64,000 nt of DNA from Syntrophorhabdaceae bacterium (GTDB taxonomy: Bacteria; Desulfobacterota; Syntrophorhabdia; Syntrophorhabdales; Syntrophorhabdaceae): positions 4,992,001-5,056,000 of the forward strand of contig OY762209.1 of the NCBI GenBank assembly GCA_963665295.1, given 5' to 3'. Within the stretch, counting starts at the first letter, position 1. Every line of letters starts with the position of its first letter. The position numbers and the translations under genes are program-made. The notes under the pieces were generated by a model. It saw only the letters and a list, made by a program, of their open reading frames with translations, was not told the origin of the DNA and ran no database searches. Positions 1 through 64,000 of this stretch are shown here, piece by piece.

Positions 1-22
1 TGGAAACGTAAATCTTTAGCTT

Positions 23-883
23 TTATTCCGGCTCAGGGGCCGGGCTCCGTCCGAAGGGCTTCTGCAGGCCGCGGTGGTGCGGCTTCGGGGCACGCTTAGT
101 CTTTGAAAGCATCGACTCGAGGCGGACCATCTTCACATGGGTCGCACCCGTTTCATCAGGCGGGAAAACCGCGGTATAGGCATCCACCGCCTCCTGGATG
201 AACCCTTCCCTTAACTCCACCGGGAGCCGCTCCGTAAAGGGGAACCACGTGGTCCTCATCCATGCAACAAGCCCAGCCTTGTCCCGGTGGACCATGTCCT
301 TGTGCACCAGTTCGATACGGGCCGCTCTGAGCCCCGTCTCTTCCAACCATTGCGCGTATTCCTCCGGACCGTAAAAAAAATAGGGAAACGGGAAGTCCCG
401 GAAATACCCCGCCCATTCGGGACGATGCAGAACAGTGTCTACGGCCTGGACTATGTCATGGGCGTTTCCCCTTCCGCCGGTGGTTATTATCGATCTCCCG
501 CCCGGCAGCAGGACGCGGGAAACTCCGGCAAGGACTGCCCTCTGGTCTTCGATCCAGTGAAGGGCGGCACTCGAAAATACAAGGTGAAACCGGCAGGGAA
601 GGTCGATACGGCACGCGTCCATTTCCACGAACGAGAGCCGGGGGTGCGACGTGGGCGGGAAGGCGTCTTTCGCGTAACGGATCATCTCAGGAGAACTGTC
701 TATCCCCGTCACGGACCCCGCCGGCACGCTGCCCAGGAATTCGGCGGTCACCTTCCCGTCTCCGCACCCGATATCGAGGACATTTTCGTCCCCGGAAAAA
801 TGCAAACCAACGATCATTTCCCGCGCCCACGCAAGCTGTACCGACGATGACTGTGCATAATCCTCCGCGTTCCACGTTGCCAT
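23..883 (-). CDS. Class I SAM-dependent methyltransferase (Tam-like)
   Basis: VLDIGCGDG motif I, GIDSSPEMI, FSSAALHWI; RBS GGAGG upstream. Confidence 0.85.
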   Translation of the reverse strand: MATWNAEDYAQSSSVQLAWAREMIVGLHFSGDENVLDIGCGDGKVTAEFLGSVPAGSVTGIDSSPEMIRYAKDAFPPTSHPRLSFVEMDACRIDLPCRFHLVFSSAALHWIEDQRAVLAGVSRVLLPGGRSIITTGGRGNAHDIVQAVDTVLHRPEWAGYFRDFPFPYFFYGPEEYAQWLEETGLRAARIELVHKDMVHRDKAGLVAWMRTTWFPFTERLPVELREGFIQEAVDAYTAVFPPDETGATHVKMVRLESMLSKTKRAPKPHHRGLQKPFGRSPAPEPE

Positions 884-1068
884 TCAAGAACCTCCTTTTT
901 CCGTTACTTTCCTCCCATCGCGTCACCCGCTTCGGCCCGGCCCGTTTCTTGCGGCTCAAAGGCCGTTGAGTTCCCCCACGGAATCCTATATAGTATACCC
1001 CAATCACCCGGTATTGGGGAAACCCGGACAAGTGATTTTATTCCATCAGATGATCGGACGGTGTGGGC

Positions 1069-1806
1069 ATGGCTGACGACGTGACTGCAAAAGGCTGCGA
1101 CAACGACGAAAAGACGGAAGAGGTGAAGGAATTCTTCGACCACTGGCAGGTCTATCAGAAGATCCTCGACAACAACTACGCCCACCATCGTGAAATCAGC
1201 GCCGCTTTCCTCGACTTCCTGGTCTTGAGGTACAACAAACCCTTCACGCTCCTCGATTTCGGGTGCGGAGACGCGGGATTTATGACGTCGGTCCTCGGAC
1301 ATACCCTCATCAGCCATTACCAGGGGGTGGATCTTTCCGGTGTCGCCCTCACACTCGCGGAGCGGCATCTTGAATGCCTCGATTGCGAAAAGACGTTTAT
1401 CATGAGCGACTTCTTCACCGTGGTGGAGCACGAGGATACGATTGCCGACCTTATCTGGACGGGCCTCTCCTTTCATCATCTGTCCGAAGGTCAGAAAGAC
1501 CATTTTATCGGTCAGTGCCGGCGGGTCCTCGATCCGGGAGGGTGTTTCATGATCTTCGACCCTGTTATGAAGGATGATGAGAACCGGGAAGGCTTCCTCC
1601 GCCGATGGTGGGATGTGTGCAGAACCCGCTGGAACGCGCTTTCACCCGGCGAAAAAGAGGCAACCCGCGTGCATGTTTTCGACAACGACTACCCGGAGTC
1701 TATGGATGTCTTCAAAAGAATGGGCGAACGTCACGGCTTCAGCCATGTCCATTCCCTCTATTGCGATGAGGATGATATTTACAGGCTCATATGCCTGGAA
1801 AGGTAA
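1069..1806 (+). CDS. Class I SAM-dependent methyltransferase
   Basis: LLDFGCGDA, GVDLS, LSFHHL, LDPGG motifs. Confidence 0.8.
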   Translation: MADDVTAKGCDNDEKTEEVKEFFDHWQVYQKILDNNYAHHREISAAFLDFLVLRYNKPFTLLDFGCGDAGFMTSVLGHTLISHYQGVDLSGVALTLAERHLECLDCEKTFIMSDFFTVVEHEDTIADLIWTGLSFHHLSEGQKDHFIGQCRRVLDPGGCFMIFDPVMKDDENREGFLRRWWDVCRTRWNALSPGEKEATRVHVFDNDYPESMDVFKRMGERHGFSHVHSLYCDEDDIYRLICLER

Positions 1807-1810
1807 GGAG

Positions 1811-1968
1811 CATTTAAAGGGGCTTGCGTCGCCCCCTCCACGAGCAGAAGCTCATGGAGCCTCCCCTTCTCGCTTGCCGTGCAAGCTGACATTTAAAGGG
1901 GCTTGCGTCGCCCCCTCCACGAGCAGAAGCTCATGGAGCCTCCCCTTCTCGCTTGCCGTGCAAGCTGA
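1811..1968. repeat. Perfect 79-bp tandem duplication with internal hairpins
   Basis: 1811-1889 is identical to 1890-1968; each unit has GGGGC..GCCCC and GCTTGC-CGT-GCAAGC stems; lies between convergent genes. Confidence 0.9.
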
Positions 1969-1996
1969 CGTGTTCTTTGACTGTGGGGTCTAACGA

Positions 1997-3319
1997 CTAC
2001 TTCTTGGCCATGGTGTCGAGAATTCTCATTACTTCCCGGGCTTCCTTGGTGTTTATGCCGTACCTATTCACTGCTTTCTCGAAGTTGGTCCGGGCGAGGT
2101 CTCCGTTTCCCATTACCACGTAGTATCTGCCGAGGTACTCGTACCCTACGCCTTCGTTTCCCATCATGCCGGCGAGCATGCCCACCTTGTTGTATATTTC
2201 GGGATAGCAGTTCGCATAGCTGAGCAGTGCCCTGTAATGGATAAACGCCCTCTCGCGGTCGCCTGCGCCCTCATAAGCCTTGGCAAGGAAGTAGCGGCTG
2301 ATGGGGTTGTAGTCGTCCTTGAGCACCTCGATAGCTTCCTTGAACCTCCGGGCCCTTACCAGAATTTCACCAAGGAAGAGGCTCTTGTAGGGTGAGTTGA
2401 TCTCGCTTATGATGCGCACCGCTTCCGTCTCCTCCCCCCTGAGACAATATATGAGGGCAGCGGCGTAGGCGTTCACGGGGTCTTTCTTGTCCCGGGCATA
2501 TCTCTTCAGCCACACTTCCTCGGTGCTGAGTCCCGGGGTTCCGTGAAGCACCTGGGCTCTCACCACGAGATAGGGGAAAAAGGAGGTATCAAGGCGGACC
2601 TTGCTGTCCCGCCACATGGATTCGATCTTGACAATCCTTTCGGCGTGGTTAGGGTGAGTGAGAAGATACCTGGGCACCATCCTGTTGTCGGAAGTCGCTC
2701 TAAGCTTCTTCAGGAACTCAGCCGTACCCCGGCCGCCATACCCGGCCTTATCGGCATTCTCCGCCCCCACACTATCCGCCTCTTCCTCGTTTTCCCTCGT
2801 ATAAGTGATCGACATCTGCTGGGCTCCCGCCAGACCGCTCGCGAGGATCGCCCCTTTACCCGCGGGGCTGGGGATCAGGGCAGCGGCAAGCATGGTGGCG
2901 AGGGTCCCCCAGTTCGCAAATTTCTGCTTTTCTATTGCCTTGGCCACGTGCCTCTTCGAGATGTGGGCAAACTCGTGGGCCAGCACCCCCGCAAGCTCCT
3001 CTTCCGTATCAGCCAGACCGATAAGGCCTGTGGTAATGAAAACGTAGCCGCCTATGGCTGCAAAGGCGTCTACCGAAGTCGAGTCAATGACGGTGAATAT
3101 AATGGGAAAGTCCAGGCTTGTGGACGCTTCGAGCCGTGCCGTCATGGCACGGAGGTAGAAGGACATGTACACGTCGTTATTGACGGGAACGGAGCGGGCT
3201 ATCTCGAAGTACATCTCTTTCCCGTACTTCTTCTCTTCCTCTATTGTTATTCCGAAAGTTCTTAAGGGGAGGCTTAGAATAAGAATCGCTATGAGGACTG
3301 CGAGTCTGGGTTTCATCAC
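1997..3319 (-). CDS. M48 family metalloprotease with TPR-like C-terminus (BepA/YfgC-like)
   Basis: Signal peptide, LAGVLAHEFAH (HEXXH), ENEEEAD, LLTHP, helical repeat C-terminus. Confidence 0.85.
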   Translation of the reverse strand: MMKPRLAVLIAILILSLPLRTFGITIEEEKKYGKEMYFEIARSVPVNNDVYMSFYLRAMTARLEASTSLDFPIIFTVIDSTSVDAFAAIGGYVFITTGLIGLADTEEELAGVLAHEFAHISKRHVAKAIEKQKFANWGTLATMLAAALIPSPAGKGAILASGLAGAQQMSITYTRENEEEADSVGAENADKAGYGGRGTAEFLKKLRATSDNRMVPRYLLTHPNHAERIVKIESMWRDSKVRLDTSFFPYLVVRAQVLHGTPGLSTEEVWLKRYARDKKDPVNAYAAALIYCLRGEETEAVRIISEINSPYKSLFLGEILVRARRFKEAIEVLKDDYNPISRYFLAKAYEGAGDRERAFIHYRALLSYANCYPEIYNKVGMLAGMMGNEGVGYEYLGRYYVVMGNGDLARTNFEKAVNRYGINTKEAREVMRILDTMAKK

Positions 3320-4305
3320 ACCTTGGCAGGTTTCTTGCCCTTCCTGGCTACGTGTTTTTTCTTCAGGTGTTTCTTCTTCACAAAATGCTTTTTCTTGTCG
3401 GCTTTCTTTCCGACGGAGGAGGTAGAGGTATCGTTTTTCTCCCGGACTGAGGCCGGCGCGCCGGTTTTCGCCCGGTATGACGTAAGAGTGATGGCGTGCG
3501 CTTTCGCAAGCCTTATCTCTTTGTCCGAAGGAAGTTGTTCATAGAGGTTTCTGAGGATATGTACCGAGTCCCCCCAGAGGTCCCTGCTGCCGAGGAGAGA
3601 GAGGATGTATTCCTTGCCGTCCTTTTCGAATGCGCCTACGTAACAATGTTTTGAAACCTGGGTAAATCCCGTCTTCCCCCCTACGGCGGGCTCAAAGCAG
3701 AAAAGGAACCTGTTGTGGTTCTTGTACCGCGTTGACCGTTGCCGGTCCTGAAACAGGAAGTACTTCGTCGATACGATCTCCCTGAACCTCTCATTGGCAA
3801 GGGCGTACCTGAACATGAGGGCAAGGTCATAGCATGTCGTGTACTGGCCCTCCACGTACAGGCCGGAGGCATTCTTGAAGTGGGTATTCTTCGCCCCTAT
3901 AGCCAGGGCTTTTTCATTCATAAGACGCGAGAAATTCTCCTCGCTCCCGCCGATGTAGGCGCCGATGGTATAGGCGGCATCGTTGGCCGATTCGATCATC
4001 GCCCCTTTCATGAGGTCCGCCGACGTATACTTGTTGCCCGGCACGAGGTGCAGCTTCGACCGGGGAAAAGCCAGGACATTACTGTCCGGCACTATTATCT
4101 CGTCTCCATTCAACCGTTCGATGGCGACGATGGTGGTCATCACTTTGGTGGTGCTTGCGGGTGGAAGCTTCCTGTCCCAGTCTCTGCCCGCTATGACATG
4201 GAAGGAGTCCTTTTCCACGAGGATGTATGACTTGGCGGTAATAGAATCGGCCGCAAAAAGACAAAAGGGGAAGATGATGAAAAGAAGCGAAATAATGTAT
4301 GTCAT
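3316..4305 (-). CDS. D-alanyl-D-alanine carboxypeptidase (peptidase S11)
   Basis: PASTTK (SxxK), SAN (SxN), GKTG motifs; signal peptide; Lys-rich tail. Confidence 0.9.
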   Translation of the reverse strand: MTYIISLLFIIFPFCLFAADSITAKSYILVEKDSFHVIAGRDWDRKLPPASTTKVMTTIVAIERLNGDEIIVPDSNVLAFPRSKLHLVPGNKYTSADLMKGAMIESANDAAYTIGAYIGGSEENFSRLMNEKALAIGAKNTHFKNASGLYVEGQYTTCYDLALMFRYALANERFREIVSTKYFLFQDRQRSTRYKNHNRFLFCFEPAVGGKTGFTQVSKHCYVGAFEKDGKEYILSLLGSRDLWGDSVHILRNLYEQLPSDKEIRLAKAHAITLTSYRAKTGAPASVREKNDTSTSSVGKKADKKKHFVKKKHLKKKHVARKGKKPAKV

Positions 4306-4523
4306 GGCCCTCTTTTCTATTCTATAATTGTCTCTGTCGCGCAACATGTTTTTATGATATCACAATAGGCGGTAAATGGGAAGGATAGACGCGTATTTAT
4401 TGCATCCAGGCCCTTGCACGGCGCTGGTGGGCAGGAAACGGCCGTGGGCGCTCCGGCACAACGAAAAGGCAGGGCGGCCGCGAGTCATACATATATAACA
4501 GGCCGAAGGGCCGAGGAGAAGAG

Positions 4524-4865
4524 ATGTCACAGATCAAAGTGAGAGCGAAAAAGGATAAGGAACACAGGATAATCCCCGCTTCGGGCGTATGGGGCGGAGT
4601 CACTCCCCACGGCATGGTATACTTCGACGTGGTCCTGGAAAAGCCCGAGGCCCCTACTCTGACGGTAATCAATGTGGATGAAACCACCGGGGCGCGGGTC
4701 GAGGAGATCCGGGAGCCGGAAGAACCTATGGTGGAGCGCATCCTTATGGCGGGCATCCTCGTGAGACCGGAAATTGCGAGAGCAATAGGACACTGGCTCA
4801 TCGAAAAGGCCGACGAAGCGGAAGGGATCGCGAGGGCACAGATGCCTTCGGGCATGATGCAATAA
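4524..4865 (+). CDS. Hypothetical protein
   Basis: GAGGAG RBS; protein-like composition (GVWGGVTPHG); fills the gap between genes. Confidence 0.65.
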   Translation: MSQIKVRAKKDKEHRIIPASGVWGGVTPHGMVYFDVVLEKPEAPTLTVINVDETTGARVEEIREPEEPMVERILMAGILVRPEIARAIGHWLIEKADEAEGIARAQMPSGMMQ

Positions 4866-4961
4866 AAGGCGCCCCCTGCGGGGGTGCGGTGGTTGGGGAT
4901 GGCGGCCGGTTAAGGGGCAAAGCAGCATGAAGGGCGGACCCTGTAGCGTCCGCCGGGCTTG

Positions 4962-5684
4962 TCAGAAGAGCCAGATATGGTCCAGGTCGTCGCCGCTTCT
5001 CCCTTCGGTGTTCCTCTCTCGCACGACCTTTGCGGGCATACCTGCCACGACCATATTGGGAGGCACATCCTCGGTCACTATCGATCGGGCGGCGACTATG
5101 GCCTGTTCCCCTATGGTGACGCCCGGCAGGATCATCGCACCCGTGTACACCATGGCGTAATCCTTGATCACCACCTCCCGGTACTCCCTCCTGATATGGG
5201 AAGACTCCGAGTGCCTGTGCGTGAAGATCCTCACGTCTTCCGTGAGCGCCACGTAGTTCCCGATGGTGATGCCGCCTTTTGAGTCCAGGTACACGCCCCG
5301 GTTGAAGAACACGAAATCTCCCACGTCAAGGTGATGCCCGAAGTTGAAGGTGACATTCTGCTCGGAAATGAAGCCGACACCGCATTTCCTGAAGAGATGG
5401 CCCGCGATCAGCCTGCGAAAGGGTATGGAGAACCGGACGCATAGCCCGATGGGCAGCCTGTCCAGGGTATCCCACAGAAAATGGAGATAACGCTGCGCGG
5501 GGGTAAGGGGCTTTTCGCACGCCACGGGCAATGTCTCGCTGTATAGCTTGAATTCTTCCAACATCCGGTCCGAAAAGGCAGGGCCTTCCATGAGTGCGAG
5601 AATGCGCTTCATACCCTCTACATCGAGACCTTCGCTGATAATGCGTTCCGCTTCGTCGACTTTCTCATCGAATATGTTCGCCAT
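4962..5684 (-). CDS. Hexapeptide-repeat (LbH) acyltransferase
   Basis: ILPGVTIGEQAIVAARSIVTEDVPPNMVVAGMPAK; start uncertain. Confidence 0.85.
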   Translation of the reverse strand: MANIFDEKVDEAERIISEGLDVEGMKRILALMEGPAFSDRMLEEFKLYSETLPVACEKPLTPAQRYLHFLWDTLDRLPIGLCVRFSIPFRRLIAGHLFRKCGVGFISEQNVTFNFGHHLDVGDFVFFNRGVYLDSKGGITIGNYVALTEDVRIFTHRHSESSHIRREYREVVIKDYAMVYTGAMILPGVTIGEQAIVAARSIVTEDVPPNMVVAGMPAKVVRERNTEGRSGDDLDHIWLF

Positions 5685-6166
5685 TTTCCTTGCGTGACCA
5701 TCCTTTTCAGTGGGGACAGGGCCAGGGAATGCCCTTCCGTGTATGATTTCCATTGTAAGAAATGCGATTCCCAATTTCAAGGGATATTATGGCCGGGGCT
5801 GGTTCCGCGACATGTTATCTCCACCCTTCCTGCCACACGGTACCGGGGCACACCATATTTCCCGACAAAATTGTCGATAATTCCATGTCGGACCGACATA
5901 AATGGTGGTCGGCAATATCCAGGCCGTAACCCCACGGGAATATTACCTTGACACCATTTCCGCACGCAAGGGGCCCTGCGGGTTGCCGATCTCCCAGGCG
6001 ACATTATTTGCCAACCCCGGTAGGTCCGATCCGGCCTATCGCTGCGCTCAATACACATATATTATTTAATATCAGCACCTTACACCACCTTAGCGGCCAA
6101 CGGCACGGTTATTGCCTCAAGATATGGAGGACGCAAAATACCTTCCCTTTTTCAGGAGGCAGGGAG

Positions 6167-6562
6167 ATGAAAGAAGAAAAAGACCTTTTGATGATCGTAA
6201 TTCTCGGATTTGCACTCCTCGCCTTTTCGTGCACTTCCACGGGATATAATACCCAGAAGGGGGCCGCCATCGGTGCGGGCGTGGGCGCCATAGCAGGACA
6301 GGTCATAGGAAGCAATACGGCCGGAACATTGATAGGAGCTGCGGGCGGCGCTCTTGCGGGAGCCATTGTGGGCAACGCCGTGGATCAGAATGAAAACCAG
6401 AAGAAACTCGAAGCAGCACAGAGGTCCGCGGACGCGGCTGCCGCCACTTCGGATCAGCCTCCGGGACAGTGGGTCGAAGTCCCCGGGGGATGGATCGGAG
6501 GAAAATGGGTACCCGCCCACAGGGCATGGGTCCCGGTAAATCCCGGTCAATACGTGCAATAG
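6167..6562 (+). CDS. Glycine-zipper lipoprotein with Trp/Gly-rich tail
   Basis: Lipobox LAFSC, GAAIGAGVGAIAG/GAAGGALAG zippers, GQWVEVPGGWIGGKWVP; RBS GGAGG. Confidence 0.8.
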   Translation: MKEEKDLLMIVILGFALLAFSCTSTGYNTQKGAAIGAGVGAIAGQVIGSNTAGTLIGAAGGALAGAIVGNAVDQNENQKKLEAAQRSADAAAATSDQPPGQWVEVPGGWIGGKWVPAHRAWVPVNPGQYVQ

Positions 6563-6604
6563 ACCCGATAAACAGCGCTCTTCCTCATTTACATACCTCC
6601 AAAG

Positions 6605-6642
6605 GATGGCCCCTCCCGGATACCCCGCCGGGAGGGGCCATC
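6605..6642. terminator. Hairpin between convergent genes
   Basis: Perfect 15-bp stem GATGGCCCCTCCCGG / CCGGGAGGGGCCATC. Confidence 0.75.
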
Positions 6643-6704
6643 AGCCTTTCCACCTGTTTCTATTTACCCTGTGCCTCTTATTCCGTCGGTCCCGTTTCAG
6701 GGGT

Positions 6705-8984
6705 CTAACGGCCTTCCTTCTCCTTCAGCGCTTTGAGTACCTTTTCCGCGGTAATGGGGAGGTCCGTGATCCTCACGCCCACTGCGTCGTAAATTGCATT
6801 CGCGATGGCGGGCGCCGTGGGCACGAGCCCCGGTTCCCCTATCCCTTTGGCCCCGAAGGGTCCGTCCTGTTCATCCGTTTCCACAATTACCGCCTGGACC
6901 GGAGGCACGTCCTTTGCCGTGGGCATCTTGTAGTCAAGAAAGTTGCCGTTCTTCAGCACGCCCTTGTCGTAAACCATTCTTTCCCCGAGAGCATAGCCGA
7001 TCCCCATGAGCCCTCCCCCGTAAATCTGACCCTCCAGAAGCATGGGGTTCAAAGCCTTGCCCACATCATGGGCGGCCACGTAGTTGAGGATCTTCACCTT
7101 TCCCGTCTCTTTGTCCACCTCGACCTCCACCCCGTGAGCGCCATAGGCGTATGATACCGACAGGTTTCCCCTGAAGTCCTTGTCGAAGTTCTCGTTTGGC
7201 GGATCATAGAAGTACTCCGCCACGAGCATCCGGCCTCCCGGCGTGTAATGCACTTTTCTCAGCACCTTGGACAGGGAAATGTTCTTCTCCTTATCGTTGG
7301 TGGAAAAGATGATGCCGTCCTTCATATCGAGCGCTTCCGGGGCTTCCTTGAGGTTCCCGGCGGCGATAGCCATGATTTCGGCCCTTATCTTCCGGGCAGC
7401 GCCGAGGGCCGAATTCCCCGCCACAAAGGTGGTCCTGCTTGCGTGGGCCCCCACGTCCCAGGGACATACGTCCGTGTCGTTGTTGATGATGTTGATATCG
7501 TCCACGGGAATGCCGAGGACTTCCGACACGATCTGAGCGATGATCGTTTCCGACCCCTGGCCTATTTCCGATGACCCGGTAATGACGTCCACCTTACCGT
7601 TATCATCTACCTTTATAATCGTGCCGCACCCGTCGGACTTATAGACCCTGGCCGCGCCTCCCACATGGATGAGGGCCGCCATACCCACACCTCTTCCATT
7701 ACGCTTTCCCCTCTTTTCCTTCCAGTCAAGCCTCTTCACTACTTCTTCGATGCACTCCTTCATCCCGCAGGAGGTAATCTTGAAGTTCTGGGGCGTAACC
7801 TCTCCCGGTTCATTCGCATTGATGCGACGGATCTCGACAGGGTCGATGCCGGCTTTCTCGGCAAGCTTGTCGAGGAGGGATTCGATGGCGAAGGTGGCCT
7901 GGGGGTTTCCGTAGCCCCTCATTGCCTGACTGTAAGTGTTGTTCGTATACACGCACTTCGCCGTGTACCTGATATTCGGCACCTTGTAAAGGGACGAGAT
8001 GGGCACCATCATGACGGAAGGCGTCGTCGCCCCCCAGGATGTGTATGCGCCGTTATCGAGGACCATCTCCATCTCGCGGAAGGTGAGTTTTCCGTCTTTG
8101 TCGCACCCCTGGGATATTTTCGTGATGGTGCACTGCCTGGGAGAGGTGGCGAGAAATTCCTCTTCCCTCGAAAAGACGATCTTCACCGGTTTCCTTGTGT
8201 TCATGGCGAGGAGGATGGCAATGTACTCATAGGCGTAGGTATCGAGTTTGCTGCCGAAGCCGCCGCCGATGACCGCCTGGATGACCCTTACCCGTTTTCT
8301 CTTCAAGCCGAAGGCCTTCAGGGCTTCCGCGAAATCATTCTGCGCGAGGGATGGTATCTGGGTGTTGCTGTATACGGTAAGGTTATTGTTCACATCGAAG
8401 GATGCGACGCAGCCGCTCGTGCCGAGACAACAGTGCGTCACCCACTGGGTGCTGTAGCTGTCCTCCGCCACAAAGGCCGACTCTTTCTTTGCGGCTTCCA
8501 CATCGCCGTGGACGAACTTCCAGGGCATCTTGAGGACATTCGATTTAAATTCCTCGTGTAACAGGGACGCCCCTTCCTTCATCGCGTCCAGGGGATCGAA
8601 AATCCCCGGCAGTTCCTCGTACTCGACCTCAATCAGATCCAGGGCCTCCTCCGCTATCTCGGCGCTTATGGCCGCTACAGCGGCAATCTCGTCCCTCGTG
8701 GACAGGACCTTGCCCGTCTTGAGGGGAGGGTTGTCTTTGAGAAAACCGAACTTGAAATTATTGGGCACATCCGCACCCGTAAGCACGGCCTTCACACCGG
8801 CAAGTGCCAGGGCTTTGCTTGTGTCGATGCTCACTATTTTGGCGTGGGCATATTTGCTGTAAAGTATCTTGCCATGGAGCATGCCCGGGACCTTCACGTC
8901 CTGGATATAAAGGGCACCGCCGGTCGCTTTGAGGGGTGCGTCCTTCTTCGGGATCTTCTTTCCTACTACCGTCAGAACGTCCAT
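6705..8984 (-). CDS. Xanthine dehydrogenase family molybdopterin-binding subunit (candidate N-heterocycle hydroxylase)
   Basis: GGGFGSK, AMRGYG, HASR, GAKGIGE motifs with the catalytic Glu intact. Confidence 0.9.
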   Translation of the reverse strand: MDVLTVVGKKIPKKDAPLKATGGALYIQDVKVPGMLHGKILYSKYAHAKIVSIDTSKALALAGVKAVLTGADVPNNFKFGFLKDNPPLKTGKVLSTRDEIAAVAAISAEIAEEALDLIEVEYEELPGIFDPLDAMKEGASLLHEEFKSNVLKMPWKFVHGDVEAAKKESAFVAEDSYSTQWVTHCCLGTSGCVASFDVNNNLTVYSNTQIPSLAQNDFAEALKAFGLKRKRVRVIQAVIGGGFGSKLDTYAYEYIAILLAMNTRKPVKIVFSREEEFLATSPRQCTITKISQGCDKDGKLTFREMEMVLDNGAYTSWGATTPSVMMVPISSLYKVPNIRYTAKCVYTNNTYSQAMRGYGNPQATFAIESLLDKLAEKAGIDPVEIRRINANEPGEVTPQNFKITSCGMKECIEEVVKRLDWKEKRGKRNGRGVGMAALIHVGGAARVYKSDGCGTIIKVDDNGKVDVITGSSEIGQGSETIIAQIVSEVLGIPVDDINIINNDTDVCPWDVGAHASRTTFVAGNSALGAARKIRAEIMAIAAGNLKEAPEALDMKDGIIFSTNDKEKNISLSKVLRKVHYTPGGRMLVAEYFYDPPNENFDKDFRGNLSVSYAYGAHGVEVEVDKETGKVKILNYVAAHDVGKALNPMLLEGQIYGGGLMGIGYALGERMVYDKGVLKNGNFLDYKMPTAKDVPPVQAVIVETDEQDGPFGAKGIGEPGLVPTAPAIANAIYDAVGVRITDLPITAEKVLKALKEKEGR

Positions 8985-8986
8985 GG

Positions 8987-9454
8987 TCACCTCCCACCTG
9001 CCGCGGATTTTATGGCTTCGATAATCTTCACATAGCCGGTGCACCTGCACAGATTGCCTTCTATGCTCTCCTTGATCTCGTCTTCCGTCGGTTTTTCCTT
9101 TTCATCGAGGAGCGCCCTGGCTGACATAATCATGCCGGGGATACAGAACCCGCACTGCACCGCCCCTTCCTTTACAAATGCGTCCTGGACCGGGTCCATC
9201 TCGCCTGTTTTCGACGCGAGCCCTTCTATGGTCACGATGTCCCTGCCCTCGGCCTCCATTACCGGGTAAAGACAGGAGTTCACCGCTTGGCCGTCTATGA
9301 TGACTGTGCACGCACCGCACTCTCCGTATCCGCAGCCCTCTTTTGTGCCGGTCATCTCAAGGATTTCTCTCAGCAAATAGAGGAGTGTCCACTTGGGGTC
9401 CGCCTCCACAATCACCTTTTCCTTATTTAACGTAAATGTAATCTCTTTTTTCAT
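8987..9454 (-). CDS. XDH family 2x[2Fe-2S] subunit
   Basis: GCGYGECGAC and QCGFC...NLCRCTGY. Confidence 0.95.
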   Translation of the reverse strand: MKKEITFTLNKEKVIVEADPKWTLLYLLREILEMTGTKEGCGYGECGACTVIIDGQAVNSCLYPVMEAEGRDIVTIEGLASKTGEMDPVQDAFVKEGAVQCGFCIPGMIMSARALLDEKEKPTEDEIKESIEGNLCRCTGYVKIIEAIKSAAGGR

Positions 9455-9464
9455 TGTCCACCCC

Positions 9465-10439
9465 TTACCATAACCTGTCCGGATGTATCATGTCGTCGGG
9501 CCTTACCACACGGTCGATGGCCTTGAAGATAGCCCTTTTCGTGAGCACTCCTACCATTTCCCGACGATACCACGCCTCGCCCCGCACGCTGTCTCTCGGC
9601 CGGGATTCCGATGCCGCAATGGCGGCCGCTTCATCGATGGTCTTTTCCGAAATGACCTTGCCCTTAAGCGCCGCTTCAGCCTCCTTTGCCCTCACCGGCC
9701 TCGGCGCGACAACGCCCATGGCGAGTCTCACATCCTCGCACACGACCTTCTCCTCTTCGAGGCGCTTGAGTACTTCCGACGTACCGGCGATGGTGCAGAA
9801 GGCATCCCTGCATCCGATCTCACTCCCCTCTATCCTTATGGTAAGCCGCGCCGCGATGCCGAGGATGGGGAGGTCCATGGCTTCTCTCCGCGTATGCTTG
9901 ATGTAGGCGGAACCCGTTGTTTCGGAGAAGGCGGGCATATGAAAGCCGACCACGATCTCGCCCTTTTCCATGGTCACCTTATTCGGTCCCTGAAAAAAGT
10001 CATCCACGGGCACGGTGCGTTGTCCTTTCGGACCTTCAATGACCACCTCGGCATCGAGGACCAGAAGGGGACACGCCGAATCCGCTGAAGGCGCGGCATT
10101 GCAGATGTTACCGCCCATGGTGGCCACGTTCCTTATCTGTTTTGACCCGATCCTGCCCGCCGCATCGGTGAGCGCCGTGTAGCGGCTCTTGATGAATTCA
10201 TCCGCGGCGATCCGGCTGAGCGTCACATTGCCCCCGACCTTCAGGCCGTCCGCGCTGTCGATATAGGAGAGAGCGCCGATATTCCTGAGGGAGATCAAAT
10301 TCGCCGGCGACAGTTTCTTCTGTCTTATGAGGACCAGCACATCAGTGCCTCCCGCAATGTATGCGGCGTTGGTGAGGCTATGCGCCAGATCGATCGCCTC
10401 CTTGATAGTCTGTGGTTTATGATAGTCAAACCCTCTCAC
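9465..10439 (-). CDS. XDH family FAD-binding subunit
   Basis: AGGTD, QIRNVATMGGNICNAAPSAD. Confidence 0.9.
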   Translation of the reverse strand: MRGFDYHKPQTIKEAIDLAHSLTNAAYIAGGTDVLVLIRQKKLSPANLISLRNIGALSYIDSADGLKVGGNVTLSRIAADEFIKSRYTALTDAAGRIGSKQIRNVATMGGNICNAAPSADSACPLLVLDAEVVIEGPKGQRTVPVDDFFQGPNKVTMEKGEIVVGFHMPAFSETTGSAYIKHTRREAMDLPILGIAARLTIRIEGSEIGCRDAFCTIAGTSEVLKRLEEEKVVCEDVRLAMGVVAPRPVRAKEAEAALKGKVISEKTIDEAAAIAASESRPRDSVRGEAWYRREMVGVLTKRAIFKAIDRVVRPDDMIHPDRLW

Positions 10440-10453
10440 GATGACCCCCTTTT

Positions 10454-11749
10454 TTAGTCCCTGTTGTCAAAGACCCTTTTTGTTTTTCTCTCCGACCTCG
10501 GCAACGAACCGTAGTCGAGTAGCTCAACGTCGCAACTCACCATTATCTGCTTCTTGATGTCCTTCTCTATGGCCTTCCTCAGGTGCTTGTCGTCGTTGCC
10601 GGCTGCGCCCGCCGTCTTCTCCACCTTGAGGGCCATATAGTCCTTGCCGTCCTCCTTTCTGTCGAGAATGATCTGGTATTCGCTGCCCACACCCTCGATA
10701 TTTGAAAGAATCTGATCGATATGACTCGGGTATATGTTGACCGCCCTGAAAATAAACATGTCGTCGGACCTGCCGAGGATCCTGTCATGCATGGGCATGA
10801 CGCTCCCGCAGGGACATTTTTCCGTGACGATCCGCGTCAAATCTCGTGTCCTGTAACGGACGAGGGGCGCCCCTTCCTTTCTTAGCGTGGTGACCACCAT
10901 CTCACCTACCTCACCGGGCTTGACCGGCGTGAGGGTGTCGGGATCGAGTATTTCGAGGATATAATAGTCCGCCCAGTAATGGATACCTTTGTGGTGAATG
11001 CAATCGAGGCCGGTCCCCGGGCCGTAAAGCTCGGTAAGGCCGGGAATGTCGAAAAGCTGGTCGGGCGCGACCCCTGAAAGCTCGGAAATCCGCGCCCTCA
11101 TGGCATCGCTCGACCGTTCGGAGCCGAAAATCATCTTCCTGAGGGCAATTTTCTCCCGAAGTCCGCGCTTGTCGATCTCCTCCGCAAGGAGCAGCCCCAT
11201 GGAGGCGGTGCAGCAGACCACCGTGGTCTGAAGGTCCTCGATGAACTGGCACTGCATATCGAGGTTTCCGGGCCCTGCGGGAATGGCCATGGCGCCGAAC
11301 CGTTCACACCCGTTCTGAAAGCTGACCCCGGCGGTCCACACCCCGTACCCCACGGCTATCTGGACCCGGTCCTCCTTTGTACATCCCGCATACTCATAGC
11401 ACCTCGCGAACATGTTCGCCCAGTCATCCACATCCTTTTCCGTATAGCAAAGCACTTTCCGCTTTCCCGTGGTGCCGCTCGACGCATGTATGCGGACAAT
11501 CTTTTCAAAAGGTACACTCTGCAAGGGGAAGGGGTAGCCCTCCTGCAGGTCTTTGCTCGTGGTAAAAGGGAGCTTCCTTATGTCTTCCAGGGTCTTTATG
11601 TCTTTGGGGCCGACCCCCGTTTCATCGAACCTCTTTCTGTAGAATTCCGAACCATGATATACATGATCCACTGTCCATTTGAGCCCCCCGGTCTGAAAGG
11701 CGAGGAGTTCCTCCTCCGTCTTTATTTCTCCTGCAAAGCGTCCGTTCAT
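10454..11749 (-). CDS. Phenylacetate-CoA ligase-like aryl-acetate CoA ligase
   Basis: HASSGTTGK, GLTELYGPG, RYRTRD, GRSDDM, KTKRV motifs. Confidence 0.9.
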   Translation of the reverse strand: MNGRFAGEIKTEEELLAFQTGGLKWTVDHVYHGSEFYRKRFDETGVGPKDIKTLEDIRKLPFTTSKDLQEGYPFPLQSVPFEKIVRIHASSGTTGKRKVLCYTEKDVDDWANMFARCYEYAGCTKEDRVQIAVGYGVWTAGVSFQNGCERFGAMAIPAGPGNLDMQCQFIEDLQTTVVCCTASMGLLLAEEIDKRGLREKIALRKMIFGSERSSDAMRARISELSGVAPDQLFDIPGLTELYGPGTGLDCIHHKGIHYWADYYILEILDPDTLTPVKPGEVGEMVVTTLRKEGAPLVRYRTRDLTRIVTEKCPCGSVMPMHDRILGRSDDMFIFRAVNIYPSHIDQILSNIEGVGSEYQIILDRKEDGKDYMALKVEKTAGAAGNDDKHLRKAIEKDIKKQIMVSCDVELLDYGSLPRSERKTKRVFDNRD

Positions 11750-11936
11750 TGTCTACCTCCTGTTAAGTTTACACCTTCTCAAACGGTCGAGCCCGCCGGC
11801 CGCATCGGACCGACCGGTCTTTCCGCGCTTACTGTCGACACTTCAGGATCAACAACTACGGTGTTGTTTTTCACGCAACGCTCAGCCGGGAGAAACCACG
11901 CTGTTTCCCCCGCCGGCGAGCCGCGGCTTCCGCCCG

Positions 11937-13646
11937 TCAGCGTCTGAGTCTCTTCGTCTCCTCCATATCCACTTCGAACGTTCGGGGATCGAGAGCGACT
12001 CCGTAGTCGTCCCTCGCGCTGCCCACACTCACATATCCCTCGATTACGTCACTTGCCACCGCCTCGGGGTCCCGTTCGAAGGGTTTGCCGTACCCCCCTC
12101 CTCCAGGGGCGTCGATGGTCACCAGGTCACCGGGCACAAGCTGGGTCAGTCCATAAGAGTTCCCCGGGTCGCCATTTACCAGGAATCGCGCCTTGGCGCC
12201 GGGCTTACCGTCAAAAAGGCCCTCCGCCGCATAGAAGTACCTGCCCGCCTGAATACCCAGGTTCACGGGGGGCATGGGCGCATACCGGTCATCGGGCACC
12301 CTGAATATCTCTCTTTTCCCGAGGCCGCCTTTCATCCTGCCTATGCCGCCTGAATCGGCGACAAGCTCTCTTTTCTCCACGATGAGGGGGGTGTCACTCT
12401 CGAAGATCTCCACAGGTGTGTTGGCGCCGTTCGCAGGGAAGATATAGACATAGTTTCCGTCGTTCGAGGCGCCGGCCCCCATGCCGCCCCCTCTGATGAT
12501 GACGGAATGCCACGGTTTCCCGCCCTTGTCCTTTCCGTAGAAGACGTTCATCGCGGCCGGGGTCCCTCCCGAGCCCGCGATTACCCTGTTAGGCAACACC
12601 TCGGACAGGGCGCGGTAGATGATCTCCGTGAGAAAATGGCCTACTCCCATCCTCGCGGCCACGGCTGCGGGGAACCTGCAGTTCACCACCGTCCCTTCGG
12701 GCGCGGTGAGGAGTATGGGTCTGGCGCAGCCCTCGTTATTGGGAATATCCGGGGCGAACATGCTCTTCACGGCCATGAATACGTAGGCGTAGGTGAAGTT
12801 GTACACCACGTTGCCGCCCCAGGTTACCTGTCCCGAGGAGCCGTCGAGGTCCACAATGATATCGCTCCCCTTCACCTCCACCTTCGCCTGGATGATAATG
12901 TCTTCCTTCCCCTTCATCTGCTCGATAACCCCCCGGGCCTGATAGACGCCGTCGGGGATCTTCTCGATCTCCTCCCTCATGCTCTTCTCGGTAAGGCCGA
13001 TGATCTGGTCCGCAAGGTCGTCCAGGTTTTCAAGGTCGCTTTCCTTGAGCATCTGGCGCACCTTCTCGGCGCAGACATGGTTCGCCGCGATCTGCGACCT
13101 TATGTCTCCCACTACTTCATCGGGAGTCCTTACGTTCCACCGGATCATGTCGATCACGGACTGATTGAGCACACCCTTGTCATAAAGTTTGACTACGGGA
13201 ATGAAAAGACCTTCCTCAAAGACATCGTGGTTATCGGAGGCAACGCGACCCCCCACGTCGGAGTGGTGGAACACGCAGGCGGTAAAAGCGACGAGGGTCT
13301 CATTGTAAAAGATAGGGCTCATGACGCACACGTCGTTCAGGTGCCCCGCCAGGGCCCACGGGTCGTTGGTAATAAATACGTCTCCCGGCTGATAGTGGTC
13401 CAGAGGGAATCTGGTGACGAGGTTCTTGATCCCAAGGGCCATGGCCCCCGATTGGCCGGGGGTCGCGAAGCTGCCCTGGGCCAGTTCCCTGCCCAACCTG
13501 TCGGTAAACATACAGGTGTAATCGTGGGCATCCCTGAGCAGGCTCGAAAATGCGGTACGGGCCACACTGCTGTCCGCCTCATCCACAATGGAAATCAGCC
13601 TCCGCCATAAAATCTCCAGCGTTATCGGGTCAAAGGCGCGTGCCAT
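11937..13646 (-). CDS. Hydantoinase B/oxoprolinase family subunit
   Basis: DPITLEI, NDPWALAGHLND, HHSDVGG, FEEGL, NTPVEIFE, PGGGGYG. Confidence 0.9.
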   Translation of the reverse strand: MARAFDPITLEILWRRLISIVDEADSSVARTAFSSLLRDAHDYTCMFTDRLGRELAQGSFATPGQSGAMALGIKNLVTRFPLDHYQPGDVFITNDPWALAGHLNDVCVMSPIFYNETLVAFTACVFHHSDVGGRVASDNHDVFEEGLFIPVVKLYDKGVLNQSVIDMIRWNVRTPDEVVGDIRSQIAANHVCAEKVRQMLKESDLENLDDLADQIIGLTEKSMREEIEKIPDGVYQARGVIEQMKGKEDIIIQAKVEVKGSDIIVDLDGSSGQVTWGGNVVYNFTYAYVFMAVKSMFAPDIPNNEGCARPILLTAPEGTVVNCRFPAAVAARMGVGHFLTEIIYRALSEVLPNRVIAGSGGTPAAMNVFYGKDKGGKPWHSVIIRGGGMGAGASNDGNYVYIFPANGANTPVEIFESDTPLIVEKRELVADSGGIGRMKGGLGKREIFRVPDDRYAPMPPVNLGIQAGRYFYAAEGLFDGKPGAKARFLVNGDPGNSYGLTQLVPGDLVTIDAPGGGGYGKPFERDPEAVASDVIEGYVSVGSARDDYGVALDPRTFEVDMEETKRLRR

Positions 13647-13647
13647 G

Positions 13648-15744
13648 TCATACCTCCTTAAGGTCAATCCAGAGAAAACCGAACTCGTCCATGGACACGA
13701 AGCCCTCCTCGCCCACGATGAGCGTCGATTCCTTTTCTTCGATGATTGCGGGCCCCTTGAACCGGGCCCCGGGAAACAGCTTGTACCGGTCGTATACCGT
13801 GTAGGGAATGAAATCCTTGGAAACAGGGGAATATGCCGGACGCCGGCCCTTGACCGCGCCTTCGAGGGACTGGTTCTCCTTCTTCTCCTGCATGGGCAGT
13901 TGGAGGAGGCGCTCCGGGAGGCTCGCCCTCACCTTGAAATTGATGAACTCCACCTCGGAATCCGGGTACGTCCTGCCGTAGAGCTTTTCGTACACGTCAT
14001 CGAAGGCGCGCCGAATGTCCGCTTTTTCGAATTTCGTGAATGGACCCGCAGCCAGGGGCACATTGATTTCCGAGCCCTGACCCACGAAGCGCATGTCGAG
14101 GGACCTTTGATACTGAATCGTATCTTCTTCCGCCTCTTTCTTCAGGATCATGGCGGCGTCCCCTTCGAGTCCCTTGAAAATTTCCTCTATTTCCGTGAAG
14201 GCCACCCCGGAGAGGGGCGCCTTGTGACTTCTTAGCAGATCGAATGCCCTGGGGGCGGTAAAGAAGCCCATGGCCGAGCCCACTCCTGCATTGGGCGGCA
14301 CAAGCAAACGGGGAGCCCCCAGTTTCTTGGCGAGCCCATATGCGTGAACCGGTCCCGCGCCTCCGAAAGCGGCTATGGTGACGATCTTCGGGTTTCCGCC
14401 CTTTTCGGCAATATGGGTCTTTGCCGCCGCCGCCATGGTTTCGTTGATAAGGTCATGGATACCCCAGACGGCCTGAATAAAGGAGACACCAAGGGGCCGG
14501 GCGATCTTTTCTTCAATGCCTTTCCTCGCACCTTCCTTGTCGAGCTTCATCTCTCCGCCAAGGAAGTAGTTCTCGTCGAGATAGCCAAGGAGGAGGTCGG
14601 CATCCGTGACGCACGGGTCACCCCCTCCTTTCCCGTAACAGATGGGCCCCGGAGCAGCCCCCGAGCTCTCCGGCCCGACATGAAGAGTGCCCAGCTTGCT
14701 TACCTTGGCGATACTGCCGCCGCCTGCCCCTATCTCCATCAAGTCCACCACGGGGACCTGGATGGTGAGACCGCTCCCCTTCATGAACCTCTGGACCCGG
14801 CCCACTTCGAAGGTAGGCACCACGCCGGCTACCCCTTTCTGGATAAGGCACGACTTGGCCGTCGTACCGCCCATGTCGAAGCAGAACATTTCCGAAATAT
14901 TGAAATGTTTGCCATAGTACTGGCCCGCGATGACCGCTGCAGTGGGTCCCGACTCTATGATCCTTACGGGGAACTGGGCTGCCGTATCCACGGAGGTGAT
15001 GCCGCCGCTGGAAAGCATGATGAAAAGCTTTCCTTCGAAGCCTATCGATTCCAGCCTGCCCTTGAGTTTGGACAGGTACCTGCCCGTAAGGGGCTTTACA
15101 TATGCATTGGTGACGGTGGTGCTCGTCCGTTCGTATTCCTTTATCTGGGGCAGCACATAGTATGAAATGGAAACGGACATCCCCGGGGCTTCCTTTTCGA
15201 TAATCTCCTTGAGCATCAGCTCATGGGCCGGATTTTCAAAGGAATTGAGGAGACAGACCGCCACGGATTCAACGCCCATGCCGACGAGGGAGCGCACCGC
15301 CTGCCTCGCATCCTCCGGATCGAGGGCCTTGAGGACGGTCCCGTCACTTCTCACCCGTTCGTCCACTTCCAGGCGATATCTCCTGGGGATGAGGGGTTTC
15401 GGGAATTCGGCGAACACGTCATAAGGGGCATATCTCAGTTCCCTTCCGATCTCAAGGACATCCCTGAAGCCTTTTGTGGTGATGAGCCCTGTTCTGGCCC
15501 CTTTTCTCTCAATGATCGAATTGATGACAAGGGTCGTCCCGTGTATCAGTTCATCCAGTTTCGCCACAAAATCCGGTGACGTAGTCTCAAGGGCCCGTAT
15601 CCCCTCCTCAACAGCGTCCGAAGGGTCCTGAGGGGTGGTCAGACACTTGCCGGTCCTTATCTCCCCCGTTTGATCGTTCAACAGGACAAAGTCGGTGAAC
15701 GTGCCGCCTATATCACAGCCCAGCCGGTAATGCTTGTCTCTCAT
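13648..15744 (-). CDS. Hydantoinase A/oxoprolinase family ATP-binding subunit
   Basis: DIGGTFTD, HGTT, ESGP, DMGGTT, IGAGGGS, GPESSGAAPGP. Confidence 0.92.
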   Translation of the reverse strand: MRDKHYRLGCDIGGTFTDFVLLNDQTGEIRTGKCLTTPQDPSDAVEEGIRALETTSPDFVAKLDELIHGTTLVINSIIERKGARTGLITTKGFRDVLEIGRELRYAPYDVFAEFPKPLIPRRYRLEVDERVRSDGTVLKALDPEDARQAVRSLVGMGVESVAVCLLNSFENPAHELMLKEIIEKEAPGMSVSISYYVLPQIKEYERTSTTVTNAYVKPLTGRYLSKLKGRLESIGFEGKLFIMLSSGGITSVDTAAQFPVRIIESGPTAAVIAGQYYGKHFNISEMFCFDMGGTTAKSCLIQKGVAGVVPTFEVGRVQRFMKGSGLTIQVPVVDLMEIGAGGGSIAKVSKLGTLHVGPESSGAAPGPICYGKGGGDPCVTDADLLLGYLDENYFLGGEMKLDKEGARKGIEEKIARPLGVSFIQAVWGIHDLINETMAAAAKTHIAEKGGNPKIVTIAAFGGAGPVHAYGLAKKLGAPRLLVPPNAGVGSAMGFFTAPRAFDLLRSHKAPLSGVAFTEIEEIFKGLEGDAAMILKKEAEEDTIQYQRSLDMRFVGQGSEINVPLAAGPFTKFEKADIRRAFDDVYEKLYGRTYPDSEVEFINFKVRASLPERLLQLPMQEKKENQSLEGAVKGRRPAYSPVSKDFIPYTVYDRYKLFPGARFKGPAIIEEKESTLIVGEEGFVSMDEFGFLWIDLKEV

Positions 15745-15797
15745 ATATCCCTCCACACTCAGCTATTGGAAAAACACGGCAACGGTTTGCGGCTGGA

Positions 15798-17426
15798 TCA
15801 GAATAAGCCCGGTTCCTGAAACTCGCCGAATATCTGTCTGAAGATGTTCGTCATCTCCCCCACCGTTGCGTAGGCCTTGCAGCACTCGACAAGGCAGGGC
15901 ATCACGTTTGCGCCCTCCCGCGTTGTCTTCTCAAGTTCCTTGAGCGTACGGGCCACGTCCCGCTCGGACCTCTCCCTCTTCACTTCCTGGAGACCTTTGA
16001 GCTGTATCTCGGCTGATTCGTAGTTGTACTCGTGGAGTTCCACATCCCTCGGCTCTTCCTCGGTGTAGATATTCACGCCCACTTTGAGAAGTTCGCCTGA
16101 TTGGATGCCCTTTTCGAACTCGTAGGCCTGCCTCGCCACCAGCCTTTGAACGTATCCCGTGGCCACCGCCTTCACGATGCCCCCGATCTTTTCGATCTTC
16201 GCCATCTCCTCTTCGATCTTGCCTTCCATCTCCTTGGTCAGGGTCTCGATGAAGTAGCTCCCCGCAAGGGGGTCTACCGTGTCGCGCAGCCCCATCTCGT
16301 CCATGAGAAGCTGGAGCGTGCGAAGCGATAGGAGGGCGGAGTGGGGTGTGGGGATCGTATAGGCTTCATCGTAGCTGCAAAGGGCCGTGGTCTGGGCCCC
16401 GGAAAGGGCTGCCACGAGGGCGTAGTACGCGCCTCTCATGATGTTGTTCTCCGGCTGCGCCTTGGCAAGGCCATAACCGCCGCCACCGAACAGGCCGCGG
16501 AGATACAGGTTCTGGGGCTTTTTCACATCATACTTCTCCTTCAGGTTCCTGGCCCAGAGCTTCCTCGCCGCCCTGAATTTGGCGACCTGTTCCCACATGT
16601 TGCCGAAGACGTTGAGGTTGAACGAGAAGGTGCCCACAAACTCGTCCACGTCGTACCCCCTCGCGAGCACGTTGTCGATATAGGCGTTGGCGATGAGGAT
16701 CGCACAGGCGATCTCCTGGGCGGGCGTAGCGCCCGATTCCCGTATATGGTAGCCGCACACGCTGACCGGGTTTGCCCTCGGCAGGTTGGTCATGGCATAT
16801 TCGATGGTGTCGCCGATGAGCTTCACGGCGGGCTCTACAGGGAATATCCAGGCGCCCCTTCCGATCATCTCCTTCAGGATGTCGTTCTGGGGCGTCGCGG
16901 AGATCACCTTGGGGCTATACCCGTACTTCTCCGCCACCGCCTGGTACATGGCGAGCATGATGGACGCCACGGCGTTGATCGTAAGGCCCGACCCGATCTT
17001 GTCGAGGCGGATGTCCTTAAAGGCAATTTCAAAATCCCTCAGGGTATCGACGGCCATTCCCACGCGGCCTACCTCTCCGTCGGACATGGGGTCGTCGGAG
17101 TCGTAACCCATCTGAGTAGGAAGGTCAAAGGCCACGTTGAGGCCCGTTTGGCCATGGGCTATCATGAGCTTGAACCGCTCGTTCGTCTCCGCGGGCGTTC
17201 CGAAGCCCGTATACTGACGGGTGGTCCATGCCCTCGACCTGTATCCCAAAGGATGTATGCCCCTGGTGAAAGGGTATTCGCCGGGATCCGCCAAATCCTT
17301 TTCGTAGGAAAAACCTATGCGGTCAAGGTCTTCCGGGGTATAGACCGGCTTTACGTGAATGTCCGACTGGAGTATCACATCGGTTATGCGACCTTTTTCA
17401 TCCTTGATATATTTTGCGACCCCCAT
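15798..17426 (-). CDS. B12-dependent acyl-CoA mutase, substrate-binding (large) subunit
   Basis: PGEYPFTRG, WTTRQYTGF, AFDLPTQMGYDSD, QNDILKE, GYHIRE, DPLAGSY. Confidence 0.92.
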   Translation of the reverse strand: MGVAKYIKDEKGRITDVILQSDIHVKPVYTPEDLDRIGFSYEKDLADPGEYPFTRGIHPLGYRSRAWTTRQYTGFGTPAETNERFKLMIAHGQTGLNVAFDLPTQMGYDSDDPMSDGEVGRVGMAVDTLRDFEIAFKDIRLDKIGSGLTINAVASIMLAMYQAVAEKYGYSPKVISATPQNDILKEMIGRGAWIFPVEPAVKLIGDTIEYAMTNLPRANPVSVCGYHIRESGATPAQEIACAILIANAYIDNVLARGYDVDEFVGTFSFNLNVFGNMWEQVAKFRAARKLWARNLKEKYDVKKPQNLYLRGLFGGGGYGLAKAQPENNIMRGAYYALVAALSGAQTTALCSYDEAYTIPTPHSALLSLRTLQLLMDEMGLRDTVDPLAGSYFIETLTKEMEGKIEEEMAKIEKIGGIVKAVATGYVQRLVARQAYEFEKGIQSGELLKVGVNIYTEEEPRDVELHEYNYESAEIQLKGLQEVKRERSERDVARTLKELEKTTREGANVMPCLVECCKAYATVGEMTNIFRQIFGEFQEPGLF

Positions 17427-17435
17427 CTTTCCCTC

Positions 17436-17840
17436 CTAATCCTTCTTTACGTGGGACTTTAAGTAATCTATGATCTCCGAGAATGGGGTCCCCCCGGGGA
17501 AAACCCCGGATATGCCGAGGGCCTTGAGCTTCGGCACGTCCATGGCGGGGATCACCCCTCCGACGACGAGCATCTTGTCCTCGATCTCCTTCTCTTTCAC
17601 CTTCTGCACCAGTTTCTTCGCAATGGGAATGTGGGCCCCGCTCATGATGGAAAGACCTATGACGTCCACATCTTCCTGCACGGCGATATCGACAATCTGA
17701 TCCACGGTCCTGTGAAGCCCCGTATAGATTACCTCCATGCCCGCCTCCTTCAGCGCATGGGCCACCACCTTGGCGCCCCGGTCATGGCCGTCGAGGCCCG
17801 GCTTCGATACCAAAACCTTTATTCTCCGTTCTTCACCCAC
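17436..17840 (-). CDS. Acyl-CoA mutase cobalamin-binding (small) subunit
   Basis: GLDGHDRG (DxHxxG), SIMSGAH, VGGVIP. Confidence 0.95.
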   Translation of the reverse strand: MGEERRIKVLVSKPGLDGHDRGAKVVAHALKEAGMEVIYTGLHRTVDQIVDIAVQEDVDVIGLSIMSGAHIPIAKKLVQKVKEKEIEDKMLVVGGVIPAMDVPKLKALGISGVFPGGTPFSEIIDYLKSHVKKD

Positions 17841-17861
17841 GCTCCCTCCTTTAAACCTCGT

Positions 17862-18590
17862 TCATTCGAAGTGACCTGATTGCATCGCCTTCAGAATAAA
17901 GTTCTTCCCCTGCAGTATATGGGACTTCACGATCCTCTCCACGTTCTCCTTGTCTCCCCTGCGCATGGCTTCCACCATGGCTTTGTGCCCCTCCAGGGAA
18001 ACCCTGGCATTACTTTGGGAACTGAGCAGGGGTCTTCTGTATCGCGAGATATAGTCCACAAACATGTTGATCAGTTTGTTGAGCATTTCGCTCTTCGCAG
18101 ACCGGTAGATCATCTCATGGAACCGGATATTAAGCTCCATTACCTTTGCGAGGTCTCCTATTTCCAATGCCCGGGAAGACTCGTCGATGATGCTCTCCAG
18201 GGCGGCGATCACCTCATCGCTCACGTGATCGCACGCTTCGGCGGCCGCGTAGCTTTCAAGGGCCGCCCTGATACCGAAGGCTTCGTGTATATCCTCCTCC
18301 GATATCTTCTTCACTATGATGCCTCTTACGGGCAGCCTCTGCACAAACCCGTACTGTTCGAGTCTTTTTATCGCCTCCCTGACAGGCACCCGGCTCACCT
18401 GCATCTTGTCGGAAAGCTTCTGCTCCACCAGCCTCTGGCCGGGCTTCAAATCGCCGTTTACAATAGAGTCCTTCAGTATCCTGTAAACAACTTCCGCCAT
18501 TGATCTATGCTTGCCCACCGGCTCGATCCGGTCCAGAAAATCTGCCGGGTCCGACGGTATTTCCTTCTGAGGTTCCTTGCTTCTTGCCAT
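17862..18590 (-). CDS. GntR family transcriptional regulator (FCD domain)
   Basis: LKPGQRLVE...VSRVPVREA winged HTH; NIRFHEMI. Confidence 0.92.
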   Translation of the reverse strand: MARSKEPQKEIPSDPADFLDRIEPVGKHRSMAEVVYRILKDSIVNGDLKPGQRLVEQKLSDKMQVSRVPVREAIKRLEQYGFVQRLPVRGIIVKKISEEDIHEAFGIRAALESYAAAEACDHVSDEVIAALESIIDESSRALEIGDLAKVMELNIRFHEMIYRSAKSEMLNKLINMFVDYISRYRRPLLSSQSNARVSLEGHKAMVEAMRRGDKENVERIVKSHILQGKNFILKAMQSGHFE

Positions 18591-18606
18591 TGCCTTTGTT
18601 TCTCCT

Positions 18607-19761
18607 CTATTTTTCCGTTTTCCCCACGATCAACCTCCCGAGAAAGTCTTTGAGAATCTCGTGGGTTCCTCCTCCGTAAAGGAGGAACCGGGCATCCCGG
18701 AAGTGACGCTGCGGGTTGTACTCGCGAGCGAAGCCGTTCGCGCCCCATATCCTTGTTACTTCATCCACCACCTTGAGGCATGTTTCCGTGGCGAACATCT
18801 TTGCCATGGCCGCCTCTTTACGGCTCGACAGGCCTTCCTTAAGCCTCCATGCCGCGGAGAATATCATGAGCCTGCTCGCCTCCATCTCCGTTGCCATGTC
18901 GGCGAACTTTGCCCTGATCAACTGGTATGTGCCGATGGCTTTGCCGAAGGCCGTCCGTTTTCTCGCATATTCCAGGCCCTCCGCCATGGCTGCGGTGGCG
19001 ATACCGAGGGCCATTGCGCCCGTCATTACCCTCACTTCGTCGAGTATCTCCCCCAGGTACTCAGTGCCCTTGTTCACCTCGGCCCCCAAGAGGTTTTCCG
19101 CGGGGACCCTTACGTCCTCGAGGACCAACTCGCCTGTGATGGTGCCCCTGCACCCGAGTTTATCGATTATCTGTCCTGCGGAAAATCCCGGAGTCCCCTT
19201 TTCCACGAGGTAAAAGTTGAGTCCCTTTACTCCGAGAGAGGGGTCCGTGGTGGCAAGCACCGTGGCGAAGTCGGCGATGGGACCGTTCGTTATCCACATC
19301 TTGGTGCCGTTCAATATCCATTCGTTCCCGTCCTTTACCGCGGTGGTGCGGGTGGAGGCGAGGTCGGAGCCGGACTGGTCTTCGGTGAAACACATGGTGG
19401 CGATCTTTTCGCCCCTCATGGCGGGATATAGACACCTCTCCTTCATCTCCTCCGTGCCGAACCGGTAGATAAAATAGGTACCCATGAGAATATTCATGAT
19501 CACGCTCTGGGCAAAACCCACGGACCCCCGGGCGATCTGCTCGTAAAAAATCATGGCAGTCACGGGGTCGGCGTTCATACCCCCTATCTCCTCGGGATAC
19601 CGCAAGCCCAGGTAGCCCAGTTTGGTGAATTCACGCCACACTTCGTAGGGAAATTCATCTTTCTCATCTATTTCCTGAGCCTTCGGCACCACCATACGGT
19701 TGACTGTATCGGTAATCATCTTCTTGAAGAATTCCTGCTCTTCCGTCAATGCAAAATCCAT
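18607..19761 (-). CDS. Acyl-CoA dehydrogenase
   Basis: FTEDQSGSD, NGTKMWITN, RTAFGKAI, GANG, RDAR. Confidence 0.92.
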   Translation of the reverse strand: MDFALTEEQEFFKKMITDTVNRMVVPKAQEIDEKDEFPYEVWREFTKLGYLGLRYPEEIGGMNADPVTAMIFYEQIARGSVGFAQSVIMNILMGTYFIYRFGTEEMKERCLYPAMRGEKIATMCFTEDQSGSDLASTRTTAVKDGNEWILNGTKMWITNGPIADFATVLATTDPSLGVKGLNFYLVEKGTPGFSAGQIIDKLGCRGTITGELVLEDVRVPAENLLGAEVNKGTEYLGEILDEVRVMTGAMALGIATAAMAEGLEYARKRTAFGKAIGTYQLIRAKFADMATEMEASRLMIFSAAWRLKEGLSSRKEAAMAKMFATETCLKVVDEVTRIWGANGFAREYNPQRHFRDARFLLYGGGTHEILKDFLGRLIVGKTEK

Positions 19762-19827
19762 ATATGCCTCCTCGCGAAATCAGTTAAGGGGCTTTCGCCC
19801 TCAAGCCGGTGGTGGGACCCGGCGCAC

Positions 19828-20979
19828 TCAGACATCTCCATGTCTCAGACTCTCCGCCGCAATGATCGTTTTCAATATCTCGGAAGTCCCTCCGCCGAAG
19901 AGGAGAAAACGGGCGTCCCTGAAATACCTCTGGGCCGGGAATTCCTCTGCTATCCCGTACGCGCCGTGGATGCGGGTCACCTCGTCCACCACGTAGCACG
20001 CGGTCTCCGTGGAATAGAGCTTGGCCATGGCCGCCTCCTTGCCCGAGAGTTCTCCCCGGTCTTTGAGCCATGCCGCATAGTACGTGAGGAGCCACGATGT
20101 CCTGATCCTCATGTCCATCTCCGCAATCTTCTCCTGTATAAGCTGGAACTTGCCTATGGGTTTGCCGAAGGCAACCCGTTCCTTCGCATACTTCAATCCC
20201 GCGGTTCGGGCACTTTCCGCGAGGCCGAGGCCAAGGGCGGAGATCATTACCCGTATTTCGCTCAGGATGGCGTTCAGATATTGTGCTCCCCTGCCTTCTT
20301 CCCCCAGGAGGTTCTCCTTCGGGACCCGACACTCATCAAGAATAAGCTCTCCCGCGCTTGTCCCCCTGGCCGAGATCTTCTTGATATCGTGGCCCACGGA
20401 AAAACCGGGGTGATTTTTCTCCACGAGAAAAAACCCGAGGCCGTTGACCCGTTTGGAGGGGTCGGTCGTGGCCGCCACGGTAAAGAAGTCTGCGTCCCTG
20501 GCGTTCGTGATCCAGAGCTTTCTCCCGTTCAGCACGTAGCTGTCGCCGTCTTTCCTCGCCCGTGTCTTGACCGCCCCCAGGTCGGAGCCGCAGTCCGGTT
20601 CGGTGAAGGCGATGACCCCGATCTTCTCACCTTTAACGGCAGGGGCAAGAAGGCGCGTCTTCTGTTCATCAGTGCCGAAACGGTGGATAAAATCGGTGCC
20701 CATGAGGCACTGCATGGTTACGCCGGCCGCGAAGCTGATCGACACCTTCGCGAGTTCCTCGGCGAATATGGTGAAGGTCACACAATCGGACCCCATGCCC
20801 CCCGCTTCCGCAGGATACCTTATCCCGTAATAGCCAAGTTTTCCCAGTTCCCTGAATACTTCAAGGGGGAATTCATCATCTCTGTCGATCGCTTCCGCAT
20901 GGGGGAGTACGATCTCCCTGAGCGTCCGGGAGACTTGTTCTTTGAAAAACCGCTGTTCTTCCGTAAAATTGAAATCCAT
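19828..20979 (-). CDS. Acyl-CoA dehydrogenase
   Basis: FTEPDCGSD, NGRKLWITN, RVAFGKPI, RDAR. Confidence 0.92.
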   Translation of the reverse strand: MDFNFTEEQRFFKEQVSRTLREIVLPHAEAIDRDDEFPLEVFRELGKLGYYGIRYPAEAGGMGSDCVTFTIFAEELAKVSISFAAGVTMQCLMGTDFIHRFGTDEQKTRLLAPAVKGEKIGVIAFTEPDCGSDLGAVKTRARKDGDSYVLNGRKLWITNARDADFFTVAATTDPSKRVNGLGFFLVEKNHPGFSVGHDIKKISARGTSAGELILDECRVPKENLLGEEGRGAQYLNAILSEIRVMISALGLGLAESARTAGLKYAKERVAFGKPIGKFQLIQEKIAEMDMRIRTSWLLTYYAAWLKDRGELSGKEAAMAKLYSTETACYVVDEVTRIHGAYGIAEEFPAQRYFRDARFLLFGGGTSEILKTIIAAESLRHGDV

Positions 20980-21039
20980 CAGCCTCTTCTCATCTCCGTC
21001 GGCGCGCCCTCGTCCGATTCGCCGGACCCGGGTCCGCCC

Positions 21040-21987
21040 TTATGGGACGTCAAATTTTCCGATCACTCTTTCCGCGGCAGTATAGGGATCGATGCGCCCC
21101 TCCTCCATGTCGGCGGCGGCCGCGTCGAGCAGCCCTTCCTTCTCCGCCCCGGCAAGAAAACGCTTCCAGAGCAATTCCCTCAAAAGGGAACGCATGACCG
21201 CGTTTTTTCCTTCCCTTCGTCTCTCCTGCTTCTTTCCATCCTTTTCAAGGTAGTCCCAATGAGCCTCCAGGGCGGACACCACGTCCGGAACCCCTTCCCC
21301 CTTGAGGGCATGGGTGAGGAGCACCGGTATGTTCCAACCTTCCGGATCATGGGCGCTCAACTCGTTCACCGCGGCCATGGCGTCAAAGGCCATCTCTTCC
21401 GCGCCGGTCTTATCCCTCTTGTTGATTACCACTATATCGCCCACTTCCACTATCCCCGCCTTCAAAAGCTGGATCTCGTCCCCATAGTCCGGGGTCAGCA
21501 CGCATATCATGGTATCCGAGAAAGAGGCGATGCCCATTTCGGTCTGACCTACGCCCACGCTTTCCACGATAATCACGTCCTTGCCCAGGGCTTCCACCAC
21601 GTAGACCGCACCGGGCGTGGCCCGCGACACGCCGCCGGGGTAGCCCCTGTGGGCCATGGAGCGGATAAATATCCCTTTTACCTTGTCCGCTTCCTTCATC
21701 CTTACCCGGTCGCCGAGAAAAGCGCCTTTCCCTTTCATGCTTGTGGGATCGACTGCGATGATCCCCACATTTCTCCCCGCACCTGTGAGAGCCAGGGTGA
21801 TCTTGTTGATCAGCGTGCTCTTCCCCGTGCCGGGAGACCCCGTAACGCCTATCACGTGGGCCTTTCCCACGTGGGGGTAAAGCTCGCGCAGGGCTTCATA
21901 CCCGACCGCGTCGCCGTCCTCGATCATGGTGATAAGGCGGGCGGCGCTTCTCTCGTTCCCTGCGAGTATCTTTGCGACAAGTTCCAT
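21040..21987 (-). CDS. meaB: Mutase-associated GTPase chaperone MeaB/ArgK
   Basis: GVTGSPGTGKST, AVDPTS, LGDRVRM, ESVGVGQ, NKRD; adjacent to the mutase genes. Confidence 0.9.
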   Translation of the reverse strand: MELVAKILAGNERSAARLITMIEDGDAVGYEALRELYPHVGKAHVIGVTGSPGTGKSTLINKITLALTGAGRNVGIIAVDPTSMKGKGAFLGDRVRMKEADKVKGIFIRSMAHRGYPGGVSRATPGAVYVVEALGKDVIIVESVGVGQTEMGIASFSDTMICVLTPDYGDEIQLLKAGIVEVGDIVVINKRDKTGAEEMAFDAMAAVNELSAHDPEGWNIPVLLTHALKGEGVPDVVSALEAHWDYLEKDGKKQERRREGKNAVMRSLLRELLWKRFLAGAEKEGLLDAAAADMEEGRIDPYTAAERVIGKFDVP

Positions 21988-23177
21988 CAGATGACTTTGT
22001 CATCCTTTAATTTCTTCAGTCTTTCCTCGTCGTATCCGAGGATTTTGCCGTATATTTCCTGGTTGTGTTCCCCGAATCTCGGGGGGAAGGTCATTTTTCC
22101 GCCGCACTCTTTGAGATAGGGCGTCATGAAGGGGGGCGGCGCCATCCATATCTTCGTGCCTGTCTTCGGATCGACGCTTTCGAGAATGCCTTCTTTCACG
22201 TAGGAGTCCTCCAGCATATCCTCGATGGTGTTCACCTTGGAGATGGCAATGGTGGCCTTATTACAGAGACTTATCATCTCATCCGTGGTCCTGGTCCGCA
22301 TTATCTCGTTGATTTTGTTGTTCAGGTTTTTCACGTCCCTGATGCGGCCCGCGTTCTTTTCGTATTCAGGCTTCGCCAGGGATTCGAATCCGGGCAGTTG
22401 CGCAAAGGATGCCCACTGCCTGTCGTTTCCCACCGCGATGTAGACAAATCCGTCCTTTGTCCCGTAAACCGAAACAGGGGCGAAGAACTCATGCGTATTC
22501 CCTCTCCTCGTGATCCTGTTACCGAAGGACTTCGTGAGGGTTATGGCCACGGTGAGCCATGAGGTGGTGGACATGAACATGGAAAGGTCGATCCTTTCCC
22601 CAACGCCGGTCATAGCCTTCTTATAAAGGGCTTTCATGACGAGCCCGTACGCATGCTCGCTTGTGCCCATATCAGGCAAGGGAATGCCCAATACCTCCGG
22701 GCTCCCGTCCGCCTCTCCCGTAAGCTCCATGAGACCGCTCCGGGCCTGAAGTATGGGGTCGTAGGCGGCTTCGTTGCTGTCAGGGCCGAAGCCGGTGAGG
22801 CCCACCCAGATAATGTCCTCCTTGATCGATTTCAGGGTGTCGTAATCTATGCCCAGTTTCTCGTAATTCCTGGGCAACTGGTTTGTGGCGAAGATATCGA
22901 CGTTCAGTTTGGTGATGAGGTCCCTGAGGATCTCCTTTCCCCCCGGCGCGGCAAGATCGAGGGAAAGGGCTTTCTTCCCCGCGTTTATGGCCATAAAATA
23001 GGTGTTCATCCGCTCTTCGCCGAGTTTGTTGTCTCCTATCATCCGGTTGGGGTCTCCGTAGACAGGGTGTTCCAGTCGGATCACGTTGACGCCGTCCATT
23101 GCGAGCCGGTAGCTCAGATAGGGAAGCACGGTTGCCTGTTCCAGGGATAAGACGGTGATATTCCTAAAAATATTCAT
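21987..23177 (-). CDS. Family III (CaiB/BaiF) CoA transferase
   Basis: GDPNR, INAGKKALSLDL, GFGPD, AYDPILQARSG, PDMG (catalytic Asp position). Confidence 0.9.
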   Translation of the reverse strand: MNIFRNITVLSLEQATVLPYLSYRLAMDGVNVIRLEHPVYGDPNRMIGDNKLGEERMNTYFMAINAGKKALSLDLAAPGGKEILRDLITKLNVDIFATNQLPRNYEKLGIDYDTLKSIKEDIIWVGLTGFGPDSNEAAYDPILQARSGLMELTGEADGSPEVLGIPLPDMGTSEHAYGLVMKALYKKAMTGVGERIDLSMFMSTTSWLTVAITLTKSFGNRITRRGNTHEFFAPVSVYGTKDGFVYIAVGNDRQWASFAQLPGFESLAKPEYEKNAGRIRDVKNLNNKINEIMRTRTTDEMISLCNKATIAISKVNTIEDMLEDSYVKEGILESVDPKTGTKIWMAPPPFMTPYLKECGGKMTFPPRFGEHNQEIYGKILGYDEERLKKLKDDKVI

Positions 23178-23244
23178 GAGACCTCCTTAGAACGGATTAA
23201 CTGAATTGCTTTCTCCGAAATCAGAAAAAAACCTTCTTTTTTAT

Positions 23245-23273
23245 TTGACACCCTGTTATATTTGATATAACAT
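23245..23273 (+). promoter_or_regulatory. sigma70 promoter for the hcr-like operon
   Basis: TTGACA (23245-50), 17 nt spacer, TAACAT (23268-73). Confidence 0.7.
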
Positions 23274-23285
23274 TATTTTCATGTC

Positions 23286-23306
23286 TACGGTATACAGTAT
23301 TCAATA
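23286..23306. promoter_or_regulatory. Candidate GntR operator
   Basis: TACGGTATACAGTATTCAATA with a GTATAC core between two facing promoters; similar box at 57972-57990. Confidence 0.6.
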
Positions 23307-23313
23307 TGACGTA

Positions 23314-23342
23314 AGTATAGGAAATGGGCGTTTTATTGTCAA
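23314..23342 (-). promoter_or_regulatory. sigma70 promoter for the leftward CoA-transferase/mutase operon
   Basis: Minus strand TTGACA (23342-37), 17 nt spacer, TATACT (23319-14). Confidence 0.75.
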
Positions 23343-23390
23343 GCAATTTTGTTTTAAAGATGTTTTTTCCGGATATTAAAGGAGAATTTA

Positions 23391-24392
23391 ATGAGATTAC
23401 CGCCTTTCGACGTATTTGAGCCACGAACCATGAAGGATGCCCTCTCGATCATGCACGACCATGCAGGGGTCCTCAAAGTCATCGGCGGGGGGACTGAACT
23501 GGTGGGGCTGATGAAATTGAGGCTTGTCGTCCCTCAGTATGTCCTGAGCACCCGCAAGCTCGGGGCCTTGCGAGGGATCGAGGAAAAGAAGAATGAGGTC
23601 GTCATAGGCGCGGGCACCTCTTTGGCCGAGATAATGGAGTCGCCTGTTCTCGCCGGCAGGTTCCAGGCGGTGGTTGATGCCGCTTCCATGGTGGCCGCCT
23701 ATCCGATCCGGACCAGGGCGACCATTGGGGGAAATATCCTCCAGAATACGCGGTGTCTCTATTATAACCTGTCTGAGATTCCCCGGAAGGGGCTTCCCGC
23801 CTGCTTCAAGGCAGGGGGAAACGTCTGCAACGCGGTAAAAGGGTCGAAACGCTGTTTCAGCGTCTACCAGGGCGACATGGCCCCCGCTCTCATGAGCTTC
23901 GACGCAAGAATCCACCTGAAAAGATACAACGGCTCGCGGAAGGTTCCCCTCGCGCAACTCTATACAGGAGATGGGAAGAACCCCGTGGCCATCGGGCTCG
24001 ACGAGCTTCTCACCCACATCTCCATCCCCATGCCTGCCGGGGTTTACGGCTCTTCTTTCCAGAAGATACGGCTCCGGAAGGCCCTCGACTATCCTCTCGC
24101 CTCGGCAGCGGCATTCGTGTCGGTGAAGGCGGGCAACAAGGTCGATGAGGTGCGGGTGGTACTGGGGGCGGCCGGCTCGGGACCGAAACTGCTCGACACC
24201 ACGACAGGGTTTAAAGGTAAGGTCCTGGCAGAAAAGCAGATGGCCGAGATATCCGAAAAGGCCCTGAAGGCAGCCGAGATGACGGACAACACCGCGCTCC
24301 CCGGCTCCTACAGGCGGAAGATTATAAAGGTTGTCGCCGCAAGGGCGCTTCGCGATGCGCTTAGCCGCATCGAAAGGTCAGGTAAATCATGA
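23391..24392 (+). CDS. 4-hydroxybenzoyl-CoA reductase beta-like FAD/[4Fe-4S] subunit
   Basis: GGGTE, ATIGGN followed by a C-x15-C-x7-C-x8-C insertion, the HcrB-type spacing as I recall it. Confidence 0.85.
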   Translation: MRLPPFDVFEPRTMKDALSIMHDHAGVLKVIGGGTELVGLMKLRLVVPQYVLSTRKLGALRGIEEKKNEVVIGAGTSLAEIMESPVLAGRFQAVVDAASMVAAYPIRTRATIGGNILQNTRCLYYNLSEIPRKGLPACFKAGGNVCNAVKGSKRCFSVYQGDMAPALMSFDARIHLKRYNGSRKVPLAQLYTGDGKNPVAIGLDELLTHISIPMPAGVYGSSFQKIRLRKALDYPLASAAAFVSVKAGNKVDEVRVVLGAAGSGPKLLDTTTGFKGKVLAEKQMAEISEKALKAAEMTDNTALPGSYRRKIIKVVAARALRDALSRIERSGKS

Positions 24393-24868
24393 AAGAAACC
24401 ACAAAACGTGCCTTCACGCTGAAGGTCAATGGAGAGACTCACCATATAGAGACATACCCGAACCGCACCCTCCTTGAAGTGCTGAGAGAGGAGTTGAGCC
24501 TCACAGGGGCGAAGGAAGGCTGCGGCGAGGGCGCCTGTGGTTCCTGCACGGTCCTTCTCGACGGGCGGCCCGTACGGTCCTGTCTTCTTCTCGCAGTGGA
24601 AGCTCAGGACGGGGAGATCACCACCATCGAGGGTCTCGCGGATGGGCGCAACCTCCACCCACTCCAGGAAGCGTTTGTCGAGCACCATGCCATACAGTGC
24701 GGATTCTGCGCCTCCGGCATGATCCTCACCGCAAAGGCGTTCCTCGACAGCAATCCCCACCCCACCGAGGATCAGATCAAACTCGCCCTTTCAGGGAATG
24801 TCTGCCGCTGCACCGGGTATACGAAGATCATCGAAGCGGTAAAATCGGTCGCGGAGAGCAGGGGGTGA
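24389..24868 (+). CDS. XDH family 2x[2Fe-2S] subunit (HcrC-like)
   Basis: GCGEGACGSC, QCGFC, NVCRCTGY. Confidence 0.95.
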   Translation: MKETTKRAFTLKVNGETHHIETYPNRTLLEVLREELSLTGAKEGCGEGACGSCTVLLDGRPVRSCLLLAVEAQDGEITTIEGLADGRNLHPLQEAFVEHHAIQCGFCASGMILTAKAFLDSNPHPTEDQIKLALSGNVCRCTGYTKIIEAVKSVAESRG

Positions 24869-24873
24869 CGGCG

Positions 24874-27156
24874 ATGGAAGAATATACAAGTGTTGGGAAA
24901 AGCAGCAAGAGGGTCGATACGACAGCGAAGGCGACGGGCGAAGTCCTCTTCACCGCGGACCTTTCCCTGCCGAGAATGCTCATAGGCAAGGTATTGAGGT
25001 CGCCCCATCCCCATGCAAGGATACTTCACATAGACACGTCGAAAGCCAAAAAGCTTCCGGGCGTAAAAGCGGTGGTCACCGGAGCCGACACCTTTGGGGA
25101 GAAATGGGGCGTATTCCGGTACACCCAGGACCAGATATTCATGCCCTCCGAACGGGTTCGGTACGTGGGCGAAGAGATCGCCGCCGTTGCAGCCGTTGAC
25201 GAGGATACGGCACTGGCCGCCCTCGACCTCATCAGCGTGGAATATGAAATGCTGCCCGCCGTCTTCACCCTCGAAGAGGCCATGGCCCCGGGCGCTCCCC
25301 TCATCCACGAGGATAAGCCGGGAAATATCAACATTCATGTCAATATCGATGTGGGCGACATCGAAAAAGGATTCAGGGAATCATACCTGATTATGGAGGA
25401 TACCTTCAGCGCCCCCGAAGATTCCTATTTCCAGTCGGAGCCTTATGCGGTGGTGGCCCAGTTCGACCACTCGGGCAGCCTCGAAATATGGATGCCCAAT
25501 GCGGGCCCCCATCTCAAGGCAAAACCCCTCTCGAACTGTCTCCATATGCCCCTCAGCAAGGTGCGGGTAAGAAAGATCGCGATCGGCGGCCATTTCGGCG
25601 GCCGTTCCGAAATCTCCCCTGCCGACATGGTGTGTGCCCTCCTCGCCAAGAAGGCGAAGCGGCCCGTCAAGATTGTCTATACCAGGGAAGAAAATTCCAT
25701 CTGCACCCGCCAGGGCCACGCAATGGTCGCCACCATCAAGACCGGCGTCGATAAAGACGGGAAGGTCCTTGCAAGAGATATTACCTCGTACCTCGACGGC
25801 GGCGCCTACTCGAGCACGGGCCCCATAGCGGTGAGCGTGCCCTTTCTCTGCATGGAGCAGGCCTATCGCATGGACAACGTGCGCTTCAACGGTTACAGGG
25901 TGTTCACAAACAAACCCATACGGGGCATGATAAGGATCCATGGAAGGGCTTTCGGCACCGGCGTAGACCTCCAACTCGACATGATCGGCGAAAAACTCGG
26001 TATCGATCCCATCGAAATGCGCCTGCGCAACGCGCGTCAGGCGGGTGACTACACACCCACAAAGTCCTTTGTCGCAAGCTGCGGCCTGACGGAGACAATC
26101 CTTGAGACCGCGGAGCATTCTCATTTTAAGGAAAGATTCAAACACCTGCCGCCCTTCCACGGCATCGGAATAGGCGTAAATTCCGTGCAGACGGGGTTCC
26201 CCATGGGCATCAGGGGAGGGTCCCAGGCGTTTATCAAGTTTACCGAGGACGGGACCGTCACTGTCATATCCGGCGTAGTCGACAATGGCCAGGGCAACGA
26301 TAATATGCTCTCCCAGATTACCTCGGAAGAATTGGGCTTGAGACCTGACGACATTCAACTCATTACGGCCGATACGGAAGTCACACCCACCGACCCCGGA
26401 TCCTACTCCATGTGCGAGACCTTCATCGGAGGAAACGCGGTGAGGCTTGCGGCAATAGACGCGAAAAGGCAACTCTTCGAGGTCGCCGCGCCCCTGCTCA
26501 AGGCAGGCGTTGATGAACTCCAGGCAAAAGACAACAAGATCATGGTCAAGGGTGCTCCGGAGCGGAGCATGTCCATAGGCAAAGTGGTAAGGACGGCCCT
26601 CAGCCGCGGTCAGTCCATCAGCGGACAGGGGGCATACTGGCCGAAGGTCGACCCCAAGAGGGAGTGGGTCGAGAACCCCTTCGGACAGCTTTGCGAAGCT
26701 TTCTCCTTCGGGGCCACCATCGCCGAAGTGAAGGTCGATCCCGAGACGGGGCTTGTGGAGGTAGTGGAAATATGGGCGGCCCAGGACGTGGGATTCACCA
26801 TCAACCCCAAGGCCGTGGAGGGACAATTCCAGGGAGGCATCGCCATGGGCGGTCAGGGAGGGATGCTCACCGAGTATCATCTCTGGAACCAGGGACGGGT
26901 GCTCAACCCCTCGCAACTCGAATACAAGGTCCCCCTCGCAGCGGACATGCCCAAGATCAACACCTACATTATCGAGACCATAGACCCGAACGGCCCTTAC
27001 GGAGCCAAGGAATCAGGGATGTCCGTATCCATGTCGGCGGCCCAGGCATACTGCGGCGCTATCTGCAATGCCATAGGAGTCTATATAAAGGAATACCCAA
27101 TAACCCCGGACAAGATACTCAAGGCACTGGAAGAAAAGAATAAGAGGGGAAAATGA
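24874..27156 (+). CDS. XDH family Mo-binding subunit, HcrA-like with divergent active site
   Basis: RSPHPHA, GGHFGGR, MIRIHG, DNGQG, GPYGAKESGM. Confidence 0.85.
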   Translation: MEEYTSVGKSSKRVDTTAKATGEVLFTADLSLPRMLIGKVLRSPHPHARILHIDTSKAKKLPGVKAVVTGADTFGEKWGVFRYTQDQIFMPSERVRYVGEEIAAVAAVDEDTALAALDLISVEYEMLPAVFTLEEAMAPGAPLIHEDKPGNINIHVNIDVGDIEKGFRESYLIMEDTFSAPEDSYFQSEPYAVVAQFDHSGSLEIWMPNAGPHLKAKPLSNCLHMPLSKVRVRKIAIGGHFGGRSEISPADMVCALLAKKAKRPVKIVYTREENSICTRQGHAMVATIKTGVDKDGKVLARDITSYLDGGAYSSTGPIAVSVPFLCMEQAYRMDNVRFNGYRVFTNKPIRGMIRIHGRAFGTGVDLQLDMIGEKLGIDPIEMRLRNARQAGDYTPTKSFVASCGLTETILETAEHSHFKERFKHLPPFHGIGIGVNSVQTGFPMGIRGGSQAFIKFTEDGTVTVISGVVDNGQGNDNMLSQITSEELGLRPDDIQLITADTEVTPTDPGSYSMCETFIGGNAVRLAAIDAKRQLFEVAAPLLKAGVDELQAKDNKIMVKGAPERSMSIGKVVRTALSRGQSISGQGAYWPKVDPKREWVENPFGQLCEAFSFGATIAEVKVDPETGLVEVVEIWAAQDVGFTINPKAVEGQFQGGIAMGGQGGMLTEYHLWNQGRVLNPSQLEYKVPLAADMPKINTYIIETIDPNGPYGAKESGMSVSMSAAQAYCGAICNAIGVYIKEYPITPDKILKALEEKNKRGK

Positions 27157-27292
27157 TGGGATCAGCAAGAATCTGAACGCGGGAACCATATTGTATCAAG
27201 GCTGATACATACCCGGAATATTCACATTGCGGCACGACCCGGAAGGCGGTTCGCGGCGTCCCGCGCCACAAAGAGCCAGAGAGGGGGCCTCG

Positions 27293-27625
27293 ATGAAGAT
27301 CGGAAAGAGCGATGATCTTCCTTATATGGTCCGCGGTCTGGAAGAGGCGATGAAAGCCTGTCATAAGGACCCGGGACTCACCCCCGGCAGGGAGGCAGGG
27401 AAGTCTGCTGCCGCAAGGGGCGAAGGGCTCTTTCCCATCTCCTGCAAGGCAGACAGAGCCGGCAAAGTACTGAAAGGATTAAGAGACAAAGGGGTTCAAC
27501 TCAACGACGAGAAACCACGTCATCTATTCGGCAACAGTTATGCGTTCATCCGTCACCCGGCAAAGCCCTTCGGGGCACTGACGAAGGTGCCGGACGGCGA
27601 ATTCGGCGTCAGCGAAGCATCGTGA
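27293..27625 (+). pseudogene. Decayed VOC/methylmalonyl-CoA epimerase-like gene
   Basis: MKIGK..VRGLEEA and RGEGL...LRDKGVQLNDEKPR...YAFIRHP resemble the epimerase ends; middle missing and metal ligands lost. Confidence 0.55.
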
Positions 27626-27755
27626 TAATGAAAAAATAACTGGTGCATTTTTTCGGAAAAACTTACAATTGATTTGGTATACAATTCGACTCTTTTTAAA
27701 AGGGGGTGAGATTAAGCAGTACACCAATAATCTTATACCGAAAAGGGGGCTTACC

Positions 27756-28787
27756 ATGATCAAGAAGATAGGGTTCGCAGTCGTTATTCTCGCATTCTTT
27801 GCCGTCACATTTCTGGTCTCTCCTCCCCAGGCGGCAAGCCAGAGCGTAATCACCCTGAAATACGCCAACTTTCCGCCTGCCACCACGTTTCCGTGCGTCC
27901 AGATGGAGAGGTGGGCAAAAGAGGTGGAAAAGAGGACGGCGGGCAAGGTGAAGGTACAGACCTTCCCCGGAGGCACACTGCTCCCTGCCAAGAATATCTT
28001 TGACGGAGTCCTCACCGGCATGGCGGACATCGGGAACTTTGCCATGAGCTACCAGCCGGGCCGTTTCCCGGTCTCCGAGGCAATAGACCTGCCCATGGGC
28101 TTCAACAGCGCCCGGGCCGCGAGCCTTGCCCTTTTCGACCTTGTAGAGAAGTACCAGCCCAAGGAATTTGAAAAGGTAAAGATCCTCACCCTTTTCACCT
28201 GCCCTCCCGCGGACATCATGTCAAGCAAACCTGTGAAGTCCCTGAAGGACCTCAAAGGCATGGAGCTTCGCGTGTCGGGTACGGGTTCGGATGTGATAAA
28301 GCGTCTGGGCGGCATCCCCGTTGCCATGCCGCAGTCCGAGACACCCGAGGCCATCCAGAAGGGCGTAGTGAAGGGCATCGTCTCCTCCACGGAAATCCTC
28401 AAGGATTTCAACTTCGCCGCATACTGCCCCTACGTCACGGAATCAAACCTTTTTGTGGTCTCCTTTGCGGTGGTCATGAACAAGGACAAGTGGAATTCCC
28501 TCCCCGCCGATGTAAAGAAGGTGCTTGACGACCTGAGAAGAGAGCAAGCCGAATGGACGGGAAAATATGTGGACGACCATGTGAAAGAGGCAATCACCTG
28601 GTCGAAGCAGAAGTATAACCTCCAGATGATATCATTGCCTGCCGCAGAAAAGGCGGAAATACCCAAGCTCCTCAAGCCTATGATCGACGATTACCTGAAG
28701 AGAGTGAACGCTCAGGGCCTGCCGGGAGACAAGATCGTGAGAGATGTCTATCTCTTGAAAGCCAAATACGAGCAGCCGTCTAAATAA
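27756..28787 (+). CDS. TRAP transporter substrate-binding protein DctP
   Basis: Signal peptide, FPGGTL, LKDLKGMELRV, AIQKGVVKG, MNKDKWNSLP. Confidence 0.92.
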   Translation: MIKKIGFAVVILAFFAVTFLVSPPQAASQSVITLKYANFPPATTFPCVQMERWAKEVEKRTAGKVKVQTFPGGTLLPAKNIFDGVLTGMADIGNFAMSYQPGRFPVSEAIDLPMGFNSARAASLALFDLVEKYQPKEFEKVKILTLFTCPPADIMSSKPVKSLKDLKGMELRVSGTGSDVIKRLGGIPVAMPQSETPEAIQKGVVKGIVSSTEILKDFNFAAYCPYVTESNLFVVSFAVVMNKDKWNSLPADVKKVLDDLRREQAEWTGKYVDDHVKEAITWSKQKYNLQMISLPAAEKAEIPKLLKPMIDDYLKRVNAQGLPGDKIVRDVYLLKAKYEQPSK

Positions 28788-28851
28788 CCGGGGCGGGTAA
28801 AGGGACGTCCCCCGGGGCGTCTTTTACCCGCATTCGCACGCGGAGGCAACA

Positions 28852-29337
28852 ATGAATTATCTCGACAAGTTCAATGTTTTCCTGAACAAGATCCTCATGA
28901 TCTTGGGGGGCATGGCGGTGCTCGGGCTCATGTCCCTCGCCACGGGCAACGTGGTCCTCAGAATCTTTCACATGCCATACCGGGGGGCCTACGAACTCGT
29001 TTCCTTTATGGGGGCGATAGTCATCGCCTTTGCTCTCGGCTACACACAGAAGAGGAAGGACCACATTGTCGTTGACATCCTTACAGAGAAGTTCCCGAAA
29101 AAGCTTAACCGCGTCCTCGACGCAATCAACTATTTCGTCACTCTCATATTCTTCTCCATTATCACGTGGCAGATCTTTGTGTGGGGCATGAAGATATGGG
29201 AGGCGAACGAGGTGTCGGAGACCCTGAAGGTCATTTACTACCCCTTCGTGTTTTGCGTTTCCGCGGGGTTCGGGGTGTTATCTCTCACACTCCTGGTCGA
29301 TCTGCTGAAAACATTCCGGAAAAAAGAGGAGAAATAG
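28852..29337 (+). CDS. TRAP small permease DctQ
   Basis: Four TM segments, HIVVDIL; lies between dctP and dctM. Confidence 0.9.
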   Translation: MNYLDKFNVFLNKILMILGGMAVLGLMSLATGNVVLRIFHMPYRGAYELVSFMGAIVIAFALGYTQKRKDHIVVDILTEKFPKKLNRVLDAINYFVTLIFFSIITWQIFVWGMKIWEANEVSETLKVIYYPFVFCVSAGFGVLSLTLLVDLLKTFRKKEEK

Positions 29338-29339
29338 CA

Positions 29340-30647
29340 ATGGACGGACCTATTGTCGGAATATACGGAATCATCGTAATGTTCGCTATCCTGTTCCTGT
29401 TCAAGATACCGGCCGGCTTTACCATGGCCCTGGTAGGCTTCCTTGGGGTCATCTACGTGACGTCCCTCAAAGCGGCCCTCGGTATGATCGGCACGGAACT
29501 CTGGAACATCTTTTCAAGCTACGGCCTCACCGTGATTCCCATGTTCATCCTGGTGGGAGAGTTCGCCCACTACGGCGGTTACAACAACAGCCTCTACAAG
29601 GCCACCTATAAATGGTTCGGCCATTACAAGGGAGGTCTTGCGATAACCACCATCATGGCATGCGCCATCTTCTCCGCCATCAGCGGTTCCAACACGGCGA
29701 CGGCAGCCACCATGAGTACCGTGGCCATACCGGAAATGAAGAAATATAATTACCATCCCCAGTTGAGCGCCGGATCGGTCGCGGCGGGAGCCACCCTGGG
29801 AGTCCTCATACCTCCGAGCATCGTCCTCGTGGTTTATGGGCTCTACACAGGCCAGTCGATCGGCAAGCTCTTCTTCGGAAACGTAATACCGAGCGCCATA
29901 CTGACCATACTCATCGCCGCCACCGTCATTTACATATGCTGGCGAAATCCCACGTGGGGACCGAAGGGACCGAGAAGCACCTGGCTCGAAAGACTGAAAG
30001 CCCTTCCGGACCTCATCGATATCATGATCCTCTTCGTCATCATCATGTACGCCCTTTTTACCGGCGTGGTAACGGCCACGGAGGCCGCGGCGGCAAGTTG
30101 CGCCATAGCGCTGATCCTCTGTCTCGTACGGAAGAAAATAACATGGCAAGGCTTCATTGCTTCCATTGTCGATACACTCCGTATCTCCTGCCTCGTCTTC
30201 ATGATCGTCGCGGGAGCGGTTATTTTCGGAAGATTCCTCGCGGTTACGAGGCTGCCCTATGAAGCCGCCTCCATCATATCGAGTCTTGCCCTCCCCAACT
30301 GGGTGCTCTTCTGGATCATCATACTCTGTTACATCATAGGCGGCTGCGTCATGGACGCCCTCGCCTTCCTTCTCGTCTCCCTGCCCATCTTCTATCCCAT
30401 CGTCATGCAGATGGGGTATGACCCGATCTGGTTCGGCCAGGTTATCTGCATAGTGACCACCATGGGATCGATTATGCCGCCCATTGGAATATGCTGCTAC
30501 GTGGTTGCGGGGATGGCGAAGGAGATCCCCCTGGGCACGGTATTCAGAGGGAGTCTTTACTACATACCTTCCTACATCGTATCCATCATACTCCTCATGC
30601 TCTTCCCCTACTCGACGGTCCTGGTGCTTTCCAATATTGTGCGGTAG
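29340..30647 (+). CDS. TRAP large permease DctM
   Basis: IPMFIL, AISGS, LIPPSI, ATEAA, DPIWFG, PPIG. Confidence 0.92.
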   Translation: MDGPIVGIYGIIVMFAILFLFKIPAGFTMALVGFLGVIYVTSLKAALGMIGTELWNIFSSYGLTVIPMFILVGEFAHYGGYNNSLYKATYKWFGHYKGGLAITTIMACAIFSAISGSNTATAATMSTVAIPEMKKYNYHPQLSAGSVAAGATLGVLIPPSIVLVVYGLYTGQSIGKLFFGNVIPSAILTILIAATVIYICWRNPTWGPKGPRSTWLERLKALPDLIDIMILFVIIMYALFTGVVTATEAAAASCAIALILCLVRKKITWQGFIASIVDTLRISCLVFMIVAGAVIFGRFLAVTRLPYEAASIISSLALPNWVLFWIIILCYIIGGCVMDALAFLLVSLPIFYPIVMQMGYDPIWFGQVICIVTTMGSIMPPIGICCYVVAGMAKEIPLGTVFRGSLYYIPSYIVSIILLMLFPYSTVLVLSNIVR

Positions 30648-30670
30648 GGACAACAGGACAAATAATGAAG

Positions 30671-30702
30671 CCGGGGCTCCCGAAAAGGGCCCCGGTTCTT
30701 TT
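30671..30702 (+). terminator. Rho-independent terminator after the TRAP operon
   Basis: CCGGGGCTC / GGGCCCCGG stem followed by TTCTTTT. Confidence 0.75.
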
Positions 30703-30744
30703 ATGGGATAGAACGGATTTTAACGGAGTCGGGGCGGCTACCGC

Positions 30745-31485
30745 TCACCGCCTTGCGAAGACGTCGGCAACCACCACGTTCGGATTCCCCGTCCGTAGAT
30801 TCCTCGAAGTCCTCAAAATCTTCGCTTCCCTGAAACCTGCCTGGAAGAACTCGTTGAGAAAGGCATCTCCTTCCCTGGCGCCGCTTATTCAGGCGAGCCA
30901 GCTCTTTTCCGTGGGCTCCCTCGGGCCTGCGACGGGCCTTACGAGAATCAGCTCGGCGGCGTATACCTGACCGTCTTTCCGGACCACTCGGGATAGCTCC
31001 CTGAAGATGGCCTCACGATGGGGATTGAGGTTGAAAATTCCGTTCACCATGGCCACATCGATCTCGCCGTCCTTCAAAGGAAGGTGTTCGGCGGGGGATT
31101 CATGAAATTCGATATTTGCGACGCCCGCTTCCTTTGCGGACCGCAAAGCACGCTCTATCATGGGACGGCTGAAATCAATGGCGACAACCCGTCCCCCGGG
31201 GCCTGTCTTCCGGGCCGCGATAATCGTGTCAAGCCCCGCGCCGCACCCCAGGTCGAGAACGGACGACCCTTCCCGTATCTCCGCATGAATGGAAACATTG
31301 GAAGCCCCTGCAAAGGCGTCAACGCTGTCAACGGGCAGGGTATCGAGCACCTCCCCCGAATAGCCCACGCTCTCCGCAAACGCCCTTCCCACGGGAAACA
31401 GGTGTTCCCCCTCAGGCCTTTCCGCCGCCGAGGAATAAGCCTTCCTCACGCCCTCGTACAGCCGTTTCGCCAGGTCTTCATCCAT
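30745..31485 (-). CDS. ArsM-like SAM methyltransferase, probable selenoprotein (in-frame TGA at 30889-30891)
   Basis: VLDLGCGAGLD motif; the frame continues through TGA as WLA-U-ISGA... for 47 more sense codons, matching the ArsM WxxC(I/V)xGA motif. Confidence 0.8.
30857..30888 (-). promoter_or_regulatory. Candidate bacterial SECIS hairpin
   Basis: GGGAAGG-AGAUG-CCUUUCU stem-loop after a 13-nt spacer following the UGA. Confidence 0.5.
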
Positions 31486-31650
31486 AAAACGCTCCTGAAA
31501 ATTCCATGATCTACGTCCCTATCATGTGGTCACGCCCCATGATTCCATCAGTCTACCCCATTTTGCAGGGGTCATCCAGCGCAAAAAACAGTCACCGGCG
31601 CTGCCGCTTCACCCTGATCGCCCGTCGGGCGACCCCGGCCATCTTCCCCC

Positions 31651-32028
31651 TTATGCCTTCCGGTCGACGAGCACATGTTCGACGGTAAAGAAGGCCGTCG
31701 ACGCGCCCAGGTCCACGAACTTCGCTTCGTCTTCAACGAACATGGCCCGCAGGTTTTGGCCCTCGGGCGAGTTGATGGCCGCGAGAAAATCTTCTTCCGA
31801 TTCCCACCATATCTCGCCCACGCCGTCATAGGCCTCCATCATGCCCCGTGACTTCCTGATGTTTTCGTTCAAGGGTGAATCAATGGTGTGGCTCTGGACA
31901 TAACGCACCGCCCTGTAAGTCTCCGCAAATTTCTGAAACATCGGCCCATGATGGTTGAGCCAGTAATCCTGGAACTCCGCCCGGGACATCCCGTGCCGCC
32001 GTCTGGCACAAAATACAAGTTTGATCAT
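31651..32028 (-). CDS. EthD domain-containing protein
   Basis: MSRAEFQDYWLNHH, YDGVGEIWW, DEAKFVD. Confidence 0.88.
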   Translation of the reverse strand: MIKLVFCARRRHGMSRAEFQDYWLNHHGPMFQKFAETYRAVRYVQSHTIDSPLNENIRKSRGMMEAYDGVGEIWWESEEDFLAAINSPEGQNLRAMFVEDEAKFVDLGASTAFFTVEHVLVDRKA

Positions 32029-32051
32029 AGATCAGCCTCCTCTTCCGAAAT

Positions 32052-33764
32052 TCATAGCTTTTCAATGCGCACGACCCTCTCGAAACGGTTTGCTACCGCA
32101 AGGGAGTGGGTCACGCAGATGATGGTCTGCTTCTGGAAATTGGCAAAAAGGTCGTCGAGGATCTTCTGTTCTGTCGCCTGGTCCAGGGCCGACGTAAACT
32201 CATCGAGCAGGAGAATGGCGGGATCACGCACCAATGCCCTCGCCAATGCGATGCGCTGCCGCTGGCCGCCCGACAGGTCGGTCCCTTTTGTGCCGATGAC
32301 GGTATCGTACCCGCGCGGCATGCCCATAATGGTATCGTGAATACGGACACGCTTCGCCACATCCATGATGATGTCCATGGGAACCGAATACCATCCCGTG
32401 GCGATATTTTCACGTAAGGTTGTTTTGAAAATATACGGGGTCTGTCGCACATAGGAAAAGTTCTGCAGGTAATGGGGCAGGCTGAAGGCATTGATGGGCC
32501 GCCCGTCAAGGAGGATTTCCCCTTCGTCCGGCTTTATCTGCCTGGTAAGAAGGTCGATAATGGTGCTCTTCCCCGCGCCGCTGGGCCCCATGATGGCAAC
32601 CTTCCCTCCCGGCTCGACGGTAAGGCAGAAATCCCTTATCACCGGTTTTCCCGCCACATGGCCGAAGGACACATTGCAGTATTCGATGCACGTCGATCCC
32701 ATGATCTCCGTGATGCCGGCAACGGGTCTTATCTCTTCCTCCGGGTAGTCCAGAACCTCCTCGATTCTCCTCATGAGCGGTGAGGCCTGGATCAGCTTTG
32801 TCATGCCGAAAATGATGGACTGGAGACTGTAGGCGATAAAAGACAGGTACACATTGTACGCAATCAGGGTGCCCACGCTGATGTTCGTGAGGCCGCGGCA
32901 AATCCAGTAACCCCCCAGAAGGAAGGGGAAGAATGTGATCAGCCTCGAAAGGAACTCCATGGAATGGAAAGTACCGTCCCCCATAACCACGGAACGTATG
33001 TTGGCGGAGGTGAAGCGCCGGGCCGAGTCCAGGAAACGCCGGGCGCCTTCCTGTGAGTGCTGGTAAAATCTCATCTCCTTTATACCCGCCAAAATGTCGA
33101 GCATCGTTTCGTTCTGCTCCGAAAGTCTCTGCCTCGCTATCCTCGCGAAGCGGGACAGGGGTTTCTGGAACAGGAGGATGATAAAAACAAAACAGGGCAG
33201 GGAGAGAACGATATAGAGCCCCAGGTCCCATTCCCATGTGAGCATAAGGACGGCAAAAACGATAATTGTGGTGAAGTGGTCCACGCTGGGAAAGATATAA
33301 TCAAGGACAAGAACGGAAAGAAGGTCCGTGTCGTTGGAAACCCTGGTGATGACGTCGCCCATTTCATACTTTCCGAAGAAGGGAGCCGGTTTCTTTATGA
33401 CCGAGGTAACAAGCCGGGTCCGAAGGTCAAGGAATATCCGCTCCAACGACGTTCCCAGGAAATAACTCTTAAGAAAGGAGAAAACGAGGAAGGCGGCAAA
33501 GCTGAGGAGAATCAAGCCGGTGTAATGGTAAAAGAGCCGCAAGTCGCGGGCGGGAAGCGCCTTGTCGAGTATATCCGCAAGGCAAAGGGGCCCATAAGTG
33601 GCCGCCCCCACCCGTCCCAGGTCGGCCATATACGCCGCGATCAACCCGCCCCCATGAGCGCGCACACCCGGCTTAAGAAGCCGGAACAGCTCCCTGTAGG
33701 TTGACACAATCGTGCCGCCCCCGGGCGCCAGGTTATCGGATTGTTCAAGGTTCCTGGTAGTCAC
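32052..33764 (-). CDS. ABC exporter, fused permease/ATPase
   Basis: TM domain plus GPSGAGKST, LSGGQRQR, LLLDEFTSALD. Confidence 0.92.
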   Translation of the reverse strand: MTTRNLEQSDNLAPGGGTIVSTYRELFRLLKPGVRAHGGGLIAAYMADLGRVGAATYGPLCLADILDKALPARDLRLFYHYTGLILLSFAAFLVFSFLKSYFLGTSLERIFLDLRTRLVTSVIKKPAPFFGKYEMGDVITRVSNDTDLLSVLVLDYIFPSVDHFTTIIVFAVLMLTWEWDLGLYIVLSLPCFVFIILLFQKPLSRFARIARQRLSEQNETMLDILAGIKEMRFYQHSQEGARRFLDSARRFTSANIRSVVMGDGTFHSMEFLSRLITFFPFLLGGYWICRGLTNISVGTLIAYNVYLSFIAYSLQSIIFGMTKLIQASPLMRRIEEVLDYPEEEIRPVAGITEIMGSTCIEYCNVSFGHVAGKPVIRDFCLTVEPGGKVAIMGPSGAGKSTIIDLLTRQIKPDEGEILLDGRPINAFSLPHYLQNFSYVRQTPYIFKTTLRENIATGWYSVPMDIIMDVAKRVRIHDTIMGMPRGYDTVIGTKGTDLSGGQRQRIALARALVRDPAILLLDEFTSALDQATEQKILDDLFANFQKQTIICVTHSLAVANRFERVVRIEKL

Positions 33765-34246
33765 AGACTATTAGTATACACCTATCCCGGGTGCTGTGGG
33801 AGGGGTTGCCGAGAAAAAGATTGCGGGGCGTGAGGAAGTCCGGAATTCGTGAGGATGCGAGAGTTGGGCAGGCGGGCGGTCGGGGACGGTCCTTCCCGGT
33901 AGCTCCCTGGCGCTGAAATGTGACCCTTTGCTCAATTCCACCGCCCTCGATGCTTAAGTGCGCAGAAGTTTCACATTTGAGGGCAAGTCGGCAGCTCGCA
34001 AACCCTGCCGGTTTTGTCATGTCTGATCCACCTGGTCCGGCGCATCGTGTCCGCAAAAGGGCGCGGCCAAGGTCGATGCTTGAAAAGACAAGCCTTTCTT
34101 GACCGGTCAGCCCAATTTCGTCCGTGAGCACGCACCGGTTGTTGAGCGTACGGACTCTACTTGGAGAAGATGCAAACGCCTTACTTCCTGTGAGTCGCGG
34201 TCTGATACCGGCTTCGGTCTCGTGCACCTTCGACCACCATCATGAA

Positions 34247-34433
34247 GGAGAACCCCTCTTTCACCCCTGCGTGCATTGCGGAAGGCAGCTAAGAAAACTC
34301 AGCGAAAATCATCGGCGAGGTAGAGAGCCCCCTCGACTTGTAGGGGGATGGGGGGTGGCATTCGCCGGGGATTTTCGCGCCAGGTTTTCTCTGCCTGGAG
34401 CGCCGGCACGCGGGGGTGAAAGAGGGGTTCTCC
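34247..34433. repeat. 187-bp rod-like inverted-repeat element (MITE-like or ncRNA)
   Basis: 28-bp terminal inverted repeat (27/28 match) plus nested complementary blocks. Confidence 0.7.
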
Positions 34434-34600
34434 CTGCCCTCCACACAACGCGGCCCTCCGACGAGTACCGTCAAAAGGACGTTTTACCGACGTTGCAGTT
34501 CCTTCTTGCACAGTTGTGTTCAAAAACAGGTACATCGTGCCGGTGCAGCCTTTGCAGCAACCTTACGCCGGTCGTAGGGCTCACTCACCGGAACTTAATT

Positions 34601-34641
34601 GAAAACTCATCCGGCGCCCGGATGCGCGGGCGCCGGATGAG
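34601..34641 (-). terminator. Rho-independent terminator
   Basis: Perfect 15-bp stem CTCATCCGGCGCCCG / CGGGCGCCGGATGAG, then TTTTC on the minus strand. Confidence 0.75.
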
Positions 34642-34673
34642 CGGGTTTTCCGTGTTGGGATGCAGCTACGGGA

Positions 34674-35564
34674 TTATTCTGTGTACGGCGGCTCGCCCTG
34701 GATTGAGCGCACCAAGTTGAGGGCCTTGGTCACCTGATCTTTGGTTCCCCTGAAAACAAGCCAGACGGCTCCTTCCGCACCGCTCACGCCTCCTGCGCTG
34801 GACTGGAAGGCCGTTGCGCCCGTGAGGATCTTAATGGCCTCAAGTTCCGTTACGATCTCGCCTGTGAGGAGCCACATGGAGGGAAGGGTGTAGCCGGGAA
34901 ATGGCGTCGCCGGAGGACCGGACGGGGCAGGTAACGATTCCATGGGCTCACGCATCTTCAATGTCAGATCCACCATATCCCCCGCAACCAACTTCTCGAG
35001 GCCGACCGGAATGACGAGGTGGGCTTTGCGTGCAATTATGAAGGGCATTGTGATCCCAGTCGTTCCCCCTGACGGGTCCAGAATATTGACTGCCGCCAGT
35101 TTGTTCTTGTAGTCAAGGGCATTGGCCCCCTTCATGACCACATCGCCGCGCTTCAGTTTCTTCACGGCATCGGTAAGGGGGATATCGACTACCTTGCCCT
35201 TTTCCAGCACAATGTGGTTAACGGTCTGCCCCTTGAGCAGCTTTTTGGCCCCTTTTTCAGGTTCAATTCTTCCCGTCACATATGCCGCATGGGAGACCTT
35301 CTGTCCGGTGATCTCCTCTGCCACGTAGGCGTTGGTCGTCCCTTTGATGATAATGACCATACCCTTTTCAAGGGCATTCCTTACGATCGGCATCTGCGCC
35401 ACGGCCTTGGCGATGAGCCGCTTGGAATCGGCTACCGTCAGGATCGCTCCGCTCTGGACCATGTTCGCCGGTTCCGCCGCTGCCAGTACGCCGGCCAGAA
35501 CCCATTGGACGAGCAGAACCGCCATAAGTACAAAAAGTTTCTTTCCTGCATTACGATTGACCAT
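34674..35564 (-). CDS. Conserved-looking hypothetical protein with signal peptide
   Basis: Sec-type N-terminus; GTTNAYVAEE, KGANALD, IPVGLEK, GGVSGAEG; RBS GGAGG. Confidence 0.75.
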   Translation of the reverse strand: MVNRNAGKKLFVLMAVLLVQWVLAGVLAAAEPANMVQSGAILTVADSKRLIAKAVAQMPIVRNALEKGMVIIIKGTTNAYVAEEITGQKVSHAAYVTGRIEPEKGAKKLLKGQTVNHIVLEKGKVVDIPLTDAVKKLKRGDVVMKGANALDYKNKLAAVNILDPSGGTTGITMPFIIARKAHLVIPVGLEKLVAGDMVDLTLKMREPMESLPAPSGPPATPFPGYTLPSMWLLTGEIVTELEAIKILTGATAFQSSAGGVSGAEGAVWLVFRGTKDQVTKALNLVRSIQGEPPYTE

Positions 35565-36003
35565 GATTTTTCCTCCCGTTTGTTTTGAAGCGCTTCGACG
35601 TAACTGTCGTTACCTCTATACCACTGGAATCGTCTTGTTGGCCCTTTTTCCATGTTTGCTGCAATTTTCTTTTATCATACGGACGGTCAAAGTCAAGCGA
35701 AATGTTGCGAACCCCCGTACCTGAGGGGTCAACACGTCTCCAGTATTGAGTTCCCCTATACGGAGCGGGGGTGCTGTCGCCGCGAATGGTTCACAGGTGA
35801 GGGAACGGGAAGGGTGCGCGATCACAGGCGAAGGATAGATCAGGGCCGGGTCCCGGTTCCGTAGCGAATGAAGATTCAATCCTTTGTTGTTTTTCGGGAG
35901 AGTAGTGCTTACTTTTATGATATCATAAACATGCGGTTTGTTGAGGGAAGCGTCAGACCAGCCCACGGGCCTCCGGAGAGGCTCCATTAAGGAGAACGAG
36001 ACA

Positions 36004-36459
36004 ATGGACCAGAACGAATACAAGAAGATTATCTCATTTGCCATCGATCAGGAAATGGAGGCATTTACGTTCTATCACTCAATCGCACAGAGGGCGGAGG
36101 ACAAAAACGTCAAGAACCTCTTCAGCGATCTGGCAGCAGATGAGAAAAAACACCGGGTTACCTTGGAGGCATTCCTCGACAGGGCACCGGATAAGCTGCA
36201 TTTTTCGGAAGCGAAGGATTATAAGGTTGTGGACTCAATTCCCACGCCCCCGCTGAGCCCGGACCTCAAACCTCTGGATGGCCTGGTAATCGCCATAAGG
36301 AAAGAGCTCGAAGCCATGCAGATGTACACCCAACTGGCAGTAAGAAGCACCGAGGCAGCGCAGAAGGATGTCTTCCTTGAGCTTGCATCCATGGAGCGCG
36401 GGCACAAGAACAGGCTTGAAGACATATACACGAATATGGCGTTCCCCGAGGCCTGGTAG
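36004..36459 (+). CDS. Rubrerythrin/ferritin-like diiron protein
   Basis: Duplicated E..E..FY / ExxH motifs (DEKKH, MERGH). Confidence 0.88.
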   Translation: MDQNEYKKIISFAIDQEMEAFTFYHSIAQRAEDKNVKNLFSDLAADEKKHRVTLEAFLDRAPDKLHFSEAKDYKVVDSIPTPPLSPDLKPLDGLVIAIRKELEAMQMYTQLAVRSTEAAQKDVFLELASMERGHKNRLEDIYTNMAFPEAW

Positions 36460-36602
36460 GGCGGCGGCAACCCTTCTTTGAGGGTCCGGCGGGTGCTTCG
36501 CGGGGACCGACGTCGGCACACGGGAAAAGGAAGCCTATGGGCGCTGTCCGACAAGGCTGGAAGCCGGGGGATACCCCGGCGTTTGATGGGTCGCGCAGTA
36601 TT

Positions 36603-36917
36603 TCATGAACCCCGTGCCGTCGTGGCCCATCTCATTCCGGACATTGTCGCCATATCGGTGTGCGGGGTCGCCCCGAGCTCGCACAACCGTCGGCAAGACG
36701 CAACGGCGTCATCCACGGCCCAGTATACGACGGCCCTGTCCTCGCCCTTCGAAGCGCCGGTACCGGGGACAAGGACTAAGGTTGACGCCCCGGCAGGAAA
36801 GGCAACGGCGAAAGGCGAATCAAACACGGGGTCTGCGTCGAGGACCTGCCGATACCACTGTTTTGCCTTTTCAATATCCAATACGCGATAGACTATTCTC
36901 CCCGGACTTTTGAACAT
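36603..36917 (-). pseudogene. Truncated VOC/glyoxalase family protein
   Basis: DIEKAKQWYRQVL, VVYWAVDD, ELGA; ends before the usual DPxGN strand. Confidence 0.55.
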
Positions 36918-36990
36918 GCCCTCTCCTTTTCGAGTCCCCTGGTTGCGGAAGATGATCCGGCTATACAGGCGCGGACATCACCCCTGCAGT

Positions 36991-37764
36991 TCAAGTCTTC
37001 TCCGGGCTACCGACTCCCCGTGTCTCGAACTCCCCTGTGAGTGAAGTGATAACCATATCGTTCAACTCCATCCGCAGGGCCTGACCGATATCAAGGTGAA
37101 GGGCCTGATTGATCGCGGCTTTGGCAAGCCTGTTCGCCAGGGCCGGGCTTCGGGCGATCTTCTCGGCAATGGCGGTGGCCTCGGCCAACAGGCTGTCCAA
37201 CGGGACGACTCTGTTTACCAAACCCCACTTCTCCGCAAGGTCGGCGTCAATGATCCTGTTTGCCAGGATCATCTCTTTTGCCCTGAGAAGACCGATCAGG
37301 AGAGGCAGTATCTTGGTTCCCCCGTTGCTCACGGCGGAACCAAGGGTCGTCTCGGGAAATCCGAACTTCGCGCCTTCCGCGGCGATAATCAGGTCGCAGT
37401 TCATGGCCCATTCGCATCCGGCCCCGATTGCGTATCCGTGAACCGCGGCAATGACAGGCTTACCCATATTCACGATAGTGGCGGTGATCTGTTGCAGTTC
37501 CTCCACATCTGCGATATGTTCCTCCAGGGTGGAAGGCAACGTCGCCTCTGCAAGATCATGGCCTGAGCAGAACGCCCGGCCCTTTCCATGGAAGATGATC
37601 GCCCTGACCTCGGGATCGACCTCAGCCTCCCGCAAAGCGGAAAGCAACTCCTTCACCATCCTGCCGTTCTGGGCATTCAACTTCTCCGGCCTGTTCAAAC
37701 CTACAAAGCCCACAGCGCCTTTCTTGTCGTAGATCACGGTTTGCCGTTCCACAATTTCTCCCAT
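36991..37764 (-). CDS. Enoyl-CoA hydratase/isomerase
   Basis: LNRPEKLNA, FCSGHDL, IAAVHGYAIGAGCE, FGFPE. Confidence 0.92.
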   Translation of the reverse strand: MGEIVERQTVIYDKKGAVGFVGLNRPEKLNAQNGRMVKELLSALREAEVDPEVRAIIFHGKGRAFCSGHDLAEATLPSTLEEHIADVEELQQITATIVNMGKPVIAAVHGYAIGAGCEWAMNCDLIIAAEGAKFGFPETTLGSAVSNGGTKILPLLIGLLRAKEMILANRIIDADLAEKWGLVNRVVPLDSLLAEATAIAEKIARSPALANRLAKAAINQALHLDIGQALRMELNDMVITSLTGEFETRGVGSPEKT

Positions 37765-37985
37765 TCTAACCCCTCCCGTTGTTTAAGGTCTGTCGTGCAA
37801 GGTCCCGATGTATCTATCTCCATAGAATTATACACTACTTTCGAAGGAACCGTTCATGAAGATTGAGGCACGGACGTGAGAGAAAGCATAAATCTTTACT
37901 TTGTTGGCCGCTTTCACGCAATATGGAATGACGGCGCTCTTGATGGGGGGGGTCCGGGGAGGAGGAAACCTACAGCCTTAAGACG

Positions 37986-38087
37986 CGTCGACGGGGCGTC
38001 CGTTCAAAGTGAACGTACCGGACAGAAGCGTGGATCACTGCAGCGCCTTTGCCCTCACCTTCTCTTTGAACCGGCGCCCCGTCGACG
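37986..38087. repeat. Long intergenic inverted repeat
   Basis: 37986-38009 and 38064-38087 are reverse complements at 22/24 positions. Confidence 0.7.
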
Positions 38088-38134
38088 GGGTATCATTTTC
38101 GGTTCAGAAGTGGAATTACCTCACGCTCCTTTTG

Positions 38135-40219
38135 TTACTTGCCGTTACCCCAAAGATCGATCGTCTTGGTGAGCGCCGACGGATCGTTGGTGGTGATGGT
38201 GATGGTCGCATGTTTTCCGTCCGCCACAGATGAAGGCTTGAATGCGATCTGGAACGTACATTTCTTGTTGGGCTGGACAGTGCCGGCAGTCGTGCAGTTG
38301 TCGTTCTGCCTTGTAAACTCACCCGCGTTGCCTGAAACGATCGTAGGGTCGGAAACCGCGACAGTGAGGGGAACCGCGCCCTTGGTGGTCTTGTTGGTCA
38401 CGCTGAAGGTGACTACCCCAGGCTTCGTGCTCGTCACCTTCACGTTGCCGAAGTTCTTGGGAGAAGCAGGGGAGACGAGAAGGGTCGGGTCCTGGCTGAA
38501 TACGGCCCGCATCTCGGTGGGACCGGTAGCCTCGGTCATGGTGATAGGACAGGCCGTTTTCGTTGTACAGGAGGGATCCGCTCCGCTCACATAATACCAC
38601 CGGTTGAAAACCCATCCCGTTGCGGCCTTTGCAGTAAGGACTACCTGTTTGTTAGGAAGGAAGGGAGCCGAGCACCGGCCGCCCGCGTTGCTGCAGTTTA
38701 TGCCCGCAGGGCCGCTTTTCACTGTGCCCGAACCGGCTATGTCGGCGGTGAGAAAATACGACGTTGCGATCATCACGTTGTTGAAATAGCCCATTGCCTT
38801 GGCTTCATGTATGTTGGTATCTCCCGGGACCGGTTGATCGATTATCATAGCCCCGAGCCCCTTGAAGGGCGCCTTGGCTACCGTGGCGTTTGCCATATAG
38901 GTTTTCGGGGTGAAGCTGAACGTCTCTTTGTTCCCTACGAAGGTGAATTTGGTGCCGTCCCAGGCAACGGACAGGTTGTAAGACTTGCTCTGGTTGGGAG
39001 GGAGAACCTTTTTCGACTCGCCGCCGGCTATTTCTTCAAAGTCGCTCATAGTCGTGCCCGTGAACCTTACCACTTTCCATTTGCCTATGTAATATAATCC
39101 GTCACTTGTCCGCTTCAGCCCGACGTACGCGCCGATGTCGCCTTCAAAGCCGTCCCCCGCGGAGCCGTCGTTAAAAAACCTCCCGCCCACGTAGATGAAC
39201 GGTTTCAAGCCGGCAGGACCATCCGATGAAAGTTCACCGGGCGTGACAGTGGCCTGTATGGCCGATACGTTGTTGGGGGCGGCTACGGGAAGAGTGTTCT
39301 CGGTAACGGCGCCTGTGAAACCTCTGGCGAACAAGGTAAGGTGGTTATCCGCGATGGCCCTCACAAACTCATAATTGGACCACTTGGTCCTGGCGATATA
39401 GTCGGCCGAGAAATCATCGTAAGGGTCGCTGCTGAGGTTTGTATAAACATTGTCGAAGTACGCGGAAGCAAAACCCGCTTTACCCCCCGACTCGTCCGTG
39501 TTGTTCAATACTTTCGTGTAGAGTCCCCTGAACAGGGAGCGCGGGGGGTCTATGGTACCTGAGGCGGTGTAAGTCTTTGTGGTCCCGCTGTATGTGGCGG
39601 TGAATGTGGAGGTACTCTGGTCCCATGCTACCGTCACCGTGTAAGGCGTGTCCATTGACACGGTGATGGGCCAGACTGCGCTCGCAAGGGGGGTCGGATC
39701 AGTGGTGGAGCAATCGGACGAATTGAACCTTGACACACTGCAGAAAAGCTTTGGAACCGTCGGAGAACCATTGGTATAGCCGATGCCGATCTGTCCGATG
39801 ATATCGCCGGTGCAGTCTCCCGGTCCGCTGGAGGTTCCATCATTGTAGAACCTGCCCCCCACCATGGCCATTGCCTTCGTGGGGTTTTCCGGGTCTCCGT
39901 AATCGAACTGGTGAGGTGTGATGGTCGCCGTTATCGTGGTGATAGTCGAGGGGTCCACATCGCCCCCGAACTTGAGGGTGTTCGATATGGGGCCGGTCGA
40001 GCCGTTGGCGCTCCTCGCAAGGAGCCAGAGCCGTCCGTTGTCAATCTCGCGCACGAACTCGTAATTGTTCCATAGGGCCGAATCGATGACGCCCTCAGAA
40101 AAGTCGTCATATGGGGTAAACGTCGTCGCAGCCTGCAATACCGGCGCGTGAGGCAGGAGAAATGTGGCGAACGCTAAAAGAACGACCAACAACCCTTTCC
40201 GCAGCACTTTCTTTTTCAT
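38135..40219 (-). CDS. Secreted surface protein with duplicated beta-rich domain and C-terminal Ig-like/InlB-B-like modules
   Basis: Signal peptide; internal repeat PYDDFS..W.NYEFVR; GSGTVKSGPAGINC..VVLTAKAATGWVF..W; FGNV..C..C.FQIAFKP. Confidence 0.8.
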   Translation of the reverse strand: MKKKVLRKGLLVVLLAFATFLLPHAPVLQAATTFTPYDDFSEGVIDSALWNNYEFVREIDNGRLWLLARSANGSTGPISNTLKFGGDVDPSTITTITATITPHQFDYGDPENPTKAMAMVGGRFYNDGTSSGPGDCTGDIIGQIGIGYTNGSPTVPKLFCSVSRFNSSDCSTTDPTPLASAVWPITVSMDTPYTVTVAWDQSTSTFTATYSGTTKTYTASGTIDPPRSLFRGLYTKVLNNTDESGGKAGFASAYFDNVYTNLSSDPYDDFSADYIARTKWSNYEFVRAIADNHLTLFARGFTGAVTENTLPVAAPNNVSAIQATVTPGELSSDGPAGLKPFIYVGGRFFNDGSAGDGFEGDIGAYVGLKRTSDGLYYIGKWKVVRFTGTTMSDFEEIAGGESKKVLPPNQSKSYNLSVAWDGTKFTFVGNKETFSFTPKTYMANATVAKAPFKGLGAMIIDQPVPGDTNIHEAKAMGYFNNVMIATSYFLTADIAGSGTVKSGPAGINCSNAGGRCSAPFLPNKQVVLTAKAATGWVFNRWYYVSGADPSCTTKTACPITMTEATGPTEMRAVFSQDPTLLVSPASPKNFGNVKVTSTKPGVVTFSVTNKTTKGAVPLTVAVSDPTIVSGNAGEFTRQNDNCTTAGTVQPNKKCTFQIAFKPSSVADGKHATITITTNDPSALTKTIDLWGNGK

Positions 40220-40569
40220 CGCAACTCCTTACACTGATGTTTTGGTGAAGCCCGTTGGTTTCTTCGCTAAACCCCGGGTCACGGAAGATGGCCCTATTGT
40301 GGCGACGCTTTCCTGCAACGCGAAACCAGGGTGCGCCCCCATCCTCCAGCACTCCTGTCAAGTTTAACCGGTTCGCGTGTTCATTACAACGACAATTTCG
40401 CGGATGCCCTCGGCACATGTATCCACGCATTCCGATAGCCCCTTTTCCCTTCCATGCCCTACTTTGCCGCTGGTCCGGGCCGCCGGAGGGGAAGGATGTA
40501 AGGAAGGGTCACCGTCAGACGTTCAAGGCCGCAGGATGGGCGGGGACCAGGGGATTGCGGCATTTCCCT

Positions 40570-41460
40570 TTACGCTCCGTCCTTTTTTCGCATGATTGGT
40601 ATCCTGGACTCGCAGGGAACGCCTGTCTGGCACATACCGCATCCGTATCCTTCAAAACCGAAATGGGTTTTCACATATTCCTGGGTGGTGGGGTGCAGAT
40701 ATGCCATGCACTTATTCTTGTCATGCCCTCCCTCGGTAATCGCCCCCACCGGGCAGCGTTCGATGCATTTGCGGCATGTGCCTTCGGCGTAGAAGAGACA
40801 GTATTCGTGATGGTTGGAGTAGGGTCTTTCCGACGGGGGGACCGCAACCTTCGCCACCACCGATGCGCATACCATCGCCTTGCCGGCACGGGTGATAAGC
40901 CCGTCGCAAAGCCCGAAGGTGCCGAGACCCGACACATAGGCCACATGTCTTTCGGACCAGGTCGATGCGAGTCCGAACCGCTCGGAGAGCTTCACCTCCC
41001 AGAGAGGGGAATCACCGGGAGCCATTGCGGGACAACCCGCTTCGAGCAGGCCGGCCACCAGGTATGCACGGAGTTCCGTGTTGAATTGTTGGCCGAATAT
41101 TCTTGCCCTTGCCCACCGTTCGGAGGGGTACCTCGTCTCTTTCCGGTTGTCATGTTTGGTAGCGTTGGTGTGGGGCAGAATCCAGCTTATCACGGTCAGT
41201 TCCTCCGGCCGGACGTGCAATGAAGGGAAGGACTTCGTGAAAATCTCGAGCGGGGTCCAGTGAAAAGGCCCAACGTGTCTCCTCAGGTCCTCGTACAACG
41301 GGTCGCCGCCGTTCGAAAACCCCACAACCGGGTCGGCCCACGCCGGTTCGCCGGTTCCGTTATTGAGATTGTTCGACTCTGACCCTGCGAACTCCCTGAT
41401 ACGGCCCTCTATCCAGGCCGCCGGGCCTTCAAAATGACTTGTCTTTGCCTCCATGCACAT
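40570..41460 (-). CDS. Epoxyqueuosine-reductase-like (QueG/RdhA superfamily) Fe-S protein
   Basis: WSERHVAYVSGLGTFG, C..CRKCIERCP, CGMCQTGVPC. Confidence 0.8.
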   Translation of the reverse strand: MCMEAKTSHFEGPAAWIEGRIREFAGSESNNLNNGTGEPAWADPVVGFSNGGDPLYEDLRRHVGPFHWTPLEIFTKSFPSLHVRPEELTVISWILPHTNATKHDNRKETRYPSERWARARIFGQQFNTELRAYLVAGLLEAGCPAMAPGDSPLWEVKLSERFGLASTWSERHVAYVSGLGTFGLCDGLITRAGKAMVCASVVAKVAVPPSERPYSNHHEYCLFYAEGTCRKCIERCPVGAITEGGHDKNKCMAYLHPTTQEYVKTHFGFEGYGCGMCQTGVPCESRIPIMRKKDGA

Positions 41461-41533
41461 CCTCCTTGATCGGTATTATGGTTTCATGGCCGGATCCCCG
41501 GGGGGCGGCCGGTGCGACCGGGCTGAACATGAC

Positions 41534-41547
41534 GTTGCATATACAAC
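41534..41547. promoter_or_regulatory. Candidate MarR operator 2
   Basis: GTTGCATATACAAC imperfect palindrome, identical to 42043-42056. Confidence 0.7.
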
Positions 41548-41571
41548 ACCATGAGGAAAAAAATAGGGGAC

Positions 41572-42027
41572 CTACTTCGGATCCCGGCCGCTGCTAAGTG
41601 TCTCATAGAGTCTCCGCACTGAATCGACCCCATCTTCGCCCAGAAGATCGAGGGCCTTCTTCTGTGCCTTCGTCCATTCGACGTACGCGGCCTGAAGCAG
41701 CTTCCTGCCGTCCTCCGTCACCTTAATGGCCTGCGTTGGCCGGTCATCGCTGCTCATGATCTCTATCCAGCCCTTATTTTTCATCCGGCTCACGTTTCGG
41801 CTGACCGTGGATTTCTCCATCCGGAGCGCCTTGCTGATGTCGCCCGGACCGGCTTCGCCGTGAAGAAAGAGCCACACCAGTATACCCGCCTGATTCGTCT
41901 TCACGTCGAGGGGCCGGAGGGCCTTGTCATAGAGGTTTGTAATAACGCGGTTCACGAAGCGCACCCGTCTCGCGATACAATTGTCGCTTACCGCCTGTGC
42001 CAGTTCCACCGCTTTTTTCTCATCCAT
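41572..42027 (-). CDS. MarR family transcriptional regulator
   Basis: CIARRVR..NRVITNLYD, MEKSTVSRNVSRMKNKGWI, TEDG. Confidence 0.9.
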   Translation of the reverse strand: MDEKKAVELAQAVSDNCIARRVRFVNRVITNLYDKALRPLDVKTNQAGILVWLFLHGEAGPGDISKALRMEKSTVSRNVSRMKNKGWIEIMSSDDRPTQAIKVTEDGRKLLQAAYVEWTKAQKKALDLLGEDGVDSVRRLYETLSSGRDPK

Positions 42028-42042
42028 GTGATCCCTTCTTGA

Positions 42043-42085
42043 GTTGCATATACAACATATTAACAAAAGGCGCTGCCCGTGTCAA
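42043..42085 (-). promoter_or_regulatory. marR promoter with operator 1
   Basis: Minus strand TTGACA (42085-80), 17 nt spacer, TAATAT, immediately followed by the GTTGCATATACAAC box. Confidence 0.7.
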
Positions 42086-42213
42086 GTCCCTTTGCAGGAA
42101 GGCATAGGCCTTTACTTTGTCCGCCGGTTCCGCATAATATAGAAGAATGTTGCTCCTGATGCCGTGTCGGGGAGGTATGAAATCGCACAACTGTTTTCCG
42201 GTCTGAGTTTGCC

Positions 42214-43467
42214 GTGAAGATTCGACTGCCTGCTTTTCTCAGGTCTTACGGGTTTTCCCTGGTGCTCCTCTTTGCCATTTCTGCGGGGTCTTTGCTGGGG
42301 ATTGTCCTCAGGAAGGATGCGGCCTTTTGCAAGCCCTTCGGGGATGTGTTCTTGAACCTTCTCTTTACCGCCCTGGTGCCCCTCGTCTTCTTCTCCATAT
42401 CCTCATCGGTCGCCGCCATGTCCAACATGAAGCGTCTGGGCAGGATCATCTTTTCCATGCTGGTGGTCTTCATTCTTACGGGAATCGTCGCGTCGGCGCT
42501 CATGGCGGCCGGAGTAAACCTTTATCCTCCCGCCCAGGGACTCATTGTGGATCTCAGCGCGAAAGTAAGCGTGGACCATTTCAAAACCTCCGAGCAGATA
42601 GTCAAAGCCTTTACCGCCCCTGACTTTACCGACGTCCTTTCCAAAAAGAATATGCTCGCCCTCATCGTCTTCTCTATCCTTGTGGGCCTTGCGACCGCGT
42701 CGTCGGGCCGCAACGGCCGGGTCTTCGCTGAATTTCTCACCTCGGGCAACCATGTGATGATGAAACTGATCTCCTATATCATGTATTATGCGCCCATCGG
42801 CCTGTGCGCCTATTTTGCCTATTTTGTCGGCGCTTACGGGCCCGACTTGCTGGGTTCCTATTTCCGGGCCATGACGCTTTACTATCCCCTCTCCATCGCG
42901 TACTTCTTCGTCGGATTCTCCGTCTATGCATATGTTGCAGGCCGGTCGGCAGGAATAAGGGTATTCTGGAAGAATATTATCCCCACCTCCCTCACAGCCC
43001 TCGCCACAGGGAGCAGCATGGCCGCTATCCCCGTCAACCTGGAGGCGGCGGACAGGATCGGCGTGCCCAGGGATATCAGCGAAATCGTCATTCCCATCGG
43101 GGCCACGATCCACATGGACGGCTCCTGCCTGGCGGCAGTCCTGAAGATTGCGGTCCTTTTCGGCATCTTCCATATCAGTTTTTCCGGAGCGGAGACCATC
43201 CTCCTCGCGATCGGCATCGCCCTGCTCACAGGCACGGTCGTAAGCGGGATACCCGCAGGCGGCGTCATAGGAGAGCTGCTGATCATTTCCCTCTACGGCT
43301 TTCCCCTCGAGGCCTTCCCTGTCATCACCATGATCGGTACCCTTGTCGACCCGGTCGCCACAATGCTCAACTCGGTAGGCGATAACGTAGCAAGCATGAT
43401 AGTGGCGAGGATGCTGGGAGGAAAGGGTTGGATGGGGGCGAATTCAGGGGACATAGGCCCCACGTGA
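42214..43467 (+). CDS. Dicarboxylate/amino acid:cation symporter (DAACS)
   Basis: ATGSSMAAIP, IGATIHMDG, TMLNSVGD. Confidence 0.92.
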   Translation: MKIRLPAFLRSYGFSLVLLFAISAGSLLGIVLRKDAAFCKPFGDVFLNLLFTALVPLVFFSISSSVAAMSNMKRLGRIIFSMLVVFILTGIVASALMAAGVNLYPPAQGLIVDLSAKVSVDHFKTSEQIVKAFTAPDFTDVLSKKNMLALIVFSILVGLATASSGRNGRVFAEFLTSGNHVMMKLISYIMYYAPIGLCAYFAYFVGAYGPDLLGSYFRAMTLYYPLSIAYFFVGFSVYAYVAGRSAGIRVFWKNIIPTSLTALATGSSMAAIPVNLEAADRIGVPRDISEIVIPIGATIHMDGSCLAAVLKIAVLFGIFHISFSGAETILLAIGIALLTGTVVSGIPAGGVIGELLIISLYGFPLEAFPVITMIGTLVDPVATMLNSVGDNVASMIVARMLGGKGWMGANSGDIGPT

Positions 43468-43503
43468 CCTGCACCTGTTACATCATCATCGCCCACGGCC
43501 TTA

Positions 43504-44427
43504 TTACGCTGTTCCTGTCTTTCGATGACGATAGTAACGAAGGGGAATGATGATCACGAAAAAAGGGATCATATACATGGCGGCCACCAAAGGCTCTACG
43601 GGTCCAAAAAACTGGGAGGAAAAGACAATTACCAGCACGTTGTTGATATTACCCAGCACCACCGCGCCGGCCAGTTGATTCTCCACCGACCCCTTGCGAA
43701 AAAACAATATTCCCACCGCACAGTAAACCGCCGCCAGAACAAAACCCACGACTGTCGCCATAACGATGACGGATGGCTCTTTTTCGAAAAAGGACGCGTA
43801 GCGGTAGAAAACCCCGAGGTTGATGAGGGCGAACATAAGGAGGGACACGGGGAACTGAACCTTCAGAATGGGCGCCACAAGCCTGGGAAGCAGGTATCGG
43901 ATGATTTCAACAACGATGATGGGGATAAACATCACGGTGGCCAGCATCCGCAACATGGCCAAAAAGGAGATGGCCACTTCCTTCGCGGCGACTGTCTTGA
44001 TGAGCGCCGGCATTGTAAAAGGCGCCAGCGCGGAGGTAATCACCACCACAACGAGAACAAGTGCGCTGTTACCCCCCACCATGTTCGAAATCATGGGCGC
44101 CACAACGCCCGTGGAAACCCCTGTCAAGAGCAGGGCGGAAAGGGCATAATCCGGCGCGAACAGGGAGAAGCTGAAATACATGACGACGGGCAGGATGGCC
44201 AGCTTGATCAGCGTAAACCCGAAGATGTGCGCGCTATGACCCTTAAGGGCCCTCCACACGGACGCGAGGTCGATGGAGAGGTAGCTGAGAAAGAAATTGA
44301 CCATGAGGGCATAAAAAGGCAGGGCCTTGAACCGGGAACCGAAGCCGGGAAAGATGACGGCTACGGCCATGGAGGAGATGACCACAAAAACCAGCACAAT
44401 ATCATTGAGACGAACCGAGGTTTGCAT
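43504..44427 (-). CDS. Bile acid:sodium symporter-like membrane protein
   Basis: About 10 TM segments, GGNSALVL. Confidence 0.7.
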   Translation of the reverse strand: MQTSVRLNDIVLVFVVISSMAVAVIFPGFGSRFKALPFYALMVNFFLSYLSIDLASVWRALKGHSAHIFGFTLIKLAILPVVMYFSFSLFAPDYALSALLLTGVSTGVVAPMISNMVGGNSALVLVVVVITSALAPFTMPALIKTVAAKEVAISFLAMLRMLATVMFIPIIVVEIIRYLLPRLVAPILKVQFPVSLLMFALINLGVFYRYASFFEKEPSVIVMATVVGFVLAAVYCAVGILFFRKGSVENQLAGAVVLGNINNVLVIVFSSQFFGPVEPLVAAMYMIPFFVIIIPLRYYRHRKTGTA

Positions 44428-44780
44428 TAATATCAATTACCAGAGAACGTTTACGTTATCAACATCTTTCACATCCCGGGGTCCTGTCCCCGGCCTGTAT
44501 TCGGATGCCCTGTCCACATTGGAAATACCCTGCGAGCAGACCGGGCGGTCACGGGCTTGCAGCAGACTTCCTTGATTATTACCCTTTACTTATGGGCCCC
44601 CCTTTGATACAGGGGTACTGCGGTGGACAGGATTGGCATTGCGATTCCGAAACAGGCGTATGGGCAACATTGCTCACAAGAACGAGGGAAATCGGTCCCT
44701 CACGATAATACAGCTTCGTCCGGCAACGACCGCACAAATGGGTTCCCCGGACTGAAAGAGATGATTTTGAGGAGGCAAAC

Positions 44781-45029
44781 ATGAAAAGAATTACGACGAC
44801 CATCGCTTTCGTTTTATGCCTTGTCCTGATGGGAACCGGTCTTCTGGTTGTTTCTTCCTGCAGTCGGCCCATGAACCCTCCTCCGAGTGAGACGGTGGAC
44901 CAGGGCACCGGCAGCACGGGCACCGGTGTTACAGGCACAGGCACCACAAGCAGTGGCCCTCTGGACGACCGTAGCCGGGGTTCTGTGGAGGGCAGTTCAC
45001 CCGGCAGCGGGGGAGGCGAAGTCAGGTAG
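44781..45029 (+). CDS. Small Gly/Thr/Ser-rich putative lipoprotein
   Basis: GGAGG RBS, hydrophobic N-terminus ending VSSC, low-complexity tail. Confidence 0.6.
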   Translation: MKRITTTIAFVLCLVLMGTGLLVVSSCSRPMNPPPSETVDQGTGSTGTGVTGTGTTSSGPLDDRSRGSVEGSSPGSGGGEVR

Positions 45030-45134
45030 AAAACCCCGGGGCCACGGTCCGGCTCGCATGGCCCCTTTTGTGCCCGATATGGGTAGTCATAGAGGATGAT
45101 TTTTGTGGCTGCGGGAACCATCGCCACTTCACGC

Positions 45135-45776
45135 TTATTTTCTGATGAATCTGTCCTTATAAAACCCCTGGTTGAGATACAAGGCGGCTACAGGGTTATG
45201 CCCGAGGGCGCGGTCTTTAACTACGAGAGGTGTTGTCTCCGCCTTGCAATGACGCAGGAAGAGTATGTCATGTCCCAGGCAAAGCCCTACCATTATGTTC
45301 AGTTCCGTTTCTTCGCGGTTGAGTACCTCCGCCTGCATTATGGGGTTGCAGATTATGCTCCCCGGCATGCCGATATCCTGAGGATTCATTTCTCCACAAA
45401 GGCACGATATGGAGACGACGTCGAACCCGTTGTTCTCAAGAATGTCGCACAAAGACCTTGATTCGGACATCAAACCATAGCACGTAGCTATGCCGAGCCT
45501 CTTCATTCCCCGTATCTTTGCGTACTCCATAATTTCATCGACCCTTGTCCAGGACAGTTTTTCTCTTGGCCGTTCCGGGTCCATGGTCTTACTCATCACA
45601 CCAAGCCAGCCCTTATTTATCGCCTGGTTTTCAGGCCGCATAAATATCTCTATTGTTTCTTTGGCCAGGCCCGGGTACTTTTCTGTAGGACAGAATACAG
45701 GCACGTTCTTGTTCTTTTCCTCGGAACTGCATCGAAGGATCGTACATTTTACACACTGGGGACTGTTCCTTTCCAT
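45135..45776 (-). CDS. DUF1847-like Cys-rich metal-binding protein
   Basis: TRVDEIMEYA, GIATCYG, CNPIMQA, GLCLGHD, KDRALGHNP. Confidence 0.85.
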   Translation of the reverse strand: MERNSPQCVKCTILRCSSEEKNKNVPVFCPTEKYPGLAKETIEIFMRPENQAINKGWLGVMSKTMDPERPREKLSWTRVDEIMEYAKIRGMKRLGIATCYGLMSESRSLCDILENNGFDVVSISCLCGEMNPQDIGMPGSIICNPIMQAEVLNREETELNIMVGLCLGHDILFLRHCKAETTPLVVKDRALGHNPVAALYLNQGFYKDRFIRK

Positions 45777-46079
45777 TGGGGGCCTCCTTTATATTGGCCT
45801 GGTTCTCCGTTTTATCGACGTAATGCTCCATGCCGTTTCCGCCCGGCACGAAAAGACAAGAGAAGGTCTGTCCAGAATGCCGGCACGTTACAGGGATGCC
45901 CACGGCCTTATGGGTGGCCGCTCCCGGGACCATGGCGGCAGGTTTCGCTATGTCTCTTCGTGCTATGCCGTTTCCCCTATCGTTCAGCCTATTGTCACGA
46001 AAGTTTTGCCGGACGGGGAAGGTCTGTCAAAACAAGAAACAATGCCCCGACGATCTATTGCCGGGACATTGTTCGTAAC

Positions 46080-46125
46080 CCTGAATGTCGGCGGGCATAG
46101 TGTTCTTGTCCCGCCGACATTCAGG
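46080..46125. terminator. Strong hairpin downstream of the Q/P-rich gene
   Basis: Perfect 16-bp stem CCTGAATGTCGGCGGG / CCCGCCGACATTCAGG. Confidence 0.65.
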
Positions 46126-46175
46126 AGGTTTGTTTCTTGCCTGCCTGTGATACTCCTCTTTATGTCCTGCCTCCC

Positions 46176-47336
46176 TCACCTTCCCTGGGGCTGCTGCGAC
46201 CCTCCCTGGTGCTGGCCCTGAGGTTGCTTTTGGGGCTGCTTTGGAGGTTGCTTTTGGGGCTGCTGACCCTGAGGCTGTCTTGGCGGCTGCTGCGCCGGCT
46301 GCCTTGGCGGCTGCTTTGGAGGTTGCTGCGCCTGTGGCTGTCTGCCGGGCTGCTGCTGAGGCCCTACCTGTGGCTGTCTTCCGGGTTGCTGCTGAGGTCC
46401 GACCTGTGGCTGTCTTCCGGGTTGCTGCTGAGGTCCGACCTGGGGCCCTCTTCCCGGCTGCTGCTGCGGCCCTACCTGGGGCTGTCTTCCGGGTTGCTGC
46501 TGGGGTCCTACCTGGGGTTGTCTGCCAGGCTGGTCTCCCTGCGGCCCTACCTGAGGCTGCCTGCCGGGCTGCTGCTGAGGCCCTACCTGAGGCTGCCTGC
46601 CGGGTTGCTGCTGCGGCCCTACCTGTGGCCCTCTTCCGGGTTGCTGCTGAGGTCCGACCTGGGGCCCTCTTCCCGGCTGCTGCTGCGGTCCTACCTGTGG
46701 CCCTCTTCCGGGTTGCTGCTGAGGTCTTACCTGGGGCTGTCTTCCCTGCTGGTGCCGCTGAACGTCCGGCCTCTGCTCATATTGCACCTGCCTCTGATGC
46801 CTCAGTTCCTGTCTCTGCTGTTGCGGCCGGGGCCTGTAGCCTTGGACGCCCCAGTTTCCCTGCCTTTCCCAATGTCGGTTATTCTGCCAGCCCTGCCAGT
46901 TACGTTCAAGCTGCCCGTGGTGAATTCGTTCGTAATTCCAACGATGTCCGTACCAATCGTGGTTTCTGTAATGTCCTCTCCAACCCGGGTCTACATCGAA
47001 ATAGAAGGCTGGGACGCTGTTATAGTAAGCCCAACCCCGGTCGTAATACTGCGAGCGATACCAGACACCATTATATGGACGCCACCAGAAACCGTTCCAG
47101 AAGTACAGGTCCACGTTTACATCAGGGGCAACGTACACGCCTTCCGTATCAGGCATCGCCACAACGTCGGGAGGGGCCTGAAACGCTATCTGCGGCGGAG
47201 CATCGGGTATAGGGGCATACGTGGCGTCGGGTGCGACGGCCTGGTTATCGTAGTATGCGCCGTCGGGCTCCATGGGAACAATCGCGCAGCCCGTCAATAG
47301 GGTCAATCCAAGGACAATCATTATGGGTCTTTTCAT
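46176..47336 (-). CDS. Lipoprotein with aromatic-rich domain and Q/P/G tandem-repeat tail
   Basis: Lipobox LLTGC; YFWNGFWWRPYNGVWYRS; QQQPGRQPQVGP repeats. Confidence 0.8.
   Translation of the reverse strand: MKRPIMIVLGLTLLTGCAIVPMEPDGAYYDNQAVAPDATYAPIPDAPPQIAFQAPPDVVAMPDTEGVYVAPDVNVDLYFWNGFWWRPYNGVWYRSQYYDRGWAYYNSVPAFYFDVDPGWRGHYRNHDWYGHRWNYERIHHGQLERNWQGWQNNRHWERQGNWGVQGYRPRPQQQRQELRHQRQVQYEQRPDVQRHQQGRQPQVRPQQQPGRGPQVGPQQQPGRGPQVGPQQQPGRGPQVGPQQQPGRQPQVGPQQQPGRQPQVGPQGDQPGRQPQVGPQQQPGRQPQVGPQQQPGRGPQVGPQQQPGRQPQVGPQQQPGRQPQVGPQQQPGRQPQAQQPPKQPPRQPAQQPPRQPQGQQPQKQPPKQPQKQPQGQHQGGSQQPQGR
46330..46750 (-). repeat. Coding 36-bp tandem repeat (about 11 copies)
   Basis: QQQPGR[Q/G]PQVGP units, with one 13-aa variant. 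Confidence 0.9.
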
Positions 47337-47781
47337 CAAATACATCCCTCCCGTCGGTAGTTTGAGTCTTTTCCTCACATAGCACTCTCTCGTCGCACAA
47401 CTATCGTGTACTCAAAGATAGCCTATGGTCTCTTCAGTGTCAACAGCAATACTTGTGCCAGGGATGTTTGTCGGAAACCATATCGATTAAGGGGCCAAAA
47501 CGCGGGCCTGCACGGATAAGGGGCGTCATTTTTGTCGTTTCCCTGAGACTTCCTGCAAAGAATGTCGAAATACCGCGTTCCGGGGACCTCCTCTCCTCTA
47601 AAAATAAGGGGCATGACCGGCAGGCAAGGTCCGGCCACAGGTATCGCCTTAACTCAGCTACAGACATGGGCACGAAAATATGATTAAATCTTGCGCCTGG
47701 AAGGCAATACAACGGACGCCCCCCAAAGGCTCATAGACCCCCGGAAGCGGCGCAAGACCCGGCGGGCAGGAATAGGGCTTC

Positions 47782-49227
47782 ATGAAAACACCACGTGAAA
47801 TAACACCCCCTGAAACTTTTAGCCGGAGACTGGCGCGACAGGCCTTCGCTTTCCGTTCCTTGTTGCGCGAAGCTGTGAGTACTTCCCACAGGGATTTTAC
47901 TGAGGGAGCAATCAGCAAGGCGATCTTCCTCCTCTCCGTCCCTATGGTGCTGGAGATGACCATGGAGTCATTGTTCGGCATCGTCAACGTCTACTGGGTT
48001 GCCCATCTTGGAAAGGAACAGGCGGCGGCCGTGGGGATTACGGAATTTCTATTGACGATCCTCTTCGCAGTGGCAATAGGATTGAGCATTGCCACGACGG
48101 CAACGGTTGCCCGTCGAATCGGTGAACACGATCCCGAGGCTGCGGCCCGGGTTGCGGCGCAAGCCGTCTTTATCGCCATAGGGATTGCCGTGCCCCTTGC
48201 GCTGGTGGGCATTGTCTTTCAGCCCCATCTCTTCAGCATGATGAATGCCGGGCCGGGCGTCGCCGAGGCAGGTTCCGGATATGCCACGATCCTGTTCGGC
48301 TCAAATGTCGTCATCATGCTCCTTTTTCTGCTTAACGCCGTTTTCAGGGGTGCGGGAGACGCGGCAATCGCAATGCGCAGCCTGTGGCTCGGAAACGCCA
48401 TAAATCTCATCCTTGATCCCTGTTTTATATTCGGGCTGGGTCCCTTTCCCGAGATGGGCGTCACCGGTTCGGCCGTTGCAACGACAATCGGAAGAAGTTG
48501 CGCGGTAGCATACCAGTTCTACCGGCTTTTCGGGACACGGGGCCGCGTGTCCATCAAGGTGTCTCACCTCAAATGGGATATTGCGGTTATAAAAAACCTT
48601 ATCCGGCTGTCCGTGGGCGGCACGATACAGATGCTCGTTGCCATGAGCGCGTGGATCTTCTGCATGAGCATAGTGGGGCGCTTCGGCGCCGCGGCACAGG
48701 CGGGCTATACCATCGCGATCCGGATTGTCTGGGTTACACTCCTCCCCTCCTACGGCATGAGCAATGCGGCGGCGACCCTGGTCGGCCAGAACCTCGGAGC
48801 CCGGAAACCGGACCGCGCCGCACGATCGGCGTGGTGCGCCGGACACAGCAATGCGGTCTTCCTTTCCGTCATTTCCCTGGCAATGCTCTTTTGGGCCAAA
48901 AACCTCACCGGCTTCTTTACCAACGACCTCGACGTAATCCGTTACGGGGCTGCGGCCATACAATACATCAGCTTCGGTTATGTCTTCTATGGCTACGGCA
49001 TGGTCATGGCCCAGGCCTTTAATGGCGCGGGGGATACCCTGACGCCCACCATTCTCAACTTTGTGTGCTTCTGGATAATACAGATCCCCCTGGCCTATTC
49101 GATAAGCAGCTATACACCCCTCGGGGCGAAAGGGGTCTTTCTTGCGGTAACCATAGCGGAGTCCGCGTCGGCAGTCCTTGGAATCGCCTGCTTTCGGCAA
49201 GGGAAATGGAAGACCCGGAAGGTCTGA
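47782..49227 (+). CDS. MATE family efflux transporter
   Basis: [34 protein letters not shown]. Confidence 0.92.
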
Positions 49228-49254
49228 GCCCGGTACCCGCCTCGCGGGACCCGG

Positions 49255-64000: not shown

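What the first reader, a model, noticed from the sequence alone, without database searches (positions are those of the whole stretch)
6705..23177. Anaerobic indole-3-acetate-like catabolic operon in an apparent strict anaerobe
Seen: 13 co-oriented genes encoding a family III CoA transferase, MeaB, two ACADs, GntR, a split B12 mutase, hydantoinase A/B, a PaaK-like ligase and a three-subunit XDH-family Mo enzyme. Known: this combination defines the iaa cluster of denitrifying Azoarcus/Aromatoleum (ring hydroxylation, lactam hydrolysis, aminophenylsuccinyl-CoA to aminobenzylmalonyl-CoA rearrangement, decarboxylating oxidation). Differences here: no hydratase/dehydrogenase fusion or thiolase, two ACADs, TRAP rather than ABC uptake, and a second Mo enzyme. 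Inference: a variant pathway for IAA or a related N-heterocyclic acid, possibly syntrophic.
Basis: partly seen in the sequence, partly recalled or inferred. Interest (0 to 1): 0.85.

Follow-up and report, generated by a model that had tools for sequence, protein, structure and literature searches.

The report
Syntroph's oxygen-free auxin breakdown regulon
These 13 genes are a strict-anaerobe version of a known bacterial pathway that likely breaks down the indole compound indoleacetate (auxin) without oxygen; two enzymes are swapped for unrelated ones, and an unusual molybdenum enzyme behind the same control site may remove the nitrogen from the ring.

Summary
The 13 co-oriented genes are real. 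Mutase (58%), both acyl-CoA dehydrogenases (45/42%, IaaF GGG signature), Mo large subunit (50%) and CoA transferase (37%) are orthologues of Aromatoleum IaaH/F/K/L. The promoter carries the same 11-bp site as the canonical iaa operon. Ligase and lactamase are not IaaB/IaaCE orthologues; the two lactamase types exclude each other across 30 genomes (16 vs 11, none with both), which points to gene displacement.

iaa operons in strict anaerobes were already predicted (PMC8360864), and this scan found this operon type before on other DNA, so the core is a variant of a known kind.

Added here: the mutase is in 34 of 41 genomes (this one plus 40 close relatives; likely Syntrophorhabdales). This host lacks dsrA and narG and has class II benzoyl-CoA reductase and FeFe-hydrogenases. 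The operator also precedes ETF-FixCX, indolepyruvate oxidoreductase, a saccharopine-dehydrogenase-like/β-transaminase pair and a divergent Hcr-like Mo enzyme that lacks the catalytic Glu. That enzyme was found only in genomes with the mutase (25 of 25) and is a candidate 2-aminobenzoyl-CoA deaminase. No activity or expression was tested.

The parts
23282..23303 (.). Operator (core GTATACAGTAT at 23290-23300) between face-to-face promoters of the operon and of the second Mo enzyme; predicted GntR site
   Evidence: Motif upstream of CoAT in 45 of 58 relatives' loci; same 11-mer 27-42 bp upstream of iaaQ in the Aromatoleum-type cluster L081; sigma-70-like sites 23342->23314 (-) and 23245->23273 (+)
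21987..23177 (-). Family III CoA transferase, IaaL orthologue (predicted intramolecular CoA shift on aminophenylsuccinyl-CoA)
   Evidence: 37% to EbN1 CAI07268, best genome hit by far; sister clade to IaaL
21040..21987 (-). MeaB GTPase, B12-mutase chaperone
   Evidence: TIGR00750 over cut-off
19828..20979 (-). Acyl-CoA dehydrogenase 1, IaaF type (GGG at 362-364)
   Evidence: 45% to EbN1 CAI07262, reciprocal best hit; in IaaF clade, support 100
18607..19761 (-). Acyl-CoA dehydrogenase 2, IaaF type (GGG at 363-365)
   Evidence: 41.5% to CAI07262, 56% to ACAD1; same clade
17862..18590 (-). GntR/FCD regulator (IaaQ position; predicted repressor)
   Evidence: Pfam; only 27% to IaaQ, not a reciprocal best hit
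17436..17840 (-). B12-binding mutase subunit (IaaG orthologue; DxHxxG motif)
   Evidence: 49%, reciprocal best hit
15798..17426 (-). Mutase substrate-binding subunit (IaaH orthologue; Tyr72, Arg190 kept, glycine-rich pocket LFGGGG)
   Evidence: 58%, reciprocal best hit; tree
13648..15744 (-). ATP-dependent lactamase subunit A (hydantoinase A), not an IaaC orthologue
   Evidence: 35% to IaaC, not reciprocal; AU test p=0.011 against one clade; ATP motifs intact
11937..13646 (-). Lactamase subunit B (hydantoinase B), not an IaaE orthologue
   Evidence: 31% to IaaE; AU p=0.027; metal-site motifs present; mutually exclusive with IaaE type
10454..11749 (-). PaaK-type aryl-acetate CoA ligase (replaces IaaB)
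   Evidence: No significant match to EbN1 IaaB (E 0.07); best PDB hits are phenylacetate-CoA ligases; below TIGR02155 cut-off
9465..10439 (-). Mo-hydroxylase FAD subunit (IaaI position)
   Evidence: Pfam; 31% to IaaI, not reciprocal
8987..9454 (-). Mo-hydroxylase 2Fe-2S subunit (IaaJ)
   Evidence: 52%, tied best hit
6705..8984 (-). Mo-hydroxylase large subunit (IaaK orthologue; catalytic Glu717 kept)
   Evidence: 50% to EbN1 CAI07267, reciprocal best hit; clade support 99
23391..24392 (+). Second Mo enzyme, FAD subunit with the four Cys of the HcrB-type 4Fe-4S insert
   Evidence: Alignment to PDB 1RM6_B
24389..24868 (+). Second Mo enzyme, 2Fe-2S subunit
   Evidence: Pfam
24874..27156 (+). Second Mo enzyme, HcrA-like large subunit lacking the catalytic Glu (Met716) and the conserved Gln and Arg of the Mo site; candidate aminoaryl-CoA reductive deaminase
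   Evidence: found in 25 of 151 genomes, all 25 with the mutase
27293..27625 (+). Remnant of a methylmalonyl-CoA-epimerase-like gene (in-frame internal deletion versus the intact gene in G001)
27756..30647 (+). TRAP transporter DctP (27756-28787), DctQ (28852-29337), DctM (29340-30647); predicted uptake
   Evidence: Pfam/NCBIfam; DctP orthologue in 19 of 80 mutase loci; no strong operator of its own
56816..57958 (-). Saccharopine-dehydrogenase-like NAD(P) oxidoreductase, satellite gene
   Evidence: Operator at 57978-57988; next to the operon or second Mo enzyme in relatives; 17 of 18 carriers have the mutase
55536..56792 (-). Class III (GSA-like) aminotransferase, possibly an acyl-CoA beta-transaminase
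   Evidence: JGI names 11 of the 120 listed homologues '3-aminobutanoyl-CoA transaminase'
61025..64000 (-). FixX (61025-61303), FixC (61300-62568), ETF alpha (62561-63517), ETF beta (63528 to beyond window end); predicted electron acceptor for the ACADs. Indolepyruvate oxidoreductase genes follow divergently just past the window.
   Evidence: 40-50% to the ETF/FixC inside relatives' operons; two operator sites at genome 5056391 and 5056673; IOR families

Best explanation
This operon likely degrades indole-3-acetyl-CoA without oxygen, as a strict-anaerobe variant of the Aromatoleum iaa pathway in a probably syntrophic Syntrophorhabdales bacterium. Shown: gene content, orthology of the mutase, dehydrogenases, Mo large subunit and CoA transferase, a shared operator, and displacement of ligase and lactamase. 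All chemical steps below are inferred from orthology. (1) TRAP uptake. (2) The PaaK-type ligase makes indoleacetyl-CoA; the co-regulated indolepyruvate oxidoreductase could also supply it from tryptophan. (3) The Mo hydroxylase oxidises C2 with water. (4) The ATP-dependent lactamase opens the 2-oxindole ring. (5) The CoA transferase moves CoA to the other carboxyl. (6) The B12 mutase, kept active by MeaB, gives (2-aminobenzyl)malonyl-CoA. (7) One or both IaaF-type dehydrogenases decarboxylate it oxidatively to 2-aminocinnamoyl-CoA, with electrons going to the co-regulated ETF-FixCX. (8) Beta-oxidation enzymes encoded elsewhere give 2-aminobenzoyl-CoA. (9) The nitrogen is removed, most plausibly by the divergent Hcr-like Mo enzyme (about 35% likely). 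(10) Class II benzoyl-CoA reductase, Dch, Had and Oah take the ring to acetate and H2 for a partner.
For: Against Aromatoleum proteins (EbN1 accessions found): IaaH 58%, IaaG 49%, IaaK 50%, IaaF 45/41.5%, IaaL 37%, each the best hit in the genome. Trees place them with Iaa proteins. Both ACADs have the GGG motif that PMC8360864 gives as the IaaF signature. The mutase keeps Tyr/Arg for the carboxylate and shares the glycine-rich pocket with IaaH. Related operons with the same flanking genes carry an IaaCE-type lactamase (59-71% to IaaC/E; L095-L097). The two lactamase types exclude each other: 16 vs 11 of 30 mutase genomes, none with both, 3 incomplete with neither. The operator is identical to the site upstream of canonical iaaQ. 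Indole-specific neighbours: IOR is behind the operator here, IorAB lies just upstream of CoAT in L040/42/43/50/54, and TrpB2 lies beside these genes in 8 fetched loci of relatives. Downstream genes are present: BamB, Had/Oah/Dch-like.
Against: The ligase and the lactamase, the steps that set substrate specificity, are not orthologues of IaaB and IaaCE. The ligase family is also in many genomes without the mutase (61 of 151). IaaL (37%), IaaI (31%) and IaaQ (27%) are distant. No IaaA or IaaP-like gene is in the operon, and none of the four IaaA-like thiolases elsewhere has a top-ranking operator. No growth, induction or enzyme data exist for this operon type in what I could read. The second Mo enzyme lacks the Glu that Hcr and xanthine oxidase keep, so Hcr-like chemistry is not assured.
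Confidence: 0.75

Rival explanations
1. Same downstream chemistry, different entry substrate: the swapped ligase and lactamase serve another aryl-acetate or lactam that converges on an arylsuccinyl-CoA (substituted indoleacetate, a 2-quinolone carboxylate, or a benzofuran/benzothiophene acetate).
For: The two specificity-setting enzymes are the displaced ones. There are two IaaF paralogues and two subtypes of the hydroxylase. The extra amine-handling genes are absent from the two Aromatoleum-type clusters fetched (L081, L164).
Against: The lactamase types exclude each other rather than co-occur. The operator is identical to the canonical one. IOR and TrpB2 recur as neighbours. The amine-handling pair also occurs in 5 genomes with the IaaE-type lactamase.
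Confidence: 0.15
2. The regulon serves mainly tryptophan or indole turnover or nitrogen scavenging rather than energy metabolism on free indoleacetate, with the ligase and IOR partly anabolic (indoleacetate to tryptophan).
For: IOR is co-regulated. PaaK-type ligases of this group occur in many genomes without the pathway. A TrpB2-aminotransferase-IOR operon exists in this genome.
Against: The ring-opening, rearranging and irreversible decarboxylating steps (PMC8360864) only make sense catabolically. A full benzoyl-CoA pathway is present. No exact operator lies upstream of this genome's TrpB2 operon.
Confidence: 0.07
3. An unrelated catabolic operon that only resembles iaa by family names (canonical methylmalonyl-CoA mutase, acetophenone carboxylase, xanthine dehydrogenase).
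For: All families involved are common in this genome: 3 mutases, 3 hydantoinases, 14 ACADs, about 14 Mo large subunits.
Against: Reciprocal best hits, trees, signature motifs and the operator all point to iaa. NCBIfam cut-offs for MCM (438 vs 876), Apc (328 and 107 vs 1500) and XdhA (612 vs 780) are not reached.
Confidence: 0.03

Closest known systems
iaa cluster of Aromatoleum aromaticum EbN1 (Ebenau-Jehle 2012 and Schuhle 2016, not held, recalled; Schuhle 2021 = PMC8360864, read)
   Same: Orthologous IaaG/H, IaaF (GGG), IaaJ/K, IaaL; hydantoinase-type lactamase and a CoA ligase in the operon; GntR regulator; identical 11-bp operator.
   Different: PaaK-type ligase instead of IaaB; lactamase from another clade; two IaaF paralogues; MeaB; no iaaA/iaaP/iaaM/iaaR in the operon; TRAP uptake; co-regulated ETF-FixCX, IOR, Glu-less Hcr-like enzyme and amine-handling pair.
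Predicted iaa operons of strict anaerobes (Desulfatiglans anilini, NaphS2, Desulfocarbo indianensis, Ferroglobus placidus; PMC8360864)
   Same: IaaF orthologue(s) with a dedicated ETF in relatives' operons (23 of 80 loci); several IaaF paralogues (three subclades here, three paralogues reported for Desulfocarbo).
   Different: This host has no dsrA, and its ETF block has left the operon. I could not fetch the named operons, so whether they use the same ligase and lactamase types is untested.
4-hydroxybenzoyl-CoA reductase HcrABC of Thauera aromatica (PDB 1RM6), for the divergent Mo enzyme
   Same: Best PDB hit for large and FAD subunits; the four Cys of the extra 4Fe-4S cluster are kept; His of the RGHG motif kept.
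   Different: Glu726 replaced by Met/Leu, and the conserved Gln and Arg replaced, in 11 of 11 clade members; below TIGR03194 cut-off (646 vs 995).
ATP-dependent lactamases (caprolactamase CapAB, PMC8453981; N-methylhydantoinase PDB 7HK5)
   Same: DxGGT, GxxPGP and metal-site motifs present.
   Different: Far below caprolactamase cut-offs (525 and 254 vs 1000); substrate inferred from context only.

Membership tests
Aromatoleum-type iaa cluster | IaaGH-orthologous B12 mutase | tested here: met
   58%/49%, reciprocal best hits, tree, shared pocket motif
Aromatoleum-type iaa cluster | IaaF-type ACAD with GGG in place of YEG | tested here: met
   Both ACADs; clade support 100 (signature from PMC8360864)
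Aromatoleum-type iaa cluster | IaaIJK-orthologous Mo hydroxylase | tested here: met
   Large subunit 50%, reciprocal, clade 99, Glu kept; FAD subunit only 31% and not reciprocal
Aromatoleum-type iaa cluster | IaaL-orthologous CoA transferase | tested here: met
   37%, best genome hit, sister clade support 100
Aromatoleum-type iaa cluster | IaaCE-orthologous lactamase | tested here: not met
   35%/31%, other genome copies score higher; AU p 0.011/0.027 with long branches; occupies the same slot and excludes the IaaE type
Aromatoleum-type iaa cluster | IaaB-orthologous indoleacetate-CoA ligase | tested here: not met
   E 0.07 to CAI07258; PaaK type instead
Aromatoleum-type iaa cluster | Thiolase IaaA, hydratase/dehydrogenase and binding protein IaaM in the cluster | tested here: not met
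   Absent from the operon; IaaA-like genes (46-47%) lie elsewhere; thiolase in 2 and fusion in 5 of 80 relatives' loci
Aromatoleum-type iaa cluster | Shared operator upstream of the first gene | tested here: met
   GTATACAGTAT in both L081 and the window, 0.00 expected in shuffles; no exact match in a second canonical cluster, L164, only a looser one
Aromatoleum-type iaa cluster | Induction by, and enzymatic turnover of, indoleacetate | not testable with these tools
   Needs culture and enzyme assays
Predicted strict-anaerobe iaa operons (PMC8360864) | Dedicated ETF paralogue with iaaF | tested here: inconclusive
   Not inside this operon, but a homologous ETF-FixCX block 38 kb away carries the operator
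Predicted strict-anaerobe iaa operons (PMC8360864) | Direct orthology to the named NaphS2, D. anilini, Desulfocarbo, F. placidus proteins | not tested
   Those sequences were not retrieved
4-hydroxybenzoyl-CoA reductase (second Mo enzyme) | Extra 4Fe-4S cluster in the FAD subunit | tested here: met
   Four Cys aligned with 1RM6_B
4-hydroxybenzoyl-CoA reductase (second Mo enzyme) | Conserved active-site Glu and curated family score | tested here: not met
   Met716 aligned to Glu726; 11 of 11 clade members lack it; 646 vs 995 bits
Methylmalonyl-CoA mutase / acetophenone carboxylase | Curated family cut-offs and pocket residues | tested here: not met
   PRK09426 438 vs 876; ApcC 328, ApcD 107 vs 1500; HCQTSG replaced by LFGGGG

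The most novel reading that the evidence does not exclude
The regulon holds the missing nitrogen-removal step of anaerobic amino-aromatic degradation. A new subfamily of Hcr-like molybdenum enzymes that works without the catalytic glutamate reductively deaminates 2-aminobenzoyl-CoA (or 2-aminocinnamoyl-CoA), helped by an imine-reductase-like protein and an acyl-CoA beta-transaminase. This lets strict anaerobes feed indoleacetate, tryptophan and, through TrpB2, free indole into class II benzoyl-CoA reductase. Syntrophorhabdales, in which the pathway is nearly a core trait, would be a main sink for indole compounds in methanogenic habitats.
Probability: 0.3. Interest if true: 0.8.

Novelty: new variant of a known kind. 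Interest (0 to 1): 0.47.

Why it matters
The core pathway is known, so the operon alone is not a surprise. Three things make it useful. It predicts a new growth substrate class (indoleacetate, tryptophan, indole) for a common lineage of digester and sediment syntrophs. It gives a lactamase and a ligase that seem to do IaaCE and IaaB jobs from other clades. It names specific candidate genes for removing an aromatic amino group in strict anaerobes, a step still discussed only as putative (PMC7500099), and a candidate ETF for IaaF, whose anaerobic electron acceptor is unknown (PMC8360864).

Tried and rejected
Papers: the 2012 founding paper and a Mo-enzyme review were not held; Schuhle 2016 was seen only as a citation. 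Its survey of gene clusters, and supplements I did not see, may already describe the PaaK ligase, the other lactamase or Syntrophorhabdus. Searches listed no paper linking Syntrophorhabdaceae to iaa genes or naming the Glu-less enzyme; one search was too broad to be informative (30 of 31,483 listed). A single-sequence AlphaFold model of the second Mo large subunit was useless (pLDDT 30), so active-site claims rest on sequence alignment. Sequencing runs: no RNA holder listed, so nothing on expression. The test of whether the Glu-less enzyme is absent from Aromatoleum-type genomes had only 2 genomes (G216, G617; both without a match), because that type was rare in the samples (2 of 381 and 1 of 121). 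The ESM Atlas gave only generic saccharopine dehydrogenase names. The enoyl-CoA hydratase at window 36991-37764 was rejected as part of the system (31-35% hits only). I could not assign the beta-oxidation genes. A conserved Cys near the Mo site of the second enzyme was considered and dropped (SMC/SMI/SQV/SQA vary). No complex prediction was run, because paralogous dimers would pass by likeness to solved structures.

Full report
Observation. Spacing is tight and one strong sigma-70-like promoter precedes the first gene. I infer a Syntrophorhabdales host. The genome (98% complete) has no dsrA match, no narG over cut-off, five FeFe-hydrogenase matches, a BamB-type class II benzoyl-CoA reductase (E 5e-300 to PDB 4Z3W; a second similar cluster), and Had and Oah over cut-off. 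It also has a cbb3-type oxidase, so 'strict anaerobe' is an inference from lineage and BamB.

Reference set. A published iaaF primer found a metagenome locus, L081, whose proteins share 90% clusters with A. aromaticum EbN1 IaaB (CAI07258), IaaF (CAI07262), the Mo large subunit CAI07267 and IaaL (CAI07268). The other iaa gene letters for L081, and the roles of IaaIJK (C2 hydroxylation) and IaaCE (lactam hydrolysis), rest on gene order and my recall of the 2012 paper, which was not held. PMC8453981 (passages) lists IaaCE as a hydantoinase-like hydrolase of matching lengths.

Orthology. Window versus Iaa: mutase 58% and 49%, Mo large subunit 50%, 2Fe-2S 52%, ACAD1 45%, ACAD2 41.5%, CoA transferase 37%, each the best or tied-best hit in the genome. 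Trees put both ACADs in the IaaF clade (support 100), the mutase and CoA transferase as sisters of IaaH and IaaL, and the Mo subunit with IaaK (99). These are FastTree trees on de-duplicated rows, with genome paralogues as outgroups. Both ACADs carry GGG for YEG, the IaaF signature in PMC8360864 (parts 1-5 of 6 read). The mutase keeps Tyr72 and Arg190 and has LFGGGG where MCM has HCQTSG, as IaaH does. Against the simple reading: the ligase has no significant match to IaaB (E 0.07) and is PaaK-like. The lactamase is 35%/31% to IaaC/E, other genome copies score higher, and one clade is rejected at AU p 0.011 and 0.027, with long branches in play. FAD subunit and GntR are not reciprocal hits.

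Displacement test. In one sample of 151 genomes of the phylum, 30 (14 families) have the mutase at >=70%. The 16 other genomes that matched at E<=1e-150 were dropped as 59-60% or 43-48%. Of the 30, 16 have the window's lactamase B, 11 have an IaaE-type one (>=67%), none has both, and 3 (62-90% complete) have neither. Operons with the IaaCE type keep the same flanking genes (L095-L097). Kin are not independent, but both types span several families (8 and 6; one family has both types in different genomes). This is the pattern of non-orthologous displacement for one job.

Distribution. The mutase is present at >=65% in 34 of 41 genomes (own plus 40 close relatives; two hits partial or split). The Aromatoleum-type mutase at >=70% was in 1 of 301 genomes of this phylum. 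Any close IaaH match was in 2 of 381 genomes of the phylum of G332. The window's type is therefore the common form in these samples. Both ACAD types occur together in 9 of 80 loci, ACAD1 alone in 3 and ACAD2 alone in 5, so the pair is not obligatory.

Regulon. A motif with consensus TTGTATACAGTATACA lies upstream of the CoA transferase in 45 of 58 relatives' loci (own genome and G001 left out). A lead on a shared site came from an earlier scan note and was tested here. The top sites in this genome precede: the two ETF-FixCX copies, the divergent IOR genes just past the window, the saccharopine-dehydrogenase-like/aminotransferase pair (window 57978), a ligase-ACAD unit whose ACAD is 48-64% identical to ACADs beside relatives' clusters, the operon/second Mo enzyme promoter pair, and a second pair of both Mo large subunits at 2.69 Mb. 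Positions scoring >=16 bits numbered 18 against a mean of 2.2 for column-shuffled matrices; overlapping positions count separately. The exact 11-mer GTATACMGTAT, chosen after seeing the motif, occurs 9 times (2.6-3.4 expected); 7 lie upstream of these genes, 1 before a sodium symporter and 1 inside a gene. The same 11-mer lies just upstream of iaaQ in L081, but not exactly in a second canonical cluster.

Indole anchor. IorAB lies directly upstream of the CoA transferase in L040, L042, L043, L050 and L054. TrpB2 lies beside these genes in L036, L039, L041, L049, L138, L139, L143 and L146. This genome has a TrpB2-aminotransferase-IOR operon next to its BamB cluster, without an exact operator.

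Second Mo enzyme. Its FAD subunit keeps the four Cys of the HcrB 4Fe-4S insert. Its large subunit aligns best to HcrA but has Met716 at Glu726. All 11 de-duplicated clade members lack that Glu and the conserved Gln and Arg, while every other Mo subunit that could be read at that column keeps the Glu (one row gapped there). The Glu's role as essential base or proton donor is stated in PMC10420851 (passages); the roles of Gln and Arg are recalled. It was found in 25 of 151 genomes, all 25 with the mutase; 5 mutase genomes lacked it. In relatives it is followed by an epimerase-like gene, the saccharopine-dehydrogenase-like gene and the class III aminotransferase. An epimerase fits IaaF's stereospecificity (PMC8360864); here that gene is an internally deleted remnant, with an intact homologue elsewhere. 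The pair is optional: 17 and 18 of 30 mutase genomes, and one genome without the mutase. My best guess is removal of the ortho-amino group. Anaerobic anthranilate is said to go to benzoyl-CoA by a reductase (PMC4539516, passages), and Hcr-like proteins are only putative 4-aminobenzoyl-CoA reductases in D. anilini (PMC7500099, passages). It could instead be a cofactor-less or electron-transfer module.

Comparison and verdict. It works like the iaa pathway. It is not a member of the Aromatoleum-type cluster in the strict sense, since the IaaB and IaaCE tests fail. PMC8360864 already reports predicted iaa operons with a dedicated ETF in strict anaerobes, and earlier notes of this scan describe the same operon type, the Hcr-like module and the TrpB2/IOR link on other DNA (used as leads only). 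I found no paper on iaa genes in Syntrophorhabdaceae (PMC8674449 and PMC11659651, passages, add nothing on it), but the 2012 and 2016 papers were unreadable here. Verdict: new variant of a known kind; interest 0.47; novel case probability 0.3.

Noticed in passing
G000:C1:2686000-2699700 (L115): Second pair of both Mo large subunits (54% and 52%) behind the same operator, with two cysteine-desulfurase-like genes, a DsrC-like gene and a split further Mo enzyme; the hydroxylase copy has no FAD subunit gene of its own. In L135/L136 the two large subunits are adjacent and share one FAD/FeS set, hinting at a joint complex.
   Followed up: partly
window 61025-64000 and G000:C1:3886399-3890008: The ETF-FixC-FixX block, with its operator, is duplicated (3.6 kb, 99.8% identical); could be a real duplication or an assembly feature.
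   Followed up: partly
G000:C1:5056812-5060382 (just past the window): Three-part indolepyruvate oxidoreductase: a 401-aa IorA-like fragment, IorB and a full IorA; a similar fragment follows the lactamase in L007 and L015.
   Followed up: partly
G000:C1:4695348-4712078: TrpB2, class I aminotransferase, IorA fragment and IorB lie directly downstream of a class II benzoyl-CoA reductase cluster; a near-copy of that cluster is at 5.385-5.394 Mb.
   Followed up: partly
G000:C1:4614895-4628500 (L170): Alternative-complex-III/Qrc-like genes with a cbb3-type oxidase in an otherwise anaerobic genome.
   Followed up: partly
G000:C1:736055-737572: Sodium/solute symporter with an exact operator upstream; possible second uptake system.
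   Followed up: no
L083, L084, L093: Other mutase clusters (47-60% to the window's) with MaoC hydratase, SDR and SCP-x-like thiolase: further iaa-like variants in the phylum.
   Followed up: no
window 49255-51549 and 38135-40219: A 764-aa protein with a Nal1-like C-terminal domain and a 694-aa protein with Ig-like repeats, both unexplained.
   Followed up: no
G000 genome-wide: Several exactly duplicated blocks (PaaK-like ligases, IaaA-like thiolases, TRAP genes appear twice with identical scores) and about 14 XDH-family large subunits.
   Followed up: no

Follow-up and report, generated by a model that had tools for sequence, protein, structure and literature searches.

The genes at 23391..27156 of the window (the whole 64,000-nucleotide stretch of DNA that was analysed) encode a three-subunit molybdenum enzyme related to the reductase of 4-hydroxybenzoyl-CoA (4-HBCR), in which Met replaces the catalytic Glu. 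The enzyme is probably a functional, non-hydroxylating redox enzyme of an indoleacetate (iaa)-type pathway, a reading to which we give a probability of about 0.7. The specific reaction, reductive removal of the ortho-amino group of a 2-aminoaryl-CoA, is proposed tentatively and at somewhat less than even odds, from genomic context and chemical analogy.

The FAD subunit (23391..24392, plus strand, 333 aa) carries a four-Cys insert of the HcrB type, for one additional [4Fe-4S] cluster. The insert is C-x15-C-x7-C-x8-C, reading NTRC LYYNLSEIPRKGLPA C FKAGGNV C NAVKGSKR C, as the original prediction had it, and all four Cys stand opposite Cys of HcrB in the HMMER alignment over the insert of 1rm6_B (E 6.5e-44 for the subunit). 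The Pfam FAD_binding_5 match spans residues 5–214 of the subunit with a profile of 170 positions. The small subunit (24389..24868, plus strand, 159 aa) has two [2Fe-2S] domains (Pfam Fer2_2 and Fer2), and its start overlaps the stop of the FAD gene (ATGA). For the molybdopterin subunit (24874..27156, plus strand, 760 aa) the start codon is ATG 24874 and not GTG 24697, with which the longest open reading frame begins further upstream. The alpha, beta and gamma families of 4-HBCR are the best matches for the three subunits. Assignment as a 4-HBCR equivalog was rejected, all three subunits scoring below the NCBIfam cut-offs: 646 bits against 994.55 for the Mo subunit (TIGR03194), 238.7 against 404.55 for the FAD subunit (TIGR03195) and 169 against 257.8 for the small subunit (TIGR03193).

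HcrABC of Thauera aromatica (PDB 1RM6/1SB3; TIGR03194/03195/03193) shares with the target the three-subunit architecture, the four-Cys insert and the Glu of the AKE motif. The target differs in the gene order FAD-FeS-Mo, in three active-site residues (Glu726 to Met, Gln214 to Ala, and the Arg of the GSR motif to Cys), and in a context of indoleacetate-type and aminotransferase genes rather than 4-hydroxybenzoate or phenol genes.

The Mo subunit reads GPYGAKESGM (aag gaa tca ggg atg, with the ATG at 27019–27021). In the ungapped phmmer alignment with HcrA (1rm6_A, E 5.7e-137), Met716 lies opposite the catalytic Glu726, confirming the earlier placement of this codon. The other XDH of the window (6705–9050) reads GPFGAKGIGE and GGGFGS. 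Ala210 stands opposite the HcrA residue Gln214, which contacts Mo=O, a replacement absent from the original prediction, and the loop that is canonically GSYGSRVT reads GSYSMCET. Two further motifs named earlier, GGHFGGR (about residues 242–248) and MIRIHG (351–356), are present but mark a subgroup and not the clade: among 213 near homologues GGHFGGR occurs in 11 and GGAFGGR in 201, and MIRI in 19. The Glu of the AKE motif, three residues upstream of Met716, had been considered as a possible substitute for the lost Glu. It is also found in 9/9 sister sequences that retain the catalytic Glu; it is therefore ancestral and not a compensating gain.

Met at this position is not peculiar to one genome. 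It occurs in 121/121 proteins of a first homologue set and in 210 of the 213 near homologues (Mo subunits of at least 700 aa, motifs read by regular expression), one other having Leu and two being missed by the expression; neither chance nor sequencing error thus explains it. A sister group at 52–58% identity has Leu in all 19 sequences read. The Met and Leu groups form one clade with support of 0.999 (32 sequences, 21 Leu and 11 Met). None of the 32 bears Glu, Ala fills the Gln column in every one, and within the clade Ala, Cys or Val takes the place of the GSR Arg. The insert, from which a reductase had been predicted, is kept in 60/61 Met-clade and 17/17 Leu-clade FAD subunits. Mo subunits are 66–77% identical across 80 loci, a range like that of neighbouring enzymes. 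By these comparisons the clade is strongly conserved and is of Desulfobacterota-type anaerobes.

These data bear on whether the enzyme has a degenerate Mo site, with a large subunit that is a catalytically dead scaffold or a complex that merely shuttles electrons. Three first-shell residues that rank among the best conserved have indeed gone. However, 109 canonical sequences define 120 columns with conservation of 85% or more, and 101 of these columns are retained, clade-wide losses among them being Gln210, Glu716, Arg514 and Gly355; the replacements are themselves conserved; all three subunits and the insert persist; and the Mo-enzyme sequences remain 66–87% identical across several bacterial families. 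A degenerate site, which the original prediction had named as a refutation, is therefore very improbable. As judged from the alignments, the active site is remodelled, not decayed, and that Gln, Glu and the GSR Arg went together points to retuning rather than drift.

In the tree the clade adjoins a near-canonical 4-HBCR group, its next canonical neighbours scoring 851–960 bits on TIGR03194; on this phylogeny it is distinct from 4-HBCR. The target could still be the plain 4-HBCR of these strict anaerobes: reductive dehydroxylation would need no general-base Glu, so the residue would have drifted. Both by family and by structure the nearest match is 4-HBCR, and near-canonical relatives also lose the Glu (e.g. 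P0140, where Gln stands in its place and the TIGR03194 score is 885 bits). The window's own genome has the four-Cys insert only in the target and a Leu-type paralogue, with no Glu-keeping enzyme having a four-Cys FAD subunit. In two genomes of the same family (G001 and G183) the Met-clade enzyme is the sole HBCR-type enzyme with the insert and could thus be their 4-HBCR. Syntrophorhabdus is described as a key degrader of phenol via 4-hydroxybenzoate (PMC5946492). Against this count the scores far under the equivalog cut-offs, the coordinated loss of three residues, the absence of any phenol or 4-hydroxybenzoate gene among the recurrent neighbour families of related loci, and a link to iaa-like, aminotransferase and SDH-like (saccharopine-dehydrogenase-family) genes that spans two subclades about 50% diverged. 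We consider a plain 4-HBCR unlikely.

The iaa-like operon, identified by gene-family matches, lies on the minus strand at 6705..23177. It encodes a CoA-transferase III (21987–23177), MeaB (21040–21987), two IaaF-type acyl-CoA dehydrogenases (19828–20979 and 18607–19761), a GntR/FCD regulator (17862–18590), a B12-binding subunit (17436–17840), a mutase large subunit (15798–17426), hydantoinase/caprolactamase-like proteins A (13648–15756) and B (11937–13667), a PaaK-type CoA ligase (10454–11749) and a canonical xanthine oxidase (XO)-family hydroxylase (FAD 9465–10439, FeS 8987–9454, Mo 6705–9050). In the hydroxylase the Glu (GAKGIGE) and the Gln are both kept, and the four-Cys insert is missing from its FAD subunit. 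To our knowledge, the published iaa cluster of Aromatoleum aromaticum, which reportedly has one Mo enzyme, lacks an HBCR-like reductase, an SDH-like protein and a class-III aminotransferase. It has in common with the window's operon, as described in PMC8360864, the PaaK-type ligase, the XO-family hydroxylase, the hydantoinase-like pair, the CoA-transferase III, the B12 mutase, the GGG IaaF-type dehydrogenases and the regulator. Both acyl-CoA dehydrogenases of the window have GGG at the YEG position, a hallmark of the IaaF subclass (PMC8360864). Within the literature searched, no paper was found that treats iaa or indoleacetate together with hydroxybenzoyl-CoA reductase.

Downstream of the reductase, 27227..27625 (plus strand) encodes a 132-aa VOC/glyoxalase-family protein resembling methylmalonyl-CoA epimerase. 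It has no Pfam match and only a weak match to methylmalonyl-CoA epimerase in the PDB (E 0.04); same-position genes in 36/80 loci encode proteins 31–50% identical to it, and the copy in locus L002 matches Glyoxalase_4 (E 1.5e-16). A TRAP transporter follows at 27669..30647 (plus strand; DctP 27669–28787, DctQ 28852–29337, and DctM within the frame 29166–30647, where its Pfam match begins at residue 70), and the trio is downstream of the reductase in 16–18 of 80 loci. Near the window end, on the minus strand, are genes for an ETF:quinone-oxidoreductase-like protein (61300–62568), ETF alpha (62561–63517) and ETF beta (63528–63911, running towards the end). Of the 80 loci, 13 have a member of the ETF beta family, 11 of ETF alpha and 6 of the ETF-QO-like family. 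The iaa operons of strict anaerobes are described as including a dedicated ETF (PMC8360864).

About 28 kb from the reductase, at 55539..57958 on the minus strand, lies a pair of genes for an SDH-like oxidoreductase (56819–57958) and a class-III aminotransferase resembling glutamate-1-semialdehyde aminomutase (55539–56792). The proteins are 79% and 77% identical to those encoded directly after the reductase in a related locus (L039), from which arrangement the pair is displaced in this genome. The divergent intergenic region between the iaa-like and reductase operons (23178..23390) contains the 14-mer ATATAACATTATTT at 23265–23278, with ACGGTATAC coming 8 nt after it; a palindrome in the same region, TGTTATATTTGATATAACA, occupies 23254–23272. 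A second copy of the element (57983..58012, minus strand; ATATAACATTATTT, then GGTATACC 10 nt on) precedes the SDH-like gene by about 40 nt, and its orientation with respect to that gene matches that of the copy at 23265 to the reductase operon. The 14-mer occurs only at these two places in the 5.5 Mb genome, and a composite motif (14-mer core, 5–14 nt, GGTATAC) finds both sites and one degenerate match elsewhere. These non-coding sequences suggest that the reductase shares its regulation with the iaa-like operon, through the common divergent promoter region, and with the distant pair, through the unique cis element.

The same associations recur in other genomes. Of 80 Met-clade loci, 58 extend over at least 12 kb and 37 are full 22-kb loci; iaa-like orthologues are present in 42/80, 38/58 and 25/37 of these sets, respectively. 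Among loci of at least 12 kb, 55/58 have iaa-like genes (38) and/or the SDH-like/aminotransferase pair (30). This pair, often with a VOC/epimerase-like protein, was not mentioned in the original prediction. A survey of 300 further genomes from the phylum found a Glu-less HBCR-like gene (identity of 50% or more) in 51 and a hydantoinase-A orthologue in 36; 30 of these 36 have both. The co-occurrence with iaa-like genes that had been suggested as a check is therefore present, although, related genomes not being independent, such counts carry less statistical weight than they seem to. In Leu-clade operons the genes that come next encode a TrpB-like enzyme, an aminotransferase and the alpha subunit of indolepyruvate:ferredoxin oxidoreductase, the last being, by annotation, a source of indoleacetyl-CoA and reduced ferredoxin. 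On this gene content the clade's enzyme is a fixed part of a strict-anaerobe iaa-like gene set for indoleacetate/tryptophan catabolism.

In 18 loci the canonical hydroxylase is encoded immediately upstream of the reductase and on its strand, and the one-strand order hydantoinase A/B, ligase, hydroxylase, reductase recurs. The reductase might act on the N-heterocycle in the upper pathway: it would reduce an oxidised lactam intermediate of the indole or quinoline type between the hydroxylase and ATP-dependent lactam hydrolysis, and would re-use electrons freed by the neighbouring hydroxylase. Hydantoinase paralogues (31–38% identity) near Leu-clade genes (L109, L110, L113), or on the same contig (G282, G021, G164, G096, G185), agree with this, and sulfate reducers reportedly take 2-quinolinone to its 3,4-dihydro form before ring opening. 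Yet hydrolysis of 2-oxoindoleacetate requires no prior reduction, stand-alone operons lack both hydroxylase and hydantoinase, and the XO family offers no known precedent, making this reading improbable.

The most faithful neighbours are the class-III aminotransferase (31/80 loci), the SDH-like protein (29/80) and the VOC protein (at least 28/80), which with the reductase form the tightest unit. Seven Syntrophorhabdus-type loci have the reductase with these three genes amid housekeeping genes, and no CoA ligase or iaa gene within 10 kb. The reductase product might then be handed to these partners and the nitrogen leave by transamination from a non-aromatic carbon. The SDH-family protein would be an enoyl/imine reductase or amine dehydrogenase, the aminotransferase a beta-aminoacyl-CoA transaminase and the VOC protein an epimerase; the reductase would reduce an aminoaryl-CoA or another intermediate without simple release of ammonia. 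The aminotransferase is indeed closest to glutamate-1-semialdehyde aminomutases and other amine/aldehyde transaminases, the SDH-like gene adjoins that of the aminotransferase in 10/20 Leu-clade loci examined, 32 of the 37 genomes (among the 300) with an SDH-like orthologue have a Glu-less reductase, and the halves separated in the window share their genome-unique element. On the other side, no SDH-like orthologue passes the threshold used in 19/51 Glu-less genomes, and the partners might serve entry steps, e.g. tryptophan or tryptamine conversion. We know of no XO-family enzyme that dearomatises a ring, and ring reduction is harder with an amino substituent. Such a module has perhaps one chance in a handful.

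The most likely reaction, reductive deamination, would parallel the dehydroxylation of 4-hydroxybenzoyl-CoA, with an amino group in place of the hydroxyl. The enzyme would carry Moco, two [2Fe-2S] clusters, FAD and the extra [4Fe-4S] cluster, which may pass low-potential electrons from ferredoxin towards Mo. With the first-shell hydroxylation residues replaced (Glu to Met/Leu, Mo=O Gln to Ala, GSR Arg to Ala/Cys/Val), a Birch-type two-electron reduction would expel the ortho-amino group and yield the de-aminated aryl-CoA and ammonia. The putative substrate is 2-aminobenzoyl-CoA, possibly 2-aminocinnamoyl-CoA. The proposed iaa pathway, as given in PMC8360864, leads to 2-aminocinnamoyl-CoA for further beta-oxidation. 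Complications for the deaminase are the seven Syntrophorhabdus-type loci, the 21/51 Glu-less genomes without a hydantoinase-A orthologue at the threshold used, and the aminotransferase, SDH-like and VOC neighbours, which a simple one-step deaminase does not need.

Two published systems resemble the target by description. The strict anaerobe Desulfatiglans anilini makes HBCR-like proteins (H567DRAFT_03875/03876 and 03202-03204) in abundance only when given aniline or 4-aminobenzoate, and the authors of that study propose them as a candidate 4-aminobenzoyl-CoA reductase, i.e. for reductive deamination (PMC7500099). The likeness is one of description (HBCR-like, strict anaerobe, aminobenzoyl-CoA link); no match named D. 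anilini is among the homologue matches listed. Its proteome table (PMC7500099, supplementary table 1) has no saccharopine-dehydrogenase entry, and two of its six aminomutase entries are locus 01561, elsewhere in the genome from the HBCR-like genes. UcdhABC, the urolithin C 9-dehydroxylase of Enterocloster bolteae, is according to its authors the second XO-family enzyme for which reductive action has been demonstrated, and is 32.7% identical to 4-HBCR; the substituent that it removes lies para to a carbonyl that withdraws electrons (bioRxiv 10.1101/2025.01.17.632430). It differs as a non-CoA phenol dehydroxylase that uses NADH.

Although two catalytic residues that hardly ever vary elsewhere are missing from it, the enzyme is strictly conserved beside the genes by which oxygen-avoiding bacteria break down auxin, a plant hormone. 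This conservation makes it a testable candidate for an enzyme that removes an amino group from an aromatic ring.

The reductase is encoded by three co-oriented, tightly packed genes, for the FAD subunit (nt 23391–24392), the FeS subunit (nt 24389–24868) and the Mo subunit (nt 24874–27156). The best start of the Mo gene is the ATG at nt 24874, 5 bases past the stop of the second gene; the longest-ORF start, a GTG at nt 24697, is disfavoured. The xanthine oxidase (XO) family's domain set is complete by Pfam: the Mo subunit matches Ald_Xan_dh_C, MoCoBD_1 and MoCoBD_2 (E-values 1e-27 to 1e-63), the small subunit Fer2 and Fer2_2, and the FAD subunit FAD_binding_5 and CO_deh_flav_C. Because the FAD_binding_5 match spans residues 5–214 against a profile of 170 positions, the FAD subunit carries an insert of about 40 residues. 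[quoted passage not shown] The extra [4Fe-4S] cluster of 4-HBCR goes with an inverted electron flow, from ferredoxin to Mo. The HBCR-type electron-transfer chain, extra cluster included, is intact in the target. The genome encodes 13 XO-family large subunits, and among five further paralogue neighbourhoods scanned (par1, par2, par3, par6 and par7) only that of par7, a paralogue of 52% identity, has an insert-bearing FAD subunit.

Met716 of the Mo subunit (ATG, nt 27019–27021) faces Glu726 of T. aromatica HcrA, with GAKESGM opposite GAKEASE in an alignment that is gap-free over the C-terminal motif. Thus the Met predicted at the catalytic Glu position is there, as are the described motifs GGHFGGR and MIRIHG, and the second XO enzyme of the window (nt 6705–9050) is canonical, with GGGFGS, AMRGYG and GAKGIGE. 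HcrA Glu726 corresponds to the catalytic general base of the family, bovine Glu1261, and HcrA Gln214 to bovine Gln767, the residue contacting the Mo=O group. The active site was aligned over the best 150 representatives from a search of 1.84 billion proteins, together with the paralogues. The target has Ala210 at the Gln214 position; the canonical set has Gln there throughout (100%), and 32/32 members of the target's clade have Ala. The Glu column is Glu in 109/109 canonical sequences and Met or Leu in the same 32/32. In addition, the target reads GSYSMCET in place of GS(Y)GSR(V)T, and the Lys of GGGFGGK is changed to Arg.

The original prediction had allowed for a degenerate Mo site. The 109 canonical sequences, which have both Glu and Gln, share 120 columns conserved to at least 85%; 101 of these are retained in the Glu-less clade, showing a retuned site on an intact scaffold and no decay. 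The clean clade-wide replacements are Gln210 to Ala (32/32), Glu716 to Leu (21) or Met (11), Arg514 to Ala, Cys or Val, and Gly355. The residues lost are exactly those that hydroxylases use for Mo-OH activation. The Glu of AKE, three residues upstream, had been suggested as a substitute; it occurs in 32/32 clade members and also in 9/9 Glu-keeping sisters and in HcrA. It is therefore ancestral, which rules it out as a compensating gain. The Cys and Glu of the SMCE loop were rejected as a clade-wide replacement of the Glu, since no more than 111 of the 213 near homologues carry SMCE, the others reading SMVS, SQVS or similar.

These 213 sequences come from a first search and a second one seeded from a Desulfatiglandales member. 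Met is present in 210 of them (one Leu, two regex misses), so that a private mutation or sequencing error is ruled out and the exchange is conserved across homologues. The best 120 matches in an index of 5.8 billion proteins are 73–100% identical to the target, with Met in 121/121 sequences examined, and no Gln was found in the NAG, NGG or SAG region among the 213. The named members belong to Syntrophorhabdaceae, Syntrophus, Syntrophaceae, Desulfobacca, Desulfarculaceae, Desulfomonile, Desulfobacteraceae and Desulfatiglandales, and include an Olavius symbiont. A second group, at 52–58% identity, has Leu in 19/19 sequences read. The four-Cys insert is kept in 60 of 61 FAD subunits of the Met clade and 17 of 17 of the Leu clade. 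The clade is under strong purifying selection.

FastTree (LG+gamma, 183 sequences) unites the Met- and Leu-bearing proteins in one clade of 32, supported at 0.999, none of whose members has the Glu. Within this clade the Met group (support 1.0) arises from inside the Leu group; an Ile/Ser representative is sister. The next canonical group lies past three single Met-bearing representatives (joint support 0.885), and includes sequences that score 851–960 bits on TIGR03194, just under the cut-off. Since this near-cut-off canonical HBCR group adjoins the Met/Leu clade, the latter is an offshoot of the HBCR radiation.

Other departures from the canonical site were seen in the HBCR-like radiation. 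Outside the Met/Leu clade the catalytic Glu was lost several more times, to Gln or Met, in the representatives P0140, P0217, P0189, P0194 and P0161, which mostly retain the Mo=O Gln. A third HBCR-like type (locus L120, genome G047, C11:44014–47863) has a four-Cys FAD subunit, keeps the Glu (KEVGEG) and carries Met at the Gln position (TSGMGVF), as do representatives P0132 and P0179; the same genome has an orthologue of the saccharopine-dehydrogenase-family (SDH-like) gene described below and neither a Met- nor a Leu-clade gene. Five genomes (G050, G121, G008, G148 and G109) have XO-family matches of 40–43% identity with one or two in-frame TGA codons, which may represent selenocysteine, frameshifts or breaks. 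In the target's own genome, locus L097 (C1:2,684,900–2,699,600) encodes three XO-family large subunits, one canonical, one a Leu-type paralogue with a four-Cys FAD subunit and one an FeS–Mo fusion, interleaved with two class-V (NifS-like) aminotransferases and MvhD-like and histone-deacetylase-family genes, and has no iaa genes nearby.

Divergent from the reductase is a 16.5-kb operon encoding a family-III CoA-transferase, MeaB, two acyl-CoA dehydrogenases, a GntR regulator, the small and large subunits of a B12 mutase, a caprolactamase-/hydantoinase-like A/B pair, a PaaK-type ligase and a canonical three-subunit XO-family hydroxylase. The clustering of ligase, hydroxylase, hydantoinase-like pair, CoA-transferase and B12 mutase, at the level of family matches, marks it as a putative iaa-type (anaerobic indoleacetate) operon. 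Both dehydrogenases read LL[YF]GGGT, with GGG where other acyl-CoA dehydrogenases have YEG; PMC8360864 treats this exchange as the mark of the benzylmalonyl-CoA dehydrogenase (IaaF) subclass, and states that the iaa operons of strict anaerobes have an ETF of their own. ETF and ETF-QO-like genes are located at 61.3–63.9 kb. The two IaaF-type genes stand in tandem on the minus strand (nt 18607–19761 and 19828–20979). Their duplication is old: of the two copies in related loci, one matches the window's at about 85% identity and the other at 45–74%. On the 3′ side, the reductase is followed by a small VOC/glyoxalase-family, methylmalonyl-CoA-epimerase-like protein and then by a TRAP transporter.

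Two further partner genes lie apart on the minus strand, SDH-like at nt 56819–57958 and a class-III aminotransferase at nt 55539–56792, both hidden under spurious plus-strand ORFs. Three long plus-strand ORFs have no family match, nt 19840–22119 (759 aa), 55446–56819 (457 aa) and 56762–58015 (417 aa); they oppose MeaB with an acyl-CoA dehydrogenase, the aminotransferase and the SDH-like gene, respectively, and gene calling by ORF length would mask the partner genes under them. The 5.5-Mb genome contains the 14-mer ATATAACATTATTT at exactly two sites, one 126 nt upstream of the FAD gene (shared element at nt 23265–23295) and one about 40 nt upstream of the SDH-like gene (nt 57983–58012), in the same gene-relative orientation; the chance expectation for a given 14-mer is about 0.04 occurrences. 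Each copy is followed, 8–10 nt on, by a GGTATAC-type palindromic box, presumably the kind of operator bound by GntR-family regulators. The shared element supports a regulon that would join the reductase to the SDH-like/aminotransferase pair under a putative common factor.

The same genes recur in related loci. We collected 80 Met-clade loci from species-representative genomes with 10-kb flanks, called ORFs and clustered them; since the calling is crude and genes are sometimes split or missed, the counts are lower bounds. The commonest non-subunit neighbours are the class-III aminotransferase (about 418 aa, 31 loci) and the SDH-like protein (about 380 aa, 29 loci), and the VOC protein is found in 28 of 80 loci by clustering and 39 of 80 by tblastn. 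A second XO-family enzyme, GntR, TRAP, IaaF-type dehydrogenases, ligase, CoA-transferase, hydantoinase B and ETF come next, and 18 loci have the canonical hydroxylase ending immediately upstream of the reductase on the same strand. With identity thresholds applied to tblastn, 42/80 loci (38 of the 58 that reach 12 kb) contain one iaa-like orthologue or more, and 33/80 (30 of those 58) the aminotransferase or SDH-like gene. One or the other set occurs in 55 of the 58 loci and in 36 of 37 full 22-kb loci. The three exceptions among the 58 are L015, L019 and L026. We considered L015, with a PEP-synthase-like gene upstream, as a cluster like ani of Desulfatiglans anilini; NCBIfam identifies PEP synthase, SerB and photolyase there, which are unrelated. 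L019, with a peptide ABC transporter and an MttB-like gene, is unrelated too. Seven Syntrophorhabdus-type loci comprise only FAD-FeS-Mo-VOC-SDH-like-aminotransferase in otherwise housekeeping surroundings.

The 20 Leu-clade loci have the same partners. In five of them, all of one family (L098–L102), the order is reductase, SDH-like, class-III aminotransferase, VOC, a TrpB-like PLP enzyme (719 bits, over the cut-off), a small ORF, a class I/II aminotransferase and indolepyruvate:ferredoxin oxidoreductase alpha (663 bits, cut-off 650.9). This extension suggests an entry from tryptophan or indole to indoleacetyl-CoA that would also yield reduced ferredoxin.

A survey of 300 other genomes, drawn evenly across the phylum, gave the same association; the cut-offs were set by us and the genomes are not independent. 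A Mo-subunit match of at least 50% identity is present in 51 genomes. By identity, 19 of them fall into the Met band (at least 62%) and the other 32 into the Leu band, the residue itself being read only in fetched loci. A hydantoinase-A orthologue (at least 63%) occurs in 36 genomes, 30 of them among the 51, so that the predicted co-occurrence with iaa-like genes holds by genome as well as by locus. The SDH-like orthologue (at least 57%) occurs in 37 genomes, 32 among the 51, often adjoining the Mo gene; in the ESM Atlas this protein falls only in generic saccharopine-dehydrogenase clusters. Eleven of the 51 genomes have neither orthologue, and five of these have a hydantoinase paralogue of 34–38% identity on the contig of the Mo gene. 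The target is a member of the iaa-type gene set of strict anaerobes.

In NCBIfam the 4-HBCR equivalogs rank first for the alpha and beta subunits, and for gamma TIGR03193 ranks only fifth. The raw alpha score is little informative, because the window's ordinary hydroxylase scores equally high at 658 bits. That the target is a plain 4-HBCR is unlikely: all three subunits fall far below the equivalog cut-offs (alpha, TIGR03194, 646.2 versus 994.55; beta, TIGR03195, 238.7 versus 404.55; gamma, TIGR03193, 169 versus 257.8), and no catabolic genes for 4-hydroxybenzoate or phenol were found among the scanned representatives of recurrent neighbour families in the 80 and 20 loci, even though two related genomes have no other insert-bearing enzyme and some near-canonical relatives have also lost the Glu.

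We infer that the target is a reductase with an aryl-CoA as its substrate. According to PMC8360864, the proposed iaa route leads to 2-aminocinnamoyl-CoA. The HBCR-like proteins of D. anilini are induced by aniline and 4-aminobenzoate (PMC7500099) and point the same way, towards a deaminase. No D. anilini name appears among the 120 matches listed for the Desulfatiglandales Met-clade seed, only about one quarter of which are named, and no SDH-like entry was found in the annotations of the D. anilini proteome supplement. According to the founding iaa paper, the end product after beta-oxidation is reportedly of the 2-aminobenzoyl-CoA type. As the route would lead to 2-aminoaryl-CoA esters, the reductive expulsion of NH3 is the most economical reaction, and a hydrophobic pocket, of Met or Leu together with Ala, would fit an amine ligand better than a carboxylate. 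By analogy, then, the target may reductively deaminate 2-aminoaryl-CoA, as the original prediction had speculated; we put its probability at about 0.38.

The weak point of a one-step deaminase is that the trio of aminotransferase, SDH-like and VOC proteins is superfluous to it. Either the trio acts at a different step in that pathway, or the nitrogen leaves by transamination after the reduction step with the trio taking part. The latter accounts for the conserved trio, unlike the one-step reaction, and is nevertheless unlikely in our judgement. A wider proposal, which we hold doubtful as a whole, is that the Met/Leu clade would be the first XO-family type working with neither the catalytic Glu nor the Mo=O Gln, and the long-missing aminobenzoyl-CoA reductase of strict anaerobes. 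Together with the SDH-family reductase, a class-III transaminase of beta-aminoacyl-CoA type and the VOC epimerase, it would form an undescribed ATP-independent module of four enzymes. The task of such a module would be to clear the ring nitrogen from 2-aminoaryl-CoA esters that derive from tryptophan, indole, auxin and anthranilate, and its driving force would be ferredoxin that indolepyruvate:ferredoxin oxidoreductase reduces.

No description of the Met/Leu clade was found in the literature on aminobenzoyl-CoA reductive deamination, on 2-aminobenzoyl-CoA with benzoyl-CoA reductase, or on iaa with hydroxybenzoyl-CoA reductase. The accessible part of PMC8360864 does not mention an HBCR-like reductase as a member of the iaa pathway, and PMC4207700 has nothing on the iaa cluster.

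The removal of amino groups from aromatic rings by anaerobes has, to our knowledge, been described solely at the level of cell-extract activity, and no enzyme has been assigned to it. The strict-anaerobe iaa set contains at least four genes that are not known from the Aromatoleum model. The Met/Leu clade is a sharply defined candidate for this removal, diagnosable from sequence by the exchange of Gln for Ala and of Glu for Met or Leu, along with an FAD subunit that bears the four Cys. Its occurrence in 51 of the 300 genomes sampled from the phylum, in the company of defined partner genes, makes it directly testable. The clade would extend the very short list of reductive XO-family members, 4-HBCR and Ucdh, and whatever its substrate, a conserved clade that lacks both Glu and Gln calls into question the textbook needs of the family's Mo site.
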